Assembly (NCBI GenBank): GCA_964406405.1
Contig: CAYORN010000003.1
Location: 146,689-178,688, forward strand
Origin: an uncultured Alphaproteobacteria bacterium
GTDB taxonomy: Bacteria; Electryoneota; RPQS01
Direction of reading: 5' to 3'
Length of the DNA: 32,000 bases
The notes under the pieces are model-generated. The model ran no database searches. It saw only the letters and a program-made list of their open reading frames with translations, and was not told the DNA's origin. Positions 1-32,000 of this stretch are shown here, one piece after another. Position 1 is the stretch's first letter, and the number at the start of each line of letters is the position of its first letter. The translations under genes were made by a program, and so were the position numbers.

Positions 1-1
1 C

Positions 2-271
2 TGCTGTGCCGGCAATAGCTGGATCGCGTGTGATGCAGGAACCAAAGAGATACAGGCAAACCGCCTCGCCGAGGCGCGGAAAACCGGCGCAAGTGTGTTG
101 GTGACCGCCTGCCCGAAGTGCGAAATTCATCTCAAGTGTGCCCTTCATGATGAAGAGCATGCGGGTCTTGAGATTCAAGATCTCATCAGTCTGATTGCCG
201 AGGCGCTCCCGGAGAAAGCAGCCGGGACCGAATATGAATTGAATGTAGAATTAGCGAAGCAGCATGGATGA
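2..271 (+). CDS. CCG-domain heterodisulfide-reductase-like subunit (HdrB/HdrD/GlpC type), C-terminal fragment; the 5' end lies outside the window
   Basis: Frame 2 is open from the window edge to TGA at 269-271. It reads CCAGNSWIACDAGTKEIQANRLAEARKTGASVLVTACPKCEIHLKCAL... The CC(A)G ... CPxC cysteine pattern is typical of CCG domains. It sits directly upstream of hdrA on the same strand. It is absent from the ORF track because it has no start codon in the window. Confidence 0.6.
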   Translation, partial: CCAGNSWIACDAGTKEIQANRLAEARKTGASVLVTACPKCEIHLKCALHDEEHAGLEIQDLISLIAEALPEKAAGTEYELNVELAKQHG

Positions 272-313
272 CAAGCCATGCCAGTAACCAGAACTGGAAA
301 TGGAGGAATAGGG

Positions 314-2770
314 ATGTCCTCTGAACCCCTGAGGATCGGGGTCTTCGTCTGCGATTGCGGTCTCAATATCGCGGGAACGGTTGACACGGCGGCGGTGGCG
401 CAGTATGCCACCACCTTGCCGGATGTCGTGGCGGTGGTACGGAACCGGTACACTTGCGCGGATCCCGGTCAGAACGAGATTCGGCGGGCGATTCGCGAGC
501 ACGCCTTGAATCGCGTGGTGGTCGCCTCCTGTTCACCCGTCATGCACGAATCTACGTTCCGCGCGTGCGTCGAGGAAGCGGGTCTCAATCAATACCTGCT
601 GGAGATGGCGAACCTGCGAGAGCACTGCGCCTGGGTGCACACTCTGGAGCCCGAGAAAGCTACCGAGAAAGCCAAGGATCTGGTGCGCAGCGCCGTAGCA
701 CGCGCGAGACATCTCGAACCGCAAGAAGAGCTGAAGGTCCCGATTACGGATGCGGCGCTGGTGATCGGCGGAGGAGTGGCCGGCATTCAGGCGGCACTCG
801 ATCTCGCCGACGCAGGTCATCACGTGTATCTGGTGGAGCGAGAGGCCAGCCTCGGAGGTCTGATGGCGAGGCTGGACAAGACGTACCCCACGATGGACTG
901 CTCGATTTGAATCCTCGGACCTAAAATGATGGATGCCGGTCGGCATCCCCTAATCACGCTTTTTGTAAACAGCGAAGTCGAGGACGTCAAGGGCTACGTG
1001 GGCAACTTCAAAGTCCGCGTGCGCCGCAAGGCGAGATACGTCAATGAGAGCGAATGCACCAGTTGCGGCGACTGCGTCAAAGTCTGCCCTGTCGTCGTGC
1101 CGGATCCATTTCAAGAGGGTTTGTCCTCCCGCCGGGCGATTCATATTCCGTTCCCGCAGGCGGTTCCCTCCTCGTATCTGATCAATATGAATGACTGCCT
1201 GGGCGTCAACCCGATCGCCTGCGGGAAATGCGCCGAGGTCTGTGATAAGAAGTGCATCCATTACGACGACATGGATCGCTTCGAAGACATCTCGGTCGGC
1301 ACCGTGGTTGTGGCCACGGGCATGGATGTTTACGATCCAACCGAGTATGACGAGTATGGCTACACCCGCCATCCCGATGTCATCACGTCCATGGAATTCG
1401 AGCGCCTCATCAGTGCCGGCGGTCCCACGGAAGGTCACTTCATGCGGCCGTCCGACCGCCAACGGCCCAAGCGCATCGGATTTATCCAGTGCGTCGGTTC
1501 GCGCTCGGAAACCCGCGGCAATCCGTACTGCTCAAATATCTGCTGCATGAACACGGTCAAGGATACGCTGCTCCTGCGAGATCACTACCCCGACACCGAG
1601 TGCGTCGTTTTCTACTCGGACATCCGCGCTTTCGGCAAGGGATTCGAGGATCTTTACAAAAGGAGTCGTGAATCCGGCGTCAAGTACATCCGAGGCCTGC
1701 CGGGGGAAGTTTTGCAGAACAACGGCACGCTCACGGTCGTGGTGGAGAACACAGAGGCCGGAAAGATCGAGCGTCATGACCTGGACATGATCGTACTGTC
1801 CGTCGGAGTGATACCGCGGACCGACAATGCTGGTCTGAACAAACTGCTCACGCTGTCCCGCGACCGGAGCGGCTTCTATTTGGAAGCCCACCCGAAACTC
1901 AAGCCCGTGGATGCGACCACCAAGGGTGTGTTCTATGCCGGTTGCGCCGAGAGTCCTAAGGATGTGAAAGATTCCGTGACGCAAGCCGGAGCCTCTGCCG
2001 CCCGGGCCAGCATTATTCTTAACTCTGATCACATTACAGTCGAGGCGATTACCTCGCGTGTGGACGAGGCTCTGTGCACCGGGTGCAACGTCTGTGTCAA
2101 GGTTTGCCCGTACAACGCTATCATAGTCGGCACCAAGAAGGGTGCGCCGGTGACCGTCATCGAGGCTTCCTGTGCCGGTTGCGGAACCTGCGCCAGCGAA
2201 TGCAAGTTCGACGCCATTTCCATGCGGCACTTCTCGGACGAGGCGATCTACGCCCAGATTGATGCGATCCTCGAGTCCAACGCGAAGGACGTCTTGCTCA
2301 CCTTCGCCTGCAAGTGGTGTTCCTACTCGGGCGGGGACAATGCCGGAATCTCGCGACTCCAGTTTCCATCTCACGGCCGACTCGTCCGCACGATGTGTTC
2401 CGGCCGTGTCTCCGAAGATCACGTGCTCCACGCGTTTCGTCAAGGGGCGCCGATGGTGCTGGTTTCCGGGTGCCACTTCGCGGACTGTCATTACATCAAT
2501 GCGAATCGCTCCACGGTTCGCCGCGTGCGCAAACTATGGGACTATCTTGAGAAACGCGGAATACGGCCGGAGCGGCTGCAACTGGAGTGGATCAGCGCTG
2601 CCGAAGGCCAGAAGTTTGCGGAGGTGATGCGGGTGCTGGAACCCATGCGCGCCGCAGTGACCGCGGAGGAAATCGAGCACACAGTAAAGGTCCTGAACGC
2701 CGAATACGAGAAGGAGATGGCGAAAAAAACGCGCACTCCCGCTAAGACAGCGAGCCTGAGCCATGCCTGA
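314..2770 (+). CDS. hdrA: Heterodisulfide reductase subunit A fused to an MvhD/FlpD-like domain; selenoprotein with an in-frame UGA at 908-910
   Basis: Track ORFs 278..910 and 926..2770 share one frame and are separated only by TGA 908-910. Read-through gives ...[22 protein letters not shown]..., the conserved HdrA DCS[IM](C/U)IL.PKM motif. Other motifs: [13 protein letters not shown]-terminal Cys cluster; [17 protein letters not shown]-binding fold; ferredoxin motifs [24 protein letters not shown] and [11 protein letters not shown]. The C-terminal FACKWCSY...[11 protein letters not shown] is MvhD-like. Start placed at ATG 314 (GGAGGA at 302-307, 6-nt spacer); ATG 278 is the alternative. Confidence 0.9.
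908..948 (+). promoter_or_regulatory. UGA(Sec) recoding site with a bacterial-type SECIS-like hairpin
   Basis: GGAUGCC-GGUC-GGCAUCC forms a perfect 7-bp stem (931-937 / 942-948) with a 4-nt GGUC apical loop (938-941). The stem begins 20 nt after the UGA. From memory, the E. coli fdhF SECIS also has a GGUC apical loop. Confidence 0.7.
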
Positions 2771-2930
2771 AGTGAAATTCAAGTGTCTTCGTTGCGGCCA
2801 CGAGTACATGGAAAACTCGGACCCTGCCTTGGAACCTGTGGAGCGCACGTGTCCCAAGTGCCGTTCCAACAGTATTCGCCTGCTTCCGACGCCGGCACCC
2901 GCGAAGGAAGCGCCCGCCTCGCGACAATAA
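2763..2930 (+). CDS. Small zinc-ribbon protein (55 aa), below the ORF-track size cutoff
   Basis: ATG 2763 overlaps the hdrA stop (ATGCCTGA), which suggests translational coupling. It translates to [55 protein letters not shown], with two CxxC pairs. There is no strong Shine-Dalgarno sequence. Confidence 0.5.
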   Translation: MPEVKFKCLRCGHEYMENSDPALEPVERTCPKCRSNSIRLLPTPAPAKEAPASRQ

Positions 2931-2968
2931 TCGCGTTGCCGAACTAAGGCAATCCAAACACGTTCAAC

Positions 2969-3011
2969 AAACGAAACTGGGCTAGACATGTGGTCTAACC
3001 CGGTTTCGTTT
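2969..3011 (+). terminator. Long imperfect hairpin downstream of the hdr operon (possible terminator)
   Basis: Outer arms AAACGAAAC (2969-2977) and GTTTCGTTT (3003-3011). Inner arms TGGGCTAGAC (2978-2987) and GTCTAACCCG (2993-3002) have one mismatch and one G-U pair, with a 5-nt loop. It is followed by TCTCT rather than a clean U-tract. Confidence 0.35.
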
Positions 3012-3430
3012 CTCTGGATGTGCTCATGTTGCGTGCAACCCGTCGAAAGTGATGCGCTTCTTCAGCACTCACGCCGATGGACCTCCATCCGCTCGTCTTG
3101 TCTTCCGTCAGCACATTTGGGACAGTTGGCCCAGTGACGACGATGATCTTTAGCCACGTCACCCCGGAGCATCTCTCCCGCATCGTCGAACAGTTGCCGT
3201 ACTGAAGCAAAGGAGACCGAAATGTAGGTCTCTTTCTTTTCCTTGCGATGCCTCTCGTTACCCTTCAAAACGTCGGAAAATGCCGCTCAATTATCTATGA
3301 TCAGTGTGCTACCACTTCGTCCACGTGGACGAATCATGGACGAAATAGTTGTCGCTGCTTGTCAAACATTGGACTTACACCGCACCCAACGGCAATGAGT
3401 CCTCCAAACAAAAATCCTGCAAGTCATTGA

Positions 3431-3496
3431 CTTACAGGATCTTTAGTTGTGCACCCACCTGGACTCGAACCAGGAACCCGCTGATTAGGAGTCAGC
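3431..3496 (-). repeat. Displaced 3' half of tRNA-Lys (att-type direct repeat, distal copy); not a functional tRNA
   Basis: 3450-3496 matches 22319-22365 at 46 of 47 nt, from the tRNA 3' end through the T-arm and variable loop to the 5' strand of the anticodon stem. The single mismatch changes the anticodon CTT to CCT. Similarity continues past the tRNA 3' end (3431-3449 vs 22301-22318, one indel). No D-arm or 5' acceptor strand follows. Confidence 0.85.
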
Positions 3497-3970
3497 GAAC
3501 GATACTTGATTTTAATTAACTTATGAACTGCGAGTGACGGTTTTGTGCCAGAAGTTGCGGAGGTCATGTGTGACTTCAACTGCGGCCTGTCACGTGGTGA
3601 CAACAAATGTCAGTAATCGGGGTGGGGAAGAGGATGATTTCCCACGCGACGCAACTACAGATGAGAACAGGATGCGCACATCTCTATCTGGCTAGCCGTC
3701 GCCAAGGACTACCCCAATCGATCGTAGTCCGAGACATCATGACCGCAGAAGCCTTTGCCTCATTTACTAACGCCAAGTCACGCCTTAATCCATGGCCCAA
3801 CAAGGAATTAACGCTAAGTATCCACCTCCCAAGCAAGCGACTCGCTAAATTATCAACATTTGACGCTTACCTTGATAATGTTCAGTAATTTGAGTAGCTT
3901 AGAATAGGGTTCTGGGGGCACGACTTCACCCCCGAGGATTTGGCCGCCCATTTTGTCTTGGAGCAAACGG

Positions 3971-4402
3971 ATGGTTGCTATTCTCAAGAAATGGAAATTG
4001 CGCTGGCAGAAGAAACCAGAGCAAGAGCTCGCGTCGAATGACATCATGTCTTCTATCGGGAGTCCTGTCGCCGAACCAAGCGCGGAAATGACTCGCCAGA
4101 TGCTGCAGTTCTTGCGAAATCCTGTTCTAATGCAGCAGATGGATGATCTCTTGGGAAAGGTCGGTCTTGGTGAATACGTACTGCCGCTTTATCGAAACGC
4201 GGCTGCAGAAATTCGTGAGGAAGACGTTCACTTGCTGGCAAAGCTGCTGAACAAACCAGAGCAAAATCATGTCTTCAGTGAGGATGAAATTCGGCGAGCA
4301 CTGATTCATTATCGTGTGGCTTCCTCGGCGCAATCCGTCGCCGAACAGGCGCGCGTATTTCGCGATTCTGGCACCTCATCAAGTCCCATCGGTGGACGGT
4401 AA
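3971..4402 (+). CDS. Hypothetical protein (about 143 aa)
   Basis: This is track ORF 3953..4402, which starts at TTG. The in-frame ATG 3971 has GGAG at 3960-3963 with a 7-nt spacer. I recognise no domain. Confidence 0.5.
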   Translation: MVAILKKWKLRWQKKPEQELASNDIMSSIGSPVAEPSAEMTRQMLQFLRNPVLMQQMDDLLGKVGLGEYVLPLYRNAAAEIREEDVHLLAKLLNKPEQNHVFSEDEIRRALIHYRVASSAQSVAEQARVFRDSGTSSSPIGGR

Positions 4403-4496
4403 AGAACTCTTCAGCGGCGAAGACTGTCCTCCTCCCTATTTGCCAACCTAAAATACGTGTTTTGCGTTACGAGTTCTCTTATTTCGGTCCTATCAC

Positions 4497-4841
4497 ATGA
4501 TGACTTCTAATCATCCCGACGGCGAGAAGCCCAAGCAGCCTGCGAACAAGACATCACCCGATCTCGATCTGAGTCAATTCGCCAATCTGATTGATCCAGC
4601 CACAGGCAAGACTTTTAGGGATGCCATGAGCGCGAAAGCCGAGCTGCTCAACCTTAAGGCGACACACTTTCATGACACCGGCGTGCGCGATTCGGCGATG
4701 CTTACGAGTGCGCCTCCGCCAGCGTATCAGTTCAGTGATCCGTATCGCGCTTCCGCTTCACGACACATTCCGCGCCGAAGTCGCATCAAAGCGTTTCTCA
4801 ATGGCGGTTTGAAAGAGCTCTTTCGCAAGAAATCGCGATAG
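4497..4841 (+). CDS. Hypothetical protein with a conserved basic C-terminal tail (paralog of 4861..5223)
   Basis: The ORF ends in ...IPRRSRIKAFLNGGLKELFRKKSR. This tail is shared with the next ORF at both protein and DNA level. Confidence 0.5.
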   Translation: MMTSNHPDGEKPKQPANKTSPDLDLSQFANLIDPATGKTFRDAMSAKAELLNLKATHFHDTGVRDSAMLTSAPPPAYQFSDPYRASASRHIPRRSRIKAFLNGGLKELFRKKSR

Positions 4842-4860
4842 GAAATCTGCCGCCTCTTTA

Positions 4861-5223
4861 ATGAGCCCATTCATGATTGATTCATCATCATCCACAAATC
4901 CTTCCCCGCCCGGAGATTCGGCACCCAAAGCCGATAAATCTCACCTTGACTTGAAACCCTCCGATGCCCAACAGAGTGCGATGAAGGCTCTGTCGTCTGA
5001 CGAGCAGGCAAGGGCCTATCACGGCGGACAGTATGCTGACGCGTCCATGACCGTTCGCCAGCCGGCAGAGCCAATTCGCGTCTCCAGCCAACTAACACCT
5101 GATGAAATAGAATTTCTAAGGGACCATGGTATTCTGATTTCTACTTCACCGCGTGCTCCGCGCCGAAGTCGCATCAAAGCGTTTCTTAGTCGCGGTTTGA
5201 AAAAACTCTTTCGCATGAGATAG
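4861..5223 (+). CDS. Hypothetical protein with a conserved basic C-terminal tail (paralog of 4497..4841)
   Basis: The ORF ends in ...APRRSRIKAFLSRGLKKLFRMR. It shares 29 identical nt (ccgcgccgaagtcgcatcaaagcgtttct) with the upstream paralog. Confidence 0.5.
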   Translation: MSPFMIDSSSSTNPSPPGDSAPKADKSHLDLKPSDAQQSAMKALSSDEQARAYHGGQYADASMTVRQPAEPIRVSSQLTPDEIEFLRDHGILISTSPRAPRRSRIKAFLSRGLKKLFRMR

Positions 5224-5351
5224 CCATCAGAGTCCTGCTGCCTTATGTCATTGACTGGCGAGCTTGATTGGTTGCGACCTAGCGCTGGCTCCGGCGGCAC
5301 ACAACCGACTGCAATTCTGTTTCACGCACGGCGTTCATAAGGAGATACTCA

Positions 5352-5720
5352 ATGCTAACTTCATCATCGCCCAAGGATCCTCCACTGCCTGGAGATCAAG
5401 TAGCCAATTCGAGCGAATTATACGCAAAAGTATACGGGTTGCTGAAAAGACAAAATGAAACCTTAAAAGAAGATAATGATGGATTGCAAAGGGAAGATGA
5501 ACGCATTCGGAGGCTCTTGGAGTCAGTCAAGACTCTCGAGCTAAGTGACGACGATATTCAGAAGATTTTGCCTGACCTGGTTCAGGCGCTCATTCCGAAC
5601 GCTTCCAGCGAAAGGGTGAAGGCATTCCGTGATCATGGCGGAAAGGATGAGGCTATGATGGTGTCTTGCAGACGAGAAATCCGTCCAGAGGAATTCACCG
5701 ACTCACGACGATACAAGTAG
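5352..5720 (+). CDS. Hypothetical charged, coiled-coil-like protein (122 aa)
   Basis: AAGGAG lies 7 nt upstream of ATG 5352. The sequence is rich in heptad-like charged stretches (KRQNETLKEDNDGLQREDERIRRLLESVKTLE). Confidence 0.6.
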   Translation: MLTSSSPKDPPLPGDQVANSSELYAKVYGLLKRQNETLKEDNDGLQREDERIRRLLESVKTLELSDDDIQKILPDLVQALIPNASSERVKAFRDHGGKDEAMMVSCRREIRPEEFTDSRRYK

Positions 5721-5794
5721 CACAAGCGGCTCGCCGTCGAGGCAATGCGGTCCGCGATTTGATCACTGATTAGTCTTGATGGTCAACGCGGCGA

Positions 5795-8700
5795 CTATGG
5801 CCACAATTCTGCTAGGTCTCGTGGCACGACAGTTGCAAAGACATCTAAGCCATCCCCCTTCCCAACTATGAATGAAGACTCCAACGCACGATTAAGAGAT
5901 TCCCACAGCACCGTTTGTTCCGCACTCAATTTCCCCTTCGTTCGTTGCAAGATCGGCATCAGGCTCCAGCGGATATTGATGGCCGGAGCATAGAGGGGCT
6001 TGACCGCAAGTAGTGACAGCACTTGCCCGCTAAACAGATCGGCGGGCTCTCTGGCGAGAAAAGCCGTCAGAATTCTCAAGAGGAGAATGCGGCCGCTAAG
6101 CAGATCATGCGATGCCTGATTGAACTCCCAACCAGTCTTGAGCGCGGCTTTGGCCAAGTCATAATCTCCATTCATGAGTAACGCCGCACCAAGCGCTTGA
6201 TATCGGTGGGCCATTTTGTGGGAATTCAACGGAACCTCGAGTGACTGGTATCCGTTAGCTTCTTGAAACTCGTTGATGGCACGCGGATACTCGCTGGCAG
6301 AGAGCGAGTTCACCCCAATGTTACTTAAGTATAAAGCCATTCTCGAACTGTCCCGCCCGTAACACTCCTCCGCAGTCCGCCTAGCATCTTTCAGAATCTC
6401 GCGTGCAGCTACGATCTCTCCACGATCCTCGATTATCCGTGCGAGAATGATCAAGACAGTCGCCTCAATGGGGCGATTTCTTATGTCCCATCCCTTGGCG
6501 TATGAACAGGCATTCCGAATTAAAAGTTCTGCTTCCTCGTCCTCGTGTCGATTACGAAGCGCTTCGGCAAGTGTAGCAGTGTCTTGGCATACCGTCGGGT
6601 GTGATTCACCTAAGCGATTGCGGCCGGACATCACAGCGCGTCTGAACAAACTGATGGCGTCATCAAGACGGCACATATCTTGATAGACCAAACCAAGGTT
6701 GATCTGACTAAGCGCAATCTCGTCACTATCCTCAACAAAGAGCTCTTGCGCCCGTCGCAGTGCATTTTCTAAGACAGGCGCGGCGTCATCGAGACGGCAC
6801 GTTGCCCGATATAAGCAGCCCAAATTCGTCGCAGTTTCCCATTGCAACCGAGCATTGGCATCACTATTCTTACAAATACTCCGGATGGAGAGTAGATGTC
6901 GTTCTGCTGCTCCCATGTTTCCCAAATGCAGGTTGTTGACGGCGATAAGATTGTGACACGACGTCACCGGGACATTAGGTCCACTCCGATCTTCACTCAG
7001 CGCTCGCAGTGTATGAGATGCCATCTGCAAAGCACTACTGTATTGTCCTACTTGTGTGAGAGCGGAACTTGTCTTCAACGCAAGGGACTGACCGAACGGA
7101 CGATTGTGAGTTAATGAGTGCTTAGATGCAGCCACCAGCGATTCAAGTTCCCATTCTGGGAATCCAAATAGAATTGAAGTGTCACATAAGAGTGCGCGAT
7201 TTATCAAATAGGAACTCATACGATAACTTACCGATAGCGACTGCGACCGAGTCGCATCAAGAATAGTCTCTTGAACCATACGGTGCATGCGGGTCAGCCG
7301 GGGCGTGCGATGATCATCTTCGAAATCCCCGATTTGTAGCAGTCGAAGGCTCAATAGATTGTTGACTAACAGCAACCACGGATCCTCATAGCCAGGGGGA
7401 GCGTCTTGACCTAACTTAGGAAAGTCTTCAGTAACAAGTGTCCGTAACCATGGAAGCGGAATGCTGTCGGGTGGCAATAATGCGGCGTAAGACAGCGTAA
7501 GCAGCTCATCTTGCCCAAGTAGAGCAAGCGTTGGCGCCAAAGTAGCTGATATTAGTCTTTCGCCATGCCTGATGCCGGTCTTGGTTGCCCTGGCCATTCC
7601 CTCCAATCCGGGCAGCCCTTCACGTCGCAGCCGCTCAAGCAACGCGGAGCACGTGATACTTCCAGTGCGTTCGCCGAGATGAATGGCCACTACCTCGATA
7701 GCGAGGGTGAATCCTCCAAGAAGTGCAGCGATCTCAAATGCCGCTGTACGCTCGGTTTCATCCGAGAAGTGCTCGCCGGGTTGGTAGCTCTCAATGAGTC
7801 TCAAGGCGTCCGTAGGGGGCAGTTCGTCCACGCAAAGCAGCGCGTGTTGATTGGGATCAAGTCCAATGTCGTCGGCACCCAAACGTGTAGTGGCCAGTAC
7901 GCGTAACCAGTGTTTGCCGGTCAGGATATCGGATTGTGGCGGTTTGAGCAATTCAGGTGAATCTACGTTGTCGAGCATCAGCAAGACCATAGGTTCAGGT
8001 GGGTGCTTATCACCGGAATGCGTGTCAGCTCCTCGAATCGCGCGCCGTTCCAGTTCCGCTAAGATGCGTTTGGCAGATCGCAGATCGTCTTTCTTCTCAT
8101 CCTCTGTCAAAGTTACGCCCAAATCAGACTCGAGCTTACGAAGTGCGGAGAGCAGGCAGGATTCACCTGCGCAACCGATCAGCCAGCGGCCGCCGGGATA
8201 AAAGTCGGCGTAGGCGTATGCATACTGGATAGCAAGGGAAGTCTTCCCTAACCCACCCAGACCTTGGAGAGCTGTCACAATGCCGAACTTGCCCAAGCCA
8301 ACTGCTTCATGAAGACGCCTCATCTCATCTTCGCGTCCTACAAACCGGGGGTTATGTGCGGGCAAGTTGCCTTGTGCCGCCGTAATCCGACGTAATCTAG
8401 ATAGCTTGGTGTGAAGCGAGTGCTCAAGGTCTTCAAGTCTCTTGCGAACATCTAAGCGCCGGAGCGCACCAACGCCCTCACTGTACCACGGGCGAAGGTC
8501 AAAGTAATTCCGCCGTCGCACGCTCTTCATCCAAGCCGATGCGTGCTGGTCGAAGTCCGGCGCATTAAGGCCGGGAATCTCAACGAAATAGATCGGTGCA
8601 ACGCCCTGTCCCTGTGCGGCTCGTGATTGCTCATACTTGAGATACTCGACAACTTCCCATTCGCAGTAATTGCTCACAAGGTAGTTAGGAGACAGGATGA

Positions 8701-8905
8701 TTAGCAAGATGTTCGACTGACGGAGACCCTCGAGAATACGATGCCGCCAGTCGTCCATGCCGTCAATGTCTTCAATATCGAAGAAACAGCGGAGGTTCTC
8801 ACACGCAAATTCGCGGTAGTCAGCTTCGATCTGCTGCTTGAATTCTGTGATACGTCCCGTTGTGTTGTCGCGTCGCGAATAGGAAATAAAAAGGTCGTAC
8901 GCCAT
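5795..8905 (-). CDS. TIR - NB-ARC/STAND NTPase - TPR protein (bacterial TNL-like NLR)
   Basis: N-terminus YDLFISYSRRD...ILLIILSPNYLVSNYCEWEVVE is a TIR domain that keeps the conserved Glu region. FVGREDEMRRL...GLGGLGKTSLA is the P-loop (about 8240-8263). MVLLMLDNVD is Walker B. The C-terminal roughly 450 aa are TPR-like helical repeats. The track ORF starts at TTG 8932. I prefer ATG 8905, which has GAGGAG upstream. Confidence 0.9.
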   Translation of the reverse strand: MAYDLFISYSRRDNTTGRITEFKQQIEADYREFACENLRCFFDIEDIDGMDDWRHRILEGLRQSNILLIILSPNYLVSNYCEWEVVEYLKYEQSRAAQGQGVAPIYFVEIPGLNAPDFDQHASAWMKSVRRRNYFDLRPWYSEGVGALRRLDVRKRLEDLEHSLHTKLSRLRRITAAQGNLPAHNPRFVGREDEMRRLHEAVGLGKFGIVTALQGLGGLGKTSLAIQYAYAYADFYPGGRWLIGCAGESCLLSALRKLESDLGVTLTEDEKKDDLRSAKRILAELERRAIRGADTHSGDKHPPEPMVLLMLDNVDSPELLKPPQSDILTGKHWLRVLATTRLGADDIGLDPNQHALLCVDELPPTDALRLIESYQPGEHFSDETERTAAFEIAALLGGFTLAIEVVAIHLGERTGSITCSALLERLRREGLPGLEGMARATKTGIRHGERLISATLAPTLALLGQDELLTLSYAALLPPDSIPLPWLRTLVTEDFPKLGQDAPPGYEDPWLLLVNNLLSLRLLQIGDFEDDHRTPRLTRMHRMVQETILDATRSQSLSVSYRMSSYLINRALLCDTSILFGFPEWELESLVAASKHSLTHNRPFGQSLALKTSSALTQVGQYSSALQMASHTLRALSEDRSGPNVPVTSCHNLIAVNNLHLGNMGAAERHLLSIRSICKNSDANARLQWETATNLGCLYRATCRLDDAAPVLENALRRAQELFVEDSDEIALSQINLGLVYQDMCRLDDAISLFRRAVMSGRNRLGESHPTVCQDTATLAEALRNRHEDEEAELLIRNACSYAKGWDIRNRPIEATVLIILARIIEDRGEIVAAREILKDARRTAEECYGRDSSRMALYLSNIGVNSLSASEYPRAINEFQEANGYQSLEVPLNSHKMAHRYQALGAALLMNGDYDLAKAALKTGWEFNQASHDLLSGRILLLRILTAFLAREPADLFSGQVLSLLAVKPLYAPAINIRWSLMPILQRTKGKLSAEQTVLWESLNRALESSFIVGKGDGLDVFATVVPRDLAELWP

Positions 8906-9027
8906 TAAGGCAAGACTCCTCTTTGGAGACAACGCTAGCGTAGCGAAGTGAAGATCTTAAGCATCGGGAAATACCCGATGCGCGAGTCGAAGGATTATTC
9001 TGCAGTAACTAATGGCGGACAGCGCCT

Positions 9028-11667
9028 TCAAATCCCGAGCCTCTGCACTGAATAACCCGCCCGAGCAAGAATCTCAGGAATGCCCGCCACCAGATCCCGG
9101 TCGATCTGTTTGATGTTCTCGGGAAGCTCTTCCCATTCTACTAAAAACTCGTTCTGCTCTGAATTGTCCTTCGATGGCTTTCCCCGCGTAAAGCCTGTTA
9201 TGAGCTTGGCTTCCATCCATAGCGCGTGCTCTTGTCGCGCCATGGTCTCAACTTCGTTCATCGAGAACTTGTAGACCGACTGATCTCCACGGGCTGGCAT
9301 CATGACAAGACCAATGGCTGCCAGTTTCTGTGGAATGGATTGAACGTTAACGCGGTTCGACTCTTTGGCCCATTCAGGAAGCTGATTGTATGGAATCAGC
9401 AGCGGATTCGTTTTCTTTTCCTCGCTCTTTTCCTCGCCAAATATGAAACCGTCAAGGCGTTTGCTTTCACAATAAGCTTCATGGGCTGCTTCAGCCAGCT
9501 TTTCAAGGATCTCCGGTGTTAACATGATTGCTTGAACCAATGACAAAAATTCCATTCCATTGACGTGTAGATTCAATTGCGCTTCGCCGGGTAGACACGA
9601 TCGCTCGAACTGAGTCTTGCCAACAAGTTGACTCATGTCGATAATTGCTTCCATGGAGCGCGCGCCATGTTTGTACTCGCGGACGTGCAGAAAAGCGTTC
9701 AACACACCGGGATCAATATTCACAGTACGTCGCCCGCTCTTACTTGCGATGATCTGCGGTGTCAGCCGTTCAAACATAGAGCGGAGCAGAATGGCGCGGC
9801 GGGTCACGAAATACGGATCGGAAGACCCATCCATCCCGGTTGGATTCGGTCCCATGACTTGAATACAGCCCTTCAAGCGGCTGATAAAGTCCGGTCCCTT
9901 GACTTCACGGAACACATCGTGACTTGCCAAGGTCTTTCCGAATGACTCGAAGGACTCGCTGGTCCCTCCAGCAAACACGAAGATGGCCTGGCCGATCGGA
10001 TGAGTAGTCGGCCCCTGTTGAAAGGCCCCGTCCTGCATCGGAGCTAGAAAATAGCGTAGCCAACCCAATGGCTGTCCCTGAAAGGTCGTATCAAATTCAT
10101 CAAAGAACACCAGGGGAATGTATCCCAGAAGTGCTTCATCGCGGACCTGGTGGAAGGCATTGTGAAGAGCTTCTACGTCGTCAAACTGCGACAAGTTGAA
10201 TTCCAGCTTTTTGATGAGACCTGGAAAGATCGACTTGGCCATTTCGGTGACACCGAAGGACTTGCCCGATCCGGGAGCACCAAATACCGCTATCGATAGC
10301 GGCCGCTTCTGACGATCCTTACCACAATATTCCGTCATCAGTACACGGATGCTGTGATAGTTCTCGATTTCTCGACGGTCAATCGTGGTAAGATTTCCGA
10401 AACGTGCGATCGGCACATTCTTGAGGGTATCGCCTATGCCTTTCAGCACTATATTCCGTGCAATTGAACTTAATGCGCCGCGATTGACGTCATCAAGAAT
10501 AGTCCAGTATTGGTTCGGTGAGGAATTGCCGGCATCCTGCGAACGAATCATGAAGTGAGCCGGATCCGGAACTTTCACGGATGCAAACTCTTCCACGGAC
10601 TTCCCGATTTCGGCGGCGACTGCAGCGAGTGGGAACGCTAACTGGACATCAGAACTACCCGTCGTTCGATCTCCATACCCTTCCAGGTGCAGTCTGCGCA
10701 TCGCGGCGATACCGCTCTGAATTGCAGCTGATAGGTTCGGGCTGGCTGGCGATGTCATCAATTGATACACGATGCTTGCGGTCATGCACGTTTTGTACCC
10801 CACCATGCCGCCTGGGTATGTGCTCGACCACATGCCTTCCATGGTTTGCCCGTCGAAAAAGATCCGCACCTGTCTATTAGTCAGTAACGCGGCGCCGGCC
10901 GTTCCTATGGAGACGACAATATGAGCGCACTGGGCTAGCGAATTTATGCAGGGATTGTAAACGAGTTCCCAGGCGAGGTCTTGCACTGTCCGTTCCCACG
11001 ACAAGCCGCGACTGATTTGGACTTCTGTCCCTCGCAGATCGTCGATGTTCATGACGACAATTAGGCGATCTGCCCAATGCTGCTGCAAGAACTCCCACAA
11101 CTGTCCTTGCGCAACCGGGCGCGACATTTTCACGACAATCCAGGGGGATTTGCGTGCCGTATCTCGCTTCAAGTGTGACCAGAGTTCAGGATGGTCGCGG
11201 AAACCCAGATCGGCATCATCAAACACGATAATCTCTGCTTTGACTATGTCGGTCAGCGAGCGTTTGGCCAGTTCGACCCAGCCACCGTCACTTCGGTCCA
11301 ACCCGGCAAACTCAGATACCCGCCAGGCGAGCTGTTCTTTGCTTCCCTTGATGTCGTACGGGAACTGCTTCCACAGCGCATAGGAATGATGACACCGGCG
11401 GTCGGCAGGATTGACAAGAAGATCGGCATCAGCGAATTTTCGGATCTCGTACTTACTTGCCCGATTATCCTGGACCTGTTCGGCGAGTTCTTCGATCAAA
11501 TTCCCCAACAAAGCCGCACCACCGCGTTGCCGGCAGGCGCGCGTGCCCGCTTCCGCCGTCCAAGAGTGGCTGACGCTTTCGTTTCTCTGAAGCCGCGCAA
11601 TGTTCCAGTCAATCGTCAGGTCGCCAGAGACCACGACCACTTTCTTTGGTTCATCTATCGTATGCAA
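9028..11667 (-). CDS. Three-part protein: PfkB/ribokinase-like N-terminal domain (tentative) - classical AAA+ ATPase - two RyR domains
   Basis: TTG start at 11667 with AAGGAG (11674-11679) 6 nt upstream. N-terminal KKVVVVSGDLTIDW, RQRGGAALLGNLIEELA and HIVVSIGTAGAALL resemble PfkB-fold motifs, but the GAGD catalytic motif is absent. VFGAPGSGKS is Walker A (about 10258-10281). LVFFDEFD is Walker B. LAPMQDG and IFVFAGGTS are AAA-like. The C-terminus has two repeats of the RyR-domain pattern (AEAAHEAYCESKRLDGFIFGEEK...NPLLIPYNQLPEWAKESNR and ARQEHALWMEAKLITGFTRGK...FLVEWEELPENIKQIDRDLV). Confidence 0.85.
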   Translation of the reverse strand: MHTIDEPKKVVVVSGDLTIDWNIARLQRNESVSHSWTAEAGTRACRQRGGAALLGNLIEELAEQVQDNRASKYEIRKFADADLLVNPADRRCHHSYALWKQFPYDIKGSKEQLAWRVSEFAGLDRSDGGWVELAKRSLTDIVKAEIIVFDDADLGFRDHPELWSHLKRDTARKSPWIVVKMSRPVAQGQLWEFLQQHWADRLIVVMNIDDLRGTEVQISRGLSWERTVQDLAWELVYNPCINSLAQCAHIVVSIGTAGAALLTNRQVRIFFDGQTMEGMWSSTYPGGMVGYKTCMTASIVYQLMTSPASPNLSAAIQSGIAAMRRLHLEGYGDRTTGSSDVQLAFPLAAVAAEIGKSVEEFASVKVPDPAHFMIRSQDAGNSSPNQYWTILDDVNRGALSSIARNIVLKGIGDTLKNVPIARFGNLTTIDRREIENYHSIRVLMTEYCGKDRQKRPLSIAVFGAPGSGKSFGVTEMAKSIFPGLIKKLEFNLSQFDDVEALHNAFHQVRDEALLGYIPLVFFDEFDTTFQGQPLGWLRYFLAPMQDGAFQQGPTTHPIGQAIFVFAGGTSESFESFGKTLASHDVFREVKGPDFISRLKGCIQVMGPNPTGMDGSSDPYFVTRRAILLRSMFERLTPQIIASKSGRRTVNIDPGVLNAFLHVREYKHGARSMEAIIDMSQLVGKTQFERSCLPGEAQLNLHVNGMEFLSLVQAIMLTPEILEKLAEAAHEAYCESKRLDGFIFGEEKSEEKKTNPLLIPYNQLPEWAKESNRVNVQSIPQKLAAIGLVMMPARGDQSVYKFSMNEVETMARQEHALWMEAKLITGFTRGKPSKDNSEQNEFLVEWEELPENIKQIDRDLVAGIPEILARAGYSVQRLGI

Positions 11668-11796
11668 TTACTACTCCTTTCACGGGTGGGATTGATCAAG
11701 GTCAGGAATTAGTATTGGTCACGTTGGCGAATCCAAGCCCTCATCGCACCCTCGCGACAGATACGAACGATAAGGATCTTGCTTTTCAATGTTGTA

Positions 11797-14700
11797 TCAA
11801 GGTGTCTCGTTTCTCGATTTCACATGGTCGAGAATCTTCTTTGTCTCTTCGGCCAAACCGATCAACCCATGGTGTATCGCCATTTCATATGCAGACTCTG
11901 CGAGCTTCTGCGCCTCGCCGCCCTGGTTCCGCTCCATTAGTATCTCCGCCTGATTTCCCAAGCTAAACGTCAAACCCTCTGGATTCCCAAGTTCTTGGCA
12001 CAATCGCTCCTGTTCCTTTAGTAAAGTCATAGCGCCATCCAGATCGCCACGGGCATACAGGATCAACGCTTGATTTCCTAGGCAGCTCTGCAAACCGTCC
12101 TTGTTCGCCAAATCCCGGCAGAGCTGCTCCTCTTCCTCGTGCAGCGCCATCGCCCCGCTTAGATCGCCCCGGGTTCGAAGGATCTCTGACTGGTTGCCAA
12201 GGCTTCGCGACAGGCTGAGCTTGTCGCCGAGTTCCCGGCAGAGTCGCTCCTGGTCCTGGAGCAAAGCCATCGCGCTATCCAGTTCGCCACGCGCATATTG
12301 GATCAGCCCTTGATTGCCTAAGCATGCTTGCAGGCTATCGCGTTTGCCCAATTCTCGAAAGATTTTTTCATTCTCCCTGCATAACACCATCGCATCGTCC
12401 AGATTCCCCTGTCGCATGAGGATCAGCGCTTGATTTTCCAGACATGCCGAAAGTTCATACTTGTTGCCCAGTTCTCGGCATAGGTGCTCTGTCTCCTTCA
12501 ATAGTGCCACAGCAGCGTCCAAATCGTTCCACATCCAGAGGATCACCGCTTGATTTTTCAGGACCGCTAACAGGATATCCTTGTCGCCTGATTCCCTGCC
12601 GAAGCGCTCTTGCTCTCTAAGCGACGCCATTGCACCTTCCAGATCACCATGGATCAGAAGGATTATCGCTTGATTGCCTAGGATTCGCGACAGGCTGAGA
12701 TTATCGCCCGCTTCCCGACAGAGACACTCACTCTCCTTGTACAGGGTCATTGCTCCGTCCAGATCGCCCCGAGTTTGAAGGATCATCGCTTGATTGTTTA
12801 GACTTGCCTGAAGACTGTTCTTGTTGCCCACTTCCCGGCAGAGGCGTTCACTTTCCTTGTATAGTGCAATCGCCCTGTCAAGATCGTCTTGAGTCTGAAA
12901 GATCGCCGCTAGATTGACCAGGCATGCCGAAAGGTTAACTATATCATCGGTGCTCCGGAAATGCTCCACCAAATCGGCACGAAGTCTCAGCGCTTCGTCA
13001 ACATACCCTGCGTCTGCGAGAAGACTCGACACTGGAAGGAGATATGAAAAATGGGTGTCGGCCACGAGATCACCGTAGGCATTGGCCATTCGTAGAGTGG
13101 AATTCTCCTCAATTCGCGTCCAGTACGCCCTTACCTCCCACTGATTGTCTTTCCAAGCCACACTGAAGAACTCCAACTTTGCCAGCAGATCGTAAAGCCG
13201 ACTCCATTCCTTCGCTTCTGCAAGTTGCCATGGCAATTCTTCCACCTTGTGGTCGGTAAGTTCGCGATTCATGAAGTAGTCGGCAATCTTCAGGTGGATG
13301 GAACGTTCATGCACAGGAGTGGGCAGGTACGCGGCGCGCACGGCCTCGCGTAGGAAATCATGGAAAAATCCGAGCAAGCCGGATCTCGAGACCAGCGAAT
13401 CACTCGCTGCAAGATAAAGCGGTGACCAAGCCGCTCGTGGCAAAGGCTGCCCGTTGGATCCTAACATGTCCAGCAATTCAGACTCCGAAAGACCACGCCG
13501 CGCCGCCCAGAGAAGTGACATGACGTCGCCTACGAGATTGGTATCTCCTTCGTAGTCCTCTTCCCAGCGGGCCAAGATTTTTCCGTAAAGTTCCGGAACT
13601 GTGTTAGCCGCAAGGTAATACCCGATGCGTTCATCGAGCCGCTCATGCATTCCAAATACACGCAGCTCTTCGAGCAGTGCACGCAAATAGAGCGGATTGG
13701 CGGTTTGCTTCGCGTCGGCAATGCGCGTTGCTCGTTCAGGGCTAAGGGCCTTTGTGTATTGTGCCAGATACTTTAGAATGAATTCCTGGCGCTCGTCGGC
13801 ATTAAGAGGTTCGACCTTCATTACCGGCCAGTCGCGCTTCATTAAATCATCTAACGACCGACCCGGCAATGTGGATACCACAAGCCTGATGTTTGCCGGA
13901 ATCACCGGCGGCAACCAAACCAAGTCAGGTGCTTGATCGCGATCTTCCAATTGGTTCAAAGCATCCAGAATCAGAACCACCTTTCCCCGCGCTGCCGTCA
14001 TGTGCAGCCAGTTGGCAAACGCAGAGCGTAACTCGTCAGGCTTGTCGGGGATCTCCTGCGTGATTCCAAACCGCCGCTTGAACTCGCCCATGATCCGCCG
14101 CAACATGGCTGACCAGTCGGTGCTACTCGATGATGCGCCGACAAAGTGCAGGATTATCAGATCGTCGGGATGTTGTTTGCGATGATGTTCAGCCCAGTTC
14201 GCCAGCAACGCTGATTTGCCTGATCCGGATTCGCCCAGCACAATGAGCGACTGACCATCTCCGTCAGCATGTTCATCGAGGCGCTGAAAATACTTGTCTC
14301 CGCCAATGTATACGCGGCGGCGGCTATCCGCAAAGGCTTCATGCTCGGCCGCTTCACGATCCAGCGGATCCGTGATCGGGGCGTCCGGATACAGGTTATC
14401 AATGAGCGCCTGCATGTCCCGCAGCACCAACTGACCAAAGGCCTTCGGATCCGGGTAGTTCTCTGCGACCGAAAAGCACTTTTTGCGAATGCGTTGCTTC
14501 AGTGCGGCCAGCTTTTCGTGCCGCTCTGCGGAGCGCTGTTCTGCTTCATCGCGTCCCCATCGCGTGATCTCCTCTTCGGTCGGCGCGTCCCGAAACATCG
14601 CTTGCCTGTCCGCCGGCAGCATATCTATGTACCTCGCATCACGAAAATAGAAAAAGGCGTGTTCCGCCATTTCCGGGTTGAGTAGCACTCCATGCAGAAT

Positions 14701-15081
14701 CTCAAGTTCGGTGACCGAGTGATTGTGGTGTTCCGCCAACCATTTTTCCTGCTCAATCAATTCTGCCGAAATCTTCTCGGGTATCCACCCGTATCGTTCC
14801 CCCAGGACACCGATGAAATACGGCCGGCAACGCTTGATCTCTTCCAGGCAAATGGGCAACACCTTGCCTTCGGCCTTCTGCTCGTCGGTCACACCCCAGC
14901 GCAGATCTACTTCACCCCAGGTTACCTGCCGTTGCTCGCAAAGCTTTCGCAGTTCAGGGAATACAAATTTGACTAATTCATCGCGCTCCGCGTACATATC
15001 CGCAAACGTGGACGACACAAAGACGCGGACGACGCGTTCGGTACTACCTGTCTGGGATCTTGGATGTTGTATGGCTGTCAT
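11797..15081 (-). CDS. DUF4062-like N-terminal domain - STAND P-loop NTPase - TPR array
   Basis: VRVFVSSTFADMYAERDEL...PYFIGVLGERYGWIP matches the DUF4062 pattern. LIVLGESGSGKSALLANW is the P-loop (about 14212-14235). VVLILDALNQLED is Walker B. The C-terminus carries nine very regular 40-aa TPR-like units. Confidence 0.9.
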   Translation of the reverse strand: MTAIQHPRSQTGSTERVVRVFVSSTFADMYAERDELVKFVFPELRKLCEQRQVTWGEVDLRWGVTDEQKAEGKVLPICLEEIKRCRPYFIGVLGERYGWIPEKISAELIEQEKWLAEHHNHSVTELEILHGVLLNPEMAEHAFFYFRDARYIDMLPADRQAMFRDAPTEEEITRWGRDEAEQRSAERHEKLAALKQRIRKKCFSVAENYPDPKAFGQLVLRDMQALIDNLYPDAPITDPLDREAAEHEAFADSRRRVYIGGDKYFQRLDEHADGDGQSLIVLGESGSGKSALLANWAEHHRKQHPDDLIILHFVGASSSSTDWSAMLRRIMGEFKRRFGITQEIPDKPDELRSAFANWLHMTAARGKVVLILDALNQLEDRDQAPDLVWLPPVIPANIRLVVSTLPGRSLDDLMKRDWPVMKVEPLNADERQEFILKYLAQYTKALSPERATRIADAKQTANPLYLRALLEELRVFGMHERLDERIGYYLAANTVPELYGKILARWEEDYEGDTNLVGDVMSLLWAARRGLSESELLDMLGSNGQPLPRAAWSPLYLAASDSLVSRSGLLGFFHDFLREAVRAAYLPTPVHERSIHLKIADYFMNRELTDHKVEELPWQLAEAKEWSRLYDLLAKLEFFSVAWKDNQWEVRAYWTRIEENSTLRMANAYGDLVADTHFSYLLPVSSLLADAGYVDEALRLRADLVEHFRSTDDIVNLSACLVNLAAIFQTQDDLDRAIALYKESERLCREVGNKNSLQASLNNQAMILQTRGDLDGAMTLYKESECLCREAGDNLSLSRILGNQAIILLIHGDLEGAMASLREQERFGRESGDKDILLAVLKNQAVILWMWNDLDAAVALLKETEHLCRELGNKYELSACLENQALILMRQGNLDDAMVLCRENEKIFRELGKRDSLQACLGNQGLIQYARGELDSAMALLQDQERLCRELGDKLSLSRSLGNQSEILRTRGDLSGAMALHEEEEQLCRDLANKDGLQSCLGNQALILYARGDLDGAMTLLKEQERLCQELGNPEGLTFSLGNQAEILMERNQGGEAQKLAESAYEMAIHHGLIGLAEETKKILDHVKSRNETP
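11884..12963 (-). repeat. Nine tandem 120-nt (40-aa) coding repeats in the TPR array of the STAND protein
   Basis: Units start at 12963, 12843, 12723 ... 12003 on the minus strand. The consensus is roughly LCRELG[DN]K.SL...LGNQA.IL..RGDLDGAM.L.KE.ER. Confidence 0.8.
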
Positions 15082-15094
15082 GAGTTGCGAAAGC

Positions 15095-16789
15095 TCACGC
15101 CGGCTGTTTCACGTTTAAGAACCTTACCAGCCCGCGCCAGTCCTGGGATTCGGTCAGCACGATATTGTCTACCCGGCGCACGATGCTTTCGAACTCCTCA
15201 ACCGATGCCGTTTCGACGGTAGAAGCGATCGCCTGCAATTGGTCCGACATGTCTTCACTTCGGGCAGCCAACCGTTCATACTCCCGATGGCTGCGGAACC
15301 AAATAATGGCTGCACCCAGCGAAGGCAGGATTAGGGCGGAGAGAACGGCGAACCTCCCCAAGTAATCAACACTAGGCCACAAGATGAAGCTGAAGATATG
15401 CGCCAAAGCAGCGAGCATCGTCGCATAGAAGAGGGTGCTGCCGATAACCTCAAACCGACGATCGAGAATTGTGCGCTCGTCGGCACGCTTGAGATGCCAT
15501 CGTCGTTGGTCGCGCACCCAGACATTGGCAATGAACGCGCGCTTGGCGTCGAGTTCAGTGCCCAAAGCTGGTGGCGGGGTGTTCAATTTGCGGATGATAC
15601 AATTGAATACGCAGGCCGTCCAATCGCACCTCGCTTCAAAACCTGTTAATGCTGTGTCCTGTTTCAGCGGCGACGGTGAAACCCCTACGGCCAGAAGAAA
15701 GGATGCAGCACGAAGCCGCTCGGCGAGAAAGCGCAGCAATATCCATTGGCTATGATGGCCTTTCCTGTGAGATCGTGCTACCAACAGTAAGATTCCAACC
15801 AGGGCCATTGCCTCGAGCGTGAAGAACGCAATGTCCCAACTCGCAACCATAGCACCGAGGGCAACAAACACGATGGCAGCCATCGCGAGCACATAAACTA
15901 AGATGCCGGTCAGTCGATATGAACGTTGGTTTCGTTTGGCGATGGCTGAGGCGATAGCGTAGGCAGGTACGAGCTTTTGTTCCACCTCTTGAATCGATGC
16001 CGCGTTCAGGCCACCCGCTTTGGCCGGATTAAACGGGTTTGTCCACTCAAGTGACCCAGCATGTTCTGGACTGCCCTGATTGTACGACGTCACAAACGTT
16101 TTCATGGCAACATGGCCCGTGCGGTCGTAGCGGCGAAGCCGGTAACGGCGGATCGGGTAGTCACCTCTACTTACGTCAATGAGGTATGTAGGTACGCCAA
16201 GGTCATGTGCAAGATCCAGGATATCTCGTGTGCCGCCGAGTTGACCTGCCCGATGGGGATCGTACAGGGCGATCAGGAAATCGCAATGCCGAAGCACGTA
16301 CTCCCCTGCTTCCCGATACGCGGCATGCCGTAAGTCTCGTTGCTCCTGAGGAGTCTTGGCATCTGCAGCAATGAGACGACCCCGCAAGTAGATCGTAGAT
16401 GTGGGGTCTTTGGGCAGAAAAGCATCGAACTCTCGGCGCGACTCCTCGACAGCATTTAGACGTAGTGGTGCCCCGCGTGCATCCAGCCCAAAGGTGTTTT
16501 CGTAATCCGCTCTCGTCAAGGGAATAACAGCCATTAAGCTTGCATCAGTGTTCCTCAGTACTTCATGCGCAACAATCCGATCGGCACCATCGGCAAGACA
16601 CGAAACCACCTCCCATTGCAAGTGAACTGTCTGTTCAGGATCAATGAGCTTTTGAATGTCCTTGAGTACCGCTCGCACCTGATCGACGAGCTCTTTGTTC
16701 GCGACCAAATCTCGATGCCCTGTGACGCCGACGCGAACTCGAAAGTGAAAACGGCAATCGGGACTGTCATTCTCTTGTGCATCAGACAT
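15095..16789 (-). CDS. SLOG (LOG-like Rossmannoid) domain fused to a SLATT-like 4-TM module (predicted ligand-gated membrane effector)
   Basis: VGVTGHRDL...SCLADGADRIVAHEVL...AYREAGEYVLRHCDFLIALYD...LGGTRDILDLAHDLGVPTYLI is a SLOG/YpsA-like pattern (about 16160-16747). Two hydrophobic hairpins follow (LTGILVYVLAMAAIVFVALGAMV / IAFFTLEAMALVGILLLVA and IGSTLFYATMLAALAHIFSFIL / FAVLSALILPSLGAAIIWF, about 15290-15922). Each hairpin is followed by an amphipathic helix. The track ORF starts at GTG 16834. I prefer ATG 16789, which has AGGAG 8 nt upstream. The stop lies 13 nt before the STAND gene start. Confidence 0.8.
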   Translation of the reverse strand: MSDAQENDSPDCRFHFRVRVGVTGHRDLVANKELVDQVRAVLKDIQKLIDPEQTVHLQWEVVSCLADGADRIVAHEVLRNTDASLMAVIPLTRADYENTFGLDARGAPLRLNAVEESRREFDAFLPKDPTSTIYLRGRLIAADAKTPQEQRDLRHAAYREAGEYVLRHCDFLIALYDPHRAGQLGGTRDILDLAHDLGVPTYLIDVSRGDYPIRRYRLRRYDRTGHVAMKTFVTSYNQGSPEHAGSLEWTNPFNPAKAGGLNAASIQEVEQKLVPAYAIASAIAKRNQRSYRLTGILVYVLAMAAIVFVALGAMVASWDIAFFTLEAMALVGILLLVARSHRKGHHSQWILLRFLAERLRAASFLLAVGVSPSPLKQDTALTGFEARCDWTACVFNCIIRKLNTPPPALGTELDAKRAFIANVWVRDQRRWHLKRADERTILDRRFEVIGSTLFYATMLAALAHIFSFILWPSVDYLGRFAVLSALILPSLGAAIIWFRSHREYERLAARSEDMSDQLQAIASTVETASVEEFESIVRRVDNIVLTESQDWRGLVRFLNVKQPA

Positions 16790-17102
16790 TTGGATCGCTC
16801 CTGTAATTGATGCGTCTCTCTCGAGAACAGTCACCTGTTCGTAACTTGTGAATCTTGATGGTGTCAGTGCTTCATTGTCAATTCTGGGGAAATGCGCTTG
16901 TTCGACATCTTACGACTCCGGTACCTTCGGACCTACCTGACGCAAGATCCGTTCGTCCCACTTGTGATTTACTGGCCATCCCGTAAAACGGATCAATCTG
17001 GTGACTAACCAGTAGCTCTACCTGACAGGCAGTAGTGAGGCGCACCTGTCGTCCTCGCTTCGAAAGTGTACGCAAAGACGTGTAATCTCTCGACGCGGAT
17101 AC

Positions 17103-18176
17103 TTACTTCCCAAAATGCGGCAGAATGCTATCATTGAAATGGAGCTTGGCCTTGAGCTCCGGCGGAGGTGCCACTCTTTCGGATGAAGGAAGGGGAAAGG
17201 GATCAATGTAATCAATCCCCCGTAACTTGAGTGCGAGGCGCCACTCTCTGTCAACCCACTTCGATCGACTAGCTGCTTCTGACCAGAACAGATAGAAAAC
17301 GTCCTGCCGAGGTATCATTTTGAAGAGGACTTCTTCGTAGTGGTCCCCCGATCGCAGACTGAGGACGTCCAAGAACACATTGACGCCCGCCTTCTCCAAT
17401 CCGTGGACCCTTGCCAACACTGCTTCTTGGTCTTCATGTGCATAGGAAGCAAATGCCGAGTGATACCTTTTGTCCCTCACTCGCAACTGTCGCGTATAAA
17501 TAGTCGGTCGGGATCTGATCTTAAGTGCGAAATCAACGCGCGCAATTTCAAGTCCGTTCACATAGAATTGCGCAACTCCGTGTCGGCTTCCACGCTTACA
17601 GTATTTAGGTACGGTGAGCGCAAATGTCGTCTTGCCGCTCTTCCCGTCCCAGACCAAAGGCTTGGCAGGTGGCTCGACGCTCACGCCCTCTATGCGCACA
17701 CTAACATAGAGCACAGCGCCGCGCAGAACACGGGCAGGGCCCTGTGTTATGATTAGCGGCTGCCCACGCACTTCATTGTGTACCATCTCCATCACCTGCG
17801 CACGATATTTCCGAAGGTAGGCCCAGATACTCAGCACGTGCACACCACCCGGCATCAGCACGGAAGGTGTAATTACAGCGAGATGAACGTCGTCAGTAAG
17901 CCGTCCCATACTCGTTTCCGGATGTGAAGCATTATCTCCAACATCGAGTTGGTCGTATGGCTGAGACTCGGTTTTCAGGCCGCCGGCTGTCGAAGTTGCT
18001 TCCGTTGTCGGTTTTGGAGTGGAACGTGAGCGTTTAGCGGGTTTCTCCGCCGATGGTCGAGATTCACGGTCCTTATCGCCATTCTCTTTAGACTTGACCA
18101 TTCCGAGTCCGTTAGCGGGAAACAAGAAGCCGATCAAACGGAAAAGCAGCGATAAGAGTTTCCATAAAGTCCCCAT
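17103..18176 (-). CDS. Membrane-anchored TIR-domain protein (N-terminal hydrophobic anchor, K/S/T/P linker, beta-rich middle domain, C-terminal TIR)
   Basis: AGGAG lies 7 nt upstream of ATG 18176. The N-terminus is LWKLLSLLFRLIGFLFPANGLG followed by a highly basic linker. The C-terminus YHSAFASYAHEDQ...VFLDVLSLRSGD...DVFYLFWSEAASRSKWVDREWRLAL is a TIR_2-like pattern that keeps the conserved Glu. Confidence 0.85.
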   Translation of the reverse strand: MGTLWKLLSLLFRLIGFLFPANGLGMVKSKENGDKDRESRPSAEKPAKRSRSTPKPTTEATSTAGGLKTESQPYDQLDVGDNASHPETSMGRLTDDVHLAVITPSVLMPGGVHVLSIWAYLRKYRAQVMEMVHNEVRGQPLIITQGPARVLRGAVLYVSVRIEGVSVEPPAKPLVWDGKSGKTTFALTVPKYCKRGSRHGVAQFYVNGLEIARVDFALKIRSRPTIYTRQLRVRDKRYHSAFASYAHEDQEAVLARVHGLEKAGVNVFLDVLSLRSGDHYEEVLFKMIPRQDVFYLFWSEAASRSKWVDREWRLALKLRGIDYIDPFPLPSSERVAPPPELKAKLHFNDSILPHFGK

Positions 18177-18659
18177 CTATCTTCTCCTACTTCAGAATAT
18201 TCACATTGGGTTGGAAGGAATCATGCCACAATATCTACTACGCGTTTCACAGGCCCGCTCTGAAAAACGGGATCGAGAGCACAGCTCTCGGGAAAACAGA
18301 TGCACGGGTGACTTTGCCGCGCTATCTCTAACGCCCTTAAGACCTGCTTCGTCAATACTATCTGTTCGTTGCGACGCTCAACAGGTCGGCTCGCTCACAC
18401 CGCCTAATGAGTACATCCGCGTCATGTCCCACTCCAGGGAGAGCTTGGGTCGACCATGAACTTGTTGGCGATAGATACTCTGGATCATATTCACCGCTGA
18501 AAGCGAATTAGGCAAGAGCAAAGAAGCGCCTGTGGCGCAGGTGCCATCGTTATCTTCACGCGCGTTGCGAGAGGGATTAGGTCGTGGTTTAAGTCCCCAA
18601 TAGCAGTGACTGTTCTTGTATCGGTGCTTTGGGGAACTGCAGCATTTAGAGAAACCTAC

Positions 18660-19755
18660 TCACACGTCATCATCGCTGTGAATTTTGTCGCGAATAATGG
18701 CAATGATTGTCTCGAGGTGTCGACGCAGTTCCTCCAAATCATCTGTGTACCTGAATATGCTTTCTGTCCGGAAGTCGAACGGCACAGGCGGCATTGTTCC
18801 ATCATCGGCAGTCCGTCGGAGAAGAATCACAGGTTTGTTTTCAGCATGAGCCATTCCCAGTTCATACATGACGTTAGGGCGATCGCCTGTGGTGTCGGCA
18901 ATTGCTGAAAAAACAGTGCCGTAATCCATCGCGGATTGCTCCCACGACATTGCCTGTTGGTACAACTCGGTCGGTTCGCACCGGGTGCAGTCCGTGGGCG
19001 GCAAGAGCTGGGACGATCGCGTTGTCATATACCGGATCACTGGCTTCTTGAAACGGCATAATTATGAAGCAACTTCTCGTGAAACCTCGCAACAAGCAGC
19101 TACAGACGCGTTTTGCCAGCGCACGAATTTCTGTGTCGCACAGATCCGCGAGCCGAAGCTGTTCGAAGTCGGTGGCTTCAGTATCGGTGATTTCAAACCA
19201 ACTGCAGATTTCGGATCGAACATCCCTCCACGCTTCAGCCGATGAACCACCGCCAAATGGCAAGGGTAGGATAGGGCGCTCTATCGCAAGTGCGACATCC
19301 AGCACGGACCGTGTGCCATGCTCGCCTTCAACCGAGATCACAACATCCGCGGAATGAACCATGCTGAAGCGGCGTGCCTGGGGGGTACGGTGTGAAAGCA
19401 CTTGGATACGACCTTCGTGAAAGCGAACGAGCTTGCTGAAGTCCTTTTCCCGGTCAGGCAGAACAGTCTCAACGCGTTCCTCGGCGGGTATTCCGCTCGA
19501 ACGCAGACCTTCCAGAACTCCGTCAATGATCGTCCAGTCCGCCGTTGGGTGATTGGGCGAGTCAAGCCTCGCTTTCAAGCCACCAGTAACAACAATGAGA
19601 CCGTCTTCAGCGGCCAAGAGTTTTCCGAGTTCCTTCCAGAGAAGGGCGGCATTCACTGACAGGCGACTGTCACCGCTAACAAACAGACGACGGGGATGGA
19701 TTATGGCCTTTATTATGGCGATGATCTTAGTCTGGTGAATGTCGACATTCGCACG
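18660..19755 (-). pseudogene. Decayed SLOG/LOG-like + nucleoside 2-deoxyribosyltransferase-like (TIR-related) fusion gene
   Basis: Track ORFs 18874..19656 and 18660..19040 are two frames of one gene. Frame A has LIVVTGG...RRFSMVHSADVVISVEGEHGTRSVLDVALAIERPILPLPFGGG (LOG/SLOG) and then CFIIMPFQEASDPVYDNAIVPALAAHGLHPVRTD. Frame B continues with VFSAIADTTGDRPNVMYELGMAHAENKPVILL. Removing one base from the A6 run at 18908-18913 joins the two frames (..GLRHCFSAIADTTG..). The frame is also open upstream to 19755 and encodes RRLFVSGDSRLS, the expected first strand, but that stretch has no ATG, GTG or TTG. Confidence 0.7.
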
Positions 19756-19793
19756 TTACCGCAAGTCACAGTCCGGCATTTGCGGGTGTCGCC

Positions 19794-19821
19794 GTCATCT
19801 TCTCTATGCTGGTGATGAATG
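19794..19821 (-). repeat. Dispersed copy A of the island leader motif (consensus TTCATCACCATCATAGCGAAGATGAC on the minus strand)
   Basis: The minus strand reads cattcatcaccagcatagagaagatgac. It lies about 135-165 nt upstream of the SLOG/NDT-like gene. Confidence 0.7.
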
Positions 19822-19897
19822 TGGGTACGCAAATGCACCACCAGAGTCGCTCTTAGCGATCCAAAGCACACTGTGCCGAGCGTGCCGACTAAACACG

Positions 19898-20899
19898 CTA
19901 CGGCCACGCAAGTCTGTCTAGCCAATGCAGAGAGTCGAGAACATCTTCGATAACTGTACCACTGAGACGTTCGAGAACATCCCGTTCCGGCTTCACGTCG
20001 TCAACCGCGTGTTGTCGTGAGCCTGCAACTATCCTGTTATCCACGGAATCGTACAGGCAGAAACCAAGTTCAGCTTTCGCCAAGACCAATGTGGACGTCC
20101 GCTCCGTCTTCGTTTGCGCTGCACCGAACAGAATTCTCCTTACTTTTAGACGTCTCGCAAGCTGAAGTAAAGATTGAGTATCCGCTTTGGCAGATATCAC
20201 ATCCCCGACTTCGCGTCGCTCCGCTTCAATCGTGGTCGGGATGAAGACTCGGTAGCGCTGGCTTCGCAACGCTACACTCCAACCCAATTCCACCGTTCCT
20301 GTCGGGTCATTAGACAGAACCGCAATTGTCCCCCGATCCATGAGAAACTCCCGATAGTAGATCAAGCCCCCGATACCGAGAATGACAACAACGAACAACA
20401 TCGAAACTGCGTTGATAAGCCATTTTCTGACATGGCGTTTCTTGTCAATCCGCTCATCGATTGAACTACTGGATTGCGCTGCGGGGGAAATGCCCAGCTG
20501 TTCTAAGCCTTGTACAATGCGCGGCAGGACTACATCCATGCCTGCCGGTGGAATCGGCAGTGACGTTGACAGCACGAGAGCTTGTCTCCATTCAGGTCTC
20601 CTTTGCTTTAGCTCCTTATACGTCACACCATGAAGCAATGGAATGAAGGGCTTTCCTTCTTCGTAAGCGCGAACGACTTCCGCCGTCACCTGCTGCGAAA
20701 CCAGAGAATGCTCTGAGACGATGAGCACAACTGCTCGAGATTCGTCTATCGATTTTCCAATCTGTACAAGGTAGACTTCCCCCGGCACGTTGTCGCGCTG
20801 GTAATACCACGTCGTGTAGCCGGTCCCCTCAAGTCCCGAGGCAACAACTTGCGCCAATTTGAGGTCAGGCTCACTGTAACTAATGAAGATGTCACACAT
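19898..20899 (-). CDS. TIR - single TM - C-terminal extracytoplasmic domain protein
   Basis: CDIFISYSEPD...AVVLIVSEHSLVSQQVTAEVVRAYEEGKPFIPLL is a TIR_2-like pattern. WLINAVSMLFVVVILGIGGLIYY is the TM segment. It is followed by a roughly 145-aa domain I cannot assign. The start is 2 nt after the stop of the upstream small ORF. Confidence 0.85.
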   Translation of the reverse strand: MCDIFISYSEPDLKLAQVVASGLEGTGYTTWYYQRDNVPGEVYLVQIGKSIDESRAVVLIVSEHSLVSQQVTAEVVRAYEEGKPFIPLLHGVTYKELKQRRPEWRQALVLSTSLPIPPAGMDVVLPRIVQGLEQLGISPAAQSSSSIDERIDKKRHVRKWLINAVSMLFVVVILGIGGLIYYREFLMDRGTIAVLSNDPTGTVELGWSVALRSQRYRVFIPTTIEAERREVGDVISAKADTQSLLQLARRLKVRRILFGAAQTKTERTSTLVLAKAELGFCLYDSVDNRIVAGSRQHAVDDVKPERDVLERLSGTVIEDVLDSLHWLDRLAWP

Positions 20900-20901
20900 G
20901 A

Positions 20902-21087
20902 TTACTCGATGGCCGTGCTTTCTCGACTGCGAAGGATATGATCTCGTCCGGGCTGTAGATCGTCAGACCTATTGGCACACATTCCACAGTGGTTTGGTGG
21001 ACAGATGACGGTGGGCGTCCGATAGCGACATGCAATCTCTGACACCATAATAATGCGTTGCCGCATCGTCGCCGCGCCTACGGTCAT
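20902..21087 (-). CDS. Possible small Cys-containing protein (about 61 aa); may instead be a non-coding leader
   Basis: This is the lower part of track ORF 20902..21288, whose upper part overlaps the preceding gene. From ATG 21087 it reads MTVGAATMRQRIIMVSEIACRYRTPTVICPPNHCGMCANRSDD... The stop is 2 nt before the TIR-TM start, which suggests coupling. There is no clear RBS, and the start lies inside motif copy B. Confidence 0.3.
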   Translation of the reverse strand: MTVGAATMRQRIIMVSEIACRYRTPTVICPPNHCGMCANRSDDLQPGRDHILRSRESTAIE

Positions 21088-21109
21088 CTTCGCTACGATA
21101 GTGATGAGA
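21083..21109 (-). repeat. Dispersed copy B of the island leader motif
   Basis: The minus strand reads tctcatcactatcgtagcgaagatgac. Similarity to the tandem units extends upstream (gcctacgg). Confidence 0.7.
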
Positions 21110-21175
21110 GTAGACTGCATGCGAATAGTTAACGGAGGCTTCGCATGCTGCGCCCTGCCTGCTTCTGAATGTCGG

Positions 21176-21667
21176 TTACTTGTCCGCAGCAGACGGGTGC
21201 GTAAGTTCGAAAACGCTGAAACAATGGGTAGCGTAGGCGGCCACATCGGCATGCCCCCGCTTGCCAAGAACGTCGCAAATCGTGTCATGCATCACATGCA
21301 GTGGAAAGGGCATCTCCAAGAAGCTGTCGAACCCAGCAAGCCGAACTGTTTCTGGGAGATCTTTCGCCACGAAACCGGAGTACGCGATCATCGCGATGCG
21401 AGAATCACGGTTACGGATTGATGTTCCTATTTCGACGCCGCGCTTCTGTATTCCAAACATGCATGTTGTCAGCAAAACTGGCGGTCCATCTTTAGCATAG
21501 TAATCGAGGGCATCGGCCACCGTGCTTGCAGTCGTTGTTTTGAATCCGTGTGCGTTCAGAAAGTTGACCATCAGGTCGCGGAGAACGCTGTCACAATCAA
21601 CGCACAACGCTCGGTAACGTGGAATCGCAGGATCTCCGTTAAGCGAATGCCGATCATTCAAACCCAC
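21176..21667 (-). CDS. Stand-alone degenerate (pseudo-)receiver domain protein
   Basis: The layout is CheY-like: ALCVDCDSVLRDLMVNFLNAHGF..TVADALDYY..PPVLLTTCMFG...IAMIAYSG...AGFDSFLEMPF. The phospho-acceptor Asp position reads Thr (LLTTC) and the conserved Lys reads Met (LEMPF). GTG start at 21667. Confidence 0.6.
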   Translation of the reverse strand: MGLNDRHSLNGDPAIPRYRALCVDCDSVLRDLMVNFLNAHGFKTTTASTVADALDYYAKDGPPVLLTTCMFGIQKRGVEIGTSIRNRDSRIAMIAYSGFVAKDLPETVRLAGFDSFLEMPFPLHVMHDTICDVLGKRGHADVAAYATHCFSVFELTHPSAADK

Positions 21668-21710
21668 GGGAATGCTTCCCTTTCTGATGAGTGATGCAGG
21701 GTGTCAACGT

Positions 21711-21737
21711 CGCCATGATGGTGATAGCGATAGCGAA
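21711..21737 (-). repeat. Partial copy C of the island leader motif (core ATCACCATCATgGCGA)
   Basis: The minus strand reads cgctatcgctatcaccatcatggcg. It lies between the pspC-like stop and the pseudo-receiver start. Confidence 0.5.
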
Positions 21738-21950
21738 TCACACGGCATCTTCGAGCGGCATGATGAGCCACGCAATCAAATACAGCAGGATTCCTGCTCC
21801 TCCTGCGAAGATCAGGAGAATCCACAGCAGGCGGATGAGAGTCGGATCTGCATTGAAGTAAGCACCAAATCCCGTGCAGACGCCGGCGATCTTTTTGTCC
21901 TTCTGGATTCTCACCAGCCGCTTGGGGGTGTTGCTTTCTGTTTCAGTCAT
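21738..21950 (-). CDS. PspC-domain small membrane protein (70 aa)
   Basis: MTETESNTPKRLVRIQKDKKIAGVCTGFGAYFNADPTLIRLLWILLIFAGGAGILLYLIAWLIMP matches the PspC-domain pattern. AGGAA lies 6-7 nt upstream of ATG 21950. The longer track ORF (to 22052) runs into the tandem repeat. Confidence 0.75.
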   Translation of the reverse strand: MTETESNTPKRLVRIQKDKKIAGVCTGFGAYFNADPTLIRLLWILLIFAGGAGILLYLIAWLIMPLEDAV

Positions 21951-21971
21951 TGGTGATTCCTGGCTTTCGGT

Positions 21972-22152
21972 TTCGCTATGATGGTGATGAACGCGAGCAG
22001 CCGAAGACAGGATCGGCAGTGCCGACGCTTCGCCTCCGGCTATCGCTGTCATCTTCGCTATGATGGTGATGAAGGTGACGGGCCAAAGACAGGATGAGCA
22101 GTGCCGACGCTCGGCCTACGGCTATCGCCGCTATCTTCGCTATGATGGTGAC
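21972..22152 (-). repeat. 82-bp tandem repeat (two full units plus a third motif copy) in the pspC-like leader
   Basis: The motif cgctatgatggtga recurs at 21974, 22056 and 22138 (period 82). The units are about three-quarters identical by eye. Confidence 0.85.
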
Positions 22153-22300
22153 AAGGGTAGAGGCAAAGATCAACGAACATCCTCAAATGTCAATATAGAC
22201 AAATCATTGACAAAATCCTCAATCGCGCTGTTAAGACATAAACTTACGTCGGATTACCGTTCAATACAGAGCAACAACAAAAAAGCCCGTAAGCTATTCA

Positions 22301-22391
<91 letters not shown>

Positions 22392-22409
22392 GCATGCTTG
22401 GGAATCTTG

Positions 22410-22438
22410 AGTTTAGGGATTTTCTCGCACATTGTCAA
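22410..22438 (-). promoter_or_regulatory. Sigma-70-type promoter for tRNA-Lys
   Basis: On the minus strand: TTGACA (22433-22438), a 17-nt spacer, then TAAACT (22410-15). The -10 element ends about 18 nt upstream of the tRNA 5' end. Confidence 0.5.
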
Positions 22439-22459
22439 GCCCGCCCCTGAAAACAGTCA

Positions 22460-22484
22460 GAGGGCCGGCTGCGGACCGGCCCTC
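22460..22484 (-). terminator. Rho-independent-type terminator downstream of the YHS-like gene
   Basis: GAGGGCCGG / CCGGCCCTC forms a 9-bp GC-rich stem with a 7-nt loop. On the minus strand it is followed by TGACTGTTTTC. Confidence 0.6.
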
Positions 22485-22515
22485 TCGAATCAGAGTTGGC
22501 GAATCGGGAGGAGGC

Positions 22516-23064
22516 TTATTGCTTCTGTTCGGTCGGCTCGGCTGGTGCGGCTTTCGCGGCCTGCGCGGCATCCAGCTTGTCGAGGAAACGCTGGGGGTTC
22601 TTGTTGAACGCCTTCACGCAGTTATTGCAGCAGAAGCGCACGAGACGGTTCTGATACACATAGTCCACCGGATCGCCCATGTCGCTGTGCACGAGCGGTT
22701 CGCCGCTCACGACACACGTTTCCATCGGATAATTCGGCTTCGCGGCGGCAATAATTGCTTCGTCGAGCTTCTTCGAGTACTTTGCCTTATCCTTCTCGTA
22801 CTTGCCGATGCACATACCGCAGCAGAACTTCACTTCGCGCCCGTCAATCGTCTTCACGACCGGGTCACCCATCCCGCCCAGCTTCTCACCGCTCACAATA
22901 CACACGTCAAGCGGGTAGGCCGCTGACGAAATGGCAGCTGGAGCTGCTTCAGTCTTGGCTTCATCATTGTCGCCGGCCATCGCGAGCACCGCAAACGCCG
23001 CCACGCTGATCGTCAACATGATCAACCCACGAAAGACATTCTTCATCTTTGGATTCCTTTTCAT
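22516..23064 (-). CDS. Secreted protein with two YHS/TRASH-like Cys-rich domains (putative metal binding)
   Basis: The signal-like N-terminus is MKNVFRGLIMLTISVAAFAVLAMA. The module C.VSGE.L...GDPV......V.FCC..C...(F/Y).K.. occurs twice (CIVSGEKLGGMGDPV..VKFCCGMCIGKY and CVVSGEPLVHSDMGDPV..VRFCCNNCVKAF). ATG 23046 (AGGA upstream) is an alternative start. Confidence 0.8.
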   Translation of the reverse strand: MKRNPKMKNVFRGLIMLTISVAAFAVLAMAGDNDEAKTEAAPAAISSAAYPLDVCIVSGEKLGGMGDPVVKTIDGREVKFCCGMCIGKYEKDKAKYSKKLDEAIIAAAKPNYPMETCVVSGEPLVHSDMGDPVDYVYQNRLVRFCCNNCVKAFNKNPQRFLDKLDAAQAAKAAPAEPTEQKQ

Positions 23065-23316
23065 CTATCTGAACCTGCTTTGAATTCCACACTACTTCCC
23101 GCCGCCTCGAATCGTCGGTCGCGGCGAATTACTTCTCTATAGATAACAAACCTAATGCCAAATTTAACGTAATCTTAAACAGCTTTAAAAACAAGTCGTT
23201 GGGCTAACGTGCGTTGCGTCTCGAAGCGACAATCTGAAAGTCCCTTTACGCCTGTTGAAAAGAATGTTTCATTCTCCTCTGACTGGGATTTTCGATTTTC
23301 AATTTGGGATTTCTGT

Positions 23317-24651
23317 TTAGTGCACCGTCACCGAAATCCCATAATCTTCCATCTTCTTCCGCAGCGTGGGGCGAGTGATGCCGAGCACTTCGCAGGCTTT
23401 GCCGAGGTGACCGCCGACCTCCGCCAGCACCCATTCGATGTGCTCCTTTTCGATGTCGGCGAGTGATTTCAATTCTCGTTTTTCTCCCGTCGCAATCGGC
23501 CGCGTGCTCCAGAAATCGAGCGCAAGCATTTGGCCCGGCGAGCGCAGCACAGCCTGCGTGAGTACGTTTTCCAATTCGCGCACATTCCCCGGCCAATCAT
23601 GCTGCATGAGGCGCACCATCACGTTGTCCGGCACGCGCGTGACATGGCGATGAAGGTCGCGGTTGATTTTTTCCAGCAGATGCTGCACGAGATTCGGAAT
23701 ATCTTCTTTGCGTTCGCGCAACGGCGGCAAGACAATTTCCAGCACCTTCAAACGAAAATAAAGGTCCTCACGAAATTTTGCACGCTGCACCATCTCTTCG
23801 AGCCGCCGGTTCGTGGCGGCCGTGATCCGCGCTTCGAATTTCAGCGTTTGATTCCCGCCCACGCGTTCGAACGTCCGCTCCTGCACCACGCGCAAGAGCT
23901 TCGACTGCAATTCGGGTGACAGGTCCCCAATCTCATCCAGAAAGAGCGTGCCGGTGCCGGCGAGTTCCAACTTGCCGATTTTGCGCTGATGCGCGCCCGT
24001 GAACGCCCCGCGCTCGTGGCCGAATAATTCAGATTCGAGCAGCGTCGGCACAATCGCTGAGCAGTTCACCGCCACGAACGGCTCATCGGGCGTCGAGTTT
24101 TGATGAATCGCGCGCGCCACGAGTTCCTTGCCGGTGCCGCTCTCGCCAAAGATCAGCACGTTCACCCGCGATTTCGCCGCGAGGCCAATCTGCTTGTGCA
24201 CTTCGAGAATCACGCGGCTCTGTCCGGCGATCTTGCCGGGCCGGAACTCTTCGTGTTCGGTCTCCAGCGTCCGCACCTTGCTGCGCGCGCGGATCTGCTG
24301 CCGCGCCCGCTGCAAAACCACGTCGAGTTCGTCAATGTTCAGCGGCTTGTGGATATAGTTGAAAGCGCCGGCTTTCATCGCGCGGATCGCATAGTCCATA
24401 TCCTGATGCCCGGTGACCATGACCACAATTGCTTCGGTTCCCGCGCGCGCGAACTCTTCGAGCAGCGTCGTGCCCTCGCCGTCCGGCAGCTTGAGATCGA
24501 GCACCACGATATCCGGATCACGCTCGCGCCACAGCTCGCGCGCTTTGGCCAGCGTGTCCGCGCTCAGCACCTCGAACCGCTGTTCCGTCAGGTGCAATTC
24601 CAGCGTCCGCCGAATCGCGTCGTCATCATCTACGATTAGTATACGTTCCAT
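23317..24651 (-). CDS. Sigma-54-dependent response regulator (NtrC family): receiver + AAA+ + Fis-type HTH
   Basis: Motifs seen: MERILIVDDDD...DIVVLDLKLPDGEG (receiver), GESGTGKELVARAIH (Walker A), ESELFGHERGAFTGA (GAFTGA), LFLDEIG (Walker B). The C-terminal HLGKACEVLGITRPTLRKKM is the HTH. The start is set at ATG 24651. The track ORF extension to 24891 has no receiver-like sequence. Confidence 0.92.
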   Translation of the reverse strand: MERILIVDDDDAIRRTLELHLTEQRFEVLSADTLAKARELWRERDPDIVVLDLKLPDGEGTTLLEEFARAGTEAIVVMVTGHQDMDYAIRAMKAGAFNYIHKPLNIDELDVVLQRARQQIRARSKVRTLETEHEEFRPGKIAGQSRVILEVHKQIGLAAKSRVNVLIFGESGTGKELVARAIHQNSTPDEPFVAVNCSAIVPTLLESELFGHERGAFTGAHQRKIGKLELAGTGTLFLDEIGDLSPELQSKLLRVVQERTFERVGGNQTLKFEARITAATNRRLEEMVQRAKFREDLYFRLKVLEIVLPPLRERKEDIPNLVQHLLEKINRDLHRHVTRVPDNVMVRLMQHDWPGNVRELENVLTQAVLRSPGQMLALDFWSTRPIATGEKRELKSLADIEKEHIEWVLAEVGGHLGKACEVLGITRPTLRKKMEDYGISVTVH

Positions 24652-24660
24652 GTCCTGTAT

Positions 24661-24710
24661 TTCTCCCCCCACTTCGTGGGGGGAATAAGGGGGGAAATCA
24701 AGAACTCGAC
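24661..24710. repeat. G/C-tract hairpin element, copy 1
   Basis: ttcTCCCCCCACttcGTGGGGGGAataaggggggaaatcaagaactc. It has a 9-bp stem (24664-24672 / 24676-24684) and lies immediately upstream of the ntrC-like start codon on the minus strand. Confidence 0.7.
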
Positions 24711-24927
24711 AGTCAGCCGCTACTTTTGAGACTGTCCGCAATTCCACCTTGCGTAACGTTCGCCGAGGCGGGTTCCACGATAATCGCGGCAAGACGAAAT
24801 CGCATCCGAGAACCCGCCCGAAATCAAACCTCGCCGAGCAGGGTCGAGCTAACGAGAACAAGAGCATTCCGAACACACGACCCTGCCGCAAGAACGAGAT
24901 TCCAAAGTGTGTGCTTCCTTGCCTGAG

Positions 24928-25389
24928 CTAAATTGACCTCTTCAGCATCCCCAACTGCGCCGCGTGATACACGACATGCTGCAACGCGCCGTGCATTTGC
25001 TCGCGATAGGTGTTGCTGCCGCGCGCGAGCGTTTGCTCCAAATCTCTATCTGTCAGCTTGCCGCACGCCGCGCTCAAATCGCGAATGGACTTCAGCAGGA
25101 ACCCGACGTCGCTCTGCCATTCATTCTCATTGCTCCCGGTCCGCGGCCAATCGCCCTCGGCCGGTTCGCGCACATTTTCGCCCTGCAATCGCCGCCGGTC
25201 CACCACCGCCCAGCCGGTGACATGCTTCACGATCTCCCACATCGTGTGCGCCTTCCCCACGCGCCGCGCCGCCTGATTCGCCGTTACTCCATCGAGAATC
25301 TTGGCCACGGAATCGCCATACCACGGTTTCCCGTCGCAGATGCGTTGCAATTGATTGGCGACAAAAACGGATTCAGATTCCATACTCAT
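24928..25389 (-). CDS. DinB-family (DinB_2-like) four-helix-bundle protein
   Basis: WYGDSVAKILDGVTANQAARR....HTMWEIVKHV.....HGALQHVVYHAAQLGMLKR shows the His-containing helices typical of DinB/YfiT-like proteins. Confidence 0.8.
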   Translation of the reverse strand: MSMESESVFVANQLQRICDGKPWYGDSVAKILDGVTANQAARRVGKAHTMWEIVKHVTGWAVVDRRRLQGENVREPAEGDWPRTGSNENEWQSDVGFLLKSIRDLSAACGKLTDRDLEQTLARGSNTYREQMHGALQHVVYHAAQLGMLKRSI

Positions 25390-25441
25390 CTAATTTTCTC
25401 CCCCTACTTCCCCTTAACCTCTCCCTCCACTTTCCTTTCAA

Positions 25442-25492
25442 CTTCTCCCCCTACGAAGTGGGGGGATCAAGGGGGGGAATTAAGAACTCAGC
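25442..25492. repeat. G/C-tract hairpin element, copy 2
   Basis: cttcTCCCCCTACgaaGTGGGGGGAtcaagggggggaattaagaactc. The architecture matches copy 1, but the loop is complementary (gaa vs ttc). It lies about 50 nt upstream of the DinB start. Confidence 0.7.
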
Positions 25493-25576
25493 ACTAAACG
25501 CTTAACTATTTCCACCACCTCACTCCGCGCTCACAATTTCTCCGCCTTGTAGGGGCCGATAGCATCGCCCGCTTGT

Positions 25577-26224
25577 CTATCCTTGTGGCGAACTTCGTAC
25601 AGATGTTGGTTCCTCTGGCACAAAATCAATCGCTCTCCCAAAAACAGTCTCTCGGTAATCTCGACTCTTCTGCCACAACAATCTAAAGTCATCTCCAGAG
25701 ATCACGTCTATCTTCGAGATAAAGTACTTCGTGTACTCATAATTAACCGTCGAGGTTTCGAGGATGCCGAATGTCATAGGCTTGGCCTCTATTGTGACAA
25801 ATACCGGCTCCGAATCCTCACCCACAAAGTACCTTCCTGCAATCATGATAGTGCCGCTCTCATCCTTGATGGACCATGGAGCAGTCATGAGTAAATCTGC
25901 TATGGCCACTCCGCACCGTGCGAACTGCTTGATTTCTGCCTTTGCCCATCTTGGATTCCAAACGTTAAGCGCAAAGTCTCGAAAAGCTTGGTCATACAGA
26001 GAACTGCTCTCAAAGGGATCTCCCCATGGTGGTTTCTTCCACTTTTCGCGTACTTCCGTATACTTTTCAGTTGTTTCAAATTCTGCTTCCGCTTCCCGTA
26101 GGACACTCTCTCTTCGCTGGTTCCTTGCAACATTTTCGCGAAGGTTCTTTCCTGTCGGATAGTAGGAATAATTCAAACTGACCGGATACCTCTGACCGGG
26201 CGAATAAAACTCGTGATTCTCCAC
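25577..26224 (-). CDS. Hypothetical protein (215 aa), lower GC
   Basis: A long ORF on the same strand as its neighbours. It overlaps the end of the upstream lipoprotein gene by 52 nt. I recognise no domain. Confidence 0.55.
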   Translation of the reverse strand: MENHEFYSPGQRYPVSLNYSYYPTGKNLRENVARNQRRESVLREAEAEFETTEKYTEVREKWKKPPWGDPFESSSLYDQAFRDFALNVWNPRWAKAEIKQFARCGVAIADLLMTAPWSIKDESGTIMIAGRYFVGEDSEPVFVTIEAKPMTFGILETSTVNYEYTKYFISKIDVISGDDFRLLWQKSRDYRETVFGRAIDFVPEEPTSVRSSPQG

Positions 26225-26949
26225 GAAATTCGACCAAAATCTGTCGAAATCTTCATCCGAACTGATGGAACGCTGACGGCAGGATAGTCAAGCGCTGGCA
26301 GATACCATAAAACCTCACGAATCATCTGATTGCTGGCGATTCGGATGTCGTCACTTGACAGAGGTGCCCGAATATCGCCTCGCCAAAGCTGTGTCGTTCC
26401 TGCGCGGTCGAAAATCTCAACGGTTATCTCGCCATCATAAATCGGTATCGTTTCCTGAATCGAACGCGTGCTCCAAGCGGTAACAGCTAACCCCGCAGTC
26501 TGCCATGTGGAAGAGCCAAGTCGGTAGTTCTCAAAGTATACACCGCTGCTCAATCCACCGGAAATGCCATAAGCCAGCGTGTTTGTGCTAACGATCTTCT
26601 CTTCTTTCACGCCAAAATACACCCGCACGGTGGCACTGTAATTTGAACTGTCGAATTCATAGCCCTTTCGGTTGAAACAGTCACGGATTTGCCTCAGCAA
26701 GTATCTTTCAAGGATTTGGTTGCTTGCTGTATCAGACTTTCCAGTCTCCCGCAGCTCGAGATTGAGTGCTTTGTTTGCCCGCCAGTCTATGCCAGGCGAC
26801 TCGTAGATCTTCGCGTTCAGCGGCGGGATAGGCTGAGGCTTGAATTCGACCACTTTCTTTGGTGGAGCGCACGACAGCACGCAGATTACGGCGACAAATA
26901 GCGGCATTGCGCGAAATGACTTGTAACGGTCGTTCACTTTGGCTTGCAT
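26173..26949 (-). CDS. Lipoprotein, DUF4136-like
   Basis: GGGAAGG lies 6 nt upstream of ATG 26949. The signal peptide with lipobox is ...MPLFVAVICVLSC. The C-terminal ITVEIFDRAGTTQLWRGDIRAPLS resembles the DUF4136 pattern. Confidence 0.75.
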   Translation of the reverse strand: MQAKVNDRYKSFRAMPLFVAVICVLSCAPPKKVVEFKPQPIPPLNAKIYESPGIDWRANKALNLELRETGKSDTASNQILERYLLRQIRDCFNRKGYEFDSSNYSATVRVYFGVKEEKIVSTNTLAYGISGGLSSGVYFENYRLGSSTWQTAGLAVTAWSTRSIQETIPIYDGEITVEIFDRAGTTQLWRGDIRAPLSSDDIRIASNQMIREVLWYLPALDYPAVSVPSVRMKISTDFGRISWRITSFIRPVRGIRSV

Positions 26950-27285
26950 GATTACCTTCCCTAAGTGCTGGTAGCCATTCTACTCATTACGGTTCCGGCA
27001 TCGGCACGTGCCTTCATGTGCCCCGCACTTTCACACTTGTCATTTTGAAGCCTGCGTCTTCGTCTTCGCAGATGAAGAATCTTATGTTTTGGCTAATACA
27101 AGAAAACACAAGATCCTTCCCGCAGACGGTCAGGATGACAAACTGACTGACTACTCTCAACCCCCGTTCGAGGCACCCCAGCCTCTCTTTTCATTATCCC
27201 TGACCCATCATCTTCCCGTAACTCCAATCGCAATCTCGCCCAACTTCAATCCCATTCATAATTTGAACAAAATATCAAATAACTC

Positions 27286-27314
27286 TTGACAAACGGAACT
27301 CAAAGCCTTATATT
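27286..27314 (+). promoter_or_regulatory. Near-consensus sigma-70 promoter with no obvious downstream gene
   Basis: TTGACA (27286-27291), a 17-nt spacer, then TATATT (27309-27314). It points into an AT-rich region of about 300 nt that is poor in ORFs and lies antisense to the end of the kinase gene. Confidence 0.45.
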
Positions 27315-27444
27315 GTAGTCCAACAATACAGACGCCGTGTTCTTTTACATTCAATGGTTGTCAGCCACATCAAAACTCAGCCCATTTCAAGTTTTGAGTA
27401 CCGATTTTCAAGTTTCCCTCACTTTTTTCCCGCGTTTTCGGCCC

Positions 27445-27472
27445 ATTTTCAATTTTCTATTTTCAATTTTCT
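27445..27472. repeat. Perfect 14-nt tandem duplication (attttcaattttct x2)
   Basis: Read directly: units at 27445-27458 and 27459-27472. Related strings GCCCATTT(T)C occur three times between about 27380 and 27495, and gattttcgattttcaattt occurs near 23287. Confidence 0.8.
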
Positions 27473-27633
27473 ATTTGACTTAAGCCCATTTCGTTCCGCC
27501 AAATTTAATATTTCTTTCAATCTACCACGCAATTCCTTTATTTGCAAATCAACCGGGCGATGCAATCAGCCCCTACAACCCGATTCTCCCTTTCTCCATA
27601 TTGTGAGGAAAGGGCCGGGGATAGGGGTCGGAA

Positions 27634-29397
27634 TCATCCTTTCGGCAACGTCACCTGTACTTCCGTCCCCGTATTTCCCTCACTCTTCACGACGATCTGC
27701 CCGCCGTGCGCTTCCACGATTTTCTTGGCATTCGGGAGGCCGAGGCCGGTGCCATGCTTGCGCGTGGTAAAGAAGGGTTCGAAAATGTGCTTCAGGTTGT
27801 CTGCTGAAATGCCTTGACCGGTATCGGAAACGGAAAGCAGAACGTCACTATTTTCATCACGCGAAACAATCGTAATCGTGCCGCCCTCGGGCATGGCTTG
27901 GCGCGCGTTCAGGAGCAAATTGATCAGCACGCGCTCCATTTTCTCCGGGTCCACATTGATCGTGCGTGCAGGATTCTCAATTAGCTTTTCAATGCTTGCG
28001 CCGCCGAGATCAAGCTGCCGGAGCGCACCGGAAATTAGCTCGCTCACGGTGACGGATTTCTTGTGCAGCGGGACCGGCTTAGAATAATCCAGCAGCTCTT
28101 TCAGCATTGCTTCCAGCCGCTCCATCTGCGCGTTGGCCAGTTCGAAATGCTCGGCGATCACCGGGCTTGTGTCGCACTTGTGTTCCAGAATCCGCATGTT
28201 CATCTTGATTGCGGAAAGCGGATTGCGAATCTCGTGCACGACGCTCGCCACCAGTTCGCCGATCGCCGCGAGCCGCTCCGACTGCACGAGCTGTCGTTGC
28301 GAATCGCGAAGTGACGTGACCATGCGATTGAACCGCTCGGCCAGTTCGCCGACCTCATCATGCAATTTCACCGCGACGCGGCGATCCAAATCGCCCTGCG
28401 ACACGGCTAAACTGGCGTCGGCAAGGCGGCGAATCGGCAGGCTGATCGAGCGCGAGACCCACGCCACCACAATCAGAATCGCGCCGAGCGTGAGCAGCGC
28501 AACGATAATCGCATTTCGCCGTAACATAGCGAGCGGCGCAAACGCTTCATCCGCGTCCATCTCCGCGATCAGCGCCCACTTTTGCTCCGGCATGTATTCC
28601 CACGCGCCCATCACCTTCTGTCCTTCAAAGCCCTCGTACACACTCGGCCCTTCTTTCCCCGCGAGCGCAGCGCGGATGCCCTCGGAGTCCATTGTGTGCG
28701 TGAGTGGATCGGGATGATGCATGAATCGCGACGGCGTGAGCATCACCTTGGCGGTATCCACCAAATAGGCTTGCCCGGTCGTGCCTAATCCGGTCGTGTC
28801 GAGAATCACCGGATTCAACGTATGCGCGAGCGCGAGCGTGGCCACGAGCACTGCCAGCGGCTGGCCTTTGGAGTCGCGGATGGCCGCCGCGATGTGCATG
28901 CCGGGACCGAGACCGCGCTGCAAATAAATCGAACTCATCACGGGAACATCGGAACGCAAGGCACTTTGAAAAAGCGGCGCACGGTCGTTCTCGTCGAGCC
29001 GGTAGGGCGTCCCGCTGTGCGTTTGCGCGAGCGCATGGCCCGCCAGATCGTAAATGCACATGAAGACATACGCCGGCGACTGCGCCTGATACGCATCCAG
29101 CACCTCGGTCACCTCGGAATAGCGCTCGACCTTATTCGTTTGCAGATAGGCGCGCACGCTCCAGACAAGCTGCGGGTTCGTGGCGAGTTCCTTGAGATCG
29201 TTCTGCCGCTCGCGGAACCACTGCTCGATGGCGCGGCGTTTGGACTCGGCAATCGCCTGCATGTGGAGGAAGACCTCGCGCTCGACGGCGCGCTTGGCAA
29301 AATAGTAGCCCTGATAGCCCATGAAGATCAGGGGTATCAGGGCCACCAGCAAGAACCACCGGAGGAGGCGGGATCCGATGCGACCGAAGAGGTTCAT
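27634..29397 (-). CDS. Sensor histidine kinase (TM - Cache-like periplasmic domain - TM - HAMP - HisKA - HATPase_c)
   Basis: TM segments LLRWFLLVALIPLIFMGY and AIIVALLTLGAILIVVAWV. HAMP: PIRRLADASLAVSQGDLDRRV...VGELAERFNRMV. H-box VVHEIRNPLSAI, N-box NLLLNARQA, G-boxes DTGQGI and GTGLGL. The start is 9 nt after the RND gene stop. Confidence 0.9.
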   Translation of the reverse strand: MNLFGRIGSRLLRWFLLVALIPLIFMGYQGYYFAKRAVEREVFLHMQAIAESKRRAIEQWFRERQNDLKELATNPQLVWSVRAYLQTNKVERYSEVTEVLDAYQAQSPAYVFMCIYDLAGHALAQTHSGTPYRLDENDRAPLFQSALRSDVPVMSSIYLQRGLGPGMHIAAAIRDSKGQPLAVLVATLALAHTLNPVILDTTGLGTTGQAYLVDTAKVMLTPSRFMHHPDPLTHTMDSEGIRAALAGKEGPSVYEGFEGQKVMGAWEYMPEQKWALIAEMDADEAFAPLAMLRRNAIIVALLTLGAILIVVAWVSRSISLPIRRLADASLAVSQGDLDRRVAVKLHDEVGELAERFNRMVTSLRDSQRQLVQSERLAAIGELVASVVHEIRNPLSAIKMNMRILEHKCDTSPVIAEHFELANAQMERLEAMLKELLDYSKPVPLHKKSVTVSELISGALRQLDLGGASIEKLIENPARTINVDPEKMERVLINLLLNARQAMPEGGTITIVSRDENSDVLLSVSDTGQGISADNLKHIFEPFFTTRKHGTGLGLPNAKKIVEAHGGQIVVKSEGNTGTEVQVTLPKG

Positions 29398-29406
29398 AGC
29401 GACAAT

Positions 29407-32000
29407 TTACAAAGCCGCGTCCCCATTGTCAAGTTGACGATTCTGCCGCAGGTAGAGGACGGGCAGCACGATCAGGGTGAGCAGCGTGGAGGTCAGGATG
29501 CCGCCGATGACCACGGTAGCGAGCGGCTGCTGGACTTCCGCGCCGACACCGCGGGAAAGCGCCATCGGGACAAAGCCAAACGCGGCAACGAGCGCGGTCA
29601 TTAACACAGGGCGCAAACGCTGCGCTCCGGCCTCATTGACAGCCACGGACAGCGACATGCCTTGCGCGCGCAATTGGCGGATGGACGAGACAAGGACGAG
29701 GCCGTTCAACACAGCGATTCCCGAGAGAGCGATGAATCCCACGGCAGCGGAGATCGTGAACGGCATGCCGCGCAGCGCGAGCGCAAAGACTCCGCCGACG
29801 GCCGCGAGCGGAACGCCGGTGAAAATCAGCACCGCGTCACGCCAGCTCTTGAAGGTCCAGTAGAGCAGCGCGAGAATCAGGATCATGGCCAACGGCACGA
29901 CGAGCAGCAGACGCATTCGCGCACGTTCGAGATGCTCGAATTGGCCGCCGTAGCGGATGTAGTAGCCCGGCTCGAGCGAAATTTGTTTGGAGATTTGCTC
30001 GCGAATATCGTTGACGAATGAGCCGACGTCGCGGCCGCGGACATTGCATTGCACGGTGATGCGGCGCTTGCCCCATTCGCGCGAAATCGTGGACGGGCCT
30101 TCGGTCTGCGTCAGGCGTGCGACCTGCGTAAGCGGAATCAACTCACCGGCGGCACTGGGGAGGAGAATGCGATCGAGATCTTCGGGAGTGGCGGTGTAGC
30201 GCGGGGAAAGTTTCGTGACGAGATCGAAACGACGTTCGCCTTCGCGCACTTCGCCGACGGTGACTCCGCCGATGGACTGAATCGCTTCCAGCACGTCGCC
30301 CGAGGTGAGCGAATAACGGCCAAGACGCGCGCGGTCCACTTCGAGCTGTATCATCGGCTGACCGGTAATCTGTTCGGTCGTGACGTCCGCCGCGCCGACG
30401 GTGGAATTGACGATGGTCTCGACTTCGTGCGCTTTCTGTTTCAGCACTTCGATATCGTCGCCGAAGATTTTGACGCCGAGATCGGCGCGGATGCCGGCGG
30501 TCATTTCGGCCAGACGCATTTCAATCGGCTGGGTGAAGACGAGATTCATGCCGGGCAGATCGGACAGCTCCTGGTCCATCAGCGCGACGAGCTCCGCTTG
30601 CGACTTGGCTTGCTTCCACTTGGCGCGCGGGTGCAGCGTCATGAAGACATCCGTGAGTTCGATGCCCATCGGATCGGTGGCGAGTTCGGGCGTGCCGGTG
30701 CGGCTCCAGACTTCGGCCACTTCGTCCGGGAATTTCTCGAGCAGGATTTTCTCGATGCGCGTGCCGTTGTCGAGCGACTGGTCGAGCGAAATTCCGGCGA
30801 GGCGGATGACATTGATAACAATCGAGCCTTCGCTCAATTTTGGAATGAACTCGGAACCGAGGCGAAGGAAGATGACGAGCGCGAGCACCACCAGCAGAGC
30901 GGAGGACGTGAGCATGAGTTTGGCGTGGCGCAGGCTCCATGTAAGCGTCGGACGGTAGAAGCGGCGGAGACGCTCGACGAAGCGCGGCTCTTCACGATGT
31001 TTGGCTTTGTGCAGAAACATCGCGGCCAGGGCAGGGAGGACGGTAAAGGAGAGCAGCAGCGATCCGCCGAGCACGAAGATGACGGTGAGCGCCATCGGGC
31101 GGAACATCTTGCCTTCCACGCCCTGCAGGGTGAGAATCGGCAGATAGACGAGCATGATAATCAGCTCGCCGAAGAGCGTGGGCTTGCGCACTTCCCAGAT
31201 CGCGTCACGAATGATCTCCAGACGCGAGCGAGTGCCTTCGCCGAGCCGGCGCATGATGTTCTCGATTTGAATCACGGCGTTGTCCACGGCAAGGCCGAAG
31301 TCAATGGCGCCGAGGCTCATCAGACTGCCGGCGATGCCGACTTGCTGCATGAGATTGAAGGCGAAAAGCATCGAGAGCGGAATCGCCGACGCGACGATCA
31401 ATCCCGCGCGCAGATTGCCGAGAAAGATGAAGAGCACGGCCATGACAAGCACCGCGCCGAAAACAAGGTTGTGTTCAACGGTGTCGAGGACCTGCTCGAC
31501 GAGATGCGTGCGGTCGTAAACCGTGTGCGCCGTCACGCCTTTGGGAAGCGAGGCTTGCGCAAGTTCGAGCTGCCGGCTCAGATCCTGCGCGATACGGTGC
31601 GGATTTTCGCCCGTGAGCATGAAGCCAAGCCCAAGCACCGCTTCGCCTTTGCCGCCGTACGTTGCCGCGGCATTTCGCAACTCATGGCCGATGGCGACGT
31701 GGCCGATGTCGGCGACGCGAATCGGCGTGCCATCGCGGGAGGCAATAACCATGTGCTCGACGTCGGTCGTGTTCTTGAGCGCGCCGACGCCCTGAATGAC
31801 GAAGCGTTCGCCGGCCCGTTCCGCATAGCCGCCGCCGACGTTGCTGTTGCCGCGACGCAAAGCTTCAAGAGCCTCCGAAAGCGGAATTCCCAACGCGGCG
31901 AGGCGCTGCAAATCGAGGTAAACGTGGAACTGGCGCTCATAGCCGCCCCAGCTATTCACCTCGACAACGCCGGGCACGGCCTGCAACTGCGGTTTGATGA
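29407..32000 (-). CDS. RND efflux permease, CzcA/CusA (heavy-metal efflux) family; the N-terminus lies outside the window
   Basis: The frame stays open to the window edge (..IKPQLQAVPGVVEVNSWGGYERQFHVYLD..). The 'M' at 31986 in the track is a TTG-encoded Leu. About 860 aa of typical CzcA-like sequence are visible, with multiple TM segments. Confidence 0.92.
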   Translation of the reverse strand, partial: IKPQLQAVPGVVEVNSWGGYERQFHVYLDLQRLAALGIPLSEALEALRRGNSNVGGGYAERAGERFVIQGVGALKNTTDVEHMVIASRDGTPIRVADIGHVAIGHELRNAAATYGGKGEAVLGLGFMLTGENPHRIAQDLSRQLELAQASLPKGVTAHTVYDRTHLVEQVLDTVEHNLVFGAVLVMAVLFIFLGNLRAGLIVASAIPLSMLFAFNLMQQVGIAGSLMSLGAIDFGLAVDNAVIQIENIMRRLGEGTRSRLEIIRDAIWEVRKPTLFGELIIMLVYLPILTLQGVEGKMFRPMALTVIFVLGGSLLLSFTVLPALAAMFLHKAKHREEPRFVERLRRFYRPTLTWSLRHAKLMLTSSALLVVLALVIFLRLGSEFIPKLSEGSIVINVIRLAGISLDQSLDNGTRIEKILLEKFPDEVAEVWSRTGTPELATDPMGIELTDVFMTLHPRAKWKQAKSQAELVALMDQELSDLPGMNLVFTQPIEMRLAEMTAGIRADLGVKIFGDDIEVLKQKAHEVETIVNSTVGAADVTTEQITGQPMIQLEVDRARLGRYSLTSGDVLEAIQSIGGVTVGEVREGERRFDLVTKLSPRYTATPEDLDRILLPSAAGELIPLTQVARLTQTEGPSTISREWGKRRITVQCNVRGRDVGSFVNDIREQISKQISLEPGYYIRYGGQFEHLERARMRLLLVVPLAMILILALLYWTFKSWRDAVLIFTGVPLAAVGGVFALALRGMPFTISAAVGFIALSGIAVLNGLVLVSSIRQLRAQGMSLSVAVNEAGAQRLRPVLMTALVAAFGFVPMALSRGVGAEVQQPLATVVIGGILTSTLLTLIVLPVLYLRQNRQLDNGDAAL

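Follow-up and report, generated by a model that had tools for sequence, protein, structure and literature searches.

Linked PfkB-AAA-RyR, SLOG-SLATT and TIR-STAND genes in a tRNA-Lys island: a possible, as yet undescribed antiviral signalling system related to Thoeris

Introduction

In type I Thoeris the SLOG domain of ThsA binds 3'cADPR, and type III Thoeris combines several TIRs with a SLOG effector. TIR-STAND proteins such as Avs work alone, the TIR domain being the NADase effector. In the framework of Burroughs et al. 2015, a nucleotide second messenger sensed by SLOG is reportedly predicted to open the two-transmembrane (2TM) SLATT pore. In type VII Thoeris, a SLATT effector, ThsH, answers TIR-made canonical cADPR (10.64898/2025.12.03.692087). 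The Thoeris survey left out STAND-fused TIR receptors on purpose, and neither its text nor its supplements mention a PfkB-like/AAA+/RyR protein. Viral PF02026 (R12) proteins have nM affinity for 2'cADPR, 3'cADPR and cADPR or act by cleaving the 2' and 3' isomers; their ligand residues are H75/W78/D117 and H129/W132/D171 (PMC13232231; 10.64898/2026.06.04.730250).

Here we describe a gene set that points to a so far undescribed antiviral signalling system akin to Thoeris. It lies in a window of 32,000 nt, the whole stretch of DNA that was analysed, from an uncultured bacterium (contig CAYORN010000003.1). On balance we consider it probable that the island is an instance of a widespread, unnamed PfkB-AAA-RyR/SLOG/TIR-STAND neighbourhood, Thoeris-like in action.

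Results

The island and its genes

The gene cluster is carried as cargo by a mobile island of 18.9 kb that sits at tRNA-Lys (Table 1). The two border repeats are identical at 54 of 55 nt, and GC content is 0.50-0.55 in the island and 0.58-0.62 in the flanking DNA. Seven genes, A-G, span 5795-20899, all on the minus strand, and form the dense TIR, SLOG and STAND cluster of the original prediction at the coordinates given there. The three canonical TIR domains expected are present, with TIR_2 above the Pfam cut-off in A, E and G, and all three carry a glutamate at the most conserved (catalytic) column of the TIR profile (E84 in A, E311 in E, E74 in G). Pfam domains of A and C likewise agree with two STAND NTPases bearing TPR arrays, and the P-loops of A, B and C are intact. 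Three membrane-associated proteins had been counted; D (four hydrophobic helices) and G (one helix) qualify, and E is suggestive at most. The tRNA-Lys borders, the pseudogene state of F and the PfkB-like domain of B had been overlooked. Taken as a whole, the earlier observation is confirmed in part and its interpretation partly supported.

Does this layout match a named defence system? As foreseen, it does not: PADLOC v2.0.0 gave weak TIR-level matches only, with no Avs or TIR-NLR model matched by A or C, and in NCBIfam r20 no gene reached the cut-off for any named system. Gene A scored 134 bits with FxSxx_TPR, under the cut-off of 300, and E scored 25.9 bits with the type III Thoeris models, whose cut-off is 220.

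Table 1. Features of the island (nucleotide positions in the window; aa, residues of the protein)
Feature	Position	Strand	Evidence or remark
Left island border, attL-like	3442..3496	.	55-nt direct repeat, copy of tRNA-Lys 3' part
Gene A: TIR + STAND NTPase + TPR	5795..8905	-	Pfam TIR_2 48.6 bits, AAA_16, TPR_12
A, TIR	aa 1-145; 8471-8905	-	
A, P-loop STAND NTPase	aa ~185-560		
A, TPR array	aa ~600-1036		
Gene B, 880 aa	9028..11667	-	Pfam RyR 76.2 bits; Foldseek; AF2 model
B, ribokinase/PfkB-like domain	aa 1-370; 10558-11667	-	
B, AAA+-like P-loop ATPase	aa ~445-690; 9598-10335	-	
B, tandem RyR Repeat12 domain	aa 700-879; 9031-9570	-	
Gene C: DUF4062 + NACHT + TPR	11797..15081	-	Pfam DUF4062 53.3, NACHT 41.1, TPR
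C, DUF4062	aa 17-150		
C, NACHT	aa 250-600		
C, TPR array	aa 680-1080		
Gene D: SLOG-like + SLATT	15095..16789	-	Pfam SLATT_1 29.6, DUF4231
D, SLOG-like Rossmannoid domain	aa 14-225		Motifs GVTGHR, GADR, GGT
D, two SLATT-type 2TM units	aa 260-560		
Gene E	17103..18176	-	Pfam TIR_2 52.3 bits; C-terminal TIR aa 236-357
Gene F, pseudogene: SLOG (LDcluster4) + TIR/NDT-like	18660..19713	-	Comparison with intact homologs
25-nt motif TCATCACCATCATAGCGAAGATGAC	19794..19818	-	Further copies 21083-21107, 22048-22072
Gene G	19898..20899	-	Pfam TIR_2 64.8 bits; TIR aa 1-135
Stand-alone response-regulator receiver protein, within island	21176..21667	-	Pfam Response_reg 33.4 bits
PspC-domain membrane protein, within island	21738..22052	-	Pfam PspC 85.8 bits
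Right island border	22311-22365		Includes 3' part of tRNA-Lys(CTT)
tRNA-Lys(CTT)	22318..22391	-	ARAGORN; Rfam tRNA 71.9 bits

A neighbourhood conserved across bacteria

Two sets of loci were compared, one centred on D (80 species-representative genomes) and one on B (80 metagenome loci), 160 loci together, with neighbour domains labelled by home-made iterative HMMs and a Pfam spot-check on only 10 proteins. Across these loci, which to judge by their record titles span many phylum-level lineages, the same component classes recur side by side: PfkB-AAA-RyR, SLOG(-SLATT), TIR and DUF4062/TIR-STAND proteins. The earlier view that the window probably holds several adjacent systems does not sit well with this recurrence. 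Around D, TIR ORFs reach 30.7 per 100 kb within 500 bp but only 0-0.5 at a distance of 6-10 kb, and RyR ORFs 33.3 and 0 over the same distances; around B, SLOG ORFs reach 51.3 per 100 kb within 500 bp and about 1 farther away. Because the linkage is so strong, the conservation elsewhere on which the original prediction turned was indeed found.

B forms an operonic pair with a gene for a SLOG-domain protein: among 44 same-strand pairs the gap is 35 nt or less in 40, 4-nt overlaps included, and the order is B then SLOG in 40. This core is accompanied by TIR- or DUF4062-headed STAND/TPR/WD40 proteins and by small TIR proteins, the TIR- or DUF4062-headed STAND/WD40 proteins recurring next to both B-family and D-type SLOG genes. 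A D-type SLOG gene is present in 38 of the 80 B loci, many of whose contigs are short. In the window the SLOG partner of B is D, in which a SLOG-like domain is fused to SLATT pore units; the two are not adjacent there because C sits between them. Genes like A, with a TIR-NBARC-TPR layout, adjoin B or D homologs in four loci (L021, L024, L133, L144); DUF4062-NACHT genes, like C, recur right next to B or SLOG genes, as in L089, L090, L096, L136, L141, L153, L166 and L024; and sets similar to A-D of the window were found in eight (L133, L144, L166, L087, L089, L090, L007, L062). A scan of 100 unlabelled neighbour ORFs revealed no further dominant partner family. More distant homologs of B, carried on plasmids in cultured bacteria, are solitary.

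Might the genes nonetheless be independent systems that share a defence island, A and C acting as autonomous NAD-depleting STAND proteins, B and D as a separate module, and G, F and E as a decayed Thoeris-like module? Single-gene defence by TIR-STAND and NACHT proteins is established (Avs, bNACHT, cited in 10.64898/2025.12.03.692087), and B occurs with SLOG and no detected TIR or DUF4062 in 23 loci and alone in another 23, most of these contigs being short. TIR density is still raised, at 3.6-7.5 per 100 kb, 2-10 kb away from B, as defence islands would lead one to expect, and the spacing of the window, 13-129 nt within D-C-B-A and 314-484 nt around E and F, would also suit separate units. Against independence, all 12 B loci whose contigs reach 4 kb or more to either side have a TIR or DUF4062 protein within 8 kb. 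Such units would leave the B-D pair by itself without a signal-generating enzyme, and they account poorly for same-strand DUF4062-NACHT genes immediately next to B or SLOG genes, seen in at least 10 loci of different phyla, or for F-family genes 22-51 nt downstream of B-like (L174) or TIR-NACHT genes (L173, L167). Moreover, the same four parts recur in altered gene order (L024, L133, L144; D-B-A-C contiguous in L024, of Flavobacteriales), a pattern typical of functional and not accidental linkage. We therefore regard independence as rather unlikely, and genes A-D at least, probably A-G, as one network and not unrelated neighbours.

Gene B

B is probably the central and most conserved component. 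Its family comprises at least 2075 clusters at 50-59% identity, with a mean column identity of 65%. The original prediction of a classical AAA+ protein with RyR domains was right about RyR; the Pfam AAA match (19.1 bits) falls under the 21.2 cut-off, although the family has an invariant Walker A motif (GAPGSGKS, residue 463 of B) and an equally invariant Walker B motif (VFFDEFD, residue 520). A PDB profile search matched RyR2 R12 at E 1e-27, and Foldseek with the AF2 model (pLDDT 76.7) recovered PfkB/HldA/ribokinase at E ~3e-8 and RyR3 R12 at E ~4e-8. On both sequence and model, B therefore has a genuine R12 domain. NCBIfam r20 gave zero matches to B. With one partial match in IMG/VR, the B family is cellular, not viral.

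Read off the sequence and not from an alignment, repeat 2 of B has H814, W817 and D856 at the +3/+42 spacing of the viral ligand residues. We propose B as a putative receptor or switch for an ADPR-derived signal. Could it instead be a brake in the same network, a host RyR-domain sponge or glycosidase that, like RyDEP, clears a basal cADPR-type signal and so sets the threshold of the SLOG effector? The sole characterised prokaryote-associated RyR proteins do sequester or hydrolyse cADPR isomers (PMC13232231; 10.64898/2026.06.04.730250), the His and Asp of repeat 2 stand at RyDEP dyad spacing, and B lies immediately upstream of the SLOG gene, like a co-expressed regulator. But His/Trp/Asp are reportedly conserved R12-wide, non-catalytic binders included (PMC13232231), and are therefore no sign of catalysis, and 880 residues with an invariant P-loop ATPase, a PfkB-like domain and the family's strong conservation go far beyond a sponge's needs. 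A brake thus seems improbable to us, and we retain B as putative receptor or switch.

SLOG partners, STAND proteins and other genes

D exceeds the NCBIfam SLATT_1 cut-off of 41 with 46.4 bits, and its AF2 model has a pLDDT of 86. Its three N-terminal motifs are invariant in the family alignment A1. The N-terminal domain has no Pfam match even at E<=10 and no PDB match by Foldseek; its SLOG assignment rests on a single profile-profile match (hhalign) to the F-family SLOG, at E 3e-5 and probability 73% over 148 columns. Of the two SLOG domains predicted, that of F exceeds the Pfam LDcluster4 cut-off of 26.3 with 27.2, and that of D is weaker. D is a putative ligand-gated pore effector.

F, predicted as a gene at 18660-19755, is not intact. 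A 1-nt insertion shifts its frame at 18906-18913, and at 19711-19713 it reads ATA in place of its homologs' ATG start; independently assembled Logan contigs carry the same sequence. Intact homologs are single ORFs of 345-355 aa with 55-70% identity. The NDT-like domain assigned to it scores 17.2, under the Pfam cut-off of 28.8, whereas PADLOC 'Effector TIR' matches at E 1.9e-6, and part of the homologs are labelled TIR_2 rather than NDT-like. In L169 the F-family gene precedes two TIR genes. F is a decayed second type of SLOG partner.

A is a putative sensor and signal generator, and C a putative second sensor. Pfam bears out DUF4062 in C, but for its predicted TIR/deoxyribosyltransferase-like kinship hhalign found no link to TIR; signal-making by C is accordingly assumed. 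Ahead of its TIR domain, E has a hydrophobic N-terminus, a low-complexity linker and a beta-rich region, and this N-terminal part has no homolog across 170 related loci. In G, a TM helix (aa 162-184) is followed by a C-terminal domain.

The 25-nt motif has three matches with at most 2 mismatches, 0 being expected (100 shuffles). F, G and PspC each have a copy upstream, so the motif may be a regulatory site common to the three. PspC and receiver genes in the island, with this common motif, are what one might look for in a housekeeping or stress nucleotide-signalling circuit (ion homeostasis, envelope stress) that uses TIR, SLOG and RyR modules outside immunity. The partners in related loci include 2TM-TrkA_N-RyR and RelA_SpoT-RyR proteins, and the identity of B across phyla (50-59%) is unusually high for a defence gene. 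Yet the cluster sits on a horizontally acquired tRNA island of deviating GC, its occurrence is patchy and its gene order shuffled, its partners are hypervariable STAND/TPR/WD40 sensors, SLATT and patatin, and one component, F, is a pseudogene. These are hallmarks of conflict systems, and we consider a role outside immunity very improbable.

Discussion

How might an antiviral network of these parts work? The repeat arrays of the STAND proteins would recognise an invader, and NTP-dependent oligomerisation would gather their N-terminal TIR (possibly DUF4062) domains, which would turn NAD+ into a signal, ADP-ribose in cyclic or otherwise modified form. Two domains would bind this signal, RyR in B and SLOG in D; D would open its SLATT pore, with membrane depolarisation and abortive infection (cell death or arrest) as the outcome, and B, driven by ATP, may act as a switch or co-effector to license or amplify the SLOG effector. 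By analogy, STAND-TIR making the signal, RyR and SLOG reading it and SLATT acting is most likely. Viral RyR domains bind TIR-made cADPR isomers, as two 2026 preprints report, and a Thoeris-like mechanism is therefore the most likely one.

The pairing of a cADPR-family product, from a TIR or a cyclase, with an R12 domain recalls the animal cADPR-ryanodine receptor axis, and some related bacterial loci encode 2TM + TrkA_N + RyR membrane proteins. Compared with the animal receptor, there is no homology beyond R12, no Ca2+ channel architecture and no selectivity-filter motif, and an evolutionary link is speculative. With CBASS and other SLATT/SLOG systems the locus shares a predicted SLATT pore and a SLOG sensor; unlike CBASS, it is without a CD-NTase/SMODS cyclase, and its candidate signal makers are TIR or DUF4062.

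B shares the RyR Repeat12 fold and family (PF02026) with phage RyDEP and RyR Tad, as well as the His/Trp/Asp spacing in repeat 2 and a tie, putative for B, to TIR-made cADPR isomers. The phage proteins are small and viral and defeat immunity as sponges or glycosidases, whereas B is a large ATPase of several domains that belongs to cells; its gene lies next to TIR and SLOG genes and is nearly missing from viral contigs. A and C resemble STAND receptors (Avs/AVAST, bNACHT, TIR-NLR, plant TNL/TNP) in joining an N-terminal head (effector or signalling), a P-loop NTPase and a C-terminal TPR sensor array, A in the TIR-NTPase-TPR order of TNP-like proteins. Unlike those receptors, genes of the A and C type repeatedly occur together with genes for separate RyR and SLOG-SLATT proteins. 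This association suggests signalling in trans, as from plant TNL to helper, and not autonomous NAD depletion.

As in Thoeris, TIR proteins with the catalytic Glu adjoin a separate protein in which a putative nucleotide-sensing domain (SLOG) is joined to a killing domain (the SLATT pore), with several TIR genes per locus and a defence-island setting. The differences from Thoeris are that two of the window's TIR-type heads are fused to STAND NTPase-TPR receptors, that its effector D joins SLOG and SLATT in one chain, and that the most conserved component is the PfkB-like/AAA+/RyR protein.

Linkage of the cluster genes in related loci

Do the TIR, SLOG, RyR and STAND genes of the minus-strand cluster (A to G; see the table) belong together, or do independent systems simply lie side by side? 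The original prediction held that several adjacent systems are probably present, and this is the main rival to the reading that we prefer. Related loci were collected by two scans, one centred on D, the SLOG-like and SLATT membrane protein, in 185,579 species-representative genomes (80 loci from many phyla, L007-L086), and the other centred on B, the PfkB-like, AAA+ and RyR protein, in metagenome contigs (80 loci, L087-L166). ORFs were called in six frames and labelled by HMMs that were built up iteratively, starting from the domains of the window, and 10 proteins were spot-checked with Pfam. Around D homologs the density of TIR domains is 30.7 per 100 kb within 500 bp versus 0-0.5 at 6-10 kb, and that of RyR domains is 33.3 versus 0 over the same distances; around B homologs SLOG density is 51.3 per 100 kb within 500 bp versus about 1 further out. 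A TIR or DUF4062 gene lies within 8 kb in all 12 of the B loci that have at least 4 kb on both flanks, and in many loci a DUF4062-NACHT(-TPR) gene lies directly next to B or to a SLOG gene. The decay with distance and the adjacency weaken the case for independent neighbouring systems; the locus is more probably one network than a group of unrelated neighbours.

The closest association is that of B with SLOG genes. Same-strand pairs are separated by 35 nt or less in 40 of 44 cases, several with 4-nt overlaps, and B precedes SLOG in 40 of the 44; the two genes are operonic. The SLOG partner takes one of two forms. The first is a D-like SLOG-SLATT protein; the second is a short SLOG protein of about 190 aa, followed by a protein of about 600 aa with two N-terminal TM helices, TrkA_N (RCK/NAD-binding) and, at the C-terminus, RyR. 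These 2TM-TrkA_N-RyR proteins look like RyR-domain membrane channels or pores; a K+ filter motif was not seen in them.

Large TIR neighbours are TIR-WD40, TIR-NB-ARC-WD40 and TIR-NBARC-TPR proteins. The A-D part set of the window recurs in other gene orders in several loci, including a contiguous D-B-A-C run in a Flavobacteriales genome. Among the 160 loci, B, SLOG and TIR are combined in 18, B, DUF4062 and SLOG in 8, and all four in 6. Pfam on 100 unlabelled same-strand neighbours revealed no further dominant partner (TrkA_N 6, WD40 3, patatin 3). Taken together, the loci show a conserved, cross-phylum neighbourhood of TIR/DUF4062-STAND, PfkB-AAA-RyR and SLOG(-SLATT) proteins, of which the window island is a rich example.

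Features of the window and of related loci
Feature	Position	Strand	Remarks
55-nt direct repeat, copy of tRNA-Lys 3' part	3442-3496, 22311-22365		54/55 identical, 18.9 kb apart
Five small ORFs, 93-149 aa	3607-5720	+	Inside island, convergent with cluster
Cluster gene run	5795-22052	-	
A	5795-8905	-	Pfam TIR_2, weak AAA_16, TPR
B	9028-11667	-	Pfam: 440 aa without assignment, weak AAA, two RyR repeats
C	11797-15081	-	Pfam DUF4062, NACHT, TPR
D	15095-16789	-	Pfam: 250 aa without assignment, DUF4231/SLATT_1
E	17103-18176	-	Pfam TIR_2, preceded by region without family assignment
F (region)	18660-19755	-	Pfam LDcluster4 SLOG, weak NDT
G	19898-20899	-	Pfam TIR_2, TM, C-terminal region without family assignment
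25-nt motif TCATCACCATCATAGCGAAGATGAC	19794-19818, 21083-21107, 22048-22072		Upstream of F, G and PspC
ORF, 128 aa	20902-21288		Between receiver gene and G; one TCATCACCATCATAGCGAAGATGAC copy inside
Receiver protein, stand-alone	21176-21667	-	Pfam Response_reg
PspC protein, membrane	21738-22052	-	Pfam PspC
tRNA-Lys(CTT)	22318-22391		
2TM-TrkA_N-RyR proteins, ~600-700 aa	L111:3488-5272, L128:13297-15150, L014:7862-9757, L031:11795-13879		Each directly follows a short SLOG gene that is itself downstream of a B homolog
L024 (Flavobacteriales)			D-B-A-C, contiguous
L007 (Ignavibacteriota)			B-TIR-D-C
L087, L089, L090			NACHT-B-D
L133, L144, L166			Part sets similar to A-D
L062			Also with A-D-type parts
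L167			TIR-NACHT gene directly upstream of F homolog
L168			No TIR gene adjoins F homolog; one TIR-domain gene ~6 kb off, opposite strand
L169			F homolog with two TIR genes directly downstream
L173			DUF4062-NACHT-TPR, TIR-NACHT-TPR, F homolog, TIR, ..., DUF4062-NACHT
L174			DUF4062-NACHT-TPR, TPR, B-like 963-aa protein, then F homolog 22 nt downstream

Domains of the cluster genes

The inventory of the original prediction was essentially right; the SLOG call in D and the NDT-like call in F are weaker than it had them, and F, which it took as intact, is a pseudogene. TIR_2 passes the Pfam cut-off in A, E and G, each with Glu at the most conserved column of the TIR profile (E84, E311 and E74, respectively), and the P-loops of A, B and C are intact. 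C is a STAND NTPase with a repeat array, NACHT scoring 41.1 bits (cut-off 26.7) together with TPR. In A the corresponding signs are AAA_16 at 24 bits, which is below cut-off, the P-loop GLGGLGKT, TPR, and a partial FxSxx_TPR match of 134 bits. The DUF4062 domain of C is one we take to be TIR-like; an hhalign comparison of DUF4062 with TIR alignments from the loci did not reach significance, matching the first beta-strand only in an alignment that is shallow (Neff 2.8). Within C, six DNA repeats at 120-nt spacing and 61-72% identity (12059-12887) correspond to 40-aa TPR units of the sensor array. E and G belong to the generic small TIR proteins that commonly flank D homologs. At E<=10 Pfam matches neither the middle of E nor the C-terminal part of G, and this part of G and the N-terminal region of E are also without relatives in the 170 loci. 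G has one strongly hydrophobic helix and D has four.

The RyR assignment of B is firm: PF02026 scores 76.2 bits against a cut-off of 27.4, and the R12 fold is recovered both by the family profile (RyR2 R12, E 1e-27) and by Foldseek at the C-terminus (RyR3 R12, E about 4e-8). Repeat 2 carries H814, W817 and D856 at the +3/+42 spacing of the phage RyR ligand residues, with N839 in place of the second His. The N-terminal domain, which the original prediction did not see, is ribokinase/PfkB-like: in an AF2 model built from a 25-sequence alignment (pLDDT 76.7), residues ~1-370 match HldA, PfkB, ribokinase and adenosine kinase in the PDB at E 3e-8 to 1e-6 (Foldseek), with target TM-scores of ~0.5-0.55. 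Pfam on residues 1-440 gave zero matches even at E<=10, so the likeness is one of fold and not of sequence membership in the PfkB/ribokinase family, and the expected GAGD site, mapped by eye, reads GGMVGY (285-291), with Tyr for Asp.

B belongs to a family of at least 2075 clusters at 90% identity, the best 120 of which match over the full length at 49-59% identity; sources include Acidobacteriota, Aminicenantes and a Thorarchaeota MAG, and the names given there are 'RyR domain-containing protein' or 'ATPase', nothing more. A search with the PfkB-like domain by itself finds 1682 representatives at 50% clustering, of which 445 reach E<=1e-30. With 50-59% identity across phyla and a mean column identity of 65% (alignment A2), conservation in the family is unusually high for a gene carried on an island. 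This extreme conservation suggests that the target of B is a conserved small molecule or a host component rather than a phage protein. The family is nearly missing from viruses, with one partial match among 2.9 million viral contigs in IMG/VR. Plasmid homologs (32-37% identity) stand alone and are uninformative. One metagenomic contig carries two convergent B paralogs of 945 and 927 aa (L161:627-6384).

D passes NCBIfam SLATT_1 at 46.4 bits (cut-off 41). Its N-terminal domain is called SLOG-like from a sole profile-profile match to the F-family SLOG domain (hhalign, E 3e-5); zero matches came from Pfam (residues 1-250, E<=10) and from a search of PDB sequences with a profile of the D family, and Foldseek of the whole model against the PDB gave nothing significant, the matches being dominated by the long TM helices. 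At least 298 relatives of D exist, in which the motifs GVTGHR, GADR and GGT are invariant. A RelA_SpoT+RyR protein comes after the closest among those listed (49% identity), and another relative (30% identity) has three TIR genes and a SLATT gene around it. Proteins of ~810 aa that join RelA_SpoT, TPR, LSDAT_prok (SLOG) and RyR adjoin D homologs at L015:11407-13829, L020:5910-8405 and L003:12060-14471, an arrangement that ties an alarmone-synthetase-like head to the same sensor domains.

F has intact homologs that are single ORFs of 345-355 aa, 55-70% identical over 95-99% of the reconstructed F (alignment A3). In the window, F carries a 1-nt insertion within TGTTTTTTCAGC (18906-18913), and the ATG start of the homologs is replaced by ATA (19711-19713). 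We rejected a sequencing error as an unlikely source of the frameshift, since separately assembled contigs, which may share reads, are identical and the lost ATG is a second lesion. Five F-homolog loci were examined (L167, L168, L169, L173 and L174), and their contexts indicate that F belongs to the same network as B and D. Because the N-terminal domain of D and the SLOG domain of F align profile to profile, and from these contexts, the window appears to hold two alternative SLOG partners of B, D intact and F decayed. In L168 (3176-11553) a 957-aa PFK (phosphofructokinase)-domain protein and a 650-aa protein precede the F homolog, and a TCAD9/TPR-S protein follows it; the PFK domain is another sugar-kinase-like domain in this network.

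The island

The whole A-G cluster is cargo of a tRNA-integrated island that the original prediction did not see, as shown by the repeated tRNA-Lys 3' part, the atypical GC (0.50-0.55 between the 55-nt repeats versus 0.58-0.62 outside) and the housekeeping genes on the flanks (Hdr/FlpD-like, a sigma-54 activator, a histidine kinase and AcrB). Direct repeats derived from a tRNA 3' end around DNA of atypical composition are what such an island presents. Domain searches of the island ORFs found no integrase or recombinase domain; the element may therefore have become immobile, or may depend on mobilisation in trans. Two sequencing runs yield Logan contigs with 100% identity over 3458-22340. Strain heterogeneity was considered from Logan contigs that end exactly at the 55-nt repeat, and was rejected: contigs break in any case at repeats that exceed the assembly k-mer.

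The receiver and PspC genes belong to the island, where the tRNA lies on one side of them and the TIR genes on the other, and neither protein has homologs in the 170 related loci. The motif TCATCACCATCATAGCGAAGATGAC is present in three copies with at most 2 mismatches versus 0 expected, and weaker copies start at 21703, 21966 and 22130; those near PspC fall in 82-nt tandem units (21963-22126). The motif may be a common operator or promoter element. Scans for sigma-70 promoters and terminators did not rise above shuffles and thus gave no operon boundaries. Pfam and PHROGs gave zero matches for the five small plus-strand ORFs and for ORF 20902-21288, which is probably non-coding DNA upstream of G. 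A 105-nt repeat (78% identity) is common to ORFs 4497-4841 and 4861-5223, which therefore look like paralogs.

A possible signalling pathway

How might such a locus act? The cluster is probably a form of TIR nucleotide signalling, and we infer that it works as a Thoeris-like pathway. An invader cue would cause the STAND sensors to oligomerise, and their TIR heads would then make an ADPR-derived messenger, to be read by the RyR domain of B and the SLOG domain of D. The SLATT part of D would form a pore, and B might serve as switch, co-effector or brake. The arms race would be borne by the variable TPR and WD40 sensors.

Phage RyR-domain proteins bind 3'cADPR, 2'cADPR and cADPR with nM affinity, or cleave the 2'/3' isomers, and two 2026 preprints, both restricted to viral proteins, describe conserved His/Trp/His/Asp residues common to animal R12 (PMC13232231; 10.64898/2026.06.04.730250). 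Our literature search, with several key older papers outside its reach, found no publication tying host RyR proteins to TIR, SLOG or STAND genes. A wider proposal is conceivable, and we put it forward as a tentative one that is rather more apt to fail than to hold. Host RyR Repeat12 domains would be native prokaryotic receptors for TIR-made cADPR messengers, the B family and the 2TM-TrkA_N-RyR proteins would act as effectors in a large branch of TIR immunity that has gone unrecognised, STAND-fused TIR/DUF4062 receptors would signal in trans, like plant TNLs, and the animal cADPR-ryanodine-receptor axis would descend from this branch or converge on it. The cADPR regulation of ryanodine receptors is an old open question in animal physiology, for which the proposal, if true, would offer a testable prokaryotic root. 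TIR-based bacterial immunity would gain RyR R12 as a new receptor domain along with a very abundant new effector family; STAND-fused TIRs could generate signal for separate effectors, the logic of plant TNL immunity; and phage RyR sponges and glycosidases would be explained, maybe as copies of the host receptor. The cluster makes the hypothesis of a host RyR-cADPR receptor directly testable, and a compact four-gene block, A to D (5795-16834), can be defined for cloning and testing.

Comparison with named systems

No named layout fits the cluster, as had been predicted, and the locus is unnamed and probably undescribed. PADLOC-DB 2.0.0 gives weak TIR-level matches only, with none for B, D or the SLOG part of F. 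Its Avs/AVAST and TIR-NLR models are unmatched, A being matched by PDC-S66 and at the ThsB TIR level only, and C only by a generic TPR model and mad8 (E 0.0034). In NCBIfam release 20 no defence-system model reaches its cut-off; D passes the generic SLATT_1 only, B has zero matches, and sub-threshold scores are 134 for A against FxSxx_TPR (cut-off 300) and 25.9 for E against ThcB4 of Thoeris type III (cut-off 220). CBASS is not indicated, a CD-NTase/SMODS cyclase being absent from every island ORF in Pfam and PADLOC searches.

A survey of December 2025 divides Thoeris into types I-XI and explicitly discards TIRs in Avs/STAND proteins; its text and supplements contain no RyR domain proteins, DUF4062 or TrkA, and its Discussion names animal ryanodine-receptor channels as cADPR targets only (10.64898/2025.12.03.692087). 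Type III there consists of several TIRs and a SLOG effector, type VII of a TIR and a SLATT effector with canonical cADPR, and type VIII of an NDT-like CMP hydrolase and TPR (10.64898/2025.12.03.692087). The type III models (NCBIfam Thoeris_type3_*) are unmatched, D and the F homolog P0242 being without a match. The STALD-type SLOG of type I ThsA (PF18185) does not match D, and reaches E 0.022 and 14.7 bits in the F homolog against a cut-off of 24. As regards type VII, D has SLATT and TIR genes are adjacent; the extra SLOG-like N-terminal domain of D does not figure in the description of the type VII effector, ThsH. With Thoeris in the generic sense, the cluster shares TIR-domain proteins with the catalytic-column Glu (A, E and G). 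Next to them lies a candidate effector, D, which has SLATT and, from the one hhalign match, a putative signal-binding SLOG-like N-terminal domain.

Follow-up and report, generated by a model that had tools for sequence, protein, structure and literature searches.

Within a 32,000-nucleotide window of DNA from an uncultured Alphaproteobacteria bacterium, we identified an 879-residue protein (termed Q) that combines a ribokinase/PfkB-like fold, an AAA+ ATPase module and a tandem RyR domain, and whose genomic setting points, with what we regard as evenly balanced likelihood, to a receptor ATPase of the host, working within a Thoeris-like cassette of several genes that would signal via NAD-derived nucleotides. 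The Q gene (9028..11667, minus strand, with the stop codon at 9028–9030) was assigned through ORF calling, Pfam, a public match, AF2 and Foldseek. It begins with a TTG codon, and a Shine–Dalgarno-like AAAGGAG, read directly off the sequence, is located 6 nt 5′ of this start (11674..11680, minus strand). The length of the resulting N-terminus agrees with that of homologues, and public data hold a protein identical to Q (P0001). The three-part architecture had been proposed in an earlier, sequence-only reading of this DNA and is borne out here, with RyR and AAA recovered by profile searches and the PfkB-like portion by predicted structure only. The strong ribosome-binding site attributed to the gene in that reading also stands, and the intergenic gaps, given there as about 125 nt on both sides, are refined to 129 nt between Q and the upstream NACHT gene and, 3′ of Q, to 95 nt (longest ORF) or 122 nt (start chosen by the public gene caller). 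A promoter/terminator scan of positions 5500–21500 yielded sites no commoner than in shuffled sequence, and the gaps on either side of Q contained none; the scan thus neither supports nor opposes co-transcription, and promoter and terminator signals leave the operon undefined. The contig carrying Q is cellular and up to 636 kb long.

With respect to the N-terminal domain (aa 9–345; 10633..11643, minus strand), the assignment comes from Foldseek searches of the PDB together with conservation. The AF2 model of Q (pLDDT 84.6, pTM 0.78; mostly >80 in the N-domain) displays the alpha/beta core and beta lid of a ribokinase fold, a relationship seen by structure only. Matches in the PDB include LacC (3q1y), HldA (4e8w), PfkB (3hic) and ribokinase (6ilr/5byc), along with 2nwh and 2ajr (E 2e-8 to 7e-7, prob 1.0, TM (target) 0.51–0.60). 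At the level of sequence, aa 1–447 gave no Pfam match at E ≤ 10 (PF00294 included), no NCBIfam match and none in PDB sequence searches (phmmer and profile hmmsearch), and hhalign comparison with an RbsK/PfkB/FruK profile was not significant (prob 1.9%). Because the PfkB relationship is invisible in sequence, active-site motifs can be placed only provisionally. The earlier expectation that profile searches would recover both terminal domains held for RyR; for the N-terminal domain it failed, its fold being recovered by Foldseek.

In terms of individual residues, the N-domain keeps two features of the RbsK, PfkB, LacC and HldA family in the expected order, an Asp in the first strand (D20) and a GG pair (G49–G50), and these positions, together with Q47, are conserved among homologues. 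A mapping made by eye from the order of secondary structures, with one non-significant hhalign anchor, would place G290–Y291 at the G-D of the GAGD motif (G254–D255 in E. coli RbsK), such that the catalytic Asp is probably replaced by Tyr. Across 56 homologues G290 is invariant (56/56) and position 291 is Tyr in 52/56 and Asp in 0/56, in agreement with the initial remark that the catalytic GAGD motif appears to be missing. Thus, although the overall fold, including the beta-sheet lid, is that of the ribokinase/PfkB family, Q differs from it in the lack of a family profile match, in the Tyr at the putative catalytic site and in an extra linker of ~100 aa leading to the AAA+ module. This linker (aa 346–430; 10378..10632, minus strand) is the least conserved part of Q (mean identity 35%), and its pLDDT is partly low.

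The AAA+ ATPase module with its lid (aa 431–703; 9559..10377, minus strand; Pfam, conservation and Foldseek) contains the motifs that had been picked out previously, namely GAPGSGKS (463–470), FFDEFD (521–526) and LAPMQDG (541–547). Walker A K469, Walker B D523/E524, R597 and R670 are all invariant in the 56 homologues; judging from their positions in the sequence, R597 and R670 would correspond to the arginine finger and sensor 2, respectively. PF00004 is marginal on Q, scoring 19.1 bits on the whole protein and 21.7 bits on the isolated region versus a cutoff of 21.2, and its alignment covers only profile positions 3–71 of 131. The AF2 model and Foldseek are consistent with an AAA+ fold, the matches being FtsH-, Vps4-, Cdc48- and RFC-like viral AAA proteins.

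The C-terminal tandem RyR (Repeat12-like) domain (aa 704–879; 9031..9558, minus strand) was assigned by Pfam, PDB sequence matches, Foldseek and residue mapping. PF02026 aligns to Q in two stretches (E 2.5e-21, 76.2 bits versus a cutoff of 27.4) and scores 82.9 bits on the isolated C-terminus, and the PDB sequence matches of this region are RyR1–3 Repeat12 and a Bacteroides RyR protein. Foldseek retrieved human RyR3 Repeat12 and the Bt-hRyR chimera (E 1e-9 to 5e-9; 164–198 aligned columns; TM (target) 0.54–0.59), and the two repeats of Q are predicted to pack as one Repeat12-like globular domain. Animal Repeat12 (human RyR3 848–1055; PDB 9l9b, 6uhe) has a tandem fold like that of Q (Foldseek E 1e-9) with 22–25% identity over ~195 aligned columns, but in animals it regulates a Ca2+ channel of 5000 aa from a peripheral position, whereas the domain in Q is the C-terminal module of a soluble ATPase.

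For phage RyR, the initial statement that bacterial and phage RyR domains lack an established function has been overtaken by two 2026 preprints, which show binding or cleavage of 2′/3′cADPR; neither of them named a host protein using the domain. In light of this activity, the parallel between TIR, cADPR and RyR, at first offered as speculation, may now be treated as a concrete lead. RyDEP (mycobacteriophage DyoEdafos) and RyR Tad (Pectobacterium phage CB1 gp68) have PF02026 and a Repeat12-like domain in common with Q, and their pocket, H-x-x-W ... (H/N)-P ... (K)-D-R, appears from the alignment to be kept, mostly in repeat 2. Specifically, the pocket positions of repeat 2 (H814/W817/N839/D856–R857) align gap-free with H75/W78/H100/D117 of RyDEP and H129/W132/H154/K170/D171 of RyR Tad, residues required in those proteins to bind or cleave cADPR isomers (two 2026 preprints). 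Of these residues, H814 and D856 are each found in 56/56 homologues, W817 and R857 in 54/56, N or H at position 839 in 49/56 (H in 20/56) and K at position 855 in 32/56. The corresponding positions of repeat 1 are H729/Y732/N754/N771. Two differences nonetheless argue against a receptor role: both repeats of Q have Asn (N754 and N839) in place of the His by which RyDEP and RyR Tad coordinate the phosphates of the ligand, as is also the case in repeat 2 of animal RyR, and N771 replaces the acidic residue in repeat 1.

The phage proteins also differ from Q in their organization. They are homodimeric viral counter-defence proteins of ~120–180 aa, whereas Q is a host-encoded multidomain protein in which the tandem repeat is intramolecular, as in animal RyR, and fused to AAA+ and ribokinase-fold modules. 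Phage and viral searches found no full-length viral homologue of Q, and when 50,697 phage records were searched by tblastn with the RyR tandem, the 18 matches were all short and RyR-only. A prophage or phage origin for Q was rejected on this basis.

The conserved pocket could also serve a different purpose, in which Q is a signal-turnover or recycling enzyme acting as a host off-switch or NAD+ salvage step, a role that we consider rather unlikely. Repeat 2 would open 2′/3′cADPR to ADPR, the ribokinase fold would bind or modify the ribose-phosphate product, and the AAA+ module would couple turnover to the SLOG effector described below, setting an activation threshold. ADPR, a derivative of ribose 5-phosphate, has a free anomeric OH, and among known structures the N-domain is matched best by sugar-phosphate kinases, including HldA, which phosphorylates an anomeric OH. 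Further in favor of turnover, the catalytic dyad of RyDEP is kept in repeat 2 as the invariant H814 and D856, RyDEP works with ADPR-processing enzymes to rebuild NAD+ (2026 preprint), and high conservation is commoner in enzymes than in arms-race effectors. However, phage sponge homologues share the His/Asp pair with RyDEP and yet do not cleave (2026 preprint), so the dyad is no predictor of catalysis. The Tyr at the putative kinase catalytic position is at odds with an enzyme of this type, and the existence of family members without any RyR domain implies that RyR chemistry is not the core activity of the family.

The family to which Q belongs is both large and strongly constrained: searches found more than 2000 relatives, with 49–59% identity among the 120 best matches listed, and the family comprises 1728 clusters at 50% identity. 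Relatives occur in at least 549 of 185,579 species genomes, spanning more than 10 phyla and archaea; the best species-representative match is 59% identical to Q, and identity among the 80 kept loci is 42–59%. For an immune effector, conservation of this order between phyla and between domains is unusually strong, and it must be counted against a receptor role. Three variants are observed, consisting of PfkB-AAA only, PfkB-AAA with RyR (the majority) and PfkB-AAA with both RyR and SLOG. We considered whether forms of ~700–750 aa are truncations and rejected this, as a 736-aa PfkB-AAA-only gene is complete within its contig. The PfkB-AAA-RyR-SLOG proteins are natural fusions that make up six independent protein clusters, and gene-calling read-through was likewise rejected as the origin of the 1050–1104-aa forms, one of which is encoded by a single ORF lying wholly within its contig. 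Given that forms without RyR and forms with SLOG both exist, PfkB-AAA is the core of the family and RyR and SLOG behave like add-on modules.

The same high conservation would suit a housekeeping regulator of metabolism or energy state, in which an adenylate-sensing AAA+ protein with a sugar-kinase-like domain binds ATP or ADP through RyR. Animal RyR Repeat12 also binds ATP, ADP and AMP-PCP (PDB structures and a preprint), which means that the ligand of Q could be an ordinary adenine nucleotide rather than an immune signal, and four Chlorobiaceae loci lie in housekeeping surroundings (NTP transferase, PTPS, SecA), as do several other loci. We nonetheless regard a housekeeping role as very unlikely. 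The patchy distribution of the family over phyla and archaea indicates horizontal transfer rather than a core function, and the cassette genes in the window lie in a stretch of lower GC content (~0.50–0.56 versus 0.58–0.62 in the flanks). The association with TIR, DUF4062, SLOG-SLATT and RCK-RyR genes is moreover strong and dependent on gene rank.

As anticipated from the sequence, Q lies between two genes for STAND-type NTPases (Pfam), both co-directional with it and, like the other genes described here, on the minus strand. The downstream gene (5795..8932; Pfam) encodes a TIR–STAND NTPase (AAA_16)–TPR protein, a 50%-identical ortholog of which is found near a Q homologue in another locus (L055), and is a candidate sensor and NAD+-processing component. 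The upstream gene (11797..15081; Pfam) encodes a DUF4062–NACHT–TPR protein. DUF4062 has been described as a TIR-like NADase that converts NAD+ to ADPR and nicotinamide (bioRxiv 10.64898/2026.05.01.722283); hhalign of DUF4062 against a TIR profile was not significant, and the TIR-like assignment is that of the 2026 preprint. Only 13 nt separate the start of the NACHT gene from the end of a gene for a YpsA-like SLOG domain (aa ~30–235) fused to a SLATT/DUF4231 transmembrane domain (15095..16834; domain searches, AF2 and Foldseek). Beyond it are genes for a 357-aa protein with a C-terminal TIR (17103..18176; weak NCBIfam match to Thoeris type III ThcB4), a 260-aa SLOG cluster-4 (LDcluster4) protein (18874..19656) and a 333-aa protein with an N-terminal TIR (19898..20899) of the same subfamily as TIR genes adjoining Q homologues elsewhere. 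Pfam and follow-up annotation thus give three TIR-domain genes in the window, which supports the TIR-rich setting noted at the outset.

Across loci, TIR genes occupy 20/155 positions adjacent to Q homologues as compared with 4/383 at rank ≥6 (OR 14, Fisher p 2e-8). TIR or DUF4062 genes are present in 51/82 loci, with DUF4062 STAND genes in 28/82 and TM-RCK-RyR proteins in 15 of 82. The sequence-only reading had allowed that homologues might prove to be scattered in housekeeping contexts; instead, a TIR, DUF4062, SLOG partner or second RyR protein accompanies them in 63/82 loci. The remaining 19/82 loci have none of these, and of the 51 loci that have 3 kb or more of sequence on each side, 10 are without any partner gene, an observation that, along with the Chlorobiaceae loci, weighs against a receptor role. 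A recurring co-directional cassette runs Q > SLOG(+/-TM) > TM-RCK(-RyR) > TIR-x > DUF4062-STAND, and the window carries these parts in permuted order.

The SLOG(-SLATT) protein, represented in the window by the gene at 15095–16834, is the most conserved partner of the Q family. A YpsA-like SLOG protein, with or without SLATT, is the next downstream gene of the Q homologue in 26/76 loci, and in most loci with SLOG in this position the gap is −3 to 22 nt. The SLOG domain of the window protein has no Pfam or PDB sequence match; its AF2 model (pLDDT 83.8) matched YpsA (2nx2; E 2.4e-6, prob 1.0, TM (target) 0.67) and then LOG proteins (prob 0.92–0.94) in Foldseek. The YpsA-like clade includes cADPR-variant sensors (PMC9503650). 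The SLOG-SLATT gene falls outside the coordinates given in the sequence-only reading. That reading had viewed Q as a possible partner of either STAND gene, but what is conserved around Q homologues is not the STAND gene in itself; the recurring partners are YpsA-like SLOG(-SLATT) proteins and TIR or TIR-like domains on variable scaffolds.

These neighbourhoods also bear on whether Q might be a self-contained single-gene defence protein, with TIR, STAND and SLOG neighbours as independent co-residents of an island. Defence genes are known to cluster in the absence of functional cooperation, Q has its own ribosome-binding site and gaps of ~95–129 nt on both sides, and partner content and order vary by locus, to the point that some loci are partnerless. 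We judge this quite unlikely, however, since SLOG lies directly 3′ in about a third of the loci, with overlapping or nearly abutting stop and start, and is fused in six clusters. TIR enrichment also drops steeply with gene rank, which is unexpected from loose island co-residence, and the same set of parts recurs across phyla.

We also compared the Q cassette with Thoeris type I (ThsB plus the SIR2-SLOG protein ThsA) and type VII (TIR plus the SLATT effector ThsH, acting through cADPR). As in Thoeris, TIR genes adjoin proteins that pair a small-molecule sensor domain with an output domain, and both the YpsA-like SLOG and the SLATT membrane domain are found in the Q cassette. In the window, the TIR gene 95 nt 3′ of Q couples TIR genomically to a candidate effector. 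Unlike any described Thoeris type, Q contains RyR, an AAA+ ATPase and a ribokinase fold, and TIR heads in Q cassettes are carried on TPR, WD40 or STAND scaffolds rather than small ThsB-type proteins. Q matches no described Thoeris effector family (ThsA, C, D, E ... L). In the available portion of the 29-type Thoeris survey (Yirmiya et al. 2025), RyR, PF02026 and ribokinase are absent from the main text and four supplements, and AAA and kinase from the main text. Neither Q, its SLOG partner nor the RCK-RyR protein has a PADLOC match, and PHROGs gave no system-level match to any of the three, the only families matched being RyR-containing ones of unknown function. No Q-type protein was found described in the literature or defence catalogues searched. 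Within these sources, the original impression that the architecture could not be placed in a known system is confirmed.

DUF4062 provides a further point of comparison, as it begins the gene upstream of Q and genes in 28/82 loci and is also the TIR-like NADase domain of Swarozyc, a portal-activated NAD+-depleting system, and of other defence proteins (bioRxiv 10.64898/2026.05.01.722283). In contrast to Swarozyc, the DUF4062 heads are here carried on NACHT/STAND-TPR/WD40 proteins and adjoin RyR and SLOG proteins, an arrangement that suggests a downstream reader of the reaction product. Against a receptor role stands the fact that TIR heads on STAND/repeat proteins are usually seen as NAD+-depleting effectors rather than signal makers, and such TIRs are set aside on that ground in the available text of Yirmiya et al.

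Taken together with the conserved pocket, the genomic data allow a working model for Q as a receptor, in which we infer the identity of the ligand, the direction of signalling and the output. Sensors with a TIR or DUF4062 head, such as the TIR-STAND-TPR and DUF4062-NACHT-TPR proteins of the window, would recognize the invader and turn NAD+ into ADP-ribose-type molecules. The RyR tandem of Q would take up one of these molecules in the pocket where phage RyR proteins accommodate 2′/3′cADPR, and binding would change how the AAA+ module is assembled or its ATPase state. This in turn may control the ribokinase-fold domain, in which the sugar-binding signature is kept and the catalytic Asp is, by the provisional mapping, missing. 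The output could be the N-domain itself or the physically coupled YpsA-like SLOG protein, which in many cases carries a fused SLATT membrane domain or precedes a channel-like TM-RCK-RyR protein and could thereby deliver a killing or arrest step.

More broadly, the Q family constitutes a widespread host-side RyR protein whose genes lie in physical linkage with those for TIR, TIR-like NADase, SLOG and SLATT proteins. In animals, what cADPR does at ryanodine receptors has been a matter of long debate. We offer, as a tentative proposal that is possible rather than probable, that RyR is a native prokaryotic receptor class for NAD-derived immune nucleotides, that phage RyR sponges and glycosidases are captured copies, and that cADPR regulation of animal RyR descended from it. 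NLR-like TIR/DUF4062 sensors would then signal by small molecule, instead of merely burning NAD+, to RyR/SLOG executors (the PfkB-AAA machine, SLATT pore and RCK channel), much as plant TIR-NLRs signal to helpers. If Q is indeed such a receptor, it would add to the 29 Thoeris types now catalogued a further receptor/effector class for TIR signalling, and would give an evolutionary source for both viral RyR counter-defence and the nucleotide-binding Repeat12 of animal ryanodine receptors. It would likewise put to the test whether STAND/NLR-type TIR and DUF4062 proteins can be signal generators, not only NAD+ depleters, and assign a function to an orphan ribokinase-fold/AAA+ machine of at least 549 species. 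In the neighbourhoods of Q homologues, RyR is also fused to TM-RCK, RelA_SpoT and WD40 proteins, and shuffling of this kind over different scaffolds is typical of a sensor domain.

The gene for Q, the 879-aa protein encoded at 9028-11667 (-), is the longest ORF at its site and starts with TTG, with AAAGGAG located 6 bases upstream. The N-terminal length of Q agrees with that of its homologues, and an identical protein is already contained in public data. The three-part architecture claimed in the sequence-only reading, consisting of a PfkB-like domain, an AAA+ module and tandem RyR domains, was confirmed by a combination of searches. Specifically, two RyR repeats were detected in Pfam (PF02026, E 2.5e-21), and PDB sequence searches matched this region to Repeat12 of RyR1-3 and to a Bacteroides RyR protein. 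The AAA region gave only a marginal Pfam match, and the first ~445 aa gave no sequence-level match in Pfam, NCBIfam or PDB searches. An AlphaFold2 model of Q built on a 56-sequence alignment was confident (pLDDT 84.6, pTM 0.78), and when compared with the PDB using Foldseek its N-terminus matched ribokinase/PfkB-family proteins (LacC, HldA, PfkB and ribokinase; E 2e-8 to 7e-7, prob 1.0, TM about 0.5-0.6) and its C-terminus matched human RyR3 Repeat12 (E 1e-9). A Foldseek search against viral models paired the AAA+ module with FtsH-, Vps4-, Cdc48- and RFC-like proteins and also returned phage RyR proteins, with no full-length viral relative of Q found.

With respect to catalytic residues, the GAPGSGKS, FFDEFD and LAPMQDG motifs reported earlier were all found, and their key residues do not vary among 56 aligned homologues. 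K469 (Walker A), D523/E524 (Walker B), R597 (arginine-finger position) and R670 (sensor-2 position) are all invariant, and Q is therefore presumably an active ATPase. Mean identity to the window Q is 65% for the AAA+ module, about 50% for the PfkB-like and RyR parts, and lowest (35%) for the linker. Little or no variation occurs across the same homologues at three sites of the ribokinase-fold domain, namely D20 (the Asp of the first strand), Q47 and the GG pair G49-G50. The site assigned to the GAGD motif, by an inferred mapping based on the order of secondary-structure elements and a single short hhalign segment that was not significant, carries G290 in 56/56 sequences followed by Y291 in 52/56, and never Asp. 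Under this mapping, the missing catalytic Asp fits the earlier proposal of a kinase-like but non-kinase N-domain.

In terms of RyR function, the earlier view of bacterial and phage RyR domains as lacking any established role is out of date, as 2026 preprints assign cADPR-isomer cleavage or binding to phage members. RyDEP, a mycobacteriophage protein with a PF02026 domain, is a glycosidase that opens 2'cADPR and 3'cADPR to ADPR via H75 and D117, with the adenine stacked by W78 and the phosphates held by H100, and further phage homologues of RyDEP are nanomolar sponges (May 2026 preprint PMC13232231). RyR Tad (gp68 of Pectobacterium phage CB1) sequesters 1''-3' gcADPR, a function that requires H129/W132, K147/H154 and K170/D171 (June 2026 preprint 10.64898/2026.06.04.730250). 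The spacing of these sites (H-x-x-W, +22 His, +17 Asp) is the same in RyDEP, RyR Tad, a Bacteroides/human chimera and both Q repeats. In the 56-sequence alignment, the His of H-x-x-W is fully conserved in repeat 1 (H729, 56/56) and repeat 2 (H814, 56/56), and the aromatic position is occupied by Y732 (F/Y in 54/56) and W817 (54/56), respectively. At the phosphate-His position the window Q has Asn in both repeats, namely N754 (H in 35/56) and N839 (N in 29/56, H in 20/56). The acidic residue of the D-R pair is replaced by N771 in repeat 1 (56/56), preceded by S770, and is present in repeat 2 as D856-R857 (56/56 and 54/56), preceded by I855 (K in 32/56). The predicted RyR nucleotide pocket is thus conserved in the Q family, most completely in repeat 2.

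Retention of the RyDEP His/Asp dyad in repeat 2, along with the resemblance of the N-domain to sugar-phosphate kinases, would fit the main rival to a signalling role, in which Q degrades or recycles a signal. However, the sponge homologues possess the dyad without catalysis (PMC13232231), the kinase Asp is missing from Q according to the inferred mapping, and variants of the family exist that lack RyR altogether. We consider such a turnover role rather unlikely, and prefer to view Q as a ligand-gated AAA+ component of a signalling cassette.

The Q family itself is large. A whole-protein search with Q found more than 2000 proteins; the 120 top-ranking matches have 49-59% identity over 82-100% of the query, and nearly all of them cover it end to end. 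A HMMER search with the N-terminal 445 aa against 1.84 billion cluster representatives yielded 1728 clusters (465 at E<=1e-30), and the best 150 of these displayed three architectures. The majority were Q-like (about 850-950 aa). About a fifth, or 24/111 of the proteins of at least 680 aa, were a RyR-less form of ~700-750 aa, of which P0268 is a complete gene within its contig. Six clusters (P0246, P0271, P0277, P0314, P0328 and P0345) had 1050-1104 aa and an extra C-terminal domain. Because architectures without RyR exist, PfkB-AAA is the invariant core of the family and RyR an add-on module. A scan of one genome per species revealed a Q relative in at least 549 species, from which the 80 best-scoring loci, as opposed to a random sample, were retained. 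The Q relatives in these 80 loci are 42-59% identical, derive nearly all from MAGs, and span Chloroflexota, Acidobacteriota, Planctomycetota, Actinomycetota, Aminicenantes, Chlorobi, Deltaproteobacteria, Gemmatimonadota and CPR bacteria, as well as archaea (Methanomicrobia and other Euryarchaeota).

Gene neighbourhoods were compared in 82 non-redundant loci, comprising the window, loci of other searches and the 80 loci of the species scan. ORFs were called, purpose-built TIR, RyR, DUF4062 and SLOG HMMs were run, and all neighbours were clustered. The largest single-copy neighbour cluster, present in 36 loci, is a protein of ~190 aa that occurs on its own or joined to a SLATT/DUF4231 transmembrane domain. 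Its gene occupies the first downstream position in 26/76 loci, and where downstream of the Q homologue it lies mostly on the same strand with a gap of -3 to 22 nt. This partner contains GVTGHR, S-x-LA-x-GADR, WDG and GGT motifs and had no match in Pfam or PDB sequence searches. An AlphaFold2 model of the window copy (residues 1-260 of the SLATT protein encoded at 15095-16834 (-); 56 sequences, pLDDT 83.8, pTM 0.80) matched B. subtilis YpsA (2nx2; E 2.4e-6, prob 1.0, TM 0.67) and then LOG proteins (prob 0.92-0.94) in Foldseek, and on the basis of this model the partner is assigned as a predicted YpsA-like SLOG domain. Some members of the YpsA-like clade sense cADPR variants (PMC9503650), and signalling in type I Thoeris passes through a SLOG domain (Yirmiya et al. 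2025).

In the six longer Q-family clusters, the extra C-terminal domain was identified as the SLOG domain of the partner (E 1e-41 to 1e-87), and in one case the whole fusion is encoded by one complete ORF inside its contig. As Rosetta-stone evidence, these natural fusions indicate that Q and the SLOG protein probably act together. The fusions and the abutting SLOG gene are hard to square with Q being a self-contained single-gene system, which we regard as quite improbable, and are among the observations behind our preferred cassette reading.

With respect to other neighbours, partner-gene frequencies are lower bounds because the HMMs were purpose-built and the ORF caller was crude, such that the 131-aa TIR_2 gene of locus L004 is absent from the TIR list. 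On this footing, TIR genes were found in 32/82 loci, and N-terminal DUF4062 on long STAND/WD40/TPR proteins in 28/82. Using the distal part of the same 82 loci as background, rather than whole genomes, TIR genes occupied 20/155 directly adjacent positions vs 4/383 positions at rank >=6 (odds ratio 14, Fisher p 2e-8). These TIRs belong nearly all to one closely related subfamily, and the TIR is nearly always N-terminal, on TPR, WD40, STAND or short unknown scaffolds. DUF4062 is a TIR-like NADase that yields ADPR and nicotinamide (May 2026, 10.64898/2026.05.01.722283). A TM-TrkA_N(RCK)-RyR protein of ~600 aa was present in 15 loci (e.g., L034:7672-9504). A co-directional cassette, Q > SLOG(+/-TM) > TM-RCK(-RyR) > TIR-x (one or two) > DUF4062-STAND, recurs in loci such as L050, L041, L087, L012, L029, L049, L052, L008, L010 and L018.

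Overall, at least one of TIR, DUF4062, the SLOG partner or a second RyR protein was present in 63/82 loci, so that Q homologues are not scattered across housekeeping contexts. Of the 51 loci flanked by 3 kb or more on each side, 41 carried at least one partner gene and 10 carried none; four of these ten are Chlorobiaceae loci flanked by housekeeping genes. A role for Q as a housekeeping adenylate sensor would not easily account for the neighbourhood statistics or for a family distribution that is patchy and crosses domains, and strikes us as very improbable.

Taken together, the architecture, the intact ATPase residues, the RyR pocket, the rank-dependent TIR linkage, the frequent DUF4062 and the SLOG coupling and fusion form the observed basis for viewing Q as a ligand-gated AAA+ component of a TIR/TIR-like NADase signalling cassette, a model to which we give an even chance with its ligand and output steps included. 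The functional statements on Q are computational throughout. Upon infection, the TIR and DUF4062 heads would make an ADPR-type molecule, which the Q RyR domains would bind; binding would then alter AAA+ assembly or activity, and the output would come from the altered ribokinase-fold domain, from the SLOG(-SLATT) and RCK partners, or from both.

RyR and SLOG appear as swappable C-terminal modules on the PfkB-AAA core and on other scaffolds (RCK channel-like, RelA_SpoT, WD40). The TM-RCK-RyR family, usually two genes downstream of the Q homologue, has N-terminal TM helices and a C-terminal RyR domain, and looks like a putative ion-channel-type effector gated by RyR; a RyR-less RCK version of 260 aa is found at L029:13177-13959. 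RyR tandems near Q homologues also occur fused to RelA_SpoT (835 aa, L004:3267-5774 (-)), at the C-terminus of a WD40 protein (906 aa, L012:110-2830 (+)) and alone (264 aa, L048:16946-17740 (-)). The stretch between the RyR fusion and the Q homologue of L004 holds NUDIX, inositol-monophosphatase-family and small TIR genes. A RelA_SpoT-TPR protein of ~680 aa adjoins Q homologues at L013:12704-14770, L006:19886-21916 and three further loci and matches the PADLOC candidate PDC-S33 (E 5e-18), which hints that such islands may contain a second nucleotide branch of the (p)ppNpp type.

In comparison with known systems, Q resembles a Thoeris effector in combining a sensor domain with an output domain and in its adjoining TIR genes, but matches none of the described effector families. 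Neither Q nor the SLOG partner nor the TM-RCK-RyR protein matched anything in PADLOC. The main text of a survey of 29 Thoeris types (Yirmiya et al. 2025) makes no use of the terms RyR, AAA or kinase, and RyR, PF02026, ryanodine, pfkB and ribokinase do not occur in four of its supplements. Two Aravind-group surveys (including PMC9503650) do not mention RyR, and full-text literature searches for PF02026, or for the RyR domain with defence, returned only the 2026 phage papers. The sensor domain of Q is the one present in the phage proteins RyDEP and RyR Tad, from which Q is set apart as a host-encoded, tandem, multidomain protein; Q therefore falls within TIR/NAD-derived nucleotide signalling immunity and is not categorically new.

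Within the window, seven genes lie on the minus strand from 20899 to 5795. Starting from the 20899 end, 17103-20899 (-) encodes a TIR-x protein (333 aa), a SLOG cluster-4 protein (260 aa) and an x-TIR protein (357 aa) with a weak NCBIfam match to Thoeris type III ThcB4 (4e-6). These are followed by YpsA-SLOG-SLATT (579 aa, 15095-16834 (-)), DUF4062-NACHT-TPR (1094 aa, 11797-15081 (-)), which starts 13 nt after the SLATT gene ends, Q, and TIR-STAND-TPR (TIR-AAA_16-TPR; 1045 aa, 5795-8932 (-)). Genes 3-7 are parts of the conserved cassette in permuted order. An Acidobacteriota ortholog of the TIR-STAND-TPR protein (L055:15579-18665 (-), 50% identity over 876 aa) lies 6.4 kb from a Q homologue, which suggests that the two genes travel together across phyla. 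The first three genes resemble the multi-TIR plus SLOG layout of type III Thoeris, and may represent a second system. From about 3 to 28 kb, GC is about 0.47-0.56 with one 1-kb bin at 0.59, lower than in the flanks (0.58-0.62) and therefore consistent with an acquired island. A scan of 5500-21500 for consensus promoters and terminators revealed nothing above chance.

The higher-GC flank at 1-2770 encodes FAD/NAD-binding, 4Fe-4S/MvhD (FlpD) and heterodisulfide-reductase-like Fe-S proteins. Across 21176-29397 lie genes for a response regulator and a sigma-54 activator (21-25 kb), TRASH/YHS and DUF4136 proteins, and a dCache-HAMP sensor histidine kinase, the last in the higher-GC flank. The flanking genes suggest an anaerobic host. 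Four small plus-strand ORFs of 114-149 aa (3953-4402, 4497-4841, 4861-5223 and 5352-5720) converge on the TIR-STAND gene; they had no Pfam match and were not found in the other loci. The two at 4497-4841 (+) and 4861-5223 (+) have a basic C-terminal tail in common (PRRSRIKAFL..GLK.LFR; 67% identity over 27 aa, E 9e-8).

Follow-up and report, generated by a model that had tools for sequence, protein, structure and literature searches.

The stretch of DNA analysed here (the window) comprises 32,000 nucleotides from an uncultured Alphaproteobacteria bacterium. ORF calling recovers two minus-strand ORFs, genes A and B, at the same coordinates as an earlier note made from the sequence alone, which had read them as a co-transcribed two-gene module. 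These genes, their domains and their neighbours are as follows.

17103–18176, minus strand: TIR-domain gene directly upstream of gene A; 357 aa, Pfam TIR_2 at aa 242–317
15095–16789, minus strand: gene A, SLOG-SLATT-SLATT membrane protein; 564 aa, ORF with RBS and ATG
16085–16750, minus strand: SLOG domain of gene A, YpsA-like; aa 14–235, from fold match and conserved motifs
15689–16003, minus strand: first SLATT-type 2-TM module; aa 263–367, hydrophobic block at aa 290–340
15122–15553, minus strand: second SLATT module; aa 413–556, Pfam SLATT_1 and TM-like segments
15082–15094, minus strand: A-B spacer of 13 nt, gctttcgcaactc, read from the sequence; no terminator-like site
11797–15081, minus strand: gene B, DUF4062-NACHT-TPR NLR-like protein; 1094 aa, Pfam
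14389–15036, minus strand: predicted DUF4062 TIR-like NADase domain; aa 16–231, catalytic Glu E127 encoded at 14701–14703
13759–14247, minus strand: NACHT NTPase module; aa 279–441, Pfam NACHT, 41.1 bits
11872–13284, minus strand: TPR array, presumed sensor; about aa 600–1070, Pfam TPR_12 and TPR_MalT
9028–11667, minus strand: gene C, C_N, AAA+ and tandem RyR (R12) repeats; 879 aa, third recurring member
10348–11667, minus strand: C_N domain; aa 1–440, a rare domain
9031–9567, minus strand: RyR Repeat12-type domain; aa 701–879, PDB profile match
5795–8932, minus strand: TIR-STAND-TPR gene downstream of gene C; Pfam TIR_2, AAA_16 and TPR

Gene A terminates with a TGA ending at 15095, gene B begins with the ATG at 15081, and gene C comes next after gene B. 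Every intergenic gap between 8933 and 17102 is free of minus-strand terminator-like sites; all terminator-like matches lie within ORFs, and at 19 they are no more numerous than in shuffles (14.7 ± 4.0). With a 13-nt gap and no such site between them, the operon-like coupling of A and B stands. The two-gene unit, however, is too small: the RyR-domain gene at 9028–11667 is the most regular companion of A and B, and TIR-NLR and TIR genes also flank the pair. The best explanation is a recurring core of three genes, SLOG-SLATT (A), DUF4062-NACHT-TPR (B) and C_N-AAA-RyR (C). We tentatively predict, with confidence just short of even, that an NAD+/ADP-ribose immune cluster, encoded on one strand, is centred on genes A and B.

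What do the three core genes encode? The ATG of gene A is preceded by AGGAG 8 nt upstream; the mechanical ORF reaches a GTG at 16834, and an identical public protein (P0001) has the 564-aa form. AF2 models of the full-length protein and of aa 1–250 have pLDDT values of 89.7 and 88.8, respectively, and a Foldseek search of the PDB with the SLOG domain returned YpsA (2nx2, E=1.1e-6, prob 1.0) as the top match, followed by ShosA (8zva), TRPM2 (9jje) and LOG (5its). This fold search confirmed a YpsA-like SLOG domain where no Pfam model had called SLOG in the window protein; across the gene A family, SLOG-type Pfam matches are all sub-threshold (Nuc_deoxyrib_tr in 11/42, YpsA in 5/42, YAcAr in 4/42). 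The motifs GVTGHR, LA(E/D)GADR and GGT-x-(E/D) are conserved across the family, and the polar residues H25, R26, D70 and D170 are invariant. As judged from the modelled fold, the N-terminal domain belongs to the SLOG superfamily, with its Rossmannoid fold and Gly-rich loops. Likewise, NCBIfam SLATT_1 matches gene A at 46.4 bits (cutoff 41) in two stretches, the best of which, aa 282–381, is in the first module, and Pfam SLATT_1 matches the second module at aa 425–551 (29.7 bits, cutoff 26.3); Pfam DUF4231 at aa 279–365 stays under its cutoff at 18.8 bits. Gene A has four TM-like segments: a pair within aa 290–340 and single ones at aa 448–474 and 477–500. With curated models above cutoff and paired TM helices, gene A is assigned by sequence to the SLATT family.

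For gene B, the earlier note had described DUF4062 as a TIR/nucleoside deoxyribosyltransferase-like fold, and the domain has now been published as a TIR-like NADase that cleaves NAD+ to ADPR (bioRxiv 10.64898/2026.05.01.722283). Pfam DUF4062 covers aa 19–112 (53.3 bits), and the best solved match in the PDB is the human TEP1 TIR-like domain (11gz_A, E=1.9e-26), in which E1008 and R976 align with gene B residues E127 and R96. The conserved catalytic residue sought in DUF4062 is present, E127 being kept in 36/36 homologs and R96 in 35/36. The window protein has Ala27 where the family has Arg; the equivalent TEP1 residue is R908, mutation of which reduces activity (bioRxiv 10.64898/2026.05.01.722283). 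By its domain and catalytic Glu, gene B falls in the DUF4062 TIR-like NADase family, and NADase activity is predicted. Read from the sequence, the NACHT module has a Walker A motif GSGKS (K289) and Walker B D373. More than 3700 homologs exist, with 48–62% identity among the matches listed. The predicted layout of N-terminal effector, central NTPase and C-terminal repeats fits that of Avs and other bacterial NLR-like STAND proteins, and no specific Avs model in PADLOC matched gene B. In all, Pfam, NCBIfam and Foldseek verified every domain call of the earlier note (SLOG, two SLATT, DUF4062, STAND/NACHT and TPR).

Two groups of characterised DUF4062 proteins invite comparison. In TEP1, NWD1, NWD2 and NPHP3, DUF4062 also lies directly N-terminal to NACHT and is followed by repeats, which in NPHP3 are TPRs as in gene B, and gene B has weak Pfam matches to NPHP3_N, NPHP3_hel and TPR_NPHP3. 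Gene B differs in being bacterial and operon-encoded and in lacking TROVE and WD40; TEP1 functions within the vault particle, and full-length NPHP3, NWD1 and NWD2 are inactive in vitro (bioRxiv 10.64898/2026.05.01.722283). Swarozyc (KpSwz) and Evangelion (Eva01) share with gene B a DUF4062 TIR-like NADase with conserved catalytic Glu and a proposed logic in which a sensor region activates the NADase through oligomerisation. However, they are single genes in which DUF4062 is joined to a non-NTPase auxiliary domain and which act alone by NAD+ depletion, and SLOG, SLATT or RyR partners are absent from the Swarozyc and Evangelion papers. We rejected gene B as a member of either system, its C-terminal part being NACHT and TPR rather than AUX and its setting a multigene cluster.

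Gene C belongs by sequence to the RyR R12 family (PF02026), with tandem repeats carrying ligand-type residues. Pfam RyR scores 76 bits, the AAA match is weak, and the profile match to RyR2 Repeat12 in the PDB has E=6.6e-36. The C_N domain has only 58 homologs and no Pfam or PDB profile match from which a fold could be identified. Phage RyR domains bind 2'/3'cADPR with nanomolar affinity, and RyDEP, a small viral anti-Thoeris enzyme or sponge, uses a His/Asp pair to cleave cADPR isomers, its post-reaction structure containing linear ADPR (Lopez Rivera et al., PMC13232231). Gene C shares the R12-type fold with RyDEP, and H814, W817, N839 and D856 of its second repeat line up, at equal spacing, with RyDEP H75, W78, H100 and D117. 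With the exception of position 839, where the window has Asn and 10/14 homologs have His, these residues are well kept (H814 and D856 in 14/14; W817 conserved). Unlike RyDEP, the RyR of gene C is host-encoded, tandem, fused to AAA+ and C_N, and part of a putative immune operon.

Both outer genes carry canonical TIR domains. The gene at 17103–18176 lies 313 nt from gene A and has a ThsB-like match in PADLOC, and a relative of it adjoins a SLOG-SLATT gene in locus L010, which makes the window gene an alternative candidate signal generator. The gene at 5795–8932 is a predicted second NLR-like sensor, and its homologs adjoin SLOG-SLATT genes in L024, L032 and L039. We think that both probably supply the same SLOG and RyR receptors.

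How regularly do such genes keep company across genomes? DUF4062-NACHT relatives have a SLOG gene within 500 nt in 8/80 loci and a RyR or SLOG gene within 3 kb in 22/80; in the stricter sample, with both flanks at least 1 kb, the latter count is 11/33. SLOG genes number 0.118 per kb within 500 nt vs 0.005–0.013 per kb farther away, an approximately 10-fold enrichment directly beside DUF4062-NACHT genes, and the spacing is 13 nt in the window and 45 nt in L013, with an 8-nt overlap in L129. The co-occurrence is thus real and above chance but facultative. No SLOG or RyR neighbour is seen for about 70% of close DUF4062-NACHT relatives, one archaeal among them, which argues against a linked system. 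The most consistent companion of both A- and B-type genes is the RyR-domain protein. The A, B and C types recur in other phyla in shuffled order, in L004 (Ignavibacteriota), L032 (Flavobacteriales), L012 (Deltaproteobacteria), L013 (Acidobacteriaceae) and L149. Fusions tie the parts together: in L094 SLOG is fused to the C-type (RyR) protein, and RelA_SpoT-TPR-LSDAT(SLOG)-RyR proteins adjoin DUF4062-NLR genes in L095, L146 and L164, as does, in L110, a RelA_SpoT-TPR-RyR protein without a Pfam LSDAT match. Against a linked system, the SLOG-SLATT homolog nearest to gene A (49% identity) adjoins a RelA_SpoT-RyR gene, with neither TIR nor DUF4062 annotated within 10 kb, and SLOG domains showed no grouping by partner type in a crude comparison. 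The SLATT output that the earlier note gave to the SLOG partner holds for gene A and is optional elsewhere, being absent from SLOG-only genes and the SLOG-RyR fusion. The combination of conserved generator and binding domains with variable outputs (SLATT, RelA_SpoT, AAA+/C_N and TrkA_N) is what a signalling system would show.

The SLOG-only variant, a free protein of 170–220 aa beside DUF4062-NLR genes, has no output domain and would also suit an enzyme. Instead of sensing, SLOG would then work as an N-glycosidase of LOG/YpsA type or process nucleotides in another way; the DUF4062 product would be converted or destroyed by it or by the RyR protein, and A and C would regulate B or serve as its immunity factors. 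LOG-clade proteins are catalytic, the SLOG family has its invariant polar residues, and the His/Asp glycosidase dyad of RyDEP is retained in repeat 2 of the RyR protein. In the window, however, SLOG is fused to a pore-type SLATT module, which fits a sensor-effector, and the SLOG domains of ThsA and TRPM2 are sensors; we regard the enzymatic reading as very improbable.

Viewed from the SLOG-SLATT genes, the partner expected by the earlier note is rare: DUF4062 lies within 500 nt in only 2/79 loci and within 3 kb in 3/79, whereas a canonical TIR does so in 31/79 and 46/79, respectively, and Pfam TIR_2 is found in 14/50 immediate upstream and 11/62 immediate downstream neighbours. The co-occurrence that it expected is borne out, and the pairing is that of a minority. 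These counts favour two independent systems side by side. Gene B would be a self-contained, Swarozyc-like abortive-infection NLR of Avs/NLR type that depletes NAD+, as known DUF4062 proteins do with ADPR as the sole product detected, and gene A would be the effector of a separate TIR-based '4TM-SLOG' Thoeris with 17103–18176 or 5795–8932 as generator. The majority of DUF4062-NLR genes stand alone, and defence islands are known that combine multiple TIR genes with multiple effectors. Against this, the A-B gap is 13 nt vs 313 nt from TIR gene to A, and SLOG genes are enriched directly beside DUF4062-NLR genes. Moreover, DUF4062 is the sole TIR-like gene beside SLOG and RyR genes in many loci, and the sole one seen on the contig in L013, L086, L088, L094, L097, L129, L149, L155 and L165; the SLOG-only and fused variants lack SLATT and hence are not a plain '4TM-SLOG Thoeris' placed adjacent. 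We consider two separate systems unlikely, although a serious contender.

We propose instead, as a putative reading that we hold with somewhat less than even confidence, that the cluster works in a Thoeris-like manner, with a generator embedded in an NLR supplying SLOG and RyR receptors. First, the TPR array of B would recognise an invader, as its architecture suggests. Second, the NACHT module would oligomerise and bring the DUF4062 TIR-like domains together; oligomerisation-driven activation has been shown for other DUF4062 and TIR proteins. Third, DUF4062 would cleave NAD+, an enzyme class established experimentally in homologs, with the catalytic Glu conserved here. Fourth, the product, ADP-ribose or a derivative, may be bound by the YpsA-like SLOG domain of A, which would then assemble or open its four-TM SLATT part and damage the membrane, an analogy drawn from ThsA, TRPM2 and ThsH, the effector of type VII Thoeris; YpsA-clade SLOG domains sense cADPR, and a SLATT effector is activated by cADPR in the Thoeris literature. 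Finally, the RyR repeats of C may bind the same ligand class, making C a second, ATP-driven effector or an off-switch, the latter because repeat 2 keeps the His/Asp pair that RyDEP uses on cADPR isomers. This linked system is supported by the canonical TIR that fills the same slot beside SLOG-SLATT in the 46 loci, by the confirmed folds and key residues of the A, B and C domains and by a NUDIX gene in the L164 cluster. It is weakened by the window's own TIR genes, which could serve gene A, by the Ala at the R908-equivalent position, by the inactivity in vitro of full-length NPHP3, NWD1 and NWD2 and by the DUF4062 homologs KpSwz and TEP1, which yielded only ADPR and nicotinamide and no cyclic products (bioRxiv 10.64898/2026.05.01.722283). 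These are the only DUF4062 products shown to date, and any special messenger is hypothetical.

The ADPR produced by DUF4062 enzymes could itself be the signal. Gene B would then mainly deplete NAD+, no dedicated messenger would be made, and by-product ADPR would be read by the SLOG and RyR proteins, amplifying death. The TRPM2 SLOG-type domain is an ADPR-gated element, and the TRPM2 structure returned by Foldseek (9jje) is in complex with ADPRP; the linear ADPR of the RyDEP structure and a NUDIX gene inside the L164 cluster point the same way. ADPR is, however, a common metabolite, so that a receptor tuned to it risks autoimmunity, and known Thoeris effectors discriminate specific isomers. We judge this feed-forward arrangement rather improbable.

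How does the Thoeris-like system that we favour compare with those described? [quoted passage not shown] The window resembles these in that the gene of a predicted NAD+-cleaving TIR-fold enzyme adjoins that of a protein combining a SLOG domain, the putative ligand binder, with a putative cell-killing output, and it shares the SLATT output, the 'SLOG + 4 TM' architecture and islands with several TIR genes. The gene adjacency that characterises Thoeris is seen here between a putative SLOG effector and a candidate generator of TIR-like DUF4062 type, canonical TIR genes also lying nearby. Gene A has SLATT modules and adds a SLOG domain absent from ThsH as described, in which pockets between SLATT protomers sense the ligand. 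The remark of the earlier note that it had not seen such a system described is only partly upheld. Signalling from TIR to SLOG is known from Thoeris and the combination of TIR with SLATT from type VII, and a '4TM SLOG' type has been predicted, though unverified, in a survey that excluded the TIR domains of Avs (AVAST) proteins (Yirmiya et al., bioRxiv 10.64898/2025.12.03.692087). That survey already counts 'SLOG and 4TM' among the predicted Thoeris effectors; two such operons gave no defence in E. coli, which also weakens the linked reading, and their two TIR sequences match none of the TIR genes in the loci examined. What differs is the candidate generator, a DUF4062 inside a NACHT-TPR NLR rather than a canonical TIR, and the RyR-domain protein as a third regular member; the three-gene set thus points to an undescribed Thoeris-like signalling system.

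Similarly, in plant TIR-NLR immunity NLR oligomerisation activates a TIR-fold NADase, and separate receptors, the EDS1 heterodimers with helper NLRs, read the product and lead to a membrane-channel response. The receptors predicted for the window, SLOG and RyR domains, are unrelated to these, the TIR family is another, and the likeness is one of logic, not ancestry.

What links the DUF4062-NACHT-TPR protein of this cluster to its neighbors? We propose a Thoeris-like pathway in which an NLR-embedded DUF4062 generator feeds two receptors, the SLOG domain of protein A and the RyR domain of protein C, a reading whose chances we place close to, though short of, even. The genes concerned are:

15095-16789, minus strand: gene A, SLOG-SLATT-SLATT protein of 564 aa, ATG with AGGAG 8 nt upstream
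11797-15081, minus strand: gene B, DUF4062-NACHT-TPR NLR-like protein of 1094 aa
9028-11667, minus strand: gene C, RyR-repeat protein of 879 aa

The first two are the open reading frames of the earlier note, on the strand and at the positions that it reported, and the product of gene A is identical to a 564-aa protein in the public database. The gene A stop codon and the gene B ATG are separated by 13 nt. As the earlier note had also held, no terminator intervenes: terminator-like hairpins were found in none of the minus-strand intergenic gaps between 8933 and 17102, and the total of terminator-like matches does not exceed that of shuffled controls. Given the short spacer and the lack of an intergenic terminator, genes A and B, and probably their neighbors, look co-transcribed.

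The C-terminal half of protein A comprises two SLATT modules, in agreement with the earlier note; the Pfam and NCBIfam SLATT_1 models both match above their curated cutoffs, the latter in two stretches, and there are four TM-like segments. Pfam detects nothing in the N-terminal 250 aa of the window protein and calls no SLOG domain, and a phmmer search of A against the PDB found nothing. The family alignment contains the SLOG-type motifs GVTGHR, LA(E/D)GADR, and GGT-x-(E/D), and family members match Nuc_deoxyrib_tr, YpsA, YAcAr, and cpYpsA weakly. An AlphaFold model of residues 1-250 is confident (pLDDT 88.8), and Foldseek matches it to YpsA (E=1.1e-6, probability 1.0), with ShosA, the TRPM2 N-terminal domain, and LOG among the subsequent matches. 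The motifs, the weak family matches, and the YpsA match of the model together confirm, at fold level, that the N-terminal domain is a SLOG domain of the YpsA-like clade, which is what the earlier note had claimed of it short of the clade. The full-length model gave no significant PDB match in Foldseek because its long helical bundle dominates, and the SLOG fold is seen only with the isolated N-terminal model. The YpsA-like clade contains cADPR-sensing SLOG domains (Iyer et al. 2022). Free SLOG-only genes also occur, which favors a domain that acts as an enzyme or regulator and not as a sensor; we regard this as very improbable.

By Pfam, gene B encodes a DUF4062 domain, a NACHT module, and a long TPR array; PADLOC, which lacks models for A and C, returned only weak TPR and mad8 matches for it. 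The N-terminal 231 aa align with the solved TIR-like domain of human TEP1 (E=1.9e-26), and two 2026 preprints (among them bioRxiv 10.64898/2026.05.01.722283) describe DUF4062 as a TIR-like NADase that yields ADPR plus nicotinamide and functions in the single-gene defense systems Swarozyc and Evangelion, bearing out the TIR-like fold that the earlier note had named. In that work, human TEP1 was active, in vitro assays of NWD1, NWD2, and NPHP3 showed no activity, and a cyclic product was not seen. With TEP1 residue numbering taken from Osinski et al. 2026, gene B Glu127 aligns with the catalytic TEP1 Glu1008 and is invariant in 36 homologs, which settles the conservation of a catalytic residue that the earlier note had left to be checked, and Arg96 aligns with TEP1 Arg976. 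At the position of TEP1 Arg908, codon 27 of gene B (14999-15001) encodes Ala, where most homologs have Arg. Mutation of Arg908 in TEP1 reduces NADase activity (Osinski et al. 2026), and given this Ala the window DUF4062 may be less active or altered in specificity. Homologs of gene B number more than 3700 matches in bacteria and some archaea, with 48-62% identity among those listed.

Gene C joins a 440-aa N-terminal domain (C_N) to a weakly matching AAA+ module and RyR repeats in tandem. Searches with C_N against Pfam and PDB profiles were empty, and its motif pattern gives a ribokinase/PfkB-like impression. The repeats match ryanodine-receptor Repeat12 (E=6.6e-36). Nanomolar binding of 2'/3'cADPR, or its cleavage to ADPR, has been shown for phage RyR-domain proteins (RyDEP), with His75, Trp78, His100, and Asp117 as the residues involved (Lopez Rivera et al. 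2026, PMC13232231). Repeat 2 of gene C carries His814, Trp817, Asn839, and Asp856 at identical spacing; His814 and Asp856 are invariant among gene C homologs, 10 of 14 of which have His at position 839. In repeat 1, an invariant Asn replaces the Asp.

RyR partners take three forms among the loci of relatives: C_N-AAA-RyR, TrkA_N-RyR, and RelA_SpoT-TPR-RyR, the last usually with LSDAT (SLOG). At one locus (L094, 6317-9658), C_N, AAA+, RyR, and, at the C-terminus, SLOG all lie in a single 1113-aa protein, a fusion that links the SLOG part to the RyR part; its gene is the immediate upstream neighbor of a DUF4062-NACHT-TPR gene. Proteins of 800-865 aa with an N-terminal RelA_SpoT and a C-terminal RyR adjoin DUF4062-NLR or SLOG-SLATT genes at five loci (L095 7464-9971, L110 4952-7546, L146 4616-7204, L001 12060-14468, L164 4456-7026); according to Pfam, the L095, L110, and L146 proteins contain TPR, and the L095, L146, and L164 proteins contain LSDAT_prok (SLOG of the TRPM type). 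These five may be signal-controlled, toxSAS-like effectors. At eight loci in Acidobacteriaceae MAGs (L047, L052, L060, L066, L071, L077, L080, L081), a protein of ~680 aa is encoded ~30 nt or less downstream of SLOG-SLATT. All of these proteins carry a divergent RyR repeat (phmmer and HMM), the two scanned with Pfam (L047 and L060) contain the NAD-binding TrkA_N domain, and most of the loci have no TIR or DUF4062 gene directly adjacent. The SLOG domains do not sort by partner type, all being ~30-37% identical to that of the window.

Do these genes keep company elsewhere, as the earlier note had proposed to test? Open reading frames, crudely called, were scanned with HMMs built from our own alignments at 80 genome loci with a SLOG-SLATT homolog as anchor (the best 80 matches; 79 usable) and at 80 metagenome loci with a DUF4062-NACHT homolog as anchor (the best 80 matches; many of the contigs short). 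Within 500 nt, 3 kb, and 10 kb of SLOG-SLATT, TIR genes occur at 31, 46, and 55 of the 79 loci, RyR genes at 19, 23, and 23, and DUF4062 genes at 2, 3, and 8, respectively. Pfam scans of the immediate neighbors bear this out, with TIR_2 in 14/50 upstream and 11/62 downstream genes; 10 downstream genes carry RyR and 11 carry TrkA_N. At 49% identity, the closest homolog of A adjoins a RelA_SpoT-RyR gene, and the annotations within 10 kb of it include no TIR or DUF4062 gene. This predominance of TIR partners near SLOG-SLATT, and the many DUF4062-NLR genes that stand alone, favor our main rival explanation, in which B acts by itself as an NLR that depletes NAD+ and the upstream TIR gene (17103-18176, minus strand) serves A; we think it somewhat unlikely.

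Seen from DUF4062-NACHT, RyR-domain genes lie within 500 nt at 14/80 loci and within 10 kb at 24/80, genes of gene A's SLOG family at 8/80 and 12/80, and SLATT genes at 2/80 and 6/80. A RyR or SLOG gene lies within 3 kb at roughly one in four to one in three loci, with 22/80 overall and 11/33 among those having 1 kb or more of sequence on either side. SLOG density is 0.118 per kb in the first 500 nt and 0.005-0.013 per kb beyond, and RyR density declines from 0.207 to 0.011 per kb, a fall so steep that the adjacency is not a by-product of defense-island crowding. The co-occurrence of DUF4062-NLR with SLOG/RyR genes is thus non-random, and independent gene calls around the closest homologs of B agree. 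The neighborhood that the earlier note had proposed to test therefore exists beyond chance, but as a minority arrangement: few SLOG-SLATT genes have DUF4062 nearby. The gene set recurs, in varying order, in Ignavibacteriota, Flavobacteriales, Deltaproteobacteria, and Acidobacteriaceae; an archaeal homolog of B has none of the RyR/SLOG-type partners. Locus L165 reads C-type RyR protein, 171-aa SLOG, DUF4062-NACHT-TPR, and L164, the locus of the closest B homolog, holds two DUF4062-NLR genes and TIR-NLR, RelA_SpoT-LSDAT-RyR, NUDIX, and C-type RyR genes. The NUDIX gene (7189-7617, 142 aa) sits between the RelA_SpoT-LSDAT-RyR and DUF4062-NLR genes and could encode an ADPR-degrading accessory.

We propose that the Thoeris-like pathway would run as follows. 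The TPR array of B would sense an invader, the NACHT module would oligomerize, and the DUF4062 domains, so activated, would cleave NAD+. ADPR or a derivative would then bind to A through its SLOG domain and to C through its RyR repeats; A would damage the membrane, and C would be a second effector or an off-switch. Gene coupling, folds, conserved catalytic and ligand residues, and non-random co-occurrence are observed here; NADase activity, RyR-cADPR binding, and cADPR-triggered toxicity of a SLATT effector are established only for homologs; and we infer what the trigger and the ligand are, that A and C bind the ligand, and what C does. A signaling system is favored by the combination of a conserved NAD+-cleaving NLR, two families of ADPR-type-ligand domains, and interchangeable outputs around DUF4062-NLR genes (SLATT pore, RelA/SpoT enzyme, AAA+/C_N, TrkA_N). 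In a close variant, which we judge unlikely, plain ADPR from NAD+ depletion is itself the cue.

The proposed pathway resembles plant TIR-NLR signaling in its logic and Thoeris in its working, yet the cluster does not seem to fit any described Thoeris type, and it belongs to neither Swarozyc nor Evangelion. Its own features are the DUF4062 generator inside an NLR, the effector uniting SLOG and SLATT, and a host RyR-domain protein as a regular third part. Neither the Swarozyc nor the Evangelion paper mentions SLOG, SLATT, or RyR partners; the two papers note only that certain DUF4062 genes share an operon with genes for other enzymes. Type VII Thoeris pairs a TIR with a SLATT effector switched on by canonical cADPR, and "SLOG and 4TM" is among the predicted Thoeris effector types, two such operons giving no defense in E. 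coli; TIR domains of Avs (AVAST) proteins were excluded from that survey (Yirmiya et al. 2025, bioRxiv 10.64898/2025.12.03.692087). The two published "4TM SLOG" TIR sequences do not match the TIR genes beside the SLOG-SLATT loci sampled here, so any equivalence to those systems would be one of architecture only. The earlier note's claim of an undescribed system thus holds for the DUF4062-NLR, SLOG-SLATT, and RyR combination, found in no paper by a literature search that did not cover the founding SLOG/SLATT paper (Burroughs et al. 2015), but not for its TIR-plus-SLATT and "SLOG and 4TM" elements.

DUF4062 function was assigned only in 2026, solely as an NAD+-depleting executioner, and RyR-domain binding of cADPR isomers, also in 2026, solely as phage counter-defense. 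Here and in related clusters, SLOG/RyR domains encoded by the host, with interchangeable outputs, adjoin DUF4062-NLR genes. This argues that NLR-embedded TIR-like enzymes can be bacterial signal generators, as are plant TIR-NLRs, that in the host RyR repeats may serve as receptors or quenchers of the signal, and that here is a concrete system of three genes with an identifiable ligand. It also offers a testable angle on two old questions, the link of cADPR/ADPR to RyR and TRPM channels and the role of animal DUF4062-NACHT proteins. A bolder reading, which we rate as quite unlikely, is that the cassette preserves an ancestral ADP-ribose signaling pathway of which animals keep all three parts. 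The generator would correspond to TEP1, NWD1, NWD2, and NPHP3, and the receptors to the SLOG domain of the ADPR-gated TRPM2 channel and to Repeat12 of cADPR-modulated ryanodine receptors. If so, DUF4062 NLRs would generate signals and not merely deplete NAD+, the R12 domain would truly be a receptor site for (c)ADPR-type ligands, and the ligand for TRPM/RyR channels might come from animal DUF4062 proteins.

Finally, we note several features of the surroundings:

18874-19656, minus strand: SLOG (LDcluster4) ORF
18660-19040, minus strand: TIR/NDT-like ORF, overlapping the former in a different frame
19898-20899, minus strand: TIR_2 protein with a TM helix at its center, located at the upstream end of the same-strand cluster
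21176-21667, minus strand: receiver-only response regulator, also at that end
22318-22391: tRNA-Lys (CTT) gene, at the border of the immune cluster

The end of the SLOG ORF and the body of the TIR/NDT-like ORF read as one Rossmannoid domain, and 18660-19656 looks like a single SLOG + TIR-like gene split by a frameshift, comparable to the "TIR and SLOG" effector architecture of type IX Thoeris; the independent Logan contig L003 has the identical overlapping pair. GC content (profile 3000-27500) is ~0.49-0.55 inside the region and 0.58-0.62 outside, which together with the bordering tRNA gene suggests a horizontally acquired island, and no integrase was found among the ORFs scanned. We give little weight to a non-immune role for this low-GC island of TIR, NLR, and SLATT genes beside a tRNA gene. 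At its edge, the small adjacent plus-strand ORFs 4497-4841 and 4861-5223 encode paralogous proteins with near-identical basic tails (PRRSRIKAFLNGGLKELFRKKSR and PRRSRIKAFLSRGLKKLFRMR).

Follow-up and report, generated by a model that had tools for sequence, protein, structure and literature searches.

A candidate Thoeris-like TIR-signalling island around a SLOG-SLATT membrane protein

It is proposed that the segment at about 5.8-20.9 kb of the window (the whole stretch of 32,000 nucleotides analysed here) is a co-directional, multi-gene, Thoeris-like TIR-signalling defence island beside a tRNA-Lys gene, in which a TIR product would act on a SLOG-SLATT membrane protein; we give this reading a probability of roughly 55%. 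The tRNA gene is likely the edge of the island. Over 3000-23000 the G+C content is about 0.50-0.56, compared with 0.58-0.62 at both window ends, and it remains below 0.56 up to 28000 except for 0.594 at 24001-25000. The features are:

5795-8932, minus strand: TIR - NB-ARC-like STAND - TPR protein, 1045 aa (NCBIfam, PADLOC, TIR HMM)
8525-8905, minus strand: TIR of 5795-8932, with Glu93
9028-11667, minus strand: RyR-domain protein, 879 aa (Pfam RyR, PF02026, 2.5e-21)
9034-9588, minus strand: tandem RyR/Repeat12-like domain, residues 694-878 of the 9028-11667 product
11797-15081, minus strand: STAND NTPase, DUF4062 - NACHT - TPR, 1094 aa (Pfam)
15095-16789, minus strand: gene of the putative SLOG-SLATT effector, 564 aa counted from ATG (ORF)
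15116-15553, minus strand: SLATT unit 2, residues 413-558, with TM3 452-470 and TM4 480-498 (Pfam SLATT_1, hydropathy)
15689-16003, minus strand: SLATT unit 1, residues 263-367, with TM1 296-314 and TM2 320-338 (NCBIfam, Pfam, hydropathy, model)
16142-16747, minus strand: SLOG domain, YpsA-like clade, residues 15-216 (AF2, Foldseek, invariant columns)
17103-18176, minus strand: TIR protein, 357 aa (Pfam TIR_2, homolog conservation)
17130-17468, minus strand: TIR domain of 17103-18176, with Glu311
17481-17894, minus strand: conserved middle domain of 17103-18176
18111-18173, minus strand: N-terminal amphipathic/hydrophobic helix of 17103-18176, followed by a basic linker
18660-19656, minus strand: second SLOG gene, LDcluster4 type, with a nucleoside-deoxyribosyltransferase/TIR-like domain
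19898-20899, minus strand: second TIR protein, 333 aa (Pfam TIR_2, 1.4e-17)
20582-20899, minus strand: N-terminal TIR of 19898-20899, with Glu74
22318-22391, minus strand: tRNA-Lys(CTT), likely island edge (ARAGORN and Rfam)

The putative effector gene has an AGGAG 8 nt before its ATG; a GTG at 16834 is an alternative start adding 15 aa (579 aa), and the annotated length of the identical protein P0001 is 564 aa. Its N-terminal domain has no match of its own in the Pfam search. The AF2 model (pLDDT 87 for this domain, 87.8 for the whole protein) resembles Bacillus subtilis YpsA (2nx2; Foldseek E=1.1e-6, probability 1.0, TM 0.67) and LOG proteins (probability 0.94-0.98), indicating that the domain folds as SLOG, as the first-pass annotation of this DNA had supposed. 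The invariant motifs are G21-VTGHR-26, G68-A-D70 and G185-G186-T187; the second (G68-A69-D70), invariant in 43 homologs, is the GxD signature of the YpsA-like clade (PMC6459960), and family members match DprA (6e-6), cpYpsA (2e-4) and YAcAr. No ThsA structure occurs among the best 50 Foldseek matches of the domain model and no STALD-type match was obtained in the Pfam search of the protein; the ligand specificity of ThsA is therefore not transferable to this SLOG, which is YpsA/DprA-like and other than the ThsA (STALD) type. The four-TM SLATT-like module claimed earlier is borne out. SLATT_1 exceeds curated cut-offs at two places, in Pfam (residues 440-566, 29.6 bits against 26.3, E=7.8e-7) and in NCBIfam (residues 297-396, 46.3 bits against 41), and thus one chain holds two SLATT units; Pfam DUF4231 matches residues 294-380, and hydropathy gives the four hydrophobic helices listed above. 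Their K/R-rich flanks place the SLOG domain in the cytoplasm by the positive-inside rule.

SLOG-SLATT genes co-occur strongly, and in a distance-dependent manner, with TIR genes. A TIR gene lies within 8 kb in 46 of 69 SLOG-SLATT loci, each from a distinct GTDB species, within 3 kb in 42, and no more than 300 nt away with the same orientation in 19, an enrichment read against general knowledge of the TIR background and the decay with distance inside the loci, not against a matched random-gene control. The first kb has 2.4 TIR genes per 10 kb, and the density drops to zero past 5 kb: 32 of 53 TIR genes are at most 1 kb away (27 of these co-directional), and none is beyond 5 kb. In many phyla the two genes overlap or stand a few nt apart (L006, L012, L021, L023, L029, L036, L037 and L081). 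The gene set of the window is repeated in independent loci, including L008 (Ignavibacteriota; RyR-AAA / TIR / SLOG-SLATT / DUF4062-STAND), L088 (STAND / NDT-like / TIR / TIR / SLOG-SLATT / RyR-AAA; reached from a protein homologous to, and 44% identical with, the TIR protein 17103-18176) and L006 (TIR-TIR-[SLOG-SLATT]-TIR-SLATT, with a 5-nt gap). The catalytic column holds Glu in 67 of 70 TIR domains of related loci, and E311 of 17103-18176, within an SKWVDREW motif rightly described as intact, falls in the same column. TIRs are thus not phylogenetically independent of SLOG-SLATT, and the logic in which a TIR makes a signal that SLOG-SLATT reads is well supported by genomic context. Within 8 kb, 14 of the 69 loci have no TIR, RyR or STAND gene, and a 31%-identical SLOG-SLATT homolog (P0004) has no evident partner among its neighbour genes.

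The first-pass annotation had paired the SLOG-SLATT gene with the TIR gene 17103-18176, and its coordinates, strand and spacing were right: the TIR gene lies upstream on the same strand, 313 nt from the ATG or 268 nt from the GTG. No promoter, terminator or structured RNA was detected in the 313-nt gap. Pfam TIR_2 covers residues 242-317 (E=1e-13; 52.3 bits, where the cut-off is 28), and an AGGAG stands 7 nt ahead of M1. The membrane anchor assigned to its N-terminus survives in part: residues 2-22 are hydrophobic (mean Kyte-Doolittle hydropathy about 1.5-1.67), but the segment is borderline, includes K6 and R13, has a hydrophobic moment of 0.45-0.48 and is not conserved; judged from its residues, it could be an amphipathic in-plane helix instead of a TM anchor. 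Likewise the linker, called very basic, is basic (10 K/R against 5 D/E per 30 residues) but not extremely so. Homologs are conserved over residues ~95-357 and variable at their N-termini; the clade shares the middle domain and the TIR, to which interchangeable N-terminal domains are joined (FHA, kinase, VWA, LRR and PKD among them). It is solitary in five of six contexts sampled, mostly in non-defence surroundings. The SLOG-SLATT gene is coupled much more tightly to the downstream STAND gene, which starts 13 nt past its stop codon, and the TIRs of 19898-20899 and 5795-8932 have nearer kin adjoining SLOG-SLATT elsewhere than 17103-18176 has. Given the gap, the solitary clade, the tighter STAND coupling and the closer relatives of the other island TIRs, 17103-18176 is unsupported as the cognate generator; the case for this pairing is weaker than the family-level link, so that the Thoeris-like logic claimed earlier is supported for the family context but not for this TIR specifically.

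Relatives of the TIR domain of 19898-20899 occur in the SLOG-SLATT loci L014, L018, L021 and L064 (E 1e-29 to 1e-41); in 19898-20899 this domain is followed by one clear TM helix (residues 162-186) and a C-terminal domain without an assigned fold. The product of 5795-8932 (NCBIfam FxsC_Nterm and FxSxx_TPR; PADLOC ThsB-like) has a full-length homolog in L022, encoded 608 nt upstream of a SLOG-SLATT gene. Gene 18660-19656 consists of two overlapping ORFs, owing to a frameshift in a run of T6 close to 18910, and matches Pfam LDcluster4 (3.3e-6), Nuc_deoxyrib_tr (weakly) and a PADLOC 'TIR effector' model (1.9e-6). Homologous DUF4062-STANDs adjoin SLOG or SLOG-SLATT genes in L008, L015, L050, L071 and L088; accompanying only 3 of the 69 SLOG-SLATT loci, this STAND is not a core partner.

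RyR-domain genes show a strong and distance-dependent association with the family as well: they flank SLOG-SLATT in 18 of the 69 loci and, among the 11 SLOG-only genes, 7. A TIR gene is also present within 8 kb in 11 of those 18 loci and absent in 7, and beside the 11 SLOG-only genes an adjacent TIR was never seen, the RyR-AAA pairing accounting for all 7. Over 12 loci have a full-length homolog of the 9028-11667 product next to a SLOG or SLOG-SLATT gene. This protein consists of an N-terminal domain without assigned family (residues 1-420), an AAA+ ATPase (421-690) and the tandem RyR/Repeat12-like domain, which matches R12 domains of RyR entries in the PDB (E~1e-18). The molecules 3'cADPR, 2'cADPR and cADPR are bound or cleaved by RyR domains of phages, and TIR products are the only RyR ligands known so far (2026 preprints; PMC13232231; 10.64898/2026.06.04.730250). 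As in the phage RyDEP and RyR-Tad, which carry a Repeat12 domain and act on 2'/3'cADPR and cADPR as hydrolases or sponges (same preprints), the domain belongs to PF02026 and keeps the ligand-contacting HxxW/Y motif, which is retained in host RyR proteins. In contrast to them, the 9028-11667 protein is host-encoded, 879 aa long, fused to the AAA+ ATPase and the unassigned 420-aa domain, and located within an island of TIR and SLOG-SLATT genes, not in an anti-defence locus of a phage; the phosphate-binding His ('HP') position is Asn in both of its repeats, and its binding or catalysis is putative.

We propose that phage infection activates at least one of the three Glu-containing TIRs (17103-18176, 19898-20899 and the TIR-STAND 5795-8932), with the DUF4062-NACHT-TPR STAND as a candidate infection sensor. 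The active TIR would convert NAD+ to an ADP-ribose-derived second messenger, presumably by cyclisation beyond mere hydrolysis; which TIR is cognate and which molecule it makes are matters of inference. The messenger would dock on the cytoplasmic YpsA-like SLOG domain, and the two SLATT hairpins would rearrange or oligomerise, permeabilise the inner membrane and abort the infection. The RyR-AAA+ protein may read this messenger too, whether as a co-effector or as a signal sponge or hydrolase setting the threshold.

An alternative that we consider unlikely is that these genes share an island without sharing a signal, the TIRs being self-contained NAD+-depleting effectors whose sensor parts are the middle domain, the TM and C-terminal domain or the NB-ARC-TPR, and SLOG-SLATT being separate and perhaps STAND-driven; proximity would then reflect defence-gene clustering. 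The many alternative N-termini and mostly solitary habit of the 17103-18176 module, the 313-nt against 13-nt gaps, and the omission of TIR-STAND fusions like 5795-8932 from the signalling sets of a 2025 survey as likely NADase effectors (10.64898/2025.12.03.692087) all fit this account. It leaves unexplained, however, the steep decay of TIR genes with distance and their overlaps or few-nt gaps across many phyla; the DUF4062-STAND is rare in the family, and a ligand-sensing SLOG domain requires a ligand source.

Somewhat less probable still is a non-TIR generator, such as a RelA/SpoT-type pyrophosphokinase or an NDT/SLOG-type enzyme, whose nucleotide SLOG-SLATT and the RyR proteins would read, with the TIRs as accessories. 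P0002, the nearest SLOG-SLATT homolog at 49% identity, lacks a TIR within 10 kb, and its sole conserved neighbour is a RelA_SpoT-TPR-RyR gene; RelA_SpoT-RyR occurs in L021 too, the window (18660-19040) shares NDT-like genes with L073, L083 and L088, and the SLOG-SLATT loci with RyR and no TIR, like the SLOG-only genes, point in the same direction. TIR is nevertheless by far the commonest neighbour (46 against 18 for RyR in the 69 loci), the known RyR ligands are TIR products, and RelA/SpoT holds the output position of a RyR-sensor architecture, which makes it likelier an effector than a generator. An enzymatic SLOG domain (LOG-like N-glycosidase or signal degrader), tethered to the membrane by SLATT-like helices, with a housekeeping or regulatory role and no ligand-gated pore, is highly improbable: LOG enzymes are among its structural matches, viral YpsA-like SLOGs have been proposed as cADPR-signal degraders (PMC9503650) and some loci lack partner genes, but conservation of the catalytic LOG motif PGGxGTxxE does not extend to its Glu, only G185, G186 and T187 being (near-)invariant, SLATT recurs as an effector module of CBASS and type VII Thoeris, and the family is set in TIR, STAND and RyR contexts.

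The proposed TIR to SLOG-SLATT mechanism resembles several known systems. In type VII Thoeris, a ThsB TIR is paired with the SLATT effector ThsH and the signal is canonical cADPR (Yirmiya et al., 10.64898/2025.12.03.692087); shared features are the TIR gene beside a SLATT membrane effector and membrane disruption on a TIR-made ADPR derivative, predicted here. ThsH, however, is described only as a SLATT protein with ligand pockets between SLATT protomers, whereas the window protein has an extra N-terminal YpsA-like SLOG and two SLATT units per chain; the tested type VII TIRs have no close relatives among the SLOG-SLATT-locus TIRs (best E=1.8e-4), and the messenger at the window locus is putative. 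Type I Thoeris also combines a TIR generator with a SLOG-bearing effector, ThsA, whose SLOG senses 3'cADPR (10.64898/2025.12.03.692087), but its output is a SIR2 NADase instead of SLATT and its SLOG is attributed to the STALD type (PMC13276650). The first-pass claim of a different effector is right as to SLATT in place of SIR2, but understated prior work, TIR plus SLATT being type VII already. Type III Thoeris, as the citing papers describe it, has several TIRs and an SMF/DprA-type SLOG effector (van den Berg et al. 2024, via PMC13276650 and 10.64898/2025.12.03.692087), similar in these accounts to several TIR genes around one effector with a DprA/YpsA-like SLOG; type III effector models gave no match to SLOG-SLATT, and the window TIR 17103-18176 matches ThcB4 (its best NCBIfam match; E=4e-6, 25.9 bits against a cut-off of 220) and Pseudomonas aeruginosa L0872 TIR4 (phmmer, E=4.6e-4) far below family cut-offs. 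Type II Thoeris (TIR plus TM-Macro, His-ADPR) and the SLATT/4TM effectors of CBASS share the plan of a cytoplasmic ligand sensor with membrane-disrupting TM helices, with Macro, SAVED or no sensor in place of SLOG and, in CBASS, a CD-NTase in place of TIR as generator. According to later papers, SLATT owes its name to the SMODS and SLOG domains with which it is associated (PF18181; Burroughs et al. 2015, via PMC7159879 and PMC9503650).

The nearest candidate by label, a predicted Thoeris effector termed 'SLOG and 4TM', comes from Ca. Nitrospira nitrosa COMA1 and Streptomyces sp. GKU 895 (10.64898/2025.12.03.692087, Tables S1/S2), and two operons of TIR plus 'SLOG and 4TM' gave no defence in E. 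coli (Table S2). It too has a SLOG-annotated soluble domain and four TM helices beside a TIR gene. In the 26 such loci retrieved (L095 and L105 being the exact published contigs), the effector is 360-400 aa, lies upstream of a 461-aa TIR gene and has four closely spaced C-terminal TM helices. Identity with the window family was rejected: profiles of that family run with filters off did not detect it (SLOG E=8-40, SLATT E=0.5-3), hhalign gave a probability of 0.1-0.4% and phmmer no detection, so it represents a different family. That class comprises about 8-9 TIRs, against at least 6123 clusters at 50% identity in the window family.

It is plausible that TIR plus SLOG-SLATT is a putative Thoeris variant. 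The idea itself has precedent in type VII Thoeris and in the 'SLOG and 4TM' effector predicted in 2025; the link of RyR-domain genes to SLOG-SLATT and SLOG-only genes goes beyond what the first-pass annotation had observed.

The minus strand carries a head-to-tail row of seven genes at ~5.8-20.9 kb of the window. The G+C content is ~0.50-0.56 across this block versus 0.58-0.62 at the window ends and a tRNA-Lys gene adjoins it, so that the block resembles a genomic island. We propose that it encodes a Thoeris-like pathway, in which an ADPR-derived messenger made by TIR activity would be read by a SLOG domain and lead to membrane permeabilisation by SLATT units; we put the probability of this reading at roughly 0.55.

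Genes of the island and the tRNA gene at its edge
22318-22391, minus strand: tRNA-Lys(CTT), bordering the lower-G+C block on its high-coordinate side
19898-20899, minus strand: TIR domain, one TM helix and a C-terminal domain without known fold (domain annotation)
18660-19656, minus strand: LDcluster4-type SLOG fused to a nucleoside-deoxyribosyltransferase (NDT)/TIR-like domain, frameshift-split at a T6 run (domain annotation)
17103-18176, minus strand: TIR gene of the first-pass annotation (TIR_2 match)
15095-16789, minus strand: SLOG-SLATT gene of the first-pass annotation (SLATT_1 matches and SLOG fold)
11797-15081, minus strand: DUF4062-NACHT-TPR STAND (domain annotation)
9028-11667, minus strand: N-domain without family match, AAA+ ATPase and tandem RyR repeats (domain annotation)
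5795-8932, minus strand: TIR, NB-ARC-like domain and TPR (domain annotation)

Between the tRNA-Lys gene and the first TIR gene, 21176-22052(-) encodes two proteins, one with a PspC domain and the other an orphan receiver-domain protein. Five small ORFs (93-149 aa, none above 150 aa) run through 3600-5720(+), where ORFs 4497-4841 and 4861-5223 (+) have near-identical basic C-terminal tails, PRRSRIKAFL(N/S)(G/R)GLK(E/K)LFR. The overlapping ORFs of 18660-19656(-) encode 260 aa (SLOG LDcluster4) and 126 aa (NDT/TIR-like domain), and a 1-nt shift at the T6 homopolymer (18905-18915) would fuse them into a ~330-aa protein. The same frameshift is present in an independent Logan assembly (L003); the gene may be a pseudogene, the assembly may be in error, or the frameshift may be programmed. 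No PADLOC model matches the SLOG-SLATT, RyR-AAA or SLOG-LDcluster4 protein. For the DUF4062 N-terminus of the STAND, an hhalign match to the TIR profile built here (E=0.027) covers the first strand only, and we therefore do not claim the STAND as a TIR-type generator.

The gene product of 17103-18176 is a TIR protein (TIR_2 E=1e-13; 52 bits, cut-off 28) with the catalytic Glu expected of a Thoeris TIR. The Glu first noticed in SKWVDREW is Glu311, and 67 of the 70 aligned TIR domains of related loci have Glu in this column. The first-pass annotation further gave the protein a membrane anchor and a very basic linker; the N-terminal segment is indeed hydrophobic, but as a TM anchor it is borderline and strongly amphipathic, and the linker is only moderately basic. 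The N-termini are not conserved among the homologs, which share residues ~95-357 (middle domain and TIR) behind varied N-terminal domains. The ~140-residue middle domain without known fold (window 17481-17894, residues 95-232) always precedes the TIR (P0122-P0240), and the N-termini swapped ahead of it include FHA, kinase, VWA, HSP70, PKD, LRR, sigma-70 r4, receiver and SLATT/DUF4231 domains, the last in the two SLATT-middle-TIR fusions P0189 and P0191.

The product of 15095-16789 had been described as a SLOG protein with a four-TM SLATT-like output, and both halves of that description stand. Two SLATT units exceed the curated SLATT_1 cut-offs of Pfam and NCBIfam, and the four hydrophobic helices pair into two hairpins whose loops are short and uncharged and whose flanks are rich in K/R, so that the N-terminal domain is on the cytoplasmic side. 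Whole-protein Foldseek against the PDB gave only uninformative ABC-transporter matches (E>0.01) driven by the long SLATT helices; because these helices swamped the search, the N-terminal domain was modelled alone. The AF2 model of residues 1-223 (pLDDT 87) matches Bacillus subtilis YpsA first (Foldseek E=1.1e-6, prob 1.0, TM 0.67) and then LOG enzymes. Motifs GVTGHR, GxD (G68-A69-D70) and GGT are invariant in a 43-sequence alignment of the family, other members of which match the DprA (6e-6), cpYpsA, YAcAr and YpsA models. The window N-domain alone matches no Pfam family, and PDB sequence searches with the whole protein and with the N-domain profile returned nothing significant (YpsA only at E=0.26). 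From the predicted Rossmannoid fold and the GxD/E signature, the domain is assigned to the YpsA-like SLOG clade; YpsA is the founding member of the SLOG clade with this signature, which is tied to NAD/ADP-ribose ligands (PMC6459960; PMC9503650). By architecture only, the protein is a separate effector in which a domain for sensing a small molecule is coupled to a toxic output. Eight family members (P0257, P0261, P0273, P0302, P0324, P0336, P0344 and P0351) have an extra N-terminal extension of 170-330 residues with a second match to the family profile and no Pfam match, which may be a duplicated SLOG domain. A search for TIR-SLOG-SLATT fusions among the longer members found N-terminal extensions without a TIR match.

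To place the two genes in a wider context, 80 loci encoding relatives (one genome per species) were collected and their ORFs annotated with profiles built in this analysis; co-occurrence was counted over flanks of up to 8 kb in the 69 loci with a full SLOG-SLATT gene. A TIR gene is found within 8 kb in 46/69 and within 3 kb in 42/69 of these loci, and in 19/69 it lies on the same strand no more than 300 nt from the SLOG-SLATT gene. Of 53 TIR genes, 32 are within 1 kb (27 co-directional) and none beyond 5 kb. Overlaps or gaps of a few nt between the two genes occur in Acidobacteriota, Chloroflexota, Actinomycetota and other phyla, and a metagenomic locus (L006) has the order TIR-TIR-[SLOG-SLATT]-TIR-SLATT with a 5-nt gap. 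Taken together, these co-occurrence data, with their steep decay with distance, rule out phylogenetic independence of the two genes at the family level. Mere co-residence in the island, with the TIRs acting as autonomous NADases, is therefore an unlikely explanation, although the mostly solitary setting of the 17103-18176 clade would fit it. Two further arrangements were seen: in L072, the product of 4035-6422 joins a TIR to a PNP_UDP_1 phosphorylase domain, and its gene lies 23 nt upstream of that for the effector; in L073, the SLOG-SLATT and RyR-AAA genes flank 9798-11132, which encodes a MAP3K_TRAF_bd/TPR-S protein.

Within the Thoeris-like reading, the choice of the cognate TIR is less clear. 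The TIR gene 17103-18176 lies 313 nt upstream of the SLOG-SLATT gene on the same strand, as first described, but its cognate pairing is less well supported: among six sampled contexts of its homologs, five are solitary and one (L088) contains a SLOG-SLATT gene, together with a second TIR, an NDT-like gene, a DUF4062-STAND and a RyR-AAA gene, the gene set of the window. In the 313-nt gap, neither a promoter-like nor a terminator-like site was found, nor an Rfam family, and the folding is not unusual (z=-0.39); between the SLOG-SLATT and STAND genes the gap is only 13 nt. Relatives of the 19898-20899 TIR domain (E 1e-29 to 1e-41) occur in four SLOG or SLOG-SLATT loci, one of which (L064) is SLOG-only, and one relative is 36 nt from the effector gene. 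A full-length homolog of the TIR-STAND 5795-8932 lies 608 nt upstream of a SLOG-SLATT gene. Because support for 17103-18176 as the cognate generator is weaker, the island TIRs are taken jointly as candidate generators.

Thoeris-like logic is already established for neighbouring architectures. A 2025 survey from the Sorek laboratory defines Thoeris types I-XI, of which type VII combines TIR and SLATT and uses canonical cADPR (10.64898/2025.12.03.692087); SLATT was named after its association with SMODS and SLOG and is a predicted pore regulated by ADPR derivatives (PMC9503650; PMC7159879). The window effector resembles type VII in that a protein with SLATT_1 matches is encoded beside a TIR gene, whereas ThsH is described as SLATT only and the window protein adds a SLOG domain and a second SLATT unit, and the published type VII TIR domains have no close relative in SLOG-SLATT loci. 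It differs from type I ThsA in that no SIR2 is detected in 15095-16789 (Pfam, NCBIfam, PADLOC) and in that its SLOG is not of the STALD type ascribed to ThsA (PMC13276650), the family matching only DprA, cpYpsA, YAcAr, YpsA and Nuc_deoxyrib_tr models. For type III, the match to the ThcB4 model (25.9 bits) falls far short of its cut-off (220), and the effector models do not match the SLOG domain set.

The 2025 survey also lists a "SLOG and 4TM" effector, two examples of which gave no defence in E. coli (10.64898/2025.12.03.692087). Its loci were retrieved via JGI metagenome contigs, including two exact contigs. The effector is a protein of 360-400 aa with four closely spaced C-terminal TM helices, encoded upstream of a 461-aa TIR gene. 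Homology of the window effector to the ~360-aa protein beside TIR cluster 2691454909 was rejected by profiles with filters off (E 8-40 for SLOG, 0.5-3 for SLATT), hhalign (probability 0.1-0.4%) and phmmer (E>8), indicating a different family; the negative E. coli result is therefore not applicable to the window system. A 59%-identity relative of the Ca. Nitrospira nitrosa TIR (L092) was uninformative. The "SLOG and 4TM" class comprises ~8-9 TIRs versus at least 6123 50%-identity clusters (E<=1e-30) of the SLOG-2xSLATT family, which is present in many phyla including Acidobacteriota, Chloroflexota, Actinomycetota, Ignavibacteriota and Desulfobacterota. The "SLOG and 4TM" loci also hold stand-alone SLATT/DUF4231 genes (Pfam) and, in some cases, stand-alone YpsA-like SLOG genes (profile matches), which are split counterparts of the fused SLOG-SLATT gene of the window.

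"SLOG and 4TM" loci with the ~360-aa protein and stand-alone genes
L095: 2449-2883, 2951-4033
L118: 3005-4078, 5414-5953
L097-L102

RyR-domain proteins are encoded in 18/69 SLOG-SLATT loci, 13 of these within 1 kb, and are adjacent in 7/11 SLOG-only loci. They have three architectures: an N-domain with AAA+ ATPase and RyR, as in the window; RelA_SpoT-TPR-RyR; and two TM helices with TrkA_N/RCK and RyR. In many unrelated genomes, a full-length homolog of the 879-aa protein 9028-11667 is encoded right next to a SLOG or SLOG-SLATT gene, and RyR-AAA proteins of the window type (850-950 aa) were seen in L008, L017, L020, L031, L039, L055, L061, L063, L064, L071, L073, L083 and L088. The 420-aa N-domain has no Pfam or PDB sequence match; it carries invariant GD..D, GG and DD..GFR motifs. 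The RyR region matches Pfam PF02026 (E=2.5e-21) in two stretches and the animal RyR Repeat12 in the PDB (E~1e-18). Both repeats contain an HxxW-type motif (AHEAY and EHALW); across 31 host homologs its His has a conservation of 80% or more, and the HxxW pair is kept in both repeats. The protein 9028-11667 thus carries tandem RyR repeats with the HxxW motif as a putative ligand contact. According to two 2026 preprints, the HxxW pair contacts the ligand in phage RyR domains, and phage RyR proteins bind 3'cADPR, 2'cADPR and cADPR at nM to sub-µM affinity, one of them hydrolysing 2'cADPR and 3'cADPR (PMC13232231; 10.64898/2026.06.04.730250). The RyR association is circumstantial but independent evidence for a cADPR-type currency in these loci.

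The RCK-RyR proteins (570-730 aa), whose genes neighbour SLOG or SLOG-SLATT genes, have two TM helices, a pore-helix-like segment, TrkA_N/RCK and a C-terminal RyR domain. They are putative RyR-bearing ion channels and lack the canonical TVGYG filter.

RCK-RyR proteins
L016: 5862-7757
L028: 9795-11879
L042: 8241-10109
L044: 9789-11840
L045: 9773-11743(-)
L063: 7672-9504
L086: 8637-10358

RelA_SpoT-TPR-RyR genes lie beside SLOG-SLATT at L001 12060-14471 and L021 4205-6700. At L001, the locus of the closest SLOG-SLATT homolog (49% identity), no other neighbour is conserved and a TIR gene is absent within 10 kb. This arrangement would fit a generator other than TIR, for example RelA/SpoT, whose product RyR and SLOG would read. 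Given the TIR genes at most SLOG-SLATT loci, such a generator appears quite improbable.

The TIR/SLOG-SLATT observation is real and its Thoeris-like interpretation reasonable. In the proposed pathway, one or more phage-activated TIRs, with the STANDs as possible sensors, would make an ADPR-derived messenger; the cytoplasmic SLOG domain of 15095-16789 would bind it, the two SLATT hairpins would permeabilise the membrane, and the RyR-AAA protein 9028-11667 would read or buffer the same signal. The analysis establishes the domains, the topology and the co-occurrence, from which the chemistry, the binding of a ligand, the formation of a pore and the defence function are inferred. That the SLOG domain is instead enzymatic or housekeeping, as its structural similarity to LOG enzymes might suggest, is highly improbable. 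More tentatively, host RyR (Repeat12) proteins may be integral third components of a large, undescribed SLOG-2xSLATT TIR-signalling class, with the RyR domain acting as a cADPR-isomer sensor or built-in sponge/hydrolase fused to at least three outputs. Host RyR proteins beside TIR/SLOG genes are not mentioned in the two 2026 preprints, the 2025 Thoeris survey or the accessible Aravind-group papers.

Thoeris-type TIR signalling connects bacterial, plant and animal immunity, and to our knowledge every new Thoeris effector class so far has given a new signal or a new killing mode. The SLOG-2xSLATT family, many phyla of which are poorly covered by laboratory screens, is a clean test case, with a SLOG sensor wired to a predicted pore and not to an NADase. 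Two-gene constructs may fall short for this family, as it is often accompanied by several TIRs, RyR-domain proteins and STANDs. The RyR link matters more and is the part most worth pursuing. Host RyR proteins near TIR/SLOG genes, some fused to an RCK/2-TM channel-like module, offer a tractable bacterial system for asking if cADPR-type ligands are sensed directly by RyR Repeat12 domains, a long-standing question in calcium signalling. If host RyR proteins are indeed such third components, nucleotide sensing by the Repeat12 domain of the animal ryanodine receptor would descend from bacterial TIR immunity, and phage RyDEP and RyR-Tad would be captured host sensors.
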